Positions 1 to 64,000 of a stretch of 64,000 bases of DNA are shown in pieces (within the stretch, counting starts at the first letter, position 1; each line of letters starts with the position of its first letter). The position numbers and the translations under genes are program-made. The notes beneath the pieces are model-generated. The model made no database searches and was not told the DNA's origin. It saw only the letters and a list, made by a program, of their open reading frames with translations. This DNA is from Leucoraja ocellata (lineage: Eukaryota), in NCBI GenBank assembly GCA_036785375.1, contig JAWMAR010000878.1, positions 372,001 to 436,000 on the forward strand. The letters run 5' to 3'.

Positions 1-159
1 CTCTCTCCATCCCTCCCCTACCCAAGTCGCACCAGCTTCTCATTCTCATTTAGCAAATGGCTAACAATGGCCAGTTTCCTTTATCATCGTTACTTTTTTG
101 CTTCTCTTTCGCAGTCCTGGTCTGCCTCCGTCCTAAATCATTGCCCTTTATCGTTTCAG

Positions 160-347
160 TTTGCACAAGAAAAGGTCAAACAGCAAGAAGCCGGGACCTG
201 TGCCTGGCGTCAAACGTTCACCGTCCAACAGTTCAGTCAACAGTCTGAGTAGCTACATCAGCAACAGCAGCAATGTCAGCAACTCCTCCAAGCGCTCTCA
301 GCGCTCTCTGCACCTCAGCAGCAGCAGCGGCTGGCAGGAGCCCGTCG
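160..347 (+). pseudogene. SUN2: SUN2-like exon B (copy 1)
   Basis: Paralog of 23444-23622 with a 9-nt in-frame duplication. Confidence 0.7.
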
Positions 348-644
348 GTACGTGTCCGGGGTGAAAGCAGGGCACCGGCACATTTCTTTAGTCAGAGGCT
401 GGTGAATTAGTGTAATTCATTGCCACTGAAGGCTGTGGAGGCCAAGTCAGTCGATATATTTAAGGCAGAGATAGACAGATTCTTCATTAGTACAGGGGTT
501 ACGGGGAGAACGCAGGAGAATGGGGTCAGGAGGGAGAGATAGTTCTGCCATGGTGGAATGTCGGAGTAGACTTGATGGGCCGAATGGCCTAATTTTCCTC
601 CTATCACTTATGCTCTTTTGACATCAGTGTTCTTAAAGCCTTAA

Positions 645-3600
645 CCCTTCCCTCCAACATACTGGTTAAGGGCTTCTCCATGGTTTAAAGTACCGCGATC
701 ACTGGTGCACGTCGGACTCGTGCAACAGTATCTCAGTTTTAGTTGGAAACGAGCCCTTTGGCCCAACGAGTCCGCGCTGACCAGCGATCATCGCACAGCT
801 GCTGTGAGACTTTGCCTATCCCGCCGGGTGCTGGGAGGCGGACAGGAGAGGGGTGAGTGGAGGATGTTGGGGGTTGTGGGGGGTGAGTGGAGGATGTTGG
901 GGGGTGTGGGGGGGTGAGTGGAGGATGTGGGGGGGTGAGTGGAGGATGTTGGGGGTGCGGGGTGAACACCCCATTGCTGGGGTAGGGTGAGGTTGAGTGG
1001 GCTATTACAAGGCGCAGTTATCGGGACATGGGGTGGGTGTATGTGCTGTTACTGGGAAGGGGGTGAGGGACATGTAAGCGGGCTGACGGTTGGGAGGGTA
1101 AATTAAGTGGGTGGGGTGTGAGGGTCCCGTTACTGGGGCAGGTGAGGGGCTGTTCGTGAGGTGGGTTGTGGGTGGGCGAGTGGGCCGTGGACTGACACTG
1201 GGCAGGAGCTAAACGTGTTGTACAGATTTCCCAGATGCTGGGTTACATCAGGGGGACTGTTATTTGGGGCAGCTAATCNNNNNNNNNNNNNNNNNNNNNN
1301 NNNNNNNNNNNNNNNNNNNNNNNNNNNNNNNNNNNNNNNNNNNNNNNNNNNNNNNNNNNNNNNNNNNNNNNNNNNNNNNNNNNNNNNNNNNNNNNNNNNN
1401 NNNNNNNNNNNNNNNNNNNNNNNNNNNNNNNNNNNNNNNNNNNNNNNNNNNNNNNNNNNNNNNNNNNNNNCAAAATAGCAGTGTGATAATGGCCCCAACA
1501 ATTTCACTGGTGATTCCACAGAGAATCACAAGCATCTTGCTCTCTATGGGTCTGCTTGTAACTCACAATCGGTGCAGCAAAGCATAAGTGGATGGATTCC
1601 TCAGATGGTGGGCTTGCTGTGCGAGAGATTAAACAGACTGGACTTACAGTATATTCTCTGGAGTTTAGAAGAATGAGAGGTGATCTCATTGAAACATGCA
1701 ACGTTCTTGCTGGGCTTGAAAGACTAAAGGTAGAGATGATGTTTCCCCCCACTGTGGCGCCTAGTCGCAGGGGTCACAGTCTCAAAGTAAGGCAGCTCTG
1801 TTCAGGATTGTAAGGAAGAGACATCCTTTCACCTTGCTCAGGGCAGCACGGTGGCACAGCGGCAGAGTTGTTGCCTTACAGCGCCAGAGACCCGGGTTCG
1901 ATTCCGATTGCGAGTGGTGTCTTTACGGAGTTTGTATGTTCTCCCCGTGACCCTCGTGAGTTTTCATAAGGTCATAAGTGATAGGAGCAGAATTAGGCCA
2001 TTCGGCTCATCAAGTCTACTCCGCCATTCAATCATCTATCCAACCCTCCTAANNNNNNNNNNNNNNNNNNNNNNNNNNNNNNNNNNNNNNNNNNNNNNNN
2101 NNNNNNNNNNNNNNNNNNNNNNNNNNNNNNNNNNNNNNNNNNNNNNNNNNNNNNNNNNNNNNNNNNNNNNNNNNNNNNNNNNNNNNNNNNNNNNNNNNNN
2201 NNNNNNNNNNNNNNNNNNNNNNNNNNNNNNNNNNNNNNNNNNNNNNNNNNNNNNNNNNNNNNNNNNNNNNNNNNNNNNNNNNNNNNNNNNNNNNNNNNNN
2301 NNNNNNNNNNNNNNNNNNNNNNNNNNNNNNNNNNNNNNNNNNNNNNNNNNNNNNNNCCTCCAACCCTTTCCTCCAACATACTGGTTAAGGGCTTCTCATT
2401 GGTTTAAAGTACCGCGATCACTGGTGCACGTCGGACTCGTGCAACAGTATCTCAGTTTTAGTTGGAAACGAGCCCTTTGGCCCAACGAGTCCGCGCTGAC
2501 CAGCGATCATCGCACAGCTGCTGTGAGACTTTGCCTATCCCGCCGGGTGCTGGGAGGCGGACAGGAGAGGGGTGAGTGGAGGATGTTGGGGGTTGTGGGG
2601 GGTGAGTGGAGGATGTTGGGGGGTGTGGGGGGGTGAGTGGAGGATGTGGGGGGGTGAGTGGAGGATGTTGGGGGTGCGGGGTGAACACCCCATTGCTGGG
2701 GTAGGGTGAGGTTGAGTGGGCTATTACAAGGCGCAGTTATCGGGACATGGGGTGGGTGTATGTGCTGTTACTGGGAAGGGGGTGAGGGACATGTAAGCGG
2801 GCTGACGGTTGGGAGGGTAAATTAAGTGGGTGGGGTGTGAGGGTCCCGTTACTGGGGCAGGTGAGGGGCTGTTCGTGAGGTGGGTTGTGGGTGGGTGAGT
2901 GGGCCGTGGACTGACACTGGGCAGGAGCTAAACGTGTTGTACAGATTTCCCAGATGCTGGGTTACATCAGGGGGACTGTTATTTGGGGCAGCTAATCNNN
3001 NNNNNNNNNNNNNNNNNNNNNNNNNNNNNNNNNNNNNNNNNNNNNNNNNNNNNNNNNNNNNNNNNNNNNNNNNNNNNNNNNNNNNNNNNNNNNNNNNNNN
3101 NNNNNNNNNNNNNNNNNNNNNNNNNNNNNNNNNNNNNNNNNNNNNNNNNNNNNNNNNNNNNNNNNNNNNNNNNNNNNNNNNNNNNNNNNNNNNNNNNNNC
3201 ACTCTGACTCAAAATAGCAGTGTGATAATGGCCCCAACAATTTCACTGGTGATTCCACAGAGAATCACAAGCATCTTGCTCTCTATGGGTCTGCTTGTAA
3301 CTCACAATCGGTGCAGCAAAGCATAAGTGGATGGATTCCTCAGATGGTGGGCTTGCTGTGCGAGAGATTAAACAGACTGGACTTACAGTATATTCTCTGG
3401 AGTTTAGAAGAATGAGAGGTGATCTCATTGAAACATGCAACGTTCTTGCTGGGCTTGAAAGACTAAAGGTAGAGATGATGTTTCCCCCCACTGTGGCGCC
3501 TAGTCGCAGGGGTCACAGTCTCAAAGTAAGGCAGCTCTGTTCAGGATTGTAAGGAAGAGACATCCTTTCACCTTGCTCAGGGCAGCACGGTGGCACAGCG

Positions 3601-3792
3601 GCAGAGTTGTTGCCTTACAGCGCCAGAGACCCGGGTTCGATTCCGATTGCGAGTGGTGTCTTTACGGAGTTTGTATGTTCTCCCCGTGACCCTCGTGAGT
3701 TTTCATAAGGTCATAAGTGATAGGAGCAGAATTAGGCCATTCGGCTCATCAAGTCTACTCCGCCATTCAATCATCTATCCAACCCTCCTAAN
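645..3792 (+). repeat. Near-identical tandem duplication (645-2052 / 2357-3792) broken by N gaps; probable assembly artefact
   Basis: Near-identical copies with gaps starting at the same internal positions. Confidence 0.8.
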
Positions 3793-5651
3793 NNNNNNNN
3801 NNNNNNNNNNNNNNNNNNNNNNNNNNNNNNNNNNNNNNNNNNNNNNNNNNNNNNNNNNNNNNNNNNNNNNNNNNNNNNNNNNNNNNNNNNNNNNNNNNNN
3901 NNNNNNNNNNNNNNNNNNNNNNNNNNNNNNNNNNNNNNNNNNNNNNNNNNNNNNNNNNNNNNNNNNNNNNNNNNNNNNNNNNNNNNNNNNNNNNNNNNNN
4001 NNNNNNNNNNNNNNNNNNNNNNNNNNNNNNNNNNNNNNNNNNNNNNNNNNNNNNNNNNNNNNNNNNTGCCATTTGACGACACAAACTCCCCCTGCATAAC
4101 ACCTGTTCAGCAAGGTGTGGAAAGTGATGCAGCTTCTGCTAAAGAGCATCGTTCCATTCCAATCTCCAGGTTGTATCAGCAGCAACTCCCTGTGTATCCA
4201 TCCACTTAAAATCATGAAGGAATCCACTTCCTGCAGCGTTTTGGAGATAATATTCTGGATCCTGTCAGTATTGATGCTGTGACCTCTGTTTATTGATCCC
4301 TCAATAGCAAATCCTCTCTCGTGTAAAACCCTGCTACAATCTTCAACGTTTGATAGGTCATCTCTTTTACCTTCTCTGTTCCGAGAGGACTCCTAACTTT
4401 TCCAAATTACTCTTTACTGTAATTCTAGACACTCTCTAAATCAATTCTTCGGCTTGAAGTCTGAAGAAGGGTCCCCACCCGAAACATCACCCATCCTTTT
4501 TCAGACAGAGATGCTGCCTGACCCGCTGAGTTACTCCAGAACTTTGTGTCTATCTTAGGCTTTTGACATCCTTCCTTTAATTTAGTTTAGAGATACAGCG
4601 TGGAAACAGGCCCTTCGGCCCACCGAGTCGGCACCGATCAGCGATCCCCGCACACTAACAGTTGAGCCGTGGGCCGATCAGTTGCATGGTGCTTTTGTGA
4701 ACAGCACCACAAACATTGGGCCATGTGACCCTTTGAACATTGTAAACCTTGAGAGAGAAGTTTGCTTTGTTGACATCTTGCTCTTCTTTCCCACCCCCCA
4801 GGTTTGGCGTACTCTGAATTGTTCTCTCCCCTTGCCAAGCTGTGGGGCTGGATCTCGCTGCTGTCTCCAGGTACCTGCATTAGTAATCTTCCCTCTTCTG
4901 TGGTCCATGGCCCCACAACTCTGCTCCAGTCAACCAGTGCCCTGCTGATACTGGACCCAGTGGTGAGGTACAGCCCGCTGCTCTCTCCTTAAACTCCCAG
5001 GGTTTGCACAAGGCCTGGTCCCCAGTGCTCTGTTGTTCATGCAGCCTAAGGACCACAGTCAGTGCAGGAGGAAGCCACCTTCCAGCTTGGTACTCCAGTG
5101 TGTTCCCTCAGCCTGACTGGGTCACTCACTGAGATGAGTGGTGAGTTGCCCAGAGGACCATAGAGTCAAGAGACGACTGACTGTCAATGCTCGGTTACTC
5201 GAGGCCAACTGAAGTCATGTTGTAACACCTAAGGGAGGCCTGGTTTGTGCTCCAGGATCACTGGGTTGATGAAAGAATAGGATCCCCTTTAGAATAAATC
5301 TAGATCTCTCTAACTTCAAGTAATCCTCTCTCTCCGTCCCTCCCCCTCCTTTGTCATTGTACTAGTTTCACTGTCGTCCTGGTGAGTTTCATTGTCTGTA
5401 TCATTCGTTAACACCGAGCCCACAGCCAACCAACAATGGACCCTTTCCTTCATCATCGTTACTTTTTTGCACATCGTTCATTCATTTGTTCCATGTCTCT
5501 CTACATCACCGTCTATATCGCTTGTTTCCCTTTCCCCTGACTCTCAGTCTGAAGAAGGGTCTGTGTTGGAGAGTCTGAGCTTTCTCCGCTTCCACTGATG
5601 TGAAGCATCGGGGCCCAACGTTGTCTAATATTGTGTTGCTGTCTCTTTCAG

Positions 5652-5745
5652 AAAAAGCTCTGCCCCTGGTGTACTGGTGGTTGGGCACAGCCTGGTACCA
5701 GTTAACAACGGCCATCTCCTTGATCGATGTCTTTACTCTGCCCAG
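5652..5745 (+). pseudogene. SUN2: SUN2-like WW exon (copy 1)
   Basis: KALPLVYWWLGTAWYQLTTAISLIDVFTLPR with AG/GT boundaries. Confidence 0.85.
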
Positions 5746-5974
5746 GTATATGCTCCGGGGATCCACAGACTCCATTCCTCCACCTGGTCACACCCATCCC
5801 CACTGCCTCCTCCATCTCCTCCCCACCTCTGTACTGAACACACCCTCCCACAGGACACCCAGTCACACTGAACCACCGATAAATAGACAATAGACCATAG
5901 GTGCAGGAGTGGGCCATTCAGCCCTTCAAGCCAGCAATGTGATCATGGCTGATCATCCACATTAAGTACCCCGG

Positions 5975-7440
5975 TCAGAATCGGCAGGTGAAAGGCAGAG
6001 ATCGAGGAAGGAGTGTTGGTTTAAACTGCACGTAAAGGGGCCTGACGGGGAAGGCAGATGAGCTGAGGGCATGGATAGGTACGAGCGACTGGGACCTTGT
6101 AGCCATGTCTGAAACCTGCTTAAGGGAGGGGCAAGACTGGCAGCTCAATGTTCCCAGGGTACAGGAGCTTCAGGGCAGACAGGGGTGAGGGAAAAAGAGG
6201 AGGGGGGTTGCATTGCTGGGTAAGGAGGATGTCACGGCAGTGTTCAGAGGTGACATTACGGACGGTTCCTTTAGTGAGGCTATATGGGTGGAGCTGAGGA
6301 ACAAGAAAGGGATGATCGCCTTGTTAGGGGTGTACTACAGACACCCGAATAGTCAATGGGAATTAGAAGAACAAATGTGCCAGGAGATTGCAGACAGCTG
6401 CTGGTCAAATAAGGTTGTTGTAGTAGGGGATTTTAACTTTCCCAATATAGACTGGGGAAATCATAGCGTGAAGGATTTAAATGGGGTGCAATTCCAAACG
6501 TGTTGAGGAGAGTTTTCTTAAACAGTATGTGGAGGCCCCCACACGTGAGAGGGCAACACTGGATCTTGTATTGGGAAATTGGGAAGGCAAGTTAATGAAG
6601 TGTGTGTGGAGGAGCCTTTTGGGTCCAGTGACCACAGTTCGATTAGGTTTAAGATTTAATACAGAGATGTGTGAGTTGTTGCATTTTGGGACATTGAACA
6701 AGGGTAGGACCCACACAGTAAATGGTAGGGCTCTGGGTAGTGTTGTAGAGCAGAGGGATCTAGGAGTATAGGTTCATGGTTCCTTGAGGATCAAGTCGCA
6801 CGTAGATAAGGTGGTCAAAAAGGATTTGGCACATTGGCCTTCATCAGTCAGAGATTTGATTGTGGAAACTGGGAGGTCATGTTGCAGTTGTATAAGACGT
6901 TGGTGAGACCGCATTTAGAATATTGCATTCAGTTTGGGGCACCATGTTATAGGGAAAATTTTGTCAAGCTTGAAAGGGTTCAGAGAAAATTTACGAGAAT
7001 GTTGCCAGGACTCGAGGTTGTGAGCTATGGGGAGAGGTTGAGTAGGCTGGGTCTCTATTCCATGGAGCGCAGCAGCATGAGGGGAGATCTTATAAAGGTA
7101 TTCAAAATCATGAGAGGAATAGATTGGGTAGATGCACAGTTTCTTGCCCAGAGTAGGGGAATCGAGGACCAGAGGACATATGTTCAAGGTGAAGGGGAAA
7201 AGATTTAATAGGTATCCGAAGGGTAACGTTTTCACACACAAGGTGGTGGGTGTATGGAACAAGTTGCCAGAGGAGGTAGTTGAGGCTGAGACTATCCCAT
7301 CGTTTTAAAATACAATTAGATAGGTACACGGATAGGACAGGTTTGGAGGAATATGGACTAAGTGCAGTCAAGTGGGACTAGTGTAGCTGGAACATTGTTG
7401 GTCGGTGTGGGCAAGTTGGGCCGAAAGGCCTGTTTCCAAA
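5975..7440 (+). mobile_element. CR1 LINE, internally deleted (APE + RT C-terminus + 3' UTR); paralog at ~27525-28990
   Basis: EAIWVELRNKKG, GDFNFPNIDW, PTRERATLDLVLGN, LYKTLVRPHLEYC motifs. Confidence 0.9.
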
Positions 7441-8149
7441 TTGTATCACTCTATGACTCTAGTCTGTGTAGGGTAGTGTTAGTGGGCGGGAATCGTTGGC
7501 CGGTGCTGACTAGGTGGGCCGAAGGGCCTGTTTCAGTGCTGCGTCTTTAAACTAAACTTAAAAAATGATAAACTATTTATTGTACCCCAGGTAAACCCAC
7601 CACAGGCCAACCCACTTGTAGTACCCCAGATAAACCCACTAGAAACAGAAATAAACATAGACAAATGGTGCAGGAGTAGGCCATTCGGCCGTTCGATCCA
7701 TGGACTACAAGATAGCCTGCCCACACTCTACCCCAGATACATCCACAGAACAGCCCTCTGATCCTGTACCCTAGGTTGACTAATCTTTGCACCAGTGTCA
7801 ACATGGCTCTGAGCTTTGAGTTTGTGAAGTGAAGGTCAGTCAGCAGCGTGGGTCCATGGAGGGGTCTGTCCATCTCTTGACCATAATCATTGACCTGATT
7901 CTGTCTGTTTGATGGGAGCATTCTATTTGCTTGAAACGTGTGTGACAAGGAACTGGAGATGGTGTTTTAAACCAATGATAGATACAAAAAGCTAGAGTAA
8001 CTCAGCGGGTGGGGCGCTCCCCTGGAGAGAAGGAATGGGTGACATTTCAGGACAACGCCCTTCTTCAGCCTCCAGAGATGCTGCCCGACCCACTGAGTTA
8101 CAGCGGCTTTTTCTATCCATCTCGCTTTTGATGGGGTTGGGTTCAATAG

Positions 8150-9795
8150 CCGGCAGCTTTAGCGTTTTCAATCCAAAGGCGGCTTTAGAGTTTTGAAACC
8201 AAAGGCAGCTTTAGCGTTTTGAAACCAAATCTTATAGAAAAATATAAAATTATAATATGACTGGACAAGCTAGATGCAGGAAAAATGTTCCCAATGTTGG
8301 GCAAGTTGTGAATTTATGGAATTCCCTGCCACTGAGGGCATTGGAAGCCAAGTCACTGGGTAGATTTAAGAGAGAGTTAGATAGAGCTATGGGGCCTAGT
8401 GCAGTCAATGATTATGGGGAGAAGGCAGGTATGGGTTATTGATAGGGGACGATCAGCCATGATCACAATGAATGGCGATGCTCAAAGGGACGAATGGCCT
8501 CCTCCAGCACCTATTTTCTATGTTTTAGCGTTTTCAAACCTTAGACAACTTTAGTGTTTTGAAACCAAAGGCGGCTTTAGCGTTTTGAAACCAAAGGCGG
8601 CTTTATTTGAGAAAGAGAACGTTAAATCGGAAGTGGCAGTGATGCAGTTGAACAAAGGGGACTATGAAGGCATGAGAGGGGAGCTGGCCAATGTAGACTG
8701 GAAAGTGATCCTAGCAGGAATGAAGGTGGAACGGCAATGGCAGGAATTTCTGGCCATAAACCGGAAGACGCAGGATCATTTCATTCTAAAAAGGAACAAA
8801 GATTCTAAGGGGAGTAGGAGGCAACCGTGGCTGACAAGAGAAGTCAGGGATAGAATAAAACTAAAAGAAAAGATGTATAACATAGCAAAGAGTAGCCGGA
8901 AGCCAGAGGATTGGGAAACTTTCAGAAGACAATAGAAGGAAACAAAACGGGCAATAAGGGCTGTAAAGATGAAATACGAAGGGAAGCTGTCCAGGAATAT
9001 AAAGAAGGACCGTAAAAGCTTCTTTAGATATATTAAGGGCAAATGCGTAGCAAAGTCAAATGTGGGTCCCTTGAAAGCAAACACGGGTGAAATTATTATG
9101 GGCAACAAGGAAATGGCAGAACAGTTGAATATGTACTTCGGATCTGTCTTCACTAAGGAAGACACAAACAATCTCACAGATGTACTGTAAGGGGGTAAAG
9201 GAACTGAAATAATTTTTCATAAGGCGAGGAATAGTATTGGGTAGGCGAATGGGACATTAGGATCTTATAGAAACATATAAAATTATAATATGACTGGACA
9301 AGCGAGATGCAGTAAAAATGTTCCCAATGTTGGGCGAGTCCAGAACCAGGGGCCACAGTCTTAGAATAAAGGGGAGGTCATTTAAGACTGAGGTGAGAAA
9401 AAACATTTTCTCCCAGAGAGTTGTGAATTTATGGAATTCCCTGCCACAGAGGGCAGTGGAAGCCAAGTCACTGGATGAACTTAAGAGAGAGTTAGATAGA
9501 GCTCTAAGGGCTAGTGGAGTCAAGGGATATGGGGAGAAGGCAAGGTACGGGTTATTGATAGGGGACGATCAGCCATGATGGCCTCCTCCGGCACCTATTT
9601 TCTATGTTTTAGTGTTTTCAAACCAAAGGTGGCTTTAGCTTTTTGAAATCAAAGGCAACTTTTGCATTTTGAAACCAAAGACGGCTTTATTTGAGAAGGA
9701 GCATGTTAATTCGGAAGTGGCAGTGATGCAGTTGAACAAAGGGGACTATGAAGGCATGGGAGGGGAGCTGGCCAATGTAGACTGGAAAGGGATCA
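8150..9795 (+). repeat. Tandem cassette of 25-26 bp minisatellite + deleted CR1
   Basis: Unit GGCAGCTTTAGCGTTTTCAAACCAAA repeats joined to CR1 fragments with shared junctions. Confidence 0.85.
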
Positions 9796-10199
9796 TTTCA
9801 TTGGAGGTCAGGATTAAACCGAGTCTCTGGCGCTGTGGGGCAGCAGCTCAACCAGCTACACCACTGTGCCCACCATTCTCTAATGCCAATTCAATCCAGT
9901 GGTGTCCACTACTGGGCAACAACAATCCTCCAGTTTTGATTTGTCTGCAGCTTCATCAGGGAAAGAGGGCCGGCAAGTTTAGGGAAAGCCCAGAAAGTCA
10001 ATGTTTTGTTTGTGGTGGTTTTAACCTTGGTGGTGTATGTGAAAGATGTGAATGAATTCCTCTGACTCTGTTTCTGAATGTGACATTCCCAAATGTCATC
10101 CAGTTCTCTGTGAAAAGACATTGATCGCCCGGGCCACTTCTAGACCAAAGCCTCGTCTAATTTTTCATGGTCAGCATTTTGCTCTGAGATATGTTTAAC

Positions 10200-10470
10200 T
10201 GTTGTATGTTCCTGTCTGTTCTGTTTGTGGACGGGCCTTGGATGTCCATGTAAGTGTACAACATCACGTGGCACAGTCAGGGAGTGTGACGTGGTCTGAA
10301 GTAGAGGTGCTGCTGTGCCAGTGGATTAAGAAGGGAGTCGATGTATTCTGCTACCCGACAGGATTCACTTCCACAGTCACATACAATGGGCCTTCCTGGA
10401 CGTATTTCCCCAGGTTCTGTCCACCTGTCCGGGTGTTTGTGTATTTTGGGGAAAATGTAGAATTTTTACA
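10200..10470 (-). mobile_element. Old Penelope-like RT fragment
   Basis: KFYIFPKIHK...PGRPIVCDCGSESCRVAEYIDSLLNPLAQ, a PLE RT N-terminal motif. Confidence 0.8.
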
Positions 10471-10789
10471 CCCGTGGTTCAAAGGTCTTTTATTGTCACA
10501 TTTACATTGATATGTAAATTATTCTCGGGTATTCTAATGGTTTGTGACAATGTGTGTATTCGCTCTGTGACCTGCGTGGGTTTACTCCAGGAGGTTCCGG
10601 TTTCCTCCCACACTCTTAAGACGTACAGGTTCGGAGGCTAATTGGCTTGGTATAAATGTTAATTGCCACTTGTGTGTGTAGGATTGTGTTAGTATGCGGG
10701 GATCGCAGGTCGGCGCTGGCCTGTTTCGCACTGTATAATTAACTGGATTTGATAAGGAAATTCGAGCCATAATATAATAAGTTTTAATC

Positions 10790-12860
10790 TCCAATTTGAG
10801 AGGGGGAAGGAAAAATCGGAAGTGTCAGTATTACAATTGAAGAAAGGGGACTATCGAGCTAAGAGGGATGAGCTGGCCAAAGGTGACGGGAAATTATACC
10901 CCAGCAGGAATGACAGTGGAACAACAATGGCAGGTATTTCTGGGAATAATACAGAAGGTGCAGGATCAATTAATTCCAAAGAGGAAGAAAGATTCCAAGG
11001 GGAGTAAGGGGCGACCATTGGCTGACAAGGGAAGTCAGGGACAGTATAAAAATAAAAGAGAAGTATAACCTAGCAAAGATGAGCGGGAAGCCAGAGGATT
11101 GGGACACTCTTATAGAGCAACAGAAGATAACTAAAAAGGCAATACGGGGAGAAAAAATGAGGTACGAAGGTAAGCTTGCCAAGAATATAAGGGAGAATAG
11201 TAAAAGCTTCTTTAGGTATATGAAGAGGAAAACATTAGTTAGACCAAAGTTGGACCTTTTTTTGTTGTTGTTTATTTTATTAGAAGTTAATATAGTACGA
11301 AACAGTACAGTGGAACCTAATTTTAGGTGCCAACTATGTCATACCGTAATCCATTCCATGTACAACCTCTAGTTTTATGTTTTGAGAAGGAAGTAAGCAA
11401 GACAAGAAAAAGAAAACAATAGAAAGGGGAAAAAGTGGAAAAATAGATGGTAGAGAATAGAAAAACGTGAAGTGTGTATATAAAAAAAAAGAAAAAGTGG
11501 GAAGTAAAAATAGAAGAGAAGGCCCCTTAAAAGAGAATTTTTCAAATCTTTATTCGGAGATGTAGATTAGCATGAACTGAAATCAGCAATCTTTACGGTA
11601 CCGCTGCATCACATGATTCCAAAAAGTCGATGAAAGGAGACCAACTCCTTAAGAATTGGTCATATTTATCTATTAGTCGGAGTCTCATTTCTTCAAGGCG
11701 TGCTAAGTCCATCATATTCCTAATCCACATTTTAACATTTGGTATGGTTGTATTTTTCCAAAATTTAAGTATCAATTTCTTTCCAATTATTAACCCATAA
11801 TTAAAAAAAACGTTTTGGTCTTTATTTAAATTGAAGTTGGACCCTTGAAGACTGAAACAGGTGAATTTATTATGAGGAACAAGGACATGGGAGACGAGTT
11901 GAACAGGTACTTTGGATCTGTCTTCACTAAGGAAAACACAAACAATCTCCTGATGTACTAGTGGCCAGAGGATCTAGGGTAACAGAGGAACTGAAGGAAA
12001 TTCCCATCAGGCGAATGGTGTTGAATAGACTGATGGGACTGAAGGCTGATAAATATCCAGGCGCTGATGGGCTGCCTCCCAGGGTATTTAAGGAAGTGGC
12101 TCTAGAAATTGTGGACGCATTGTTGATCATTTTCCAATGTTCTATAGATTCTGGATCAGTTCCTGTGGATTGGAGGGTAGCTAATGTTATCCCATTTTTT
12201 AAGAAAGGCGGGAGAGAGAAAATAGGGAATTATTCACCAGTTAGCCTGACGCGGTAGTGGAGAAGATGCTGGAGTCAATTATAAAAGATGAAATAGCGGC
12301 ACATTTGGATAGCAGTAACAGGATCGGTCCAAGTCAGCATGGATTTACGAAGGGCAAATCGTGCTTAACTAATCTTCTGGAATTTTTTGAGGATGTAACT
12401 AGGAAAATTGACAAAGGAGAGCCAGTGGTTGTAGTGTACCTGGACTTTCAGAAAGCATTTGATAAGGTATGTGAAGAGGAAAACATTAGTTAGACCAAGG
12501 TTGGACCCTTGAAGACTGAAACAGGTGAATTTATTATGAGGAACAAGGACATGGCAGACCAAATAAGAGATTAGTGGGCAAAATTAGAGCACATGGTAGG
12601 TTACTGACATGGATAGAAATTTGTTTGGCAAACAGGAAACAAAGACGGGATAAATAGTTCCCTTTCAGAATGGCAGGCAGTGACTAGTGGGGTACCCCAA
12701 GGCTCGGTGCTGGGACCGCAGGTATTTACAATATAGATGAATGATTTAGATGAACGGATTAAAAGTAGCATTAGCAAATTTGCAGATGACACAAGGCTGG
12801 GTGGCCATGATCTTTTCGAAGGGCCGAATGGCCTACTCCTGCACCCATTGTCTATTGTCT
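10790..12860 (+). mobile_element. CR1 LINE, deleted/rearranged
   Basis: [62 protein letters not shown]. Confidence 0.9.
11257..11833 (-). mobile_element. 5'-truncated L1 inserted in CR1 with 10-bp TSD
   Basis: ORF2 C-terminus ILKFWKNTTIP...WSPFIDFL; A-rich tail; TSD AAGTTGGACC at 11247-11256 and 11834-11843. Confidence 0.85.
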
Positions 12861-12899
12861 ATCTCTAAACTAAACATATAAATGCGCCATGATTGTTTT

Positions 12900-13190
12900 G
12901 AGCCATTGTAAAATGTCTTCAATTAGTCTTTCCTTATAGATGGGCTTTGTCAACTTAGTGCAGTGCTCTGTTTTACTTCATAGTCTGTGTGCCTCGAATA
13001 AGTATTGTTGTTTGTCCATGACAACTCTGTTCTTCCCCTTATCTGCTGCTTTGATGATCATTTCCCTGTTGTCTTTCACCTCTCTTAGGATTTGGGTATT
13101 GTAAGCCAAGTTTACAGCTGAAGAGGAGAGCCAGCATCTGGCTGATGGAGGGAAAAGACAAGGCCAGGTGAGCAAAGTTTTGTGAAAGTT
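12900..13190 (-). mobile_element. Penelope-like pre-RT fragment, upstream part of the 10200-10470 element
   Basis: LREVKDNREMIIKAADKGKNRVVMDKQQYLFEAHRL matches the PLE IKxADKG..VxMD..Y motif. Confidence 0.75.
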
Positions 13191-13204
13191 GTTTTTTAAT
13201 AGGA

Positions 13205-13930
13205 GCGGCGCACTGGCACAGCGGTAGTTGCTGCCTCACAGAGCCAGGGACCCGAGTTCCATCCTGACTACAGGTGCTTGTCTGTACTGAGTTGTACGTT
13301 CTCCCCATGACCTGCGTGGGGTTTCTCGGAGATTTCCCACACTCCAAAGACGTACAAGTATGTAGGTTAATTGGCTTGGTATAAAAGTAAATTGTCCCCA
13401 GTGTGTTTAGGAAACATAGAAACATGGTGGCACTGTGGCACAACGGCAAAGTTGCTGCCTTACAGCGCTTGCAGTGCCGGAGATCTGGGTTCATTCCGAC
13501 TACAGCTGCTTATCTGTACGGAGTTTGTACATTCTCCCCGTAACCGGTTTTCTCTGAGATCTTCGGTTTCCTCCCACACTCCAAAGTCGTACAAGTATGT
13601 AGGTTAATTGGCTTGGTGTATGTGTAAATTGTCCCTAGTGTGTGTAAGATAGCGTTAATTTGCGGGGTGATCGCTGGTCAGCGCTGACTCTGTGGGCTGA
13701 AGGGCCTGTTTCCGCGCTGTATCTCTAAAGATAAAAAATAGGTGCAGGAGTAGGCCATTTGGCCCTTCATGACAGCACTGTCATTTTATATGTTTCTATA
13801 AGGTCCCATCTCTTCCTTCTAAATTCCACTAAATATAAGCCAGGATAGCGTTGGTGTGGGGGGGGATTGTTGGTCGGCGCTGACTCGGTAGGCCGAAGGG
13901 CCTGTTTCCGTGCTGTATCTCTAAACTAAA
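13205..13930 (+). mobile_element. Cluster of tRNA-derived SINEs (HE1/V-SINE-like); further copies at ~1841, 3581, 10560, 14180(-), 41160, 41355, 61260(-)
   Basis: A box TGGCACAGCGG, B-box-like GGGTTCGATTCC, core GTTCTCCCC...TTTCCTCCCACACTCCAAAGACGT, tail GGGCCTGTTTCC...TCTCTAAAC. Confidence 0.8.
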
Positions 13931-15227
13931 CTAAACAGGATGGCTAGTGGTCAGCTTACAAGTTGCTCTGAGAAGCCTCCTGCTTACACATCCACAATTG
14001 TATTCATTGTAGTTTGATACAATGTTTGGGTTGCATTTAGCTGTAAACTGGAAGTGTTGGACTTTCAAAATGTTGATAGAAATAAAGTCTTTACAAAGAG
14101 AGAGAAAATAATCCAGTCCCACTTCGGCCCACCGATCCACACCGACCATCGATTGTCCATTGCCCATTCAATCTATTTCTATGTTATCAAACTTTCTCAT
14201 CTCTACACACGAGGGGCAATTTACAGTGGGCCAATCAACCTACAGACCTGCATATCTTTAGGATGTGGGAGGAAACCGGAGCACCTGGAGGAAACCCACA
14301 CGGTCACATGGAGAACGCGCAAACTCCATGCAGACAGCATCCGAGGTCAGGAACGAACTTGGTTCTCTGGCGTTGTTTGGCAGCAGCTCTGGCTCTGTGT
14401 CTAGGTGCCGCCTCTGTGTACATACTAACATTATTATTCCATCCAAAAACATCACCTCACAATTACCAACTGCTGTTGCAATGCCTCTGTTACCACTAGG
14501 CAGTGCTGGTCTGTGAAATGATGCATGGCCGTGGAAGTCATTGACATCCTTGGCATTTAACCATGAAAGAGGCTGCGATATGGGAGAAGAATATTCAAAT
14601 TGGTCTGGGTGGTTAACAAAGCATTTCATAAAGCACACAGCGTACACAGCCGGGAAGTTACATCTATAAGGCATTATATGAAGCCTGGCTTGAGTCCTGT
14701 GCCCAGTTCCAGAAATTTAGCTGTAGAAGGATTGTGAGGTTTGGTGAGGGCCCAGAGGGATTTACAGGAGCTCTCGAGAGATGAGGAATTATGTGTGGCA
14801 AACACAAAATGCTGTAGTAACTCAGTGGAACAGGCAGCATCCCAGGAGAGAAGGAACGGATGACGATTCGGGTCGAGACCCTTCTTGGGTGTATGTGGGT
14901 GGGAAAGGGAAGCCAAGGATGTTTCCTTAGAGCTGAGGGGCAAGAGGAGCAGTAACAACACTGTGGTGCAGCTTGTGGAGCCACCTTTTTGCAGCTCCTC
15001 TGACCCCGGTTCAATCCTGACCTTGGGTGCTGCCTGTGTGGAGTTTGCATGCTCTCCCTCTGAATGTGTGAGTTCCCTTTGGGCGCATCAGGGAAGCAGT
15101 CCCAGCTGTGAAGGGTGTGATTGCGATAACCAGAAGGTATTGATTTAAGGTGTTGGATGAAGAAATGAAGACAAACATTGGAAGCACATTTTACATGAAG
15201 GGAGGAGCACTTGAAATAGCAGACAAA

Positions 15228-15750
15228 ATGTGTAGCAAGGAACTGCAGATACTGGTTTAAACTGAAGATAGACACATAAAGCTGGAGTAACTCAGTGGGA
15301 CAGGCAGCATGTCTGTAGAGAAGGAATGGACGTTTCGGATTGAGACAGTTCTTCAGACTGAAAGTCACGGGAAAGGGAAAGGAGAGATATAGATGATGAT
15401 GTAGAGAGATATAGAACAATGGATGAAAGATATGGAAAAAAAGTAACGATGATAAAGGAAACAGGCCACTGTTAGCTGTTTGCTGGGTGTAAACGAGAAG
15501 CTGGTGCGACTTGGGTGGGGGAGGGATGGAGAGAGAGGGAATACCGGGTTTACTTGAAGTTAGAGAAATCAATATTCTGGGCTGTAAGATGTCCAAGCGA
15601 AATATGAGATGCTGTTCCTCCAATTTGCGTTTAGCCTCACTCTGACAATGGAGGAGATCCCGGACAGAAAGGTCTGAGTGTGAATGGGGCAGAGAATTAA
15701 AGTGTTTATCAAGCGGGAGATCAGGTGGGTCCAGGCTGACTGAGCGAAGG
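15228..15750 (-). mobile_element. Penelope 3' end (GIY-YIG C-terminus + terminal repeat)
   Basis: KLEEQHLIFRL motif as in 36683-37018, followed by the CTGAAGAA...GAAACGTC tail. Confidence 0.8.
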
Positions 15751-15754
15751 TGTT

Positions 15755-16490
15755 GTGGGGTGGGTGTGGGAGTGGTGATGGGTTGGTAGGGGTGGTGGGA
15801 GTGATTGAAGGGTGGCAGGTAGTAATGGGGTTTGGGGGGTATAGCTGGTGGTGGTGTATGGGGGTAGTATCAGGGGATGGGGATGGTGGCGGGGGATGGG
15901 GTGTTGAGGATGGAGGGGAGTGGTGGTGAATGGTCGCTGGAGGTGTTGGGACAGATTGAGGTTGATGGGGGTTGCTGGGCGTTCGGGTTGGTGGGTGGTG
16001 CGGGGGGGATGGTGGGGGATGGTGGGTGGGGAGTGGCGGGGTGTGGCGCGAGGATGGAGGGGATGGGGGTGTGGAGTGGTGGGGGTGGGCGAGACTGGGG
16101 CGTGTGGAGGTTGGGCAGCGGGGGTGGATATGGTGGGGGGTGATGGGCATGGGGATGTCGGTCCAGTAGGTGGGAGTCAGGAAGTCGGGGTAGGGGTGGG
16201 AAGAGCTTTTGTGGGGTTGGAGGGTAGGTAATGGGAGAGTGGGGTGGGATGGGGGCATGGTGGTATGGCTGGTGCTGGTGTGTGATGGTCAGGGTGGTGA
16301 GGGTGTGTGAGTGTGGGGGTGGTGCTGTTATGTTGAGGTCAGGGTGGCGGAGATCAGGGTCAGGGTGGTGCTGCTGTTGTCAGGGTATTGGTGGTGTGAG
16401 GGTCAGGTTGGTGGAGGTGTAGGAGGTGAAAGAGTGTGAAGGTGTGGGAGGGGGGTGGTGCTGCTGTGATGGGGTCAGGAAGGGTCAATA
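15755..16490 (+). repeat. G/T-rich low-complexity tract
   Basis: GGT/GGG-rich simple sequence. Confidence 0.85.
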
Positions 16491-18930
16491 GTGGAATAGG
16501 TGCAGGAGTAGGCCATTCGGCCCTTTGAGCCAGCACCACCATTCACTGTGATCATGGCTGATCATCCACAGTCAGTACCCCGTTTCTGCCTTCTCCCCAT
16601 ATCCCTGGGCTCTGCTATCTTTAAGAACTCTAGCTAACTCTCTCCTGAAAGCCTCCAGAGAATTGGCCTCCACTGCCTTCTGAGGCAGAGAGTTCCACAG
16701 ATTCACAAGTCTGTGTGAAAAAGTTTTTCCTCATCTCCATTCCAAATGGCTTACCCCTTATTCTTGAACTGTGGCCCCTGGTTCTGGACTTTCCCAACAT
16801 CGGGAACATGTTTCTTGCGTCTAGCGTGTTCAAACCCTTAATTATCTTAAGGGCCTGTCCCACTTGGACGACATAATCCACGAGTTTAGAGGACCCTAGA
16901 CGAATTGATAAAAATGTCAAGGTCGTGTTGACTCGCTGAAGTACACGACCTCCTACGACCTCCTACGACTATGTGTACGACCTCTTACGACCCCCCTTGA
17001 CCTCAGTATTCCACACCTAAGACCAACTAAGACTAGCTACGAGTGGAAAATGATCTCCGGTCGGTGGGGGCGCTGCAAGCCGGCAGCCCTGCCAACAGCG
17101 TGTCAATTCTTTCTACTTTTTTTGGTTTTTTTAGTATGTCTTAATGTGGTTTTTAATGTTCCTCTGTGTGTCTTGTGTGGGGGGGGTAAGGGAGAAACCG
17201 CTTTGGTCGCCTCCTCCACGGAGAGGCGACTTTTTCCATGTTGCCTCCCCAGTGGCCTAACATCGAGGATCGGTGCGGCCTTTCCCAGAGACGCTTCAGC
17301 TGCGGGCGTATCGCGGACTTTCGGCGTGGAGCGCGCGTGACCTCGCTGGGGCTCGCCGGAGGGGAGCGCTCCGTTCGCTGACCCGCGGCAGCCTGAAGCC
17401 GCAGACTGCAGAGCTCCAGCTGGCACGGCGTCCGCAGCCTGGGATCCCTCGCTGGGGACCCGGGAGAAGAAGAAGCTCCGACTCCGTCCTGCACATCTGG
17501 ACGCCCACAGCAACGGCTGCGGAGGGTTGAGGTCCCGACCACGGGGGAAAATGGAGGAGGACTGGACAAATTTTGTGCCTTCCACCACAATGATGAATGC
17601 TGTGGTGGATGTTTGTATTGTATTGATTGATCAAGGTAAAATTATGTCATGTTTGCATTTTTATTCTCGGGCCAGTTACCGACCTACGACTATCTACCAC
17701 TATCTACCACTACCTACCACTATCTACCACTATCTACACTATCTACCACTATCTACCACTACCATCAGGTTCTACCTACGACCTGCCTACGAGTAAAAAT
17801 TATCCATTTGTTCCATGCCGACCTTTTTTTTTTACTCGTGGGCATTTTTTATCAGGCCTGAAAAAACGCAGCAACCTACTTGAGGCCACGAGTACGCGGA
17901 GACCACTCACGAGCATGAGGAAGAGTTACAAAGACCTCCTACGACCTAGTGGCGACCATGCTGCGAGTGTGAGTCAAGAGCAAACTCAGCAGAGGTCGCA
18001 AATTAGGTTGTGAAAGTGGGACAGGGATATGTTTCAATAAGACCCCTCTCATTCTTCTAAATTCCAGAGCATGCAAGCCCAGATGCTCCATTTTATCAAC
18101 ATATGCTATCCCAGGAATTAACCTGGTGACCCTGCGCTACACTCTCTCAATAGCAAGGATGTCCTTACTCAAATTTGGAGACCAAAACTACACACAATTC
18201 TCCAGGTATGTGCTATATAAATAAAACTTACTAGGTATGGTCTCACTAGTACAGCTGCAGAAGGACCTCTTTGCTCCTATACTCAACTTCTCTTGTTATG
18301 AAGGCTATCATGCAATTCACTTTCTTCACTTCCTGCTCTACCAATATACTTACTTTCAGTGACTGATGAACAAGGACCCCCAGGTCTCGTCGTACTTCCC
18401 CTTTTCCCAACTTGACACCATTTAGATAATAATCTTCCTTTCTGTTTTTGCTACCGAAGTGGAAAACCTCTCATTTATCCACATTAAACTGCATCTGCCC
18501 ACTCACCCAACCTGTCCAAGTCCACCCTGCATTCTCATAGCATCCTCCTCACAGTTCACACTGCCACCCAGCTTTCTGTCATCTGTAAATTTGCTAATGT
18601 TACTTTTAATCCCTTCATCTGAATCATTAATGCATATAGTAAATAGCTGCGGTCCCAGCACCGAGCCTTGCGGTATCCCACTAGTTATCCCTACTCTTTG
18701 TTTCCTGTCTACCAACCAATTTTCTATCCATGTCAGTATGCTACCCCCATACCATGCTCTCTAATTTTGCCCCCTAATCTCCTATGTGGGACATTATCAA
18801 ATACTTTCTGAAAGTCCAGGTACACTCCATCCACTGGCTCTCCCTTGTCCATTTTCCTAGTTACATCCTCAAAGAACTCTGACCGATCCTGCTACTGCTA
18901 CCCAAATGTGTCACTATTTCATCTTTTATA
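16490..18930 (-). mobile_element. CR1 LINE (minus), interrupted by a MITE at 16850-18027
   Basis: Minus-strand [24 protein letters not shown]1 3' UTR; CR1 sequence resumes after the insert. Confidence 0.85.
16850..18027. mobile_element. Non-autonomous TIR element (PIF/Harbinger-like MITE); another end at ~20060-20208
   Basis: Termini GGGCCTGTCCCACT...AGTGGGACAGG; internal CTACGAC and CTACCACTAT repeats. Confidence 0.65.
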
Positions 18931-18999
18931 GTCAGAGTGAGGCTATTGTGTGGAGGTGGGTATCAGGGAGGGTGGTGCTGGTTGGAACGTGGGGGTGAT

Positions 19000-20060
19000 G
19001 GTGCCGCAGTTGTCATGGTTCCTGTCCCCACCCCCCGGTGGGGTGGAGCCGCGACACAAACTAACACTCTAGAATGTAGCATTTTGAACGATGCAGACAA
19101 TGGGCAGCGGCACCGGGGGCGGGACATAGACACAGACACAGACAGACGGCGTTGGAGGAGGTCGTGTCTGGTGTCTGCTCTGCTCAGCTCAGCTATACTC
19201 TACCCTACCATCATCTACTATACTATATTATACTCTAGGTGCGGCGGGGACGGGTGGTGACCAGAAGGGGAGTGGGTGAAGTGGCCACGCTCCCGCTCCT
19301 TGTTCCCGGCGCCGCGGCGAAGCTTCTGCTGCTCGGACCACGCAGGGATCATCACTCGGTGAGTCTGTGTCTGTCGTGTCGGTCCCTGGCCCCGCACAGG
19401 TGACCGCTCCTCCCGGCGCCGGGGGCCCTGCGGACGGGGGCGGCTCCCAGCCTCACCCCCTTGACTGCCTCCCCTTAAACACCGACCCACGGCAGCGCTG
19501 TCAGAGCCCAGGGGCGCCGCACCGCTGAATGAACCAACCGTACACTTTAAAGACGTATTGTACAAGTTATTGCCATTTGTAACTTTACAAAAACGACTTT
19601 TAAAGCCGCTTCCACTTGCCCTGCCTGTCAATGACATCACGATGGAATCCCGAATCTCATTGACATTAAACATCGTGTGGGGTGGGATAGGGTAGAGGTG
19701 AGGAGTGGGGGAAGCAGGCAGGCAGGGAGAGGGGTTATGGAGGGAGGAAGGGAGTGACTGAGGGAGGGAGAGGTGATTGAGGGAGGAGGAGAGGGGAAAG
19801 AAGAGGGAAGGTGAAGGAAGATGCCTGGTGTGGGCCGAGCCTCGGGGCTGTAGCCGGGCCCGGGCTTTGGTCGCTGAGGAGTGGACACAGACACGGACTG
19901 GGCCCTGAGTGCGGCTCCGGGCCTTGGGCTGGGGTTCGAGCCGGTGTGGGGTCCGGGGGCTGCTGCTCCGAGCCCGTGGGCAGGGAGAGGAGCGGGACCT
20001 GGGACAAGAACCTCCCCCAGACCGCAGCCTCAGCCTCTCCCTCCCATGGCTCCAGACCTG
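19000..20060 (+). promoter_or_regulatory. CpG-island-like region with GC boxes and a candidate 5' exon ending at 19358
   Basis: High GC/CpG, GGGGCGGG box near 19115, consensus donor G|GTGAGT at 19359; lies 3.2 kb upstream of the SUN2 remnant. Confidence 0.5.
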
Positions 20061-21704
20061 TCGACACGTGACGCCTGTATGGTCGTGAATAGTCGTCCAA
20101 AGAGTCGTACCTTTTCCTGGTCGACGCTGGATCTTCAACGTGTTGAAAATGCGACTATGACGGGTGCCGGCAGTCGCAGAAAAAAATCGCGTGAGTGGGA
20201 CAGGCCCTTTAGACTGTTGAGGAAGCCTTGTTTATGGGCTCACAGTCAGGTGGGGGCTGTAAAGCTCCACTTGGTTCCAGTTGGATTGTCTGGTCCCTGT
20301 ATTGTCTTAGATAGACACAAAATGCTGGAGTAACTCTACAGGACAGGCAGCATCTCTGGAGAGAAGGAATGGGTGACGTTTCTGGTCTAGACGCTTCTTC
20401 AGACAAATACAGGGGAGTGGGAGGTACATAGATAAGGAAGTGTATAGACAAGGAAATCTATAAGTGTATAGATAAGGATATCTCCCACTCTCCTGACATC
20501 AGTCTGAAGAAGGATCTCGACAAGAAACGTCACCCATTCCTTCGCTCCAGTGATGATGCCTGGCCCGCTGAGTTTCTCCAGCATTTTGTGTCCATCTTTG
20601 GTGTAAAGCAGCATCTGCAGTTCCTTCCTACACAAGCCATGTGGACAGGCCGGTGGGGGTGAGTAGGAGGGGTTGGGGGTGCCATGTAAAATCACAAAGG
20701 ATTGTGAGTGAGGAGAAGTCATGAGTAAGGACGACAAGGTCACTGTGTTGACGGTGCAGGTTTAAAAGGGTGGCACGGTGGCGCCGTGTAGTGTTGGTCA
20801 CATTTGTTCCGAAACAAAGAAGGAAGCAGATCTGGTGAAATTTCTCAAAGAAACTGGAGAAATTATGGAAATGGAATGGGTTTACTGGTCAGTGGGGGAA
20901 GAGCGAGGGGCAGGGGGATTGGTGATTGGTCAAGCATTTGTGACTATCTTCCGTTCAGGCAGTGGGCGTAGGTTAGACATTTGATACAGCAAGGTATAAC
21001 TAGTCCCAAAAACGTGCAGATTTGTAGGTTTATTGGCCTCTGTAAATTGTCCCTAGTGTGTAAGGGAGTGGATGTGAAAATGAGGTTGTTATGGGGAGAA
21101 GGCGGGAGAATGGAGATGATGGGGAAAGATAGATCAGCCATGATTGAATGGTGTAGTAAATGATGCAGTGTTGTGGCAATCTTTGCCAGTTGTCACGTGG
21201 CCTGTGCCTTGTGTTGTCTGAGATGTTATCTGCTGTTTGGGCACAGCCTCACGTGTTGAATGGAAGCAGTGTTGGCCCTGCAGCTGGTGTTGGCTGGCGC
21301 TAGCCAGTTGAAAAGCAAAACGCGCAGATGCTAGAAGTCCGAAATGAAAACGGGAGACGCGTTGTAGGCTTTGTAGGTCTGACCCCATTAATGTGTCAGG
21401 TCACCGACCCTCCATTGAAAGAGACATAAAACAGAGAAACAGGCCCTTCAGCCCTACTCCTCGTCCATGCTGACAAAAGAGCCTTCCCAGTCTGTTCCCA
21501 TTTGCCTGTGTTTGGCCCATATCCCTCTAAACCTTTCCAATCCATATCCCTCACCAAACATTGTTTAAACACTAAATCACCTCCTCTGGCAGTTCGTTCC
21601 ATGTCCCCTCCACTCTCTGTTGGAAAGGTTGCCCCTCAGGTTGCCTGTAAAATCATTCTCCTGTCACCCACGCCTCTGTCCCCTAGTTGTAGATTCCCCG
21701 ATAA

Positions 21705-22554
21705 TAGGTGCAGGAGTAGGCTATTCGGCCCTTCAAGCCAGCACCGCCATTCAATGTGATCATGGCTGATCTTCCACAATCAGTACCCAGTTCCTGCCTT
21801 CTCCCCATATTCCCTAACTCCTCTATCTTCAAGAGCACTATCTAGCTCTCTCTTGAAAGGATCCAGTGAACCGGCCTCCGCCGCCCTGTGAGACAGAGAA
21901 TTCCACAGACTCACAACTCTGTGTGAAAAAGTGTGTCCTCATCTTCGTTCTAAATGGCTTACCCTTTATTCTTAAACTGAGGCCCCTGGTTCTGGACTCA
22001 CCGAACATCTTGAACATGTTTCCTGCCTCTAGCGTGTCCAAACCCTTAATAATCTTATATGTTTCAATAAGATCCCCTTACATAGTTCTAAATTCCAGAG
22101 TGTACAAGCCCAGCCGCTCCATTCTCTCAGCACATACGCCATCCCGGGAATTAACCTTGTGAACCTACGTTGCACTCCCTCAATAGCAAGAATGTCCTTC
22201 CTCAAATTTAGAGATCAAAACTCCACACAATACACCAGGTATGGTCTCACTAGGGCCCGGTACAACTGCAGAACAACTTTACTCTAATACTCAACTCGTC
22301 TTCTTATGAAGGTCAACATGCCATTTGCTTTCATCACTGCCTGCTTTATCTGCATGCTTACTTTCATTGACTGATGAACAAGGACCCCAAATCCCATTGA
22401 ACATCCCCTTTTCCCAACTTGACACCATTTAGATAATTTGCCTTCTCGTTTTTGTGACCAAAGTGGATAACCTCACATTAAACTGCATCTGCTATGCATC
22501 TGCCCACACACCCAACTTGTCCAAGTCACCCTGCATTCTCATAGCATCCTCCTC
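21705..22554 (-). mobile_element. CR1 3' portion abutting the SUN2 remnant
   Basis: Minus-strand RT C-terminus and 3' UTR. Confidence 0.88.
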
Positions 22555-22664
22555 AGTCCACGTTTGGCCACCAACGGCTACAACCAGCACAACGACGACG
22601 CCTCCAGCAGCAGCGGTGGCTCCACCAAATCCAGCGCTCCCTCTTACATGGAGACTCCCGTCAG
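22555..22664 (+). pseudogene. SUN2: SUN2-like first coding exon remnant (start codon region replaced by antisense CR1)
   Basis: SPRLATNGYNQHNDDASSSSGGSTKSSAPSYMETPVR resembles the SUN2 N-terminus (MSRRSQRLTRYSQGDDDGSSSSGGSS...KDSPLR); phase-2 donor AG|GTGTGT. Confidence 0.75.
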
Positions 22665-23443
22665 GTGTGTCTCTCTAACTCTCTCTTGTCTCGTTCTCCC
22701 CCCCCCCCCCCCCTCTCCCTCTCGTTCTTTCCTCCCTAAGCTATGCTCCTTTCTAACAGTAAAGATGCAGCCTCCACCCTCGTTCCTCACTCAGGGAGCT
22801 GTGTATCACAATTCCAACCCTCCGCCCACCCCCCCTTCCCTCTCCTCCCGCAGCACGGCCTCCCCTCCCAATCGCCCCCCTCCCTCCCGCCCATTCCTCC
22901 CGCCCCCTAACCCCAACTGAACCTTTCCCCACAGGACAAAACCTCAAGGAAAGTTCCAACAGCCTCTTCTTTCCTGCTTGGAATCTCAGGTGGAGGATGA
23001 TTGGATGTAGGGTATAACTTCCATAGGCCAAGGGCAGGGTTGCCGTGCCAATAAGTTGTTGATCAAGCCATTCGTTTGATGGGCTCATGAGGGATGTTAG
23101 AGGGAACGTGAACAGGCGCTGTCTGACCCGCTGAGATACTCCAGCACTTTGTGACTTTTTTATAAACCAGCATCTGCAGTTCCTTGAGGAGGGGGAGAGG
23201 GAGAGAGAGAGAATCATGATATTCCTTCCCCGTGAGAACCAATCTTCTCCCCCCCCCCCCCCCTTTCCTAGCTCTGACAAGCGACTCTCTCCATCCCTCC
23301 CCTACCCAAGTCGCACCAGCTTCTCATTCTCATTTAGCAAATGGCTAACAATGGCCAGTTTCCTTTATCATTGTTACTTTTTTGCTTCTCTTTCGCAGTC
23401 CTGGTCTGCCTCCGTCCTAAATCATTGCCCTTTATCGTTTCAG

Positions 23444-23622
23444 GTTGCACAAGAAAAGGTCAAACAGCAAGAAGCCGGGACCTGTGCCTGGTGTCAAACG
23501 TTCACCGTCCAACAGTTCAGTCAACAGTCTGAGTAGCTACATCAGCAACGTCAGCAACGTCAGCAACTCCTCCAAGCGCTCTCTGCACCTCAGCAGCAGC
23601 AGCGGCTGGCAGGAGCCCGTCG
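23444..23622 (+). pseudogene. SUN2: SUN2-like exon B (copy 2)
   Basis: TTTCAG acceptor; (R)LHKKRSNSKKPGPVPG...WQEPV resembles SUN2 RTLKRKSSNMKRLSPAP; phase 2-1, in frame with the previous exon; GTACGT donor. Confidence 0.7.
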
Positions 23623-26600
23623 GTACGTGTCCGGGGTGAAAGCAGGGCACCGGCACATTTCTTTAGTCAGAGGCTGGTGAATTAGTGTAATTCATTGCCA
23701 CTGAAGGCTGTGGAGGCCAAGTTAGTCGATATATTTAAGGCAGAGATAGACAGATTCTTCATTAGTACAGGGGTTACGGGGAGAACGCAGGAGATTGGGG
23801 TCAGGAGGGAGAGATAGTTCTGCCATGGTGGAATTTCGGAGTAGACTTGATGGGCCGAATGGCCTAATTCTCCTATCACATGCTCTTTCGACATCAGTGT
23901 TCTTAAAGCCTTAACCCTTCCCTCCAACATACTGGTTAAGGGCTTCTCCTTGGTTTAAAGTACCGCGATCACTGGTGCACGTCGGAGACTCGTGCAACAG
24001 TATCTCAGTTTTAATTGGAAACGAGCCCTTTGGCCCAACGAGTCCGCGCTGACCAGCGATCATCGCACAGCTGCTGTGAGACTTTGCCTATCCCGCTGGG
24101 TGCTGGGAGGCGGACAGGAGAGGGGTGAGTGGAGGATGTTGGGGGGTGTGGGGGGTGAGTGGAGGATGTGGGGGGGTGGGGTGAACACCCCATTGCTGGG
24201 CTGGGGCAGGGTGAGGTTGAGTGGGCTATTACAAAGCGCAGGTATCGGGACATGGTGTGGGTGTATGTGCTGTTACTGGGAAGGGGGTGAGGGACATGTA
24301 AGCGGGCTGACGGTTGAGAGGGTAAATGAAGCGGGTGGGGTGTGAGGGTCCCATTACTGGGGCAGGTGAGGGGCTGTTCATGAGGTGGGCTGTGGGTGGG
24401 TGGGTGAGTGGGCTGTGGACTGACACTGGGCAGGAGCTGAACGTGTTGTACAGGATTGTAGATTTCACACTCTCACGCACGCACTCTCAAGATTCAATTT
24501 AATTGTCATTTGGACCCCTTGAGGTCCAAACGAAATGCCGTTTCTGCAGCCATACGTTACAAACAAATAGACTCAAGACACAACATAATTTACATAAACA
24601 TACATAAAGGCCAAAAAAACGTATCTCTCCACTGCACTCTCCCCCCCCCCGATGTCAAAGTCAAAGCCCCCGGCTGGCGATGGCGATTGTCCCGCGGCCA
24701 TTAAAGGCACGCCGGGTGATGCAAGGTCGCACACCGGGTCTTGGTGTTAAAGCCCCCGGCGTGCGCTCGCAGAGTCCCGCGGCCATTCCAAGCCGCGCGG
24801 GGTGATGATGTCAGGCCCCGCTCCAGGAGCACTTCGACCCCGCAACTCGGGTGGGAGAAGTCGCCGTTGCGAGAGCCCTGAAAAGCGGTGTCCCTCCAGG
24901 GACCCGCGGGCTCCCGGTGCCGCCGTCCGCCAGATCCTCAGTTGCAGCCTCCGAATCTCTGGAGGTCGGGCCGCAGCAGCAGCAGCGCTCAACCACCGCT
25001 CCACCCGCTCCGGACTCGGCCAGCTCCGCGACGGTGAGGTGAGTCGTCGGCACCAGAGTCCCCGGTCTTCTCCTGTTGGAGGCTGCTCCTCGTTGCAACC
25101 CCAACGACAACGTTCAGCAAGGTGTGGAAAGTGATGCAGCTTCTGCTAAAGAGCATCGTTCCATTGCAATCTCCAGGTTGTATCAGCAGCAACTCCCTGT
25201 GTATCCATCCACTTAAAATCATGAACGAATCCACTTCCTGCAGCATTTTGGAGAGAATATTCTGGATCCTGTCAGTATTGATGCTGTGACCTCTGTTTAT
25301 TGATCCCTCAATAGCAAATCCTTTCTCGTGTAAAACCCTGCTACAATCTTTAACGTTTGATAGGTCATCTCTTTTACCTTCTCTGTTCCGAGAGGACTCC
25401 TAACTTTTCCAAATTACTCTTTACTGTAATTCTAGACACTCTCTAAATCAATTCTTCAGCTTGAAGTCTGAAGAAGGGTCCCCACCCGAAACATCACCCA
25501 TCCTTTTTCAGACAGAGATGCTGCCTGACCCGCTGAGTTACTCCAGAACTTTGTGTCTATCTTAGGCTTTTGACATCCTTCCTTTAATTTAGTTTAGAGA
25601 TACAGCGTGGAAACAGCCCCTACGGCCCACCGAGTCGGCACCGATCAGCGATCCCCGCACAGTAACAGTTGAGCCGTGGGCCGATCAGTTGCATGGTGCT
25701 TTTGTGAACAGCACCACAAACATTGGGCCACATGACCCTTTGAACATTGTAAACCTTGAGAGAGAAGTTTGCTTTGTTGACATCTTGCTCTTCTTTCCCA
25801 CCCCCCAGGTTTGGCGTACTCTGAATTGTTCTCTCCCCTTGCCAAGCTGTGGAGCTGGATCTCGCTGCTGTCTCCAGGTACCTGCATTACTAATCTTCCC
25901 TCTTCTGTGGTCCATGGCCCCAAAACTGTGCTCCAGTCAACCAGTGCCCTGCTGATACTGGACCCAGTGGTGAGGTACAGCCCGCTGCTCTCTCCTTAAA
26001 CTCCCAGCGTTTGCACAAGGCCTGGTCCCCAGTGCTCTGTTGTTCGTGCAGCCTAAGGACCACAGTCAGTGCAGGAGGAAGCCACCTTCCAGCTTGGTAC
26101 TCCAGTGTGTTCCCTCAGCCTGACTGGGTCACTCACTGAGATGAGTGGTGAGTTGCCCAGAGGACCATAGAGTCAAGAGACGACTGACTGTCAATGCTCG
26201 GTTACTCGAGGCCAACTGAAGTCATGTTGTAACACCTAAGGGAGGCCTGGTTTGTGCTCCAGGATCACTGGGGTGATGAAAGAATAGGATCTCCTTTAGA
26301 TTTCCCCAGCTGTGTGGCACCGAGGATGCTTTTGAAATGTAGTGTAAGGTGGTGGACCGTGGCCAAGCTCGCACACAGCATTGTGATCAGCAGACGCCCA
26401 TGTTCAATAAATCTAGATCTCTCTAACTTCAAGTAACCCTCTCTCTCCGTCCCTCCCCCTCCTTTGTCATTGTACTAGTTTCACTGTCGTCCTGGTGAGT
26501 TTCATTGTATGTATCATTCGTTAACACCGAGCCCACAGCCAACCAACAATGGACCCTTTCCTTCATCATCGTTACTTTTTTGCACATCGTTCATTCATTT

Positions 26601-26661
26601 GTTCCATGTCTCTCTACATCACCGTCTATATCGCTTGTTTCCCTTTCCCCTGACTCTCAGT

Positions 26662-26689
26662 CTGAAGAAGGGTCTCGACCCGAAACGTC
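26662..26689 (+). ncRNA. Minimal hammerhead-ribozyme-like motif (best-preserved copy)
   Basis: CTGAAGA-A-[GGGT CTCG ACCC]-GAAAC-GTC with palindromic ACGT in place of stem III. Confidence 0.6.
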
Positions 26690-26993
26690 ACCTATTCCTT
26701 TTCTCCAGAGATGCTGCCTGTCCAGCTGAGTTACTCCAGCTTTTTGTGTCTATCTTTGCCCATGGTGGTTGTGGGATAAGATTGACTGGGACAGAGGGGG
26801 CTGCTATCCATCCACAACCAGGCAATCTCTCTGTGTTGAAATGTGATACTCCCTGCTCGGTGGAAGTGTAATTGACAATCTCCCGTTTATTTAGTCTGGA
26901 CACAAAAGGAGGCCATTCGGCCCATCGTGGCCTCTGGAGTACCCCCATCAGTGCGGTTGCCTGTTGATATCCCTGCAACCTATTTTTTCTTAG

Positions 26994-27101
26994 GTTCCCT
27001 AAAGCTCCCCTGGGTTCTCCTGCACCAGCTTGCGGTGGACTTTCTGTGGTGGTCCCTGCAGGGGAGAAGGTCTCTCAGCCTGACGTGGTTCCACAGTATC
27101 A
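26994..27101 (+). pseudogene. Candidate SUN2-like exon upstream of the WW exon (deleted in copy 1)
   Basis: Strong acceptor TTTTTTCTTAG; 108 nt phase 1-1 open exon GSLKLPWVLLHQLAVDFLWWSLQGRRSLSLTWFHSI; GTGCGT donor; 98 nt intron to next exon. Confidence 0.5.
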
Positions 27102-27199
27102 GTGCGTTCCGTGTTGGAGAGTCTGAGCTCTCTCCGCTTCCACTGATGTGAAGCATTGGGGCCCGTTGTTGTCTAATATTGTGTTGCTGTCTCTTTCAG

Positions 27200-27293
27200 A
27201 AAAAGCTCTGCCCCTGGTGTACTGGTGGTTGGGCACAGCCTGGTACCAGTTAACAACGGCCATCTCCTTGATCGATGTCCTTACTCTGTCCAG
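27200..27293 (+). pseudogene. SUN2: SUN2-like conserved hydrophobic (WW) exon (copy 2)
   Basis: KALPLVYWWLGTAWYQLTTAISLIDVLTLSR vs human SUN2 LLYWWAGTTWYRLTTAASLLDVFVLTR; TTTCAG/GTACGT boundaries, phase 1-2. Confidence 0.85.
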
Positions 27294-30200
27294 GTACGTG
27301 CTCCGGGGATCCACAGACTCCCTTCCTCCACCTGGTCACACCCATCCCCACTGCCTCCTCCATCTCCTCCCCACCTCTGTACTGAACACACCCTCCCACA
27401 GGACACCCAGTCACACTAAACCACCGATAAATAGACAATAGACCATAGGTGCAGAAGTGGGCCATTCAGCCCTTCAAGCCAGCAATGTGATCATGGCTGA
27501 TCATCCACAATAAGTACCCCGGTCAGAATAGGCAGGTGAAAGGTAGAGATCGAGGAAGGAGGGTTGGTTTAAACTGCACGTAAAGGGGCCTGACGGGGAA
27601 GGCAGATGAGCTGAGGGCATGGATAGGTACGAGCGACTGGGACCTTGTAGCCATGACTGAAACCTGCTTAAGGGAGGGGCAGGACTGGCAGCTCAATGTT
27701 CCCGGGGTACAGGAGCTTCAGGGCAGACAGAGGTGAGGGAAAAAGAGGAGGGGGGTTGCATTGTTGGGTAAGGAGGATGTCACGGCAGTGTTCAGAGGTG
27801 ACATTACGGACGGTTCGTTTAGTGAGGATATATGGGTGGAGCTGAGGAACAAGAAAGGGATGATCGCCTTGTTGGGGGTGTACTACAGACCCCCCGAATA
27901 GTCAACGGGAATTAGAAGAACAAATGTGCCAGGAGATTGCAGACAGCTGCTGGTCAAATAAGGTTGTTGTAGTAGGGTATTTTAACTTTCCCAATATAGA
28001 CTGGGGAAATCATAGCGTGAAGGATTTAAATGGGGTGCAATTCCTCAAACGTGTTGAGGAGAGTTTTCTTAAGCAGTATGTGGAGGCCCCCACACGTGAG
28101 AGGGCAACACTGGATCTAGTATTGGGAAATTGGGAAGGCAAATTAATGAAATGTGTGTGGAGGAGCCTTTTGGGTCCAGTGACAACAGTTCGATTAGGTT
28201 TAAGATTTAATACAGAGATGTGTGAGATGTTGCATTTTGGGACATTGAACAAGGGCAGGACCTACACAGTAAATGGTAGGCCTCTGGGTAGTGTTGTAGA
28301 GCAGAGGGATCTAGGAGTATAGGTTCATGGTTCCTTGAGGATCAAGTCGCACGTAGATAAGGTGGTCAAAAGGGATTTGGCACATTGGCCTTCATCAGTC
28401 AGAGATTTGATTGTGGAAACTGGGAGGTCATGTTGCATTTGTATAAGACGTTGGTGAGACCGCATTTAGAATATTGCATTCAGTTTGGGGCACCATGTTA
28501 TAGGGAAAATATTGTCAAGCTTGAAAGGGTTCAGAGAAGATTTACTAGAATGTTGCCAGGACTAGAGGGTGTGAGCTATGGGGAGAGGTTGAGTAGGCTG
28601 GGTCTCTATTCCATAAAGCGCAGCAGGATGAGGGGAGATCTTATAAAGGTATACAAAATCATGAGAGGAATAGATCGGGTAGATGCACAGTTTCTTGCCC
28701 AGAGTAGGGAAATCGAGGACCAGAGGACAAATGTTCATGGTGAAGCGAAACAAAATTTAATAGGAATCCAAAGGGTAACGTTTTCACACATAAGGTGGTG
28801 GGTGTATGGAACAAGTTGCCAGAGGAGGTAGTTGAGGCTGAGACTATCCCATCGTTTTAAAAAACAATTAGATAGGTACATGGATAGGACAGGTTTGGAG
28901 GAATATGGACTATGTGCAGTCAAGTGGGACTAGTGTAGCTGGAACATTGTTGGCCGGTGTGGGCAAGTTGGGCCGAAAGGCCTGTTTCCAAATTGTATCA
29001 CTCTATGACTCTAGTCTGTGTAGGGTAGTGTTAGTGGGCGGGAATCGTTGGCCGGTGCTGACTAGGTGGGCCGAAGGGCCTGTTTCAGTGCTGTGTCTTT
29101 AAACTAAACTTAAAAAATGATAACACATTTATTGTACCCCAGGTAAACCCACCACAGGCCAACCCCCTTGTAGTACCCCAGATAAACCCACTAGAAACAG
29201 AAATAAACATAGACAAATGGTGCAGGAGTAGGCCATTCGGCCGTTCGATCCACAGACTACAAGATAGCCTGCCCACACTCTACCCCAGATACATCCACAG
29301 AACAGCCCTCTGATCCTGTACCCTAGGTTGACTAATCTTTGCACCAGTGTCACCATGGCTCTGAGCTTTGGGTTTGTGAAGTGAAGGTCAGTCAGCAGCG
29401 TGGGTCCATGGAGGGGTCTGTCCATCTCTTGACCATAATCATTGACCTGATTCTGTCTGTTTCATGGGAGCATTCGATTTGCTTGAAACGTGTGTGGGAA
29501 GGAACTGGAGATGGTGTTTTAAACCAATGATAGATACAAAAAGCTAGAGTAACTCAGCGGGTGGGGCGGCGCCTCTGGAGAGAAAGAATGGGTGACATTT
29601 CAGGACAACGCCCTTCTTCAGACTCCAGAGATGCTGCCCGACCCACTGAGTTACAGTGGCTTTTTCTATCCATCTCGCTTTTGACGGGGTTGGGTTCAAT
29701 AGCTGGCAGCTTTAGCGTTTTGAAACCAAAGGCAGCTTTAGCGTTTTCAAATCTTAGGCAGCTTTAGCGTTTTCAAACCAAAGGTGGCTTTAGCGTCTTG
29801 AAACCAAAGGCAGCTTTAGCGTTTTCAAACCTTAGGCAGCTTTAGCGTTTTCAAACCAAAGGTGGCTTTAGCGTTTTCAAACCAAAGGCAGCTTTAGCTT
29901 TTTGAAACCAAAGGCAGCTTTAGCGTTTTGAAAACAAATACGGATTTATTTGAGAAGGAGAACGTTAAATCGGAAGTGGCAGTAATCCAGTTGAAGAAAG
30001 GGGACTATGAAGGCATGAGAGGGGAGCTGGCCAATGTAGACTGGAAAGGGATCCTAGCAGGAATGAAGGTGGAACAGCAATGGCAGGAATTTCTGGGCAT
30101 AATCCGGAAGACGCAGGATCATTTCATTCTAAATAGGAAGAAAGATTCTAAGGGGACTAGGAGGCAACCGTGGCTGACAAGAGAAGTCAGGGATAGAATA

Positions 30201-31467
30201 AAACTAAAAGAAAAGATGTATATCACAGCAAAGAGTAGCCAGAAGCCAGAGGATTGGGAAACTTTCAGAGGACAATAGAAGGAAACAAAATGGGCAATAA
30301 GGGCTGAAAAGATGAAGTACGAAGGGAAGTTGTCCAGGAATATAAAGAAGGACAGTAAAAGCTTCTTTAGATATATTAAGGGAAAATGCGTAGCAAAGTC
30401 AAATGTGGGTCCCTTGAAGGCAGACACGGGTGAAATTATTATGGGCAACAAGGAAATGGCATAAGAGTTGAATAGGTACTTCGGATCTGTCGTCACTAAG
30501 AAAGACACAAACAATCTCCCAGATGTACTGTAAGGGGATAAAGGAACTGAAAGAAATTTCATAAGGTGATGAATAGTATTGGGTAGGCGAATGGGACCTT
30601 AGGATCTTATAGAAACATATAAAATTATAATATGACTGGACAAGCTAGATGCAGAAAAAATGTTCCCAATGTTGGGCGAGTCCAGAACCAGGGGCCACAG
30701 TCTTAGAATAAAGGGGAGGTCATTTAAGACTGAGGTGAGAAAAAACATTTTCACCCAGTGAGTTGTGAATTTATGGAATTCCCTGCCACAGAGGGCAGTG
30801 GAAGCCAAGTCACTGGATGGATTTAAGAGAGAGTTAGATAGAGCTCTAGGGGCTAGTGGAGTCGAGGGATATGGGGAGAAGGCAGATACGGGTTATTGAT
30901 AGTGGATGATCAGCCATGATCACAATGAATGGCGGTGCTGGCTCGAAGGGCCGAATGGCCTACTCCGGCACCTATTTTCTATGTTTTACCGTTTTCAAAC
31001 CAAAGGCGGCTTCATCGTTTTCAAACCAAACGCGGCGTTAGCGTCTTGAAACCAAAGGCGGCTTTTGCGTTTTCAAACCTTAGTCAGTTATAGTGTTTTT
31101 AAACCTTAGTCAGCTTTAGCGTTTTGAAACCATAGACGGCTTTATTTGAGAAGGAGAACGTTAAATCGGAAATGGCAGTGATGCAGTTGAACAAAGGGGT
31201 CTATGAAGGCATGAGAGGGGAGCTGGCCAATGTAGATTGGAAAGGGATCCTAGCAGGAATGAAGATGGAACAGCAATGGCAGGAATTTCTGGGCATAATC
31301 CGGAAGACACAGGATCATTTCATTCTAAAAAGGAAGAAAGATTCTAAGGGGAGTAGGAGGCAACCGTGGCTGACAAGAGAAGTCGGGGATAGAATAAAAC
31401 TAAAAGAAAAGATGTACAACACAGCAAAGAGTAGCCGGAAGCCAGAGGATTTGGGAAACTTTCATAT

Positions 31468-32063
31468 TGTAATAATAATAAAAATAATACATTTTATTTA
31501 TGGGCGCCTTTCAAGAGTCTCAAGGACACCGTACAAAAATTTAGGTCGAGGAGGATGAGGATGTTGAGGGAACCAGTGTCAGGAGAGTTGAGGACTTTGA
31601 GGAGAGCAGTTTCTGTGCTATGGAGGGGGCGAAAGCCAGATTGGAGGGGTTCAAATAGGTTATACGCAATGAGGTGGGAATGAAGTTGTGACGCAACGAT
31701 ACACTCCAGGGTTTTTGAAAGAAAGGGGAGGTTTGAGATTGGGCGGTAGTTAATGAGAGAGGAGGGATCAAGACCAGGTTTCTATAAGATTGGTGTGACA
31801 GCAGCAGTTTTGAAAGTGAAGGGGACAATTCCTTGGGACAATGAGGAGTTGAAGAGATTAGTGAGGTAGGGGCAGAGAATGGGGAGGCAGGACTTCATCA
31901 TGGAGGTGGGGAGAGGGTCGAGGGAGCAGGTAGTGGGTTTGGAAGAGCTGACGAGTTTGGAGATTTCAGTAGGGGTGACCAGGTCAAACTGGGAGAGGAA
32001 GCAGTGTGGAGGAGGGGTAAAGAGGTCAGTGGAGATGTTGAAAGGAGGGGCCTTGGTAGGAGG
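31468..32063 (-). mobile_element. Internally deleted L2 copy
   Basis: Reverse complement of parts of 48560-49090 and of the 3' tail 50330-50400. Confidence 0.88.
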
Positions 32064-32250
32064 TGTATTCGGGATGCTTAGCACACTTGAATAAAGGCTC
32101 GGACACGGGAGTAATACAAGCTTCTTTACTACAGGAGGCCACCTTGAGTCTCCCGCACATGCGTACTTGCACAACATATGACAAGACACTCATTACATAT
32201 GCTAATTACATATGCTAATTATCACATACCTAACACTCCTCCCCCTTTAA
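32064..32250 (-). mobile_element. 3' LTR (32064-32235) with polypurine tract of a Gypsy-like LTR retrotransposon
   Basis: Minus strand: PPT TTAAAGGGGGAGGAG directly followed by TGTTA...TACA (172 bp). Confidence 0.7.
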
Positions 32251-33589
32251 CTTGGAGGCAGATAACACCACTTCTATCACATACTCAACAGTACAATAGA
32301 AGGAAACAAAACGGGCAAAAATGGGCTGAAAAGATGAAGTACGAAGGGAAGCTGTCCAGGAATATAAAGATGGACAGTAAAAGCTTCTTTAGATATATTA
32401 AGGGAAAAAGCGTAGCAAAGTCAAATGTGGGTCCCTTGAAGGCAGACACGGGTGAAATTATTATGGGCAACAAGGAAATGGCAGAAGAGTTGATTAGGTA
32501 CTTTGGATCTGTCTTCACTAAGGAAGACACAAACAATCTCCCAGATGTACTGTAAGGGGGTAAAGGCGAGGAATAGTATTGAGTAGGCGAATGGGACCTT
32601 AGGATCTTATAGAAACATATAAAATGATAATATGACTGGACAAGCTAGATGCAGGAAAAATGTTCCCAATGTTGGGCGAGTCCAGAACCAGGGGACACAG
32701 GCGATGCTGGCTCGAAGGGCCGAATGGCCTCCTCCGGCACCTATTTTCTATGTTTTAGCGTTTTCAAACCAAAGGCGGCTTTAGCGTTTTCAAACCTTAG
32801 TCAGCGTTAGTGTTTTGAAACCAAAGGCTGCTTTTGCGTTTTGAAACCAAAGACGGCTTTATTTAGGAAGGAGAACTTTAAATCGGAAGTGGCAGTGATG
32901 CAGTTGAACAAAGGGGACTATGAAGGCATGAGAGGGGAGCTGGCCAATGTAGACTGGAAAGGGATCCTAGCAGGAATGAAGGTGGAACAGCAATGGCAGG
33001 AATTTCTGGTCATAATCCGGAAGACGCAGGATCATTTCATTCTAAAAAGGAAGAAAGATTCTAAGGGGAGTAGGAGGCAACCGTGGCTGACAAGAGAAGT
33101 CAGGGATAGAATAAAACTAAAAGAAAAGATGTATAACACAGCAAAGAGTAGCCGGAAGCCAGAGGATTGTGAAACTTTCAGAGGCCAATAGAAGGAAACA
33201 AAACGGGCAATAAGGGCTGAAAAAATGAAGTACGAAGGGAAGCTGTCCAGGAATATAAAGAAGGACAGTAAAAGCTTCTTTAGATATATCAATGGCAAAC
33301 GCGTAGCAAAGTCAAATGTGGGTCCCTTGAAGGCAGACACGGGTGAAATTATTATGGGCAACAAGGAAATGGCAGAAGAGTTGAATAGGTGCTTCGGATC
33401 TGTCTTCACTAAGGAAGACACAAACAATCTCCCAGATGTACTGTAAGGGGGTAAAGGAACAGAAATAAATTTTCATAAGGCGAGGAATAGTATTGGGTAG
33501 GCGAATGGGACATTAGGATCTTATAGAAACATATAAAATTATAATATGACTGGACAAGCTAGATGCAGGAAAAATGTTCCCAATGTTGG

Positions 33590-34915
33590 CCAATTTTGGA
33601 GTATGGTGTACAATTTTGGTCGCCTAGTTATAGGAAGGATGTCAACGAAATAGAGAGAGTACAGAGGAGATTTACTACAATTTTTGAAGAGGTTACTCGG
33701 GAAATTGATGAGGGTAAAGCAGTGGATGTTGTATATATGAACTTCAGTAAGGCCTTTGACAAGGTTCCTCACGGAAGGTTGGTTAAGAAGGTTCAATGGT
33801 TGGGGATTAATGGAGGAGTAGCAAGATGGATTCAACAGTGGCTGAATGGGAGATGCCAGAGAGTAATGGTGGATGGTTGTTTGTCATGTTGGAGGCCAGT
33901 GACTAGTGGGGTGCCACAGGGATCTGTGCTGGGTCCACTGTTGTTTGTCATGTACATCAATGATCTGGATGATGGTGTGGTAAATTGGATTAGTAAGTAT
34001 GCAGATGATACTAAGATAGGTGGGGTTGTGGATAATTAAGTAGATTTTCAAAGTCTACAGAGAGATTTATGCCAGTTGGAAGAGTGGGCTGAAAGATGGC
34101 AGATGGAGTTTAATGCTGATAAGTGTGAGGTGCAACATCTTGGCAGGACAAATCAAAATAGGACGTACATGGTAAATGGTAGGGAATTGAAGAATGCAGG
34201 TGAACAGAGGGATCTGGGAATAACTGTGCACAGTTCCCTGAAAGTGGAATCTCATGTAGATAGGGTGGTAAAGAAAGCTTTTGGTGTGCTGGCCTTTATA
34301 AATCAGAGCATTGAGTATAGAAGTTGGGATGTAATGTTAAAATTGTACAAGGCATTGGTGAGGCCAATTTTGGAGTATGGTGTACAATTTTGGTCGCCTA
34401 ATTATAGGAAGGATGTCAACAAAATAGAGAGTGTACAGAGGAGATTTACTAGAATGTTGCCTGGGTTTCAGCAACTAAGTTACAGAGAAAGGTTGAGCAA
34501 GTTAGGGCTTTATTCTTTGGAGCGCAGAAGCTTAATGGTAGAAGTCTTTAAAATGATGAGAGGGATAGACAGAGTTGACGTGGAAAAGCTTTTCCCACTG
34601 AGAGTAGGGAAGATTCAAACAAGGGGACATGACTTGAGAATTAAGGGACAGAAGTTTAGGGGTAACATGAGGGGGAACTTCTTTACTCAGAGAGTGGTGG
34701 CTGTGTGGAATGAGCTTCCAGTGAAGGTGGTGGAGGCAGGTTCATTTTTATCATTTAAAAATAAATTGGATAGTTATATGGACGGGAAGGGAATGGAATG
34801 TTATGGTCTGAGCGCAGGTATATGAGACTAGGGGAGAATACGTGTTCGGCACGGACTAGAAGTGTCGAGATGGCCTGTTTCCGTGCTGTAATTGTTATAT
34901 GGTTATATGGTTATG
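33590..34915 (+). mobile_element. Young 5'-truncated CR1 with (TTATATGG)n tail
   Basis: [16 protein letters not shown], 249-aa C-terminal ORF; same family at 43513-44075 and 52665-53105. Confidence 0.93.
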
Positions 34916-35249
34916 AAGGCCAACATTCCATTAGCTTTCTTCCACCACCTGCTGTACCTGCACGCAAAATTCTCTCTTCCAAATCATTAATATACATGGT
35001 AAACAGTTGCATCCCCAACACCGAGCTTTGCGGCACTCCACTCGCCACTGCCTGCCATTCTGAAAAGGACCCGTTCACTCCTCCTCTTTGCTTCCGGTCT
35101 GCCAACCAATTTTCTGAAAGCTTTCTGAAAGTCTAGATTCACTACATCCACTGGCACCCCTTCATCCATTTTACTTGTCACATCCTCAAAAAATTCCAGA
35201 AGATTAGTCAAGCATGATTTCCCTTTCATAAATTCATCTTGACTCCTGT

Positions 35250-35610
35250 ATAAAACTTTACAAATTTTGGAATGACATTTTTTACATTTTTACAAAACTA
35301 CTTAATAGAAGACTCGAACCTAATACAGAAATGATTGTCTTTGGATCAATGGAAGATGGGAATAAGCAAAATATGTTTCAAAAATCTCTACTTAATTATG
35401 GTTGCATAACGGCAAAAAAACTAATACTTAAAATTTTGTAAAATTGCGCCAACACCAACGCTCAAAATGTGGATTTCAAATATGTCGGAAACGGCATATC
35501 TGGAATAAATGTGACTGCTTCTAGCAGGTAAAGCAGACCAATTCTTATTGATTTGATCTCCTTTTATCGACTTCTTACAAGCATATGGTGCAATACAACC
35601 ATAGAAATAA
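35250..35610 (+). mobile_element. Degenerate L1 ORF2 C-terminal fragment
   Basis: Similar to the 11593-11830 L1 (AKKLILK...KMWI...SPFIDFL). Confidence 0.6.
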
Positions 35611-35842
35611 AATGTTTCAGAATCAGGTGACGAGTGGCCTGGAACATAAAATAGTAAGATTAAACGAGAACTTACCAGTTTGAAGTTTGAACTGTAATTT
35701 ATGAGTAGTTACGATGAGAGATTACGTGAAGAGCCCGCTCAGCACGCATGCGCGGCATACTTCAAAGCAGCGGTGTGGAATCACAGATAGACACAGTTAT
35801 TGAGGTTCACATAGTAAAGAAAAGGAGAAGTAAAGACAAGGC

Positions 35843-37174
35843 GTAGCTATGGGCACACGCATGGGCCCCAGCTACGCCTGCCTCTTTGTCGGGTACGTTG
35901 AACAATTCTTGTTCAATACGTACCAGGGCCCCATCCCCGACCTCTACCTCCGGTACATTGACCACTGCTTTGGGGCCACCTCCTGCACCCACACACAACT
36001 GACTGACTTCATCCACTTCACCACCAACTTCCATCCGGCACTCCAATACACCTGAACCATTTCCGACACTTCCCTACCATTCCTTGACCTCACCATCTCC
36101 ATCGCAGGGGACAGACTTCTGACCGACATACACTACAAACCAACTGACTCACATGGCTATCTGGACTACATGTCTTCCCACCCTGCCCCCTGTAAAGACT
36201 CCATCCCCTACTCCCAATTCCTCCGCCTACGCCGCATCTACTCCCAGGATGAGACGTTCCACACCAGGGCATCGGAAAAGTCCTCGTTCTTCAGGGAACG
36301 GGGATTCCCCTCCGCCACCATAGATGAGGCTCGCACCAGGGTCTCATCCATACCTCGCAACACTGCTCTCTCTCCCCATCCCCGCATTCGCAACAAGGGC
36401 AGAGTCCCCCTGGTCCTCACCTTTCACCCCACCAGCCGGCAAATACAACAAATAATCCTCCGCCATTTCCGCCACCTCCAACGTGACCCCACCACTCGCC
36501 ACATCTTCCCATCTCCCCCTATGTCTGCCTTCCGCAAAGACCGCTCCCTCCGCAACTCCCTTGTCAATTCTTCCCTTCCCTCCCGTACCACCCCCTCCCC
36601 GGGCACTTTCCATTGCAACCGCTAGAAATGCAACACCTGTCCCTTCACCTCCCTCCTCGACTCCATTCAAGGACCCAAGCAGTTGTTCCAGGTGCGACAA
36701 AGGTTCACCTGTATCTCCTCCAACCTCATCTACTGCATCCGCTGCTCTAGATGTCAGCTGATTTACATCGGGGAGACTAAGCGGAGGTTGGGCGATCGTT
36801 TCGCCGAACACCTCCGCTCAGTCCGCAATAACCTACCTGAACTCCCGGTGGCTCAACACTTCAACTCCCCCTCCCATTCTCAATCCGACCTCTCTGTCCT
36901 GGGTCTCCTCGATTGCCAAAGTGAGCAACACCGGAAATTGGAGGAACAGCACCTCATATTCCGCCTGGGTTGCTTGCGTCCGGATGGCATGAACGTTGAA
37001 TTCTCCCAGTTTTGCTAACCCTTGCTGTCTCCTCCCCTTCCTTAACCCTCGAGCTATCTCCTACCATCCCCCCCACCCTCGGGCTCCTCCTCCTCCCTTT
37101 TTCCTTCCTTCTCCCCCCCACCCCCTATCAGTCTGAAGAAGGGTTTTGGCCCGAAACGCCGCCTATTTCCTTCC
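35843..37174 (+). mobile_element. 5'-truncated Penelope-like element (RT C-terminus + GIY-YIG endonuclease + terminal repeat)
   Basis: AMGTRMGPSYA, YLRYID, LPFLDL, YKPTD, NLIYCIRCSRCQLIYIGETKRRLGDRFAEH; premature stops. Confidence 0.93.
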
Positions 37175-40100
37175 TCTAAACCCGTGTAAACCTTCCTAAG
37201 ACCCTCTAAACCCCTGTAAACCCCATGTAAACCCACCAAAACCACTGTAAACCCATATACACACATGTAAACCACTCTAAACCCTGCAAACCTCTGTACA
37301 ACCTTCTAAACATCTGTACACACAGGTAAACCCTGTCAAAATTCCTCTAAACACCCTGTAAACCTCTCTAAAACTCTCTAAACATCGGTAAACCCCTCTA
37401 AACCCCATGTAAACTCCCTAAACACCTGTAAACATTTCTAAAACCCTTTAAACCCCACTAAACACCTCTAAACCACTCTAAACATGTGTAAACACCTGTA
37501 AATTCCTCTAAACCGATTTAAATCCCTCTAAACCCCTTCAAACCACTCTAACCACCTCCAAATGCCTCCAAACCGCTCTAAACCTCCCCAGACACCTACA
37601 CACCCCTGCAAACCCCCTCTAAATATCTCCAACCCCATCCAAAGCCCTCCAAACCCCTATGAAGCCCTCTAAACCCCCCTCTAAACACCCTGTAAACCCC
37701 TGTAAGATACTATAACCCCCTGTAATCCTACTAAACCCCGGTAAAACCCATGTAAACCTCCCTAAACCACTGTAAACCTCTCTCAACCCCTGTCAAACCT
37801 TTCAAAACCCCAGTAAATCGCTCTAAAACCCTCTAAGCACCTATAAACACATGTAAACCCTATGAAACCCCATCTAAACCCTCTGTAAACCACTCTAGTA
37901 CTTTATAAACACCTGTAACCACTGTAAACCTCTGTAAACCTCTCTAATCCCCTCTAAACACATATAAAGCCCTCTAAACCCCTCAAAACTCATCTAAACT
38001 CCTGTAAACCTCATTTAAAAAACCCTAAACCCCTGTAAACCCCCCTAAAACCCTGAAAACCCAATGTAAACACCCCTAAACCCTGTAAACCCTTCTAATC
38101 TTCTGTAAACATCTTTAAAACCCACCAAACCACTAACCCACTCTAAACCTCTGTAAACAACTTAAATCCAAACCAAACCCCTCTAACCCACTCTAAACCA
38201 CCAAACCGCTCAAAACCACCAAACCGCTCAAAACCACCAAACCGCTCAAAACCACCAAACCGCTCAAAACCTCTCCAGCCCCCTCCAAACCGCCCACACC
38301 CCTCTAAACCCCTATAACCCCTCCCTCTAAACCTCATGTAAACCCCTCTAAACCCATATAAACCCCTCTAAAGCCTTGTGAACCCTTGTAAACCCATCTA
38401 AACCCCCTGTAAGCACCATGGAAACCCCCATAAACCCCTGTAAACCCCGTGTAAAACCCCCTAAACCCCTGTAAACCATTGTAAACGCATGTAAACCTCT
38501 CTAAACATCTCTAACCCCTGTAAACAACTCCAAATCCCTCTAAACCACTACAAGCCCCCTGTAAACCCCCTGTAAATGCATCTGAACCCCCCTAAACACC
38601 TCTAAACCCTGTTAACCGCTCTAAACCCCTGTGAACCTCTCTAAACCCCTCCGAACCTCTCTAACCCCCCATGTAAACCCACGTAGAACCCCTAAACCCC
38701 TGTAAACCTCTCTAAAACATTCTAAAGCCGTCTAAACCCCCTCTAAACACCCACAATCATCTGTAAACCCCTCTAAACCCATCTAAAATACTCTAAACCC
38801 ATCTGAACCCCTGTAAATCCCTCTAACACCCACTAAACACTTGTAATCCCTGGTAAACCCCGCTAAGCCCCAATAAACGCCTGTAAACCCCTCTAGATCC
38901 CTGTAACCCCCTCTAAACCTCTATAAACACCCTATAAAGACCTCTAAACCCATGTAAACCCCACGTAAACACGTCTAAACACCTGTAAACCCCTCTAAAA
39001 CCCTGTAAAGCCTACTCAACAGCTGAAAACATCTCTAAACCTCTAAGACCCTTTAACCCGCTCTAAACCACGCTAAACCTCTCTAAGTACCTGTAAACAC
39101 CCGTAAACCCCTGTAAAACGCGCTAAACCCCTGTAAATCTCTCTAAACCCCTGTAAATCTCTCTAAACCCCTGTAAATCTCTCTAAACCTCTCCAGACAC
39201 CCCCAAACACCATGCAAACCTCCTCTAAATCCCTTCAAAGCCCTCCAAAGACCCCGCAAAGCCCCAGTAAACACCGGTAAACCACTGTAAACCCCTCTAA
39301 ACTCATGTAAACCTCTAAAACCCTCTAAACCCCCTGTAAACCATACTAAATCTCGCTACACCTGTAAACCCCTCTCCACCTGTAAACACCTGTAAACCCC
39401 TATAAACCTCTCTAAAACCCTCTAAACCCCCTGTAAACCATACTAAATCTCGCTACACCTGTAAACCCCTCTCCACCTGTAAACCCCTCTCCACCTGTAA
39501 ACCCCTATAAACCTCTCTAAACCCCTCTAAACATGTGTAAACCCCTCGAAACCCCTGTAAAGCCTACTAAACACCTGTAAATATCTCTAAAACCCTCTAA
39601 ACCCTTTAAACCGTTCTAAACCCCTCTAAACCCATCTAAAACCCTCCGAACCACTCTAACCCCCTCGAAATCCCTCCAAACTGCTCTAAACCTCTCCAGA
39701 GACCTCAAAACTCCTGCAAGCCCCGTCTAAATCCATCCAAAGCCCTCCAAAGCCAACCAAACACATATAAAGCCATCTAACCCCCTATAACACCCTGTAA
39801 ACCCCATGTAAACCAATCTAAACCGCAGTTAATTACTCTAGACGTCTCTAAACCCCTATAAAGCCGCTGAACCCCTTAAAACCCCATGTAAACACCATGT
39901 AAACCCCCAAAACTACTGGAAACTCCTCTTAACCCTTGTAAACCTGTTAATCTCTCTAAAACCGTCTAAACACCTATAGACACGTGTAACCCGTATGTAA
40001 ACCCCTCTAAACCCCCTGTAAACCTCTCTAAAACACCCTAAACGCCTGTAAACCACTATAAACGTCTGTAAACCCCTCTAATCCCCTCTAAACACATATA

Positions 40101-40622
40101 AAACCCACTAAACCCCTCAAAACCCATCTACCCCCCCCCCCAAACCCCGTAAACCCCTGTAAACATCTCTAAACAACTAAAAAAACCCTCTAAACCCCTA
40201 AAAACCCATCAAAACACGTACACCCCCTGTAACCCCTTTAAACCCATATAAACCACTGTACATCCCTCTGAACCCCTGTAAATCCCTCTAACCTCCTCTA
40301 AACACCTCTAAACACTTGTAAACCCCGGTAAACCCCGCTAAGCCCCAGTAAACGCCAGTAAACCCCTCTAGATCCCTGTAAACCTCTATAAACCCATCTA
40401 AACACACCATTATATACCTCTAAACCCCTGGAAACCCCTCTAAAACCATCAAAACCTCTGTAAACCCCTCTAAACCTCTCTACACCTATAAACACCTGTA
40501 TACCCCTTTAAACCTATCTAAACCCTCTAAAAAGCCCTCTAAACCCCAGTAAGCCCATCTAAACCCCTTGTATACCCCATGTAGGCCCCCTTAAACCCAT
40601 GTAAACCCCATGTAAACCCCCC
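37175..40622 (+). repeat. Degenerate 10-11 bp satellite (TAAACCCCTC/TAAACCCCTG)n, ~3.4 kb
   Basis: Continuous TAAAC(C)n units with strong C/A strand bias and local higher-order duplications. Confidence 0.95.
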
Positions 40623-40930
40623 CTGGGGGTGGGGGGGGCGGCGGCGGCGTACTGGGACGGCGGCCTGGACTCGGAGCAACAATTTTTTTGCGCCCCTAAA
40701 AATTTAGCGCCCGGGGCAACCGCCCCCACCCCACGCCACTGGCTGTGTCTACCAAAGGTTGTATCTACCAAGGGATGTGTTTACCAAGGGTTGTGACTAC
40801 AAAGGGTTGTGTCTATCTCGTGGGTCTGGTGCGAAAGGGGCGAGCCTGGAGTGTAGAGTGTGAACCTCGTCCGCAAACTGCGAGCCGGGCGCACAAGCTG
40901 CGAGCCAGGTGCGAAAAGAGCGAGTCTCAG

Positions 40931-41154
40931 TAAATGGGGAATTAGAGGAGGGCACCAATAAATGGTGAATTAGTGGAGCGCAACATTAAATGGGGAATTA
41001 GTGGAGCGCAATACTAAATGGGGAATTAGTGGAGCGCACCTATAAATGGGGAATTAGTGGAGCGCAACATTAAATGGTGAATTAGTGGAGCGCAACGTTA
41101 AATGGGGAATTAGGGGAGCGCATCATTAAATGGGGTATTAGGGGAGGGCAACAG
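40931..41154 (+). repeat. 28-bp minisatellite, 8 copies
   Basis: TAAATGGGGAATTAGTGGAGCGCAACAT at 40931, 40959, 40987, 41015, 41043, 41071, 41099, 41127. Confidence 0.95.
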
Positions 41155-42022
41155 TAAACATTGGCGCAGCGGTAGAGTTGCTGCCTCACAGGTTCAGACC
41201 CGGGTTCGATTCCGACCACGGCCGCCGGCTGCGCGGTTAATACGTTCTCCCCGTGACCGCGTGGATTTTCTCCAGAGATGCTGCCTGCCCCGCTGTTACT
41301 ACAGAGTTTTGTGACCACATATGTTAGATCTGCGTTTCTGAGTTCAAGCTATCCAGCACGGTGGCACAGCGGTAGAGTTGCTGCCTGACAGCGCCAGAGA
41401 CGCGGGTTCAATCCCGACTAAGGGTGCTGTCTGTGTGGAGTGTGCACGTTCTCCCCCAGACCACGAGGATTTTCTCCGACATCTTCGGTTTCCTCCCGAA
41501 CTCCAAGGACGCGCAGGCGTGTAGATATACAGGTTTAAATGTAAATTGTCCCCAGTGTGTGTCGGACATCGACAATGTGTGGGGGTCGCTGGTCAGTGCC
41601 GACTCGCACAGTTCCTTTTCGAGACCCTTTTGCCCACAGATGCTGTCTGTCACGCTGGGTTACTCCAGCTTTTTGTGTATATCTTCGGTTGAAAGCAGCA
41701 TCTGCAGCTTCTACATGTGCGAAGCAGTACTTGCGTCTGGATATTTGCGGGGTTTAGAGGAGAATTAGAGGGGATTAGATATGTTTGGGGGGTTTTGAGT
41801 GGTTTCGAAGTGTTTAGACGGGTTTAAAGGTGTTTAGAGGGGTTACTCTATGCATTCACAATAATATGTGAATGCATAATTCCGACAGGTAACTGCGCAC
41901 TTCGTCGGAGCACGCTTCATGCAAGCCATCTTAAATGACTACCTAAAATGTCATTTGGCAACCTAAAAAGCTGCCTATGTTGCCCGGCTGCCAACAGGGA
42001 AAAAAAGTTAAGCGAGAGCCCT

Positions 42023-42233
42023 GTGTCTCCTCCCCTTCCTACCTCCGCCTTCGGGCTCCTCCTCCTTTTTCCTTTCTTCTCACCGTCTCCCCCCACCCCC
42101 TATCAGTCTGAAGAAGGGATTCGGCCCGAAACGTTGCCTATTTCCTTCGCTCCATAGATGCTGCTGCACCCGCTGAGTTTCTCCAGCATTTTTGTGTACC
42201 TTCGATTTTCCAGCATCTGCAGTTCCTTCTTAA
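42023..42233 (+). mobile_element. Solo Penelope terminal repeat
   Basis: Matches 37025-37174 and extends through the complete tail. Confidence 0.85.
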
Positions 42234-43249
42234 GCAATTTCCCTCCGAGCTGATTCTTTGGCCCTTCCTCGCGGCCTACCTCGGGCTGGAGCTGCGTTTC
42301 CCGTCGGTACCGGCTGGGACTGCAGCTTTGGCGGTGGCACAGCGCTGGGACACCAACATGGAGCGGGTGATGCCCTACCCGGGTCGCCGTGCGGTAAGCT
42401 CCGGAGTGCGGTCACCGCCAACTAACATCCGAGGAGCTGTGGCTGCGGGCGTCCGGCCGCGGGCGGTGCTGGATTTGGAGCACCGTGGAGCCTGGGATCC
42501 GAGATCGCCAGAGTCGAAGCTCCAGTCAGCGCGGCCTGAGGACTTCGGGAGCCGCGGTCTCCAGGGAGGAAGTGGCCGCTCCTGACATTTCCAAGCCGCT
42601 GAGGAGTGTTCACCTGACGCCGGAGTTCCAGCTTCCTGGCAAGAGGGCCTGAAAACATCGGACTGGCTGCGGGGCCACAAATAGGCCCCGACCTCGAGTG
42701 ATTCACAGAGGAAAACGTAACTTTCTGGTGCCTTTCCCCACAGTGGAAATTTTTGATTCTGTTATGGGGGGGGGGGACGTTCTTGTTGAATTCTATAATG
42801 TGTTGTGTCATTTTTCTCTTTTTTAATTTTTCTATAGATGTACGGAAACTTTATTGTTTCTTTTGTGTAAAGCACTTTAGTTTCAACGCGAGTTGATTTA
42901 AACCTGCTATATAAATAAAATTTACTTACTTATAAGGAAACTATGTGTATCATTAAGATCCCCTTTCATCCTTCTAAATTCCAGAGTATACAAGCCCAGC
43001 CGCTCCATTCTCTCAGCATATGACAGTCCCGCCATCCCAGGAATTAACCTTGTGAACCTACGGTGCATTCCCTCAATAGCAAGAATGTCCTTCCTCAATT
43101 TAGGGGACCAAAACTGTGCACAATACTCCAGGTGTGGTCTCACTAGGGCCCTGTACAACTGCAGGACTACTTTGCTCCTATACTCAACTCTTCTTGTTAT
43201 AAAGGCCATGCAAACCTGTTCTCTCGAGCTTGGCAGTCTGAATCTAGTG

Positions 43250-45850
43250 CCATAGCTATTCATAGAATTGGCTGGGATAAACTGGCAAATGTACTTAAAG
43301 GCTAGATATGCAATGGCAAACATTCAAAGAGCCTATGGATGATTTGCACCAATTGTTCACCCCTGTCTGGTGTAAAAATAAAACAGGGAAGGCGGCTCAA
43401 CCGTGGCAAATGATGGAAATTTGGGAATGTTAAATCCAGGCATATAAATTGTCCAGATAAAGCAGCAAACCGGTGGACTGGGAGAAATTTAAAATTTAAC
43501 AGAGGAGGATAAGGCATTGGTGAGGCCAATTCTGGAGTATGGGGTACAATTTTGGTCGCCTAATTATAGGAAGGATGTCAACAAAATAGAGAGAGTACAG
43601 AGGAGATTTACTAGAATGTTGCCTGGGTTTCAGCAACTAAGTTACAGAGAAAGGTTGAACAAGTTAGGGCTTTATTCTTTGGAGCGCAGAAGGTTAAGGG
43701 GGGATTTGATAGAGGTCTTTAAAATGATGAGAGGGATAGAGTTTACGTGGATAAGCTTTTCCCACTGAGAGGAGGGAAGATTCAAACAAGGGGACATGAC
43801 TTGAGAATTAAGGGACAGAAGTTTAGGGGTAACATGAGGGGGAACTTCTTTACTCGGAGAGTGGTGGCTGTGTGGAATGAGCTTCCAGTGAAGGTGGTGG
43901 AGGCAGGTTCGTTTTTATCATTTAAAAATAAATTGGATAGTTATATGGACGAGAAAGGAATGGAGGGTTATGGTCTGAGCGCAGGTGTATGGGACTAGGG
44001 GAGAATACGTGTTCGGCACGGACTAGAAGGGTCGAGATGGCCTGTTTCTGTGCTGTAATTGTTATTTGATTATATGATAAAGGGATTAATTAAGTGGGGG
44101 TAAATAGAGCATGAAAGGAAACTTGCGGGGATAATATTAGTGAAGACAAATATAGGCCCCTTACAGTCGGAAACAGGTTAATTTATAATGGTAAACAAGA
44201 AATTGGCAGATCAGTTAAACAAATACTTTGGTTCTGTCTTCACTAAGGAAGACACAAACAGTCTCCCAGAAATACAAGGGGACCGAGGATCTAGTGGGAG
44301 GGAGGAAGTGAAGGGAATCCACATGATTCAGGAAATGTTGTTGGGTAAACTGTTGGGACAGAAGACATGTAAATCCCCAGGGCCTGATGGTCTGCATCCG
44401 AAACAACACAAGGAGGTGACCCTTGAAATCGCGGATGTATTGGTGATCATTTTCCAATGTTCTATAGACATTCAATTAGTTCCTGTGAACTGGAGGGTAG
44501 CTAATGTAACCCCATTTTTTAAGAAAGAAGGGATAGAGAAAATAGGGAATTATAGACGTTAGCCTGACATCGGTAGTAGGGAAGATGCTTGAGTCGATTA
44601 TTAAAAATGTAATAGCAGCACATTTGGAAAGCAGTGACAGGATCGGGCTGAGTCAGCATGGATTTATGAAGGGAAATTATGCTTGACTCATTTTCTAGAA
44701 TTTTTTGAGTATGTAAGAGGGAAAATGGATAAGGGAGAGCCTGTGGATGTGGTGCATCTGGACTTTCAAAAGGCCTTTGAAAAGAGAACTGGTTGGCAGA
44801 CAGGAAACAAAGAGTAGGAATTAACGGGCCCGTTGTAGAATGTCAGACCGTGACAGGTGGGGTGCCCGCACGGTTCAATGCTAGGATTTTCAATATAGAT
44901 TAACGATTTAGACAAAATAATTAAATTTCGCATCTCCAAGTTTGCGGATGTCACCAAACTGGGTGGTAGTGTGAGCTGTGAGGAGGATTATTTAAGGCTA
45001 CAGGGTGAGTTAGATAGGTTGGGTGAGTGGGCAGATGCACGGCAGATGCAGTATAATGTGGATGAATGTGAGGTCATCCACTTTGGTGGCAAGGACAAGA
45101 AGGCAGATTATTATCTGAATGGTGTCAGATTAGGAAAAGGGGAGGTGCAACGAGACTTGTGTGTCCTTGTACAATTGTCACTGAAAGTAAGCATACAGGT
45201 TAGGCAGGCAGTGAAGAAAGCAACTGGCAAGTTGTCCTTCATAGCGAGAGGATTTGGGTATAGGAGCAAGGAGGTCCAACTGCAGTTGTACAGGGCACTG
45301 GTGAGAACACACCTGAGCATCATGTGCAGTTTTGGACCCTAATTTGCGGAAGGACATTCTTGTCATTGAATGAGTACAGCGTAGGTTCACAGGGTTAATT
45401 CCCGGGATGTCTGGACCGACATATGGTGAAAGAATGGATCGACTGGGCTTAAATGAAGGGATTAAGAAGGATGAGAGGAGATCTTATAGAAACATATACA
45501 ATTATTAAGGGTTTGGACAGGCTGGATGCGGGAAGAATGTTCCTGATGTTGGGGGGAGTTCAGACATATGGGGCACGGTTTAAGAATAAGGTCTAGGTCA
45601 TTTAGTGTTGAGATGAGGAAAAACTTTTTTTTTAGCAAGAGAGTTGTGAATTTGTGGAATTCTCTGTCTCAGAAGGCAGTGGAGGCCAATTCACTGGATG
45701 TTTCCAAGAGAGAGCTATATATACTGCTTGGGGCTAACGGAATCAAGGGATATGGGGAGAAAGCAGGAAATGGGTAATGATTTTGGATGATCATATTGAA
45801 TGGGTGCCGAACGGCTTCCTCCTGCACCTATTTTCTATGTTTCTATATTT
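43250..45850 (+). mobile_element. Old CR1 with nested young CR1 (43513-44075, GATAA TSD)
   Basis: KSPGPDGLHP, SKFAD, CEVIHFGGK motifs; host sequence resumes after the insert. Confidence 0.88.
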
Positions 45851-46090
45851 TACTAATGTGTTCTAAGTAACCTGCGAACCCTGGTGTACCTACTTTCTGC
45901 ACTGTGGAACCTGTCCCTTTCTAAATAACTTGCTAACCTCTGTGCCACTATGCAAAAGAAAATCTTGCCTTCTACATTTAGGAGACAAATAGCCTAAACT
46001 GATTTAACTCTGGAGACTCTTTCTTCTTGGGAATGAACATTCCCCCTGCTCTACGCCAAACCCTTGGTATGACCAGCTTCTACCAAACTA
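45850..46090 (-). mobile_element. Hero/R2-group non-LTR RT fragment
   Basis: WRRAGGMFIPK...NQFR...LNVEGKIFFCIVAQRLASYLE...VQKVGTPGFAGYLEH. Confidence 0.7.
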
Positions 46091-47004
46091 TTGGCCGGAG
46101 CCCCCACGAGAATCTAAGCACATCAGGTGCACTTTTATGTACCCGGTAAGGGCTCTATTTGGTCCCGGGGTGAAGAAGCCTATTCCTGCCATATTACTGC
46201 TCCCACTGCCTTCCACTGTTGTGGCAAAACATCTAACTCTAGGTCTCCTAAGGTGGTAACTGGAGGGAAACACTGGCCCGATATTGGGGCCCATGACGCC
46301 AGGCCCACTCAGTATTCAAACAACGTAAGGTCCGAAAGCACAAGGCCCATTCAGTGTTGGTGTTGCATGATGCCACAGAAAGTAGGCCCAATCTCTATTC
46401 AATGTACTCTGGGCCCAATCACTTTAGTCGCGGTTACCCTGATAGTGCACTGAATGGGCCAAATGCAATCAGCTGAGAGTAGTTCAGGATACCCAACTAG
46501 TGGGATGAGTGGCTTTGTGGCTCCGTGTGGCCTATTCTTAATTTGGGGGCTGATACTACCTCACTCACCCACCATCAAAGGCCCAACCAATGTCTAAGTG
46601 AAAGCTGCCCAAGATGGGTAACAGGCAAATCGATCTGAACTCATTTACTATCCGTTGGAGTAATGTGATCCCAGCTAACTCTAGATGCTGGTGATTAATT
46701 CTTAATGTCTATCATTGTCTCATCTTGCCCGTTCTAGACTCCATGCCCAGAATCATACCCATGTACTTTGCTGATCTCTGTGCCAGTGTCAGTTGTATCA
46801 AGTGTACTCTCATTGCTTTGAAACATTTTTGGAATATTCGACAGTAATATCAGAAGGCATTGTGATATTGCTTAGAGCTTGGTGGAGCAAACAGTTCACC
46901 ACAACGACCTATTTGTAGAAGATCGCTACTGTATAAGGGGCGGTTGTGAAAAGCGCCTACGTGGTCACTCTTCTCCTGGAACTTTGGCATAAAATGCATT
47001 CAAA

Positions 47005-47911
47005 TATAAGGGGGGTGTGCACGTAAGGTCACTGGGTCATAGGGCTTGACGCACGGAGCCACTCAATTCATCTGGAGGACATCCTAACTTCCGGTATATT
47101 TTATTAATGCAAGAAACGCGTACTTTCCTACCTGTTAAAAACCGCCAAAATATTGAATTATAGCGCTGTAAAAAATTGTGTAAGTCGGGGTAAGCGTGAG
47201 AGACATGTACCCAACTTCAAAATTCCAAACGTGAAGCGAAATGAAGGTAAAGAGAAGTGAGAGCTGAAGGGACAACAGCAGCTAAAGTGCTTGGCGAACA
47301 TTGGCCGTGCAGATATCGGAATTGAAAATATTGGGAATCATCGCGTTTGCTCACTGCATTTCATCAACAGTAAGGCATTATTTGTGGTTTTTCTTGATTC
47401 CTTTGGTATCTAAAAAGTCTCAGAAGTGATAAATCTAGCTGTAAATTTTGCTTCAGATGCGTTTTCATTTTGTAGGTAAAAACCCACTTGAGAACCATGG
47501 GAGATTTTAAAATTTTACAGCCTGATTTATCACTTCTGAAACTTTTTAGATGCCAAAGGAATCAAGAAAAAACACAAATAATGCCTTAGTTGATGAAATG
47601 CAGTGAGCAAACGGCCAATGTTCACCAAGCACTCTGGCTGTTGTTGTCCCTTCAGCTCTCACTTCTATCTACCGTCATTTCTACTCCCGTTTGGAATTCT
47701 GAAGTAGGCTAAATGTCTCTCACGCTTATCCCGGTTTCCATAATTATTTACAGCGCAAAAATTGATAATTTCAGCGGGTTTTAACGGACCCACTACGCTG
47801 GAAACAATGGTTAGTGCTTACCTGCAGTTCATCGCTTGTACTCCAGTTTGAGTGGTGTAGCAACAGTACGGGTCATGGGTCGTGACCCGACTGCCGTGAA
47901 ACCTCCCTATA
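47005..47911. mobile_element. Foldback MITE with long internal inverted arms
   Basis: Arms ~47134-47449 and ~47510-47785 are reverse complements; TATA(A)GGG...CCCTATA termini. Confidence 0.8.
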
Positions 47912-47949
47912 CATGACCTTAACGTCATCGGACACCCGAGCGCGCAATG

Positions 47950-50402
47950 GTCGCATAATCGAAGTCACTCCTGTCCCTTCACCGACACCTCGCCCCCGCT
48001 TCCGCCGAGAAATCACCTTCCGTAATCTAAAATCCATCGATCCCCACCATCTCTCTGACCTGCTCTCCACCACTCTCCCCTGGACTCAACCCATATCTCA
48101 CCTGATGATCTCACAAACCATCTCAACTCCACCTTGTCTACCTCCCTAAACATTCTGTCCCCCCTCAAAACAAGAACCGTAACTTTTAACACATCTTCAC
48201 CCTGGTACACACCTGCACTTCGTAAGCTGAAACAGACTGGTCACCGACTTGAACGACTCACAAAGAAATCATCTCTCACAGTCCACCATGAAGCTTACAA
48301 ACTCCACCTCACTGCCTACAAAGATGCCCTCATTGCTGCAAAATCTGCCTATCTCTCCTCCATATTCACCGACCCCTGCCTAAACCATAGAACCCTCTTC
48401 TCCACAGTGGACAACCTCCTCAAGCCTCGAACCAACACTCTCCCTACCTCTACTCCGGATCTCTGCAACTCATTCCTCAACTTTTTCGCTGATAAAATCA
48501 GCACCATCAATCAATCTTTATCCCTTGTACCCGACTCCCCAGCATCTACTCCACCACCTACCAAGGCCCCTCCTTTCAACATCTCCACTGACCTCCTTAC
48601 CCCTCCTCCACACTGCTTCCTCTCCCAGTTTGACCTGGTCACCCCTACTGAAATCTCCAAACTCATCAGCTCTTCCAAACCCACTACCTGCTCCCTCGAC
48701 CCTCTCCCCACTCCCCTGCCGAAGTCCTGCCTCCCCGTTCTCTGCCCCTACCTCACTAATCTCTTCAACTCCTCATTGTCCCAAGGAATTGTCCCCTCCG
48801 CTTTCAAAACTGCTGCTGTCACACCAATCTTAAAGAAACCTGGTCTTGATCCCTCCTCTCTCATTAACTACCGCCCAATCTCAAACCTCCCCTTTCTTTC
48901 AAAAACCCTGGAGTGTATCGTTGCGTCAAAACTTCATTCCCACCTCCTTGCGTATAACCTACTTGAACCCCTCCAATCTGGCTTTCGCCCCCTCCATAGC
49001 ACAGAAACTGCTCTCCTCAAAGTCCTCAACGACCTCCTCACCTCTGCTGACACTGGTTCCCTCAACATCCTCATCCTCCTCGACCTGAGTGCAGCCTTCG
49101 ATACAGTGAACCATAACATCCTGCTTACCAGACTTGGGGACCTTGGCATTGAAGGTTCTGCACTCAGCTGGCTCCGTTCCTACCTTTCCAACAGATCCCA
49201 CTTCATCTCTCTCCATAACCACACCTCTGCTACAGCCACAGTCACTCAAGGCATTCCCCAAGGCTCCGTACTCGGCCTCCTCCTCTTCATCATCTACATC
49301 CTCACCCTTGGTCAGATACTCCGCCACTTCAACCTGGACTTCCACTGTTACGCCGATTACACCCAGATCTACCTCGGCACCAAATCCCCCCACAACCCCC
49401 CCCCTCTCCCATATCAATACCTGTTTGTCAGCTATAAAAACCTGGATGCAACATAACTTCCTCAAACTCAACAGCGATAAAACAGAATTCCTCCTCATAG
49501 GCTCCAAATCCACACTCAGCAAAATCAATAACCCCACTCTCACCATCGACGGCACCACTGTCTCCCCATCTCCCCAGGCCCGCAACCTTGGCGTGATCTT
49601 TGATTCCACCCTCTCCCTTGAGCCTCACATCCTCCATGTCATTAAAACCTCCTTCTTTCACCTCCGCAACATCGCCAAAATCAGACCCCCTCTCACACCT
49701 CCTGCTGCTGAAAGACTCATCCATACCTTCATCTCCTCCCGACTGGACTACTGTAACTCACTTCTCCTTGGCATCAGCTCCACCTACATCAACCGACTCC
49801 AACTGGTCCAGAACGCAGCCGCCCGACTCATCACCCACACCAAATCCTGGCATCACATCACTCCAGTCCTCAAACAACTTCACTGGCTTCCCATCTCCCA
49901 CAGGATCACCTACAAAATCCTGGTCCTCACCTACAAAGCCCTCCACCATCTGCCCCCCCCCATATCTCACTGACCTCCTCTCCCCCTACCAACCCTCACG
50001 GTCCCTCAGATCCACATCAGCCGGTCTCCTCTCCATCCACAAATCCAACCTCCGCAGTTTTGGGGGCAGAGCCTTCTCCAGGGCAGCTCCCAGGCTCTGG
50101 AACTCCCTCCCCCAACTGATCCGCAATTCCGTGTCCCTCACCATCTTCCAGTCCCGCCTCAAGACCCATCTCTTCACCGCTGCCTATACTTAGCCCCACG
50201 TCCCCCTCCCTTTTCATCTGTGCTTGAATTGCCTCATATTGTGTTTTGAATTGAATTCTGCCTTTAATTTGTGTACTAGTCATGTCTCTACTATTTACTT
50301 CATTACACTTACATGTTTTTCCTCTACTTGCTAAATTTTTGTAAGATGTCCTTGAGACTCTTGAAAGGCGCCCATAAATAAAATTTATTATTATTATTAT
50401 TA
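47950..50402 (+). mobile_element. L2-clade LINE, 5'-truncated, RT nearly intact, (TTA)n tail
   Basis: [59 protein letters not shown]; frameshifts in poly-C tracts. Confidence 0.95.
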
Positions 50403-50545
50403 CTACTCGCCAGTGACGATCTGAGAGAAAATATATTGAGGGAAATGGTGGAACGCGAAGAAATACGAGAGCGCATTTATCGTAAGGTGCTGGTTCCTTC
50501 GAGAAACAAATATAGCAAACCAGGTTAGGCTTTTGTAGTTCCGCT

Positions 50546-50551
50546 TTTATT
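50546..50551 (-). terminator. Probable poly(A) signal for membrane mu mRNA
   Basis: AATAAA on minus strand followed by a GT/T-rich tract; alternative AATAAA at 50787-50792. Confidence 0.55.
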
Positions 50552-51394
50552 TGTGATTTAATAGAAACACATTACAGAGACCTTTTTAAAAGCATAACAC
50601 GAAGTGGTCAAAACAACTGAATTCCACACTGAGACCAGGTACATTTAACATGTGGCTCGAGAGTCAAAGGTTAGCTCTGAATTAAGGAAAGGACTATTGA
50701 GCAGAAAAGGAGTAAATAGATATTTGCTGATATGTGCACACGCGTTGGATTGTTGGGTATGTATTTACACGTGCATTTACATGACATTTATTTACAGGCC
50801 TTCGGTTAGGCCGCACTTGGAGGTCAGGTCATCCCTTCAAGGGGATAATGTGGAGGCTTTGGAGAAGATGCAGAAGAGGTTTACTAGAATGCTGCAGCCC
50901 GGGTTAGAATTATTAGCTAGAAGAGGCAAACATGGATTGTTTTCTTTGGCGCATCGGAGGTTGAAGTGGGACACGGTAGAAGTTGTTAGAATAATGACAG
51001 GCATAGAGAGTGTGTCTGAATTTAACATGAAGATTACGATCTCACACAAACAGCGTTCCCGACTTTCTATACAACGGCATTCAACACCGGAAGGACACAA
51101 ATATGGCCCATGCTAAAGAAAAAGAGAATGTATAGGAAAAAAAGATAAAAAGAAGAAAAGAAACGTCTACCGTTTGAGAAAATTGACTTATTTTCACATG
51201 ATATTCAAATTACGGTTAAAATATTTTGATACATTAACGCTATACGAAAGGCAACTAGGCAATATCAAATAAGTCAGATAGACAGAATGAACTATTGTTT
51301 ATGACATTGTCCGCTTCTGATTTGAACATTTCCCTTGGTTACAACGACGTCCATAGACCGGTCAGATAAATACGCGGTTTTCAACATTCAATCG

Positions 51395-51403
51395 TCACTT
51401 GAC
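51395..51403 (-). CDS. IGHM: IgM TM2 exon (VK-stop; KVK cytoplasmic tail)
   Basis: Polypyrimidine tract + TTTACAG|GTC AAG TGA. Confidence 0.92.
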   Translation of the reverse strand, partial: VK

Positions 51404-51537
51404 CTGTAAAGAGAGGGAGAGAATATGAAAGTGTATTAGCAGTCTGTGACTAAGATGCCAGGACATCCAATGAGTGGGACAATCGCTATTTTGCCCTACT
51501 CTTCAATCAGGTGGAAAAGTAAGTGCAATGGACTCAC

Positions 51538-51665
51538 CTTCACCAGAGTTACGGCAGCACCGTAGGAAATGCTCAGGAAGAACAAGATAATGAATGTGGA
51601 AGCGGTTGTCCAGATATTGTCTCTGTCTTCCTCATAGTCCTCTAGAGGAACGTTGTCGGCGTAAT
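51538..51665 (-). CDS. IGHM: IgM TM1 exon
   Basis: DYADNVPLEDYEEDRDNIWTTASTFIILFFLSISYGAAVTLVK (CART motif), AG acceptor, GTGAG donor. Confidence 0.96.
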
Positions 51666-52381
51666 CTACGCAAAGCAGAACGCGAAGACGTTCACAATAT
51701 ATTCTAATCATTGTATTGTATTTATTATTTACCAAAATAATAGGGATATTAATATTAGGGATATTAATTTCCTATGAGCTGTTTTTACGTTGAGGTGATC
51801 ATCCATCCTCAACAATTGTATCCACAACCATGGCCACTTGTAGACACAGCTGCTAATAAACAGCCGTTTATGAATAGTTTTGGGGAAAGCAATGTGTTTG
51901 CATATTTCTGGGATTCATTACTCATTCTATAAACGTCCGCTTCCCATTAATATATTTTACTAACCAGGATGGTATAACACTTGGAGCTGGTTATTGCTTA
52001 CAATGTTATCAGATAACCCTGTATTTGGATATGGTGACCGGAGCTCGGTGAAGGAACTCTCTGAATGGAAACATTGGCTCCCAATAATGTGCCATCATTC
52101 CCACATTAGAACCCTGTTGGCTGATGTATCCTGTTTTCGGTTAGGGGATGGAGGAAGGCTTGTGTACACAAATATAACTTTGAACCATTTGATAGGCATT
52201 ATATTTCTAGTGTAAAATATGGAGCATTAATGATCTACGGTTATACTTAGTTGCTAGGAACGCGGGGAAAACTACTGGATAAATGATCTGATTGGCCCTT
52301 CCGTTTGCCTGTAACTAGCTAGATGTGTATCATCATGTATAAGTTTGCTTAAATTCTAACATTGTTTTCGTATTGGTTCAT

Positions 52382-52383
<2 letters not shown>

Positions 52384-52448
<65 letters not shown>
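52384..52448 (+). repeat. (GT)n microsatellite; a second GA/GT tract between gaps at 53811-53920
   Basis: Direct reading. Confidence 0.95.
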
Positions 52449-52454
<6 letters not shown>

Positions 52455-54306
52455 CATATAATGCGTGGAATTGTTGTGGAAAATCTATTTCGACATCAAT
52501 AAGCATTTAAGCAGAAGAAAAATATAATATGAGCCAATAAATCTACTAGCGTGTATTATTGACACAGGGATTTTGCTTTGAAAGTCCATTGGTATTAAAG
52601 TGAGAGCCTAAATGCATTTGTGTTGTATTAATGTGGGTTTTTTTGTGCAAATATGCGCTTTTACAAGGTTGAACAAGTAAGGGCTTTATTCTTTGGAGCG
52701 CAGAAGGTTAAGGGGGGACTTGATAGAGGTTTTTAAAATGATGAGAGGGATAGACAGAGTTGACGTGGATAAGCTTTTCCCATTGAGAGTAGGGAAGATT
52801 CAAACAAGGGGACATGACTTGAGAATTAAGGGACAGAAGTTTAGGAGTAACTTGAGGGGGAACTTCTTTACTCAGAGCGTGGTGGCTGTGTGGAATGAGC
52901 TTCCAGTGTAGGTGGTGGAGGCAGGTTCGTTTTTATCATTTAAAAATAAATTGGATAGTTATATGGACGGGAAAGGTATGGAGGGTTATGGTCTGAACGC
53001 AGGTGTATGGGACTAGGGGAGAATACGTGTTCGGCACGGACTAGAAGGGTCGAGATGGCCTGTTTCCGTGCTGTAATTGTTATATGGTTATATGGTTTAT
53101 ATGGTTTAGCTAACCGTTCCTATTATTGTGTATTTCAAAGAATGTTTGATTGCTGGTGTGTTTAGGTGGATGTCCATGTGCTATGGGGTAAGCATGTCGT
53201 TAATTGCGTTTTATGTATGTTTCTGTGCGACCCCATAAATGATTTTATTTGTGTGCGCTTGCTGATGTTTTGTGGTGAGTAAGCTTCGTGTACATCAGAG
53301 GGAGAACTGGAAACGGACGTGGCCTTGTCTAATGCTCGAGCCGCATCTGATATTTGGATCTAAGTTTGTGTTCTCACGAGCCACTCATAGCGGTTATCCC
53401 ATCAATCGCCTGCACACATTGTGATGCCCGTTTAATAACTGAACGCCACAGCATTCTGGAGCCGGTTAAATGGCCCACTTCATGGGAACAATCTCTAATG
53501 GTGACACTCTATTCTTGTTCTTTACGTTCCACATAGTTGTACTTAGCATTACGTTGCTTTCATTGAATTGCTATCGACTGTTTCTTCTCTACGCTCCTGA
53601 ACACGTTCAGCATCATGTGCATCAAAAGAGCCATTACATTCTCTTATCATTAATATATGGATCTTCCTCTCTCATTNNNNNNNNNNNNNNNNNNNNNNNN
53701 NNNNNNNNNNNNNNNNNNNNNNNNNNNNNNNNNNNNNNNNNNNNNNNNNNNNNNNNNNNNNNNNNNNNNNNNNNNNNNNNNNNNNNNNNNNNNNNNNNNN
53801 NNNNNNNNNNGTGAGTGTGAGTGAGTGAGTGAGTGTGTGTGTGTGTGAGAGAGAGTGTGTGTGTGAGTGAGAGTGTGTGTGTGAGAGAGAGTGTGTGTGT
53901 GAGTGAGTGTGAGAGAGAGTNNNNNNNNNNNNNNNNNNNNNNNNNNNNNNNNNNNNNNNNNNNNNNNNNNNNNNNNNNNNNNNNNNNNNNNNNNNNNNNN
54001 NNNNNNNNNNNNNNNNNNNNNNNNNNNNNNNNNNNNNNNNNNNNNNNNNNNNNNNNNNNNNNNNNNNNNNNNNNNNCTGGCCAGCAAGAGCGATAATGTT
54101 GAAGTGTGTCCGCGATGCGTGCAGTGGTGCAGCTGTGACTTATCTCCAAAACCCCGACGTTACTGTGCCGTCTACATGCGTTTTCAGTAAATTGTCGCCA
54201 AGATTTTCAATATTCAACGTTAATATATAGTCATCGTTTTGACAGAATGTTTTATATAATTAATTGGGTGGCCACGTGTTCAGCTCAAGATTGGAGGTTA
54301 AAGATA

Positions 54307-54322
54307 TTTATTAGCATTTATT
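54307..54322 (-). terminator. Poly(A) signals for secreted mu mRNA
   Basis: Two AATAAA on minus strand (54307-54312, 54317-54322) just past the stop codon. Confidence 0.75.
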
Positions 54323-54349
54323 TCAGAGGAATTTGAAACTAATTCATTC

Positions 54350-54741
54350 TCATTGACATGAATTGACAGTGTCCATTAATACAAGGGAAACGTTGACAAA
54401 ACTGGGTTTACCGCTGGACTTATTGACCGTTCTGACGATGGTCTTCATGGGGAGTGCTTCGTGCCCCACTAGACAGGAGAAGGAGGCTCCGCTAGCCCAC
54501 TCCTCTGCCCCAACGGATAACAGGCTGTATGTGAAGAAGGTATCATTGCCGTTCTCCGCCTCCACCTCGGTGTTCTTGTACTTGCTCTCATCCACCCGCT
54601 TGTCATCAAGTGTCCACGTGACGAAGACCCTGCGAGGGGAGAATCCTCTCACGAAGCAGGTGAGGGTGATAGTCTTGTGGGCGGAGATTTCTTCTGTCGG
54701 CGGCAGAAGGACTGAGACGGAAGGTGGCAGCAGATGTTGAC
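54350..54741 (-). CDS. IGHM: IgM CH4 exon plus secretory tailpiece (internal donor for the membrane form after 54412)
   Basis: [18 protein letters not shown]...[10 protein letters not shown]...[11 protein letters not shown]...VNKSS|[20 protein letters not shown]; tailpiece N-V-S sequon and penultimate Cys; G|GTAAA cryptic donor. Confidence 0.97.
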
Positions 54742-55853
54742 CTAGGGAACAATTGAAATTGCGTTTATTATACAAGACGGTTAAAGCGATTAAAAGCTAA
54801 TATATCCGTGAGTAAACTGCCAACCGACAGTATTAACGGCATTGCATTCCCCTTTTGTGACTTGTCTCTTGGTTCAGACATATACACCTGAATGTGCGTC
54901 TCTCCTGTGCACGGCAGAAGATTTGTATGAATCACTTCACACACTCACAACACAAGATCAAGCCAAGCGCCCTCTCTGATCCGTATTATTTCTGATGGCC
55001 ATGGTTGACTCTGCTCCTTTTGTCATTTATTGCTAAATGCAGTTGAATGAGACGTTATCAAACCATGGCAGGAGTAGTTAGTGGATGCCAGCGGAGAATG
55101 CTGAGCGTACAAGGTGATGCTTTGTGAAGTGCATTTTCGAAATCGATGCAAATGATGGAATTGTAAAATGAATTCAGGGATCGCAGGAAACAAAGAGCAC
55201 GTCAGACAGTGTGTACGCAAAAAGAGATGCCTTTGTATGATGTGGGGAAATGACCCATTCTTAAGTTACAGAGATAATGTTGGACGGAGTTGAGAGTAAA
55301 AAGGGAATTTGGAAATGGCCATTTTGACCTGGACAATACAAGCAAAATGGAAAACAAAACACTTCTAGGCTCTTTGTCTGCGGTCTTCCTCTGTGTTATA
55401 TCTAATCCCTATGGCAAGCTTTCAGAATGGCATTCCTCCGATCGTTTGTGTAGATGCAGACCATTGGAGCCAATATTAAATGTTCTGCATTAAGTTGACG
55501 TCTTTCCGATATACGGCATTTGAAGGTTTTTGGTTTTTTTCGAATAACTCGTTTCATGTGCCTAGCTCAGAAACGGGCATTTCTGCAACTCGAGAGTATC
55601 TGCGATCTACTGACACCATCACCACATGGTAATTTGGTAGGCAAACCCATATCCCTGCAAGTTACAACACTCATTTCATGCAAAGTCATCTCGTATTCTC
55701 TCTTTTCCAGCTCTGACCAAGGACTCAGTGAAGTTTTAGCACAATTTCATTTTGCATAGATATTGCTTCGCCGACGGAGTGATCTCAATCATTTATTTTA
55801 GCTTTATCTCAGAAGAAAAGTGCACCAGTCACCTCTGGCCCACACCGGCTCAC

Positions 55854-56153
55854 CTTTCTTCCAGTTGATTCGTTCAGTTTTTGGCTTTGGCATATCAGCA
55901 TGGCTCACCACGCATTCGAAATAATCCCCACTCAGCCAGTCTTGAGTCGAAATGTTGACTTTGCTCTGTACGATATCTGCAGGTCCTGTGGGCTGGATGT
56001 ATGATACCAAAGGTACATTCCCACGTTTCCAAGATACTGTGATACCATAAGGTGCATCGGATACCAGACAGGTTAACGTCACGGTCATCTCCATTAACTC
56101 TTGTTCAACTTGTGGTGGAAGGATTGTAATACTCAGTTTGTCGCAGGAAACAT
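55854..56153 (-). CDS. IGHM: IgM CH3 exon
   Basis: DVSCDKLSITILPP...LTCLVSDAPYGITVSWKR...FECVVSHADMPKP...; AG/GTGAG boundaries, 300 nt, phase 1-1. Confidence 0.96.
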
Positions 56154-56600
56154 CTGTGGCACAATAATGAATGTGAACATAAGCATTTGCAGGAGTAACC
56201 GGGATCGAAGGTTTACACCAATCATCCGCCCCCAAAACTTGAATGTGTACATGACCCCTTCTGATTAGTGATTCTGGGAACATGGGTTCCTAAATCGTCA
56301 TGAACTGACTTTTGTCTCTGTGCAGAGAACGACACATTAAATGAAATGAGAGGTCGCATCATGGGCTATACCACGCTAGACATGCAGAGCTGGAGTACTG
56401 TAACTCAGCGGGTCAGGCACCATCTCTGCAGAAAATGAATACATGCTGTTTCTGGTCGAGACCCTCCTTTAGACTGAGAGTCTGGGTGGGGGGGGGGGGG
56501 GGGGGGGTGTAGAAGTATTAATAGGTACAAATAAAAAAACAACCCTGAGCGCTAATGTTTACACTAATATCCCGAGACACACCACGGATGTATTTCTTAC

Positions 56601-56918
56601 CTGGAGGCATACTGATGTTTTGGCTTTTCAAATCTTTTTCATGGTTGACTTGGCAGGTATAGACGAAATCTCCGAACCACTCTTCAGCTGTGAATGTCAA
56701 CTGGCTGGTCGCCGAGAAGTTACCGGTACCGTTCACCTGGAAGGCGGGAGAGGTGACGATGCCAGAATCCAATGGCTTTCCATTCTTCAGCCAGTTCACA
56801 GTAAATATGGCTGGGGTGAAATCGTTGACCAAACACACGGCGATCGCTTTTCTGCTGCGCTTAATTTCATCAAGAGCAGTTATGGTAATGGTGACGGTAG
56901 GATGATGTACCACGCGGT
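56601..56918 (-). CDS. IGHM: IgM CH2 exon
   Basis: DRVVHHPTVT...AVCLVNDFTP...VNWLKNGKPLDSG...YTCQVNH...SMPP; AG/GTAAG boundaries, 318 nt, phase 1-1. Confidence 0.96.
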
Positions 56919-57809
56919 CTGAAAGGAAATAAACTTCATTGGAATTGCTCATAAACCATCGTCGATTAATAATGACGTCCAATATTTTCACCCAAAAAAA
57001 AATATCACATTTTCTGATTAAAAGTAGCCGTCCACTCACTTGGACTTCCCGAGATGCTACTAAATTCTTTGTTTATCATGGTACATCGAGTGCTCGTAAA
57101 TGGGGAACTTATAGTTCGGTGTCGTTGTCACAGGGATGTAATGGGCCGACTTCTGCTTTTGTCCTCTGTGACTGTGTCTGTGCTTTTAATATTCTTGATA
57201 ATGTTCTCAACATGATGCACTCAGCCGCTCCGATTGTTCGCCAGTTAAAATGTAACGTATCTATGTATAGATCAGTTCCTCGCGAATTATATGGACAGGC
57301 TGGTGATGATAATAAATTGATCAGCACTCTTTTCAAACTCTCTACAAGTATTTTTTTAATGTTTTATGATTTTGTGAATGGTGAATTGTCTCGATATTTG
57401 AAGCACCGCCTTTCGTTCCGTCACAAGAACGCTTCGGTAATATGAATATCGCTCTCGCCCCTCGGTGCCTGGAAACACAACTCACCGTTTTGTCCAAACA
57501 ACAACAGCAGATGTTGTTTGATTTTTTTTTTTAAAGCGAAAGGCTGGAATAATGTGGCGGGTGGTTTAAGTGTTTTTGGTCTTTGGTGGTTATGTTGAGA
57601 ATAGAGTTTCATCCGTGTTCCAGATGTTACATCACATCTGTGGATGCAGCCACACTTACACATCCCTATATAGACATGAATTGTCTGTCTTTGACCAGGT
57701 GGATCGTGGAGCTCAGATGAGCGTTCGACATTCAGTATGACATGAAGAATAAAACCGAACAGGGCACATTAGGTCAAGTACTTATCTTCAATTGTCAAAT
57801 CCCGCGAAT

Positions 57810-58141
57810 TATATGGATTGCATCACGGCCTGGTTCGACAACTTGAACATCCAGGAGAGGAAAAGATTGCAAAAGGTTGTGACCCCTGCCCATTCCATAA
57901 CCGGCTCGGACCCTCGGACCACCGACCCCCCCCCCCCCCCCCCCCCCCCGCCCATCATCAAAAAGGCAGCCAACATCATCAGAGACCCACACCATCCTGG
58001 CTACACACTCATTTCACCACTGCCATCGGGAAGAAGGTACAGGAGCCTGAAAACTGTAACGTCTAGGTTCAGGAACAGCTTCTTCCCTACAGCCATCAGG
58101 CTATTAAACACTAGAACTTCATATCCTCTGAACTGCAATAG

Positions 58142-58177
<36 letters not shown>

Positions 58178-58290
58178 GCACTGTTATTGTTTGTTTTGAG
58201 TGTGTGTGCGTGTATACATGCAAAAATGTCATTGTTCTATCTGGGACATATGACAATAAAACATTCTTGACTCTCGACTCCCGACTCTCA
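57810..58290 (+). mobile_element. Rex1/Babar-like LINE 3' end in the CH1-CH2 intron
   Basis: CITAWF...KAANIIRDPHHPG...LPSGRRYRS...RFRNSFFPTAIRLLN; TGACAATAAA...(GACTC) tail. Confidence 0.85.
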
Positions 58291-58309
58291 ACTCCACCCC
58301 AACACGAAC

Positions 58310-58612
58310 CTGGTAGTTGTACTTTCACTTTATACTCGTTGTGGTTGTGCTGAACCACGCAGAAGATGTCACCTCCCGCTGCCGCCGCCTCGGTGATGGT
58401 TAACTCGCTGCTCCGGGTGTAAGTTCCCAACTTATTGAACACTGCCGGGTAGCCCTTCACTCCGGTCTCCAGTTTTATATCATCTTTCTTCCAAGAAACA
58501 CGGGCGCCCGCAGGGGAATAGCCCAACGCCAAACAACCATAGGTGAACGAACCACTGGAGCCTTGATCCTCGCAGGTGAAGAGAATGAAGGGACTGGGCG
58601 CGGATGGAGCCG
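58310..58612 (-). CDS. IGHM: IgM CH1 exon
   Basis: TTTGCAG acceptor; AAPSAPSPFILFTCEDQ...YGCLALGYSP...VSWKKD...DIFCVVQHNHNEYKVKVQLP; C1-set Cys/Trp/Cys plus light-chain Cys; phase 1-1, 303 nt. Confidence 0.95.
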
Positions 58613-58919
58613 CTGCAAAGCAAAGGCCACATGAATGTTAAACTCTCTCTCTCTCTCTTGTCTATTTCATGCAACTTCACCTGAGTATCACACACTATTA
58701 GTTAATCACTCCGCCTTGATCCCACCTTGGAAAACATTGGCTGAAAATGTCTTGGGTGCCAATATCTGGCAGTTACTGCCAAATGTACGCACAATTTCGA
58801 GTTGGAAATATATCGATAGGCCTCCAGTATTAATTACTGTAAAATTCCCAGGATTTCTCAGGAATTCTCAATGGCTATAACTAACGTTGGCGTATGTGTT
58901 ACAATCTCACCAAACTCCT

Positions 58920-59335
58920 TGTTGCGACTGGGGATGATGGAGCAAGGGCGGATCTACGGGATACAGTGTAGACACGTGTGAGAGTCTCGTCTATTGTAAA
59001 AGTGGAGAATACCCGCTCCCTAAAGAATGAGGACCTCAGATATCCTGGGATGGAACAACTCATCTTGGGAGCAGTTGCACGGAGATGGATGAATTTGGAA
59101 ATAGGCCATAGAATCTTTGCAGGAGGCAAGGTTGGAAGAGGTGTAGTCCTGATAGCTGTGGGAGTCCGTAGATTTGTCATTTACGTCAGTCGATAGTCTA
59201 TCTCCTGCGATGGAGACGGTGAAATCAACAAAGGGGAGGTATGTGTCGGGGATAGACCCGGGGAATTTGATCGTACGGTCAAAGTTTGTAGACAATGAAG
59301 TCGATGAGTTCTGCATGGGTACAGGAGGAAGAGTT
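58920..59335 (-). mobile_element. Degenerate Penelope RT fragment in the JH-CH1 intron
   Basis: LPFVDFTVSIAGDRLSTD..KSTDSHSY.DYTSS...CKDS, homologous to 36060-36400. Confidence 0.85.
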
Positions 59336-62300
59336 CGGGGAATCGGCCAGTCTGTGTCAGGGGTTGTCCCGTGTACCCAACTAAATGGAAATTGGTGAAA
59401 TGATGTGCAATGTTGGAAACAACATTTTCTCTGCTATTTGAATCGAACAGTTATCCCACTAATCCGTGCACAGAGTGGGAATTGAAATCAATGGTTCAAA
59501 CGAGGGTTTGACTGACGTTCAAAATTACATTTGCATTTGTTTAATTAAAATTAAATAATTTTGGTAGGTTTCGCTTGGGCCACTGAGAGTGCCCGTGGCT
59601 AAACTTTTGATTTGAAGGAAGAGGGAAGAGTTTTTGTCATAAATGGTTCAGAGATTATCCGATAAAATCAGAAACAATGGAAGGATGGCTGTGGTTTTCC
59701 ACTTCGGGTCACGAACATAATTTGGGAGAAGACAAAAAATAAACAATCACAATCTTGTTCGTGTAATTTGGCCTTAAATGTGTCCATCGAACGGAACCAA
59801 CTAAGGGGGTGGATGGGATTGAAATGGTAGCGACAAATAACACACTTCAAATGTTACTTTTTAACTGTATTTTGTTGTCCCATCACTCACGAAAATATAC
59901 CGATCATTTCTATGTCGACCGTAATTGCAAGGACATTCCAAAAAGCAAACCAGCCGGCAAGAACATCACATTCATACCAGATTAAAAACATGTATGAGAT
60001 TGCATTGGTAAGGATTAAAAAGAACTCCCTCAATATAATATCTGGATTAGTAAAGGTTATGTACCACAACATCTGGAAACTAAATGTAGCATATAAATTG
60101 TAAGAACATGTTAATTCTTCGTAATTAAATAAATTGGCACATGTTTCAAATGTTTGTCTGTGTGCATCATTGCCTCAATGAAATCAATAATAATCAATTA
60201 ACATTAATGTTGATGCAATTCAGTTCAGTTTCCAGCATCTTTAAAACGAGTTTACGCTTACAATGTGATCGGCACGGAAGAATGATTAACATTGTATCAC
60301 TGTGTTTAAGAAGGAACTGCAGATGCTGGAAAATCGAAGGTACACAAAAAAGCTGGAGAAACTCAGCGGGTGCAGCAGCATCTACGGAGCGAAGGAAAAG
60401 GGCAACGTTTCGGGCCGAAACCCTTCTTCAGACGGGTTTGTATCATTGTAAATATTGTATCACTGTCCGATAGGAAACGAATATCAAATATACCAATTAT
60501 AAATTATAACCTGCAATCTATTAAAACATATCTGAGTTTGCTTCGTGACTTTAACAGGAAAAGGCTTTCATTCATATAGAGGAAGTTTACTTAGAATAGT
60601 GAAAATGCACAATGTTGCTAAATCAATATCTTAATTAAATAAATGCAAATGTAAATTTGAACGCCACTCAAACCCTCCTTTAAGCCACGGATTTCAATTC
60701 GCACTCTGTTCAATGATTAATGGGATACCCTGTTTTGTAATTAAAATTAAGATAGCGGAGTCAGGGGATATGGGGAGAAGGCAGGAAATGGGACTGATTG
60801 GGGAAGATCAGCCATCACATTAAATGGCGGTGCTAGCTCGAAGGACCGAATGGCCTCTATTGTCTAAATTAGCAAAGAAAATTCCGTTTCCAACATTTCA
60901 TTTTTCCCAATCTCTCATTTTTTTTACCGCAACTATTCGTAAAGCGGACATTTTTCATTAGCAATTCAGTAAATAGAGGAACATTTTGTTTAAATGACAT
61001 TGGGACCCATAGACAAACACGAATTCAAATTCTCTTTCTAATAAATCCACGGATTACAAATTATTCAAGAACTGCAGCTGTTCCGAAATCTCCCCGTTTT
61101 ACATTCAACGCATTTTCCAAATGGGAAAACTCGTGATCTTTGACATAAAACAGAGAAATGGGTCATTGGGTTAGGCAGCATTTGTGGAAAGAGGAAAGCA
61201 AGCATTTGCCAGGTCGACTACCGTTGGGAGAATAAACCATGGCGAATTCAGTTTCGATTAGAGATATAGCATAGAAATAGATCCTTCTGCCAACCAAATC
61301 CACGGCGACACACATGTTCCACGTTATCGCACCCCCGACCCACCCGGGTCAATCACCCGGGTCAATTAACCTGCAAACCTGCACTATTTTGGGTTGTGGG
61401 AGGAAAGCAGAGAACCAGTAACAAACCGCAGGGAGAACGCACGGTTCTTAGTCTGCACCTGATTTCGGGAACGAAGTCGTGTCTCTGGCGCTACCAGCTG
61501 TCATTCGACTCCCCTCTATGGGATTTGTCTTTCGCCACAGGCTGCGTGACCCTCTAGGTGTTTGCAACATTTACTCTTCCTATTTATGATTTCTAATAAT
61601 TTCTATCTTTATTTTTAAACATATATCTTCTTTGCGTTTATTGAAATAACCGAATCGGACACTTCATACAACAGCAATACCCGGTCGCTGCCAATCGAAT
61701 GGAACGTACAGACACGTCCAATTGCGCACCAAATATCGTCTCCCACAATGACCGGCTGAATCATACCGCCGATGGGATCAATCGCTTAACACAAATTTGC
61801 TGAAACTCTTCACAAAAATCCAAATATCTCCGTCCAAAGACCACCGAAATTCATTGTTCCATTGACCACCGAGCCAATCATTGTTGAAATAACGAGGAAT
61901 AACACAATACACGTGGATTACATAGATAACATTTCCATATAATGTGAATTACATTCAGTTCCTCCGTCACGCTAGTTCCTCTCAGCGGGAGAAGCAGAGT
62001 TACTCCAGCTTTGTGTCAATCGGCAACATAAATCAGCATCCACAGTTCCTCCGTATTCATTGTACTTCAAGATATATAACTGACGCTGAACCTTGCTGTC
62101 TGTGTTTTGCTGCAAGAACATTTTACTTCGTCCATGCAAGTTTTGTTAGCGATTGGATTAAAGTTGGCAAGGTGATTCCACCAATTAATACATACACTTT
62201 AAAAACTTGAACATTTTACACCCAGGATTTATCCGTTTGTGTCGTTTGTTTCATATGCGCTGAGAAGAAACAAACTGAGACAAAGTACCTGCTGTTGATC

Positions 62301-62635
62301 ATAAAATACAGGTCGATGCATCGCAAATCAAGGACCACAACAATCTCAAACAATTAGAAAGCCTAGTGAAAGCAAATTGATGCTCATTTTCCCACTAATT
62401 TGGAACTTAAACCGAATCCGTTTCAGTCAAAGGATCGAAAGTCATAGCACACAAGGCAAGTTTAAATCGTGAATATCACTGCAGCGGAATCACATAACAT
62501 TCTAAAGCAACATCGATCCAACATTGCAATGAATGGGTCATTAATGTAGAAGAACAATTTAATATAATTATTGGAAATATCGAGTAAAATAACAACTGGA
62601 TACATCTAGATACTGAATAGGATGAAGTTTCTTAC

Positions 62636-62683
62636 CGTTGGTTACCGTCAACATGGTGCCTCCTCCCCAGTAGCCAAGATAGT
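62636..62683 (-). CDS. IGHJ: JH segment
   Basis: YLGYWGGGTMLTVTN (WGxG motif), phase-1 donor G|GTAAG; 5' 23-RSS at 62684-62722 (plus strand CACAGTG-23-ACAATAACA). Confidence 0.96.
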
Positions 62684-63050
62684 CACAGTGTTACATTCTA
62701 TGGGCTGCCTCACACAATAACATGATCTGCACAAGGTAGGCAAAAAAGAACAAAATTCCTGTAATTATTCGTATTTCACATCAAAGGTGAATGACTTATT
62801 GCTCTTTGAAAATAATGAATGCGTTAAATAAATCATTTCCAACAATAATCAGATACCACGGCTCCGTGTATTAAACTGGGCAGTGAAATGTGATGAGAAT
62901 TATCTACATATAAAATACAAAATTTCTTCAAGTTACCTATACAACAAAATGTGCGAAAATATTCCTGGACATGTTTATGCTCTTGTTGTATGAAATATTG
63001 AATTGAAAATATCATATACTGGCCCAGACCACCGTATTATGGGTTGTGGA

Positions 63051-63118
63051 TGTTTTTGTATTGGTAGGAACCGCTGTGCCATCCAGTATACACAGTGAAA
63101 CATACCATGTCAAATACC
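63051..63118 (-). other. IGHD: DH2 segment (coding 63079-63090, TATACTGGATGG) with 12/12 RSSs
   Basis: Minus strand: GGTATTTGA-12-CACTGTG | 12 nt | CACAGCG-12-ACAAAAACA. Confidence 0.93.
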
Positions 63119-63366
63119 TCGCTCTTCAAGAACTGGTGCATGTACTGCTCACAGACGATATGTCCCAGGGGACTCTTCGCTGTCACTTATACAGCTAAAC
63201 GCTGTTCTTCTAAAGCTCATAAAATAACGTTAATTGGTCGGAAGGCAGTTGGACATTTCTCAAAACAATCCATGTAACTTTAAACGGTGACATTTTATTT
63301 GATTTTTCTTCACTGGGCCTCTCCTACGGTGCTTGTAGGTTGGAGCAGGAGAAAACTAGGTGTCAG

Positions 63367-63445
63367 GGTTTTTGTACGGGGAAGTCGCTGTTTGTAGCAC
63401 CGTGACCCACTGTTGTACACAGTGAGACAGACCCGCACAAAAACC
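63367..63445 (-). other. IGHD: DH1 segment (coding 63405-63417, TACAACAGTGGGT) with 5' 12-RSS and 3' 22-RSS
   Basis: Minus strand: GGTTTTTGT-12-CACTGTG | 13 nt | CACGGTG-22-ACAAAAACC; this 12/22 arrangement is typical of elasmobranch D1. Confidence 0.95.
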
Positions 63446-63814
63446 TCCCATACAGTTCACACTCAGGTTTCATTTGAAACGGCCTTCGACACGATTTTAA
63501 ATGGTCCAGCAATTCACAGAGAACACAATATACACAACACCAACAATATAAATATACACAACACCAACAATCTCCCTTCATCTCACTTGCATAATGGAAT
63601 GAGCATATTTTCCTGGTCTATGGTTTTACACAACGCCTATGGGTATGCGTGAAGCGAATATAAAAAACTCACATGAATACGCTGGTTACATTTTTGAATA
63701 TCGTGTTGGATTTGCGAATGGTACTTTGCCTTCATTTCCCGACTGTTATTATAGCTGTAGGAATAATTGCTCACCTCTAGTCTTTGATGGTAAAAGCTGG
63801 ACTTCCTAACGTGC

Positions 63815-63853
63815 CGTTCTTGTACGGGTCTGACACTGAATGCTCACACTGTG
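63815..63853 (-). promoter_or_regulatory. VH 3' recombination signal sequence (23-RSS)
   Basis: CACAGTG + 23 nt spacer + ACAAGAACG on minus strand. Confidence 0.95.
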
Positions 63854-64000
63854 TCTCTCGCACAGTAATAGACAGCCGTGTCTTCGATCTTCAGGCTGCT
63901 GGCCCTCACGATGAAGATATTATTCGTTTTGTCGTTGGACGGAGTAAATCGGCTCTTTATCCCCGGAGCGAATTGCTCGTTACCAGGAGAGTGGTAGGTA
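63854..64000 (-). CDS. IGHV: Ig heavy-chain VH segment, 3' part (CDR2-FR3); continues beyond window
   Basis: Minus strand reads TYHSPGNEQFAPGIKSRFTPSNDKTNNIFIVRASSLKIEDTAVYYCAR (canonical EDTAVYYCAR), followed directly by an RSS. Confidence 0.97.

Follow-up and report, generated by a model that had tools for sequence, protein, structure and literature searches.

The DNA analysed here, hereafter the window, is a stretch of 64,000 nucleotides from the skate Leucoraja ocellata. It contains two tandem fragments from the 5' part of SUN2, a repeat-rich spacer and a cluster of immunoglobulin M (IgM) segments (Table 1). SUN2 is normally one conserved gene.

Table 1. Features of the window, in order of position (exon numbers as in the text)
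Feature	Position	Strand	Remarks
Duplicated unit, copy 1	1..9794	+	left end beyond the window; right end formed by a CR1 piece that runs into a SINE-like tail
Copy 1, exon 3 equivalent	160..347	+	first base differs from copy 2; longer by 9 bp
Copy 1, exon 6 equivalent	4802..4870	+	overlooked in the first-pass annotation
Copy 1, exon 7 equivalent, hydrophobic segment	5652..5745	+	final SUN2 exon of copy 1
CpG island around copy 2 exon 1	19000..20000	+	GC 0.59-0.63, CpG o/e 0.61-0.75
Copy 2, exon 1, non-coding	19239..19358	+	preceded by AG; GT at 19359
5'-truncated CR1 LINE	21704..22555	-	decayed reverse-transcriptase C-terminus and tail; 5' end fused to SUN2 codon 5
Copy 2, exon 2 remnant, codons 5-41	22555..22664	+	lacks acceptor, 5' UTR part and ATG-bearing codons 1-4
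Copy 2, exon 3 equivalent	23444..23622	+	AG/GT ends, SUN2 match
Truncated high-copy element	24454..25111		at the site where copy 2 lacks an intron stretch of copy 1
Copy 2, exon 6 equivalent	25809..25877	+	overlooked in the first-pass annotation
Copy 2, exon 7 equivalent	27200..27293	+	final SUN2 exon of copy 2
SUN2-IgM spacer	29701..51339		CR1, L2-like and Penelope-like remnants; 3.4-kb decamer satellite
26-bp minisatellite and CR1 mosaic, locally repeated	29705..33589		likely contains the 3' breakpoint of the SUN2 unit
IgM cluster	51340..64000	-	V (exceeds the window), D1, D2, J, CH1-CH4 with secretory tail, TM1, TM2

The first-pass annotation had recognised SUN2 in the peptides encoded here, and database comparison agrees: where a match spans just the exon, they are 75-96% identical in amino acids to skate SUN2 models (E down to 1e-31), and all ten matches of a protein search were SUN2 or SUN2-like models from two skates. 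The exons, significantly similar to annotated SUN2, are SUN2-derived, as are the introns and the CpG-island exon of copy 2. Under a numbering inferred from the 674-aa Amblyraja radiata model, exons 1-3, 6 and 7 of the skate parent gene (XP_032869440.1) are matched in the window; exons 4-5 and the ATG are missing from copy 2. Copy 1, whose left end lies beyond the window and which includes four N gaps, cannot be judged for its 5' part or for exons 4-5. The exon set first listed was real but incomplete, as it lacked exon 6 of either copy and the non-coding exon 1. Likewise, the AG/GT ends and compatible phases claimed for it hold for exons 3 and 7 of both copies, but not for the "AG" at 22555.

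Exon 1 of copy 2 matches the A. radiata model LOC116982966 (P0044) at 37 of 41 amino acids (E 9e-23). It has no ATG, and a TGA that is in frame with exon 2 stands at 19258-19260. One contig, possibly of RNA (depth 8.43), is present at both 19340 and 23473, with pieces ending at 19358 and 23442. The surrounding CpG island is likely the copied SUN2 promoter. When the overlooked exon 6 is included, conceptual splicing gives 150 codons for copy 2 and 116 for copy 1 with no stop, and 122 of 144 residues in the coding part of copy 2 are identical to the parent; beyond exon 7, its frame reads 49 codons of intron before a stop. Open frames of this length count against reading the copies as pseudogenes; at 2-3% divergence few stops are expected.

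The "AG" at 22555 had been taken for a splice acceptor. It is in fact part of the Ser5 codon: homologues start with MSRRS, and similarity in the window begins at the last S. At this point the Ser5 codon is fused to an antisense CR1 LINE, and the ATG of copy 2 is thereby lost. Scored with a rough matrix, the site reaches -1.6 bits, whereas the five other SUN2 acceptors scored reach 2.7 to 9.8. In two sequencing runs, 229 and 198 contigs depart from the window at 22555 and follow the LINE as it continues, and loose contig ends at 21703 and 22555 flank the element. The native start MSRR is absent from all six frames of the window, outside which the start of copy 1 would fall. Position 22555 is a breakpoint and, if a cryptic acceptor at all, a weak one. 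The only in-frame ATG of the exon 2 remnant, near its end, results from a K-to-M change.

Downstream, the window holds no transmembrane, coiled-coil or SUN-domain exon, as originally reported: residues 196 onward of the 674-aa skate SUN2 are unmatched. When this part was cut into 31 overlapping 30-aa pieces, none matched either strand of the window at E<1e-3, and the best (E 0.003) was a 9-aa match within a satellite. Pfam placed the SUN (Sad1_UNC) domain of the full-length model solely at residues 539-671 and found no match in any of five window peptides; Rfam found none in the window. In vertebrates SUN2 belongs to the LINC complex of the inner nuclear membrane. The window copies differ in having no transmembrane exon, luminal coiled coil or SUN domain, and in copy 2 no native start. 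Without membrane anchor and SUN domain, copy 2 can yield no LINC protein. At the high-copy element between its exons 3 and 6, 1,615 RNA reads continue beyond 25112 into other sequence. A joint at 26927-27483 was considered as a deletion of exon 7 and set aside as a likely CR1-tail artefact.

The claim that the two 5' fragments are duplicates made at the DNA level was upheld, introns and promoter being retained. A retrocopy origin, which would have removed the introns, is ruled out by their presence and by that of the promoter exon. Retained introns together with disabling lesions are those of an unprocessed, duplicated pseudogene. The duplication within the window (1-9794 vs 23285-31249) exceeds 1 kb at over 90% identity and is thus a segmental duplication. 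It consists of SUN2 exons and transposon debris, whose repeat classes were assigned from the sequence without a repeat library, and includes no immunoglobulin sequence. The two copies diverge by 0.7-3.4% in six of the seven segments compared and by 5.8% in the last, repeat-rich one, and each has deletions relative to the other (105 bp, 432 bp and over 1 kb).

Might the tandem pair instead be an assembly artefact, in which two haplotypes or collapsed paralogues stand next to each other, or in which a misjoin within the CR1 mosaic removed the 3' exons? A clear artefact pattern does lie nearby: second versions of 643-1278 and 1471-2052 stand at 2362-2997 and 3210-3791, between N gaps, with 4 and 0 differences. 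Young CR1 copies, 93-95% alike, occur in the spacer, and no sequencing run contained as many as half of the words of 22400-24460. Against this, the divergence of the compared segments and the reciprocal deletions exceed what we would expect of alleles, and similarly truncated models occur in independent assemblies of two species. We consider an artefact highly unlikely.

In the spacer, whose element classes were assigned from translated ORFs, we recognised no host-gene ORF. The satellite at 37173-40620 was considered as a telomere tract, which would have suggested a subtelomere; it is a degenerate decamer, and its 10 CCCTAA fall within the range of 500 shuffles (4.8 +/- 2.1, maximum 11), so the telomere reading was rejected. 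Repeats make up 48-90% of the region, so that the location of breakpoints at repeats is weak evidence.

Truncated SUN2 copies are found well beyond this locus. RefSeq holds eight SUN2 or SUN2-like models on four sequences in A. radiata and seven loci in Leucoraja erinacea, three of the 15 being full length. Together these loci are spread over 11 sequences, a pattern of many dispersed, lineage-specific copies. The A. radiata models lie on at least four sequences, of 19.5, 46.8, 51.0 and 66.1 Mb, with five of the eight, parent counted, on the parent gene's 19.5-Mb chromosome. Differently truncated SUN2 copies are thus numerous, and present in two skate genera and on several chromosomes. In Mobula we saw one full-length SUN2, and among the 19 named matches, of 47, from sharks and rays there was no truncated copy.

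In a protein tree, three of four groups of SUN2 copies were supported (bootstrap 96-98); both genera are mixed in two of these three and in the weak fourth. The window copies group, weakly (83/83), with LOC116982966 and XP_055486544.1 (P0045), the closest RefSeq "SUN domain-containing protein 2-like" models, which share their diagnostic residues. Models P0042 and P0045 stop after exons 7 and 6, respectively, and both run on into intronic sequence with a match in the window. Exon 1 of LOC116982966 is spliced to codon 5, at the same junction, and a second exon 3 comes next; tandem pieces therefore likely exist there too. In exon 2 and at its C-terminus, the 13-Mb L. erinacea model resembles the parent; in between, it resembles the paralogues. 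These skate "SUN2-like" models are automatic annotations with varying truncation points, and belong to no described family.

Copy number was estimated from contig depth in two skate datasets. At exon sites the deepest contig must have a depth of at least 1,418-2,418x, and at intron sites this minimum rises to as much as 4,524x, compared with 17-44x for 13 LINE-locus contigs. The floor is taken from depth per contig, since summed depth is no copy number. A minimum of 30-70 copies is suggested for exon sites, and of about 100 for intron sites, with the single-copy level assumed from the LINE contigs and two runs of unrecorded library type. We thus estimate that a skate-specific expansion produced tens to over a hundred SUN2 copies.

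Do such copies have a function? Truncated copies could form a selected family, in which transcripts from the copied CpG promoter encode N-terminal SUN2 proteins, either short or lacking the anchor, as competitors for lamins or for further partners in the nucleoplasm. The open frames and the retained promoter exon speak for this, as do subfamilies that persist across two genera. In addition, the in-frame ATG of exon 2 is common to LOC116982966 and XP_055486544.1, and a protein of about 168 aa is predicted to start there by intron read-through. Some truncated L. erinacea models also bear isoform labels, which under the RefSeq pipeline suggest transcription. On the other side, copy 2 is without its native ATG, the cryptic acceptor scores poorly, and truncation points vary among copies. 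Between copies 1 and 2 we counted five non-synonymous changes over 260 sites and two synonymous over 79, a near-neutral ratio resting on seven changes, and purifying selection shows no sign. In 6% of one polyA RNA run, possibly from another species, no read fell on the exon-3 site 23473 and exon 6 was thinly covered. Reads of LINE and SINE origin dominated the mapping, and no copy-specific RNA was resolved. We consider a selected family very unlikely, and decaying pseudogenes the better reading.

There remains the neighbouring IgM cluster. Its segments are germline-unjoined with open frames, and each is 93-100% identical to a little-skate IgM record. With one V (part of it in the window), two D, one J, 12/23 recombination signals (six located by script, the second signal of D2 by eye), CH1-4 and TM exons, it is an elasmobranch IgM minicluster. 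The SUN2 fragment does point towards it, as first described: the cluster lies on the minus strand, so that the genes converge, 24,047 bp apart. The further proposal, of a joint capture of SUN2 with IgH as a marker of cluster amplification, finds no support, the duplicated unit being free of Ig sequence and SUN2 being multi-copy by itself.

The reading behind this proposal is that the SUN2 fragment belongs to the skate IgM amplification unit, captured once beside IgM and copied along with it. Copy 2 and the IgM TM exons do lie on one gapless stretch (4067-53676). The chance of at least one SUN2-IgM pair within 25 kb genome-wide is 0.02-0.45, under assumed counts and an assumed 2.5-Gb genome; a random landing of this kind is not highly likely, and the adjacency speaks slightly for a real association. 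Our estimate of SUN2 copy number is also of the same order as the counts given for cartilaginous-fish IgM clusters, tens to 200 (PMC5192425), and Raja clusters are described as chromosomally dispersed in the title of one reference. However, within the window no Ig lies inside the duplicated segment. None of the eight A. radiata SUN2 models is on the 104.9-Mb sequence of the sole skate IgM RefSeq model recovered, a fifth sequence separate from the four with SUN2 (a weak test, n=1), and their concentration on the parent's chromosome also speaks against a common unit. Nor is the family a single frozen 5' capture, since other copies retain the SUN domain.

Sharks and rays also cluster IgH, and truncated SUN2 copies were missing from their named matches. 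In four of these species, many IgH clusters are linked with TCR alpha/delta in one complex, with some Ig genes elsewhere (PMC12227049); being common to sharks and rays, IgH clustering is much older than the skate SUN2 expansion. Compared with that complex, the neighbour of SUN2 here is a canonical V-D-D-J-C IgM cluster. SUN2 is absent from the text and two supplements of PMC12227049, whose table covers Ig, TCR and marker genes and has no skate sheet. The linker between the two IgM units of record P0018 had no convincing match in the window. Overall, a shared amplification unit is unlikely, and the position of SUN2 beside IgM is likely incidental.

With a probability of roughly 0.6, then, both fragments are intron-keeping 5' pieces of SUN2, likely decaying pseudogenes of a duplicon amplified in skates, which likely sit beside IgM without a role in IgH multiplication. 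SUN2 would have been copied as DNA before the Amblyraja/Leucoraja split, founding at least four subfamilies. Copies may then have been re-copied and dispersed, losing parts at each round; CR1 and SINE repeats likely served as sites of the recombination or template switching involved. In the present lineage, a CR1-associated deletion would have taken the start of exon 2, and a local tandem duplication may have produced the two copies, now about 1-3% apart. A broader reading is distinctly unlikely: an undescribed skate duplicon with SUN2 as its core and at least 100 copies would remain mobile, pass sequence back to the working gene by exchange and encode truncated proteins that bind lamins, and it would have moved through the skate genome together with IgM clusters, either as passenger or as carrier.

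Our literature search found no paper on SUN2 duplication, expansion or pseudogenes in skates or elasmobranchs, none linking SUN2 with shark IgM, and nothing on IgH flanks in skates. Tens to hundreds of intron-keeping SUN2 copies in skates, if real, would surprise specialists of the nuclear envelope and of shark genomes. They would also provide a datable marker of segmental duplication in slowly evolving genomes, and they call for caution with SUN2 orthology, with read mapping and with "SUN2-like" models in skates, which are all confounded. If SUN2 copies tracked IgH clusters, how these multiplied would become directly testable; nothing in the present results shows such tracking.

Core duplicons offer a known parallel. 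In primates, NPIP, GOLGA8, TBC1D3 and NBPF are gene families of this kind, whose copies are expressed and positively selected. The skate SUN2 copies resemble them in being lineage-specific, intron-keeping, both dispersed and in tandem, and variably truncated, with signs of exchange between copies. They differ in their source, a conserved and normally single-copy structural gene, and in an expansion that predates the split of the genera. Primate core duplicons are also known by the positive selection and expression of their copies, whereas the likeness of skate SUN2 to them is one of copy pattern.

TBLASTN of skate SUN2 models against the window confirmed that the exons noticed in the first-pass annotation belong to SUN2, a lamin-binding protein with a role in the LINC complex; translation of the five noted intervals agreed with its description, and one overlooked exon was added in each copy (see table). 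A 44-aa query taken from the region of the last exon matched 10 of 23 candidates, all ten being SUN2 or SUN2-like proteins from Amblyraja radiata and Leucoraja erinacea. When the exons are joined by their coordinates, copy 2 amounts to 150 codons and copy 1 to 116, with no stop in either. We then scanned the window sensitively with 44 overlapping pieces of the full-length 674-aa A. radiata model (XP_032869440.1, hereafter the parent). Ten had a clear match, each before residue 210. The two pieces covering exons 4-5 had no match in the window, nor did any of the 31 from residue 196 onward, which bears out the claim that 3' SUN2 exons are missing there. Because 4067-53676 is free of N, concealment of the missing 3' exons in a gap is ruled out. 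Further left, two small contigs are repeated between N gaps, which could conceal exons 4-5 of copy 1; the repetition is likely a scaffolding duplication.

Coordinates of features in the window
Feature	Position	Strand	Remark
SUN2 copy 1, noted exons	160-347, 5652-5745		
SUN2 copy 1, added exon	4802-4870		
Small contigs repeated between N gaps	643-3791		4 and 0 differences
Duplicated unit	1-9794, 23285-31249		blockwise alignment
26-bp minisatellite and CR1 piece	8152-9794, 29705-33589		repeated several times, 89-95% identity
Exon-like candidate	13089-13167	+	strong acceptor and donor
CpG-rich 1.2-kb element	about 16850-18025		terminal inverted repeats
CpG island	19.0-20.0 kb		
SUN2 copy 2, putative exon 1	19239-19358		no ATG; in-frame TGA
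Related element end in SUN2 intron 1	about 20040-20200		related to 16850-18025
SUN2 copy 2, noted exons	22555-22664, 23444-23622, 27200-27293		exon 3 at 23444-23622
SUN2 copy 2, added exon	25809-25877		
Inverted L2-like piece	31543-32065		94.8% alike to 48059-50400
LTR-like stretch	32066-32289		by eye
Decayed element with GIY-YIG-like ORF	35790-37060		presumably Penelope-like
Degenerate decamer satellite, 3.4 kb	37173-40620		C-rich on plus strand
Short inverted remnant of decamer satellite	41748-41845		
Long L2-like reverse-transcriptase ORF	48059-50400		close to IgM 3' end
IgM cluster	51340-64000	-	

Copy 2 extends further upstream than annotated. The CpG island contains a segment that reads as SUN2 exon 1: it agrees at 37/41 aa with the N-terminal start of P0044 (A. 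radiata SUN2-like LOC116982966), and 5 of 8 molecules in the polyA run end at 19361. A contig entry of depth 8.43, labelled "RNA?", is present at both this segment and exon 3, with pieces ending at 19358 and 23442, and is likely a single spliced contig. On a rough splice matrix the sole new candidate was the exon-like segment upstream, whose one open frame with ATG is in phase with exon 1 yet shut by its TGA; it has no Pfam match. The CpG-rich element nearby is likely a non-autonomous DNA transposon.

The AG boundary proposed at 22555 did not hold, as these bases open the Ser5 codon. Four N-terminal residues present in every native-start homologue are absent at this site, directly upstream lies an antisense CR1 reverse-transcriptase tail, and 229 and 198 contigs from two DNA datasets track the window up to 22555, then run on as LINE. 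The truncated 5' end of a CR1 LINE is thus joined to SUN2 codon 5, and acceptor and ATG are lost in copy 2. This loss could have occurred during LINE insertion or through later deletion, the sequence fitting both. That the fragments are an assembly artefact is improbable. P0044 shows the same joint of exon 1 to codon 5.

In six of the aligned blocks the two copies differ by 0.7-3.4% substitution; the last block reaches 5.8%, and each copy carries deletions relative to the other. Minisatellite and CR1 repeats lie at the right end of both. Coding changes number 5 non-synonymous and 2 synonymous, close to neutral in counts too small to test; truncated SUN2 proteins under selection, for which the stop-free spliced frames might speak, are improbable. 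We favour (probability about 0.62) the reading that both fragments are unprocessed pseudogenes belonging to a SUN2 duplicon scattered in skates: its copies would have dispersed and been trimmed through repeat-associated deletions, and a trimmed fragment would then have been tandemly duplicated into copies 1 and 2.

Contig depth points to many such copies. Deepest-contig floors (summed depth divided by number of contigs) were 1,418x and 2,418x at an exon 3 site and roughly 2,000x at exon 1; for introns they reached 4,524x, and near exon 7 they were some 600-700x. By comparison, 13 contigs from individual LINE loci had 17-44x. With the top of that range assumed as single-copy level, copy-number floors are 32-67, 46-54, up to 103-119 and 16, respectively, bearing in mind the tool's warning that summed depth is not copy number and that library types are unrecorded. 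Exon-based floors are safer, since an intron site could carry an unrecognised repeat.

Accession look-ups placed eight A. radiata SUN2 models on sequences of 19.5, 46.8, 51.0 and 66.1 Mb, the 19.5-Mb one holding the parent and four further models, two of which, with consecutive accessions, may be one locus. L. erinacea has seven loci, on sequences of 13.1 Mb and 170 Mb and five small scaffolds. Only 3/15 models across both species are full-length; P0042 (SUN2-like) ends after exon 7 and P0045 (XP_055486544.1) after exon 6, both reading into intron matching the window. In a tree of 17 rows and 177 columns (the SUN2-like P0002, too short, was excluded), the parent is basal and 14 copies form four groups, three well supported. 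Both genera are mixed in two of these three, and the window copies cluster with P0044 and P0045 in the weak fourth (83/83). The expansion is likely older than the Amblyraja-Leucoraja split. Against 1.84 billion representatives, phmmer gave 47 matches, the top six being five skate copies and, sixth, a full-length Mobula SUN2. Among the 19 with a name or source (one of them unnamed), no truncated SUN2 from other cartilaginous fish was named, in a set clustered at 50% where family members may be hidden. P0017, the L. erinacea model on the 13.1-Mb sequence, is a mosaic: it matches the parent at 41/41 aa in exon 2 and 323/328 at the C-terminus, and in exons 6-7 a paralogue at 56/56 aa versus 51/56 for the parent, through either gene conversion or chimeric assembly.

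The neighbouring IgM cluster has open frames and germline V-D-D-J signals, and agrees at 93-100% per segment with a little-skate IgM record; the window is skate DNA. According to PMC5192425, IgM clusters number tens to 200 and may be scattered across many chromosomes. Under assumed counts, a SUN2-IgM pair within 25 kb has a chance probability of 0.02-0.45, so adjacency tilts slightly towards association without establishing one. Co-amplification of the SUN2 fragment with IgM, towards which adjacency leans, is nonetheless unlikely: the duplicated unit holds no Ig sequence, and the single skate IgM RefSeq model found lies on a 104.9-Mb A. radiata sequence holding 0/8 of that species' SUN2 models, a thin test with one IgM model. 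That model (P0018, LOC116974745) joins a tandem pair of IgM constant regions into one, and the chromosome therefore has two IgM clusters in the same orientation.

Among 39 ORFs of at least 100 aa, the 22 kb from duplicated unit to IgM show only transposon remnants and satellites, with the elements classed from the translated ORFs. The decamer satellite was rejected as a vertebrate telomere repeat; 16-bp and 28-bp minisatellites lie between it and its remnant. The inverted L2-like piece is beside SUN2 copy 2, followed by the LTR-like stretch.

A literature search with few subscription journals found no published description of a skate SUN2 expansion. The accessible part of the little skate genome preprint (10.1101/2022.03.21.485123) has no SUN2 mention; a gene-family table in its supplements could include the gene. 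The part worth pursuing is the SUN2 expansion, rather than the IgH story. The known class with which we compare it is that of the primate core-duplicon families.
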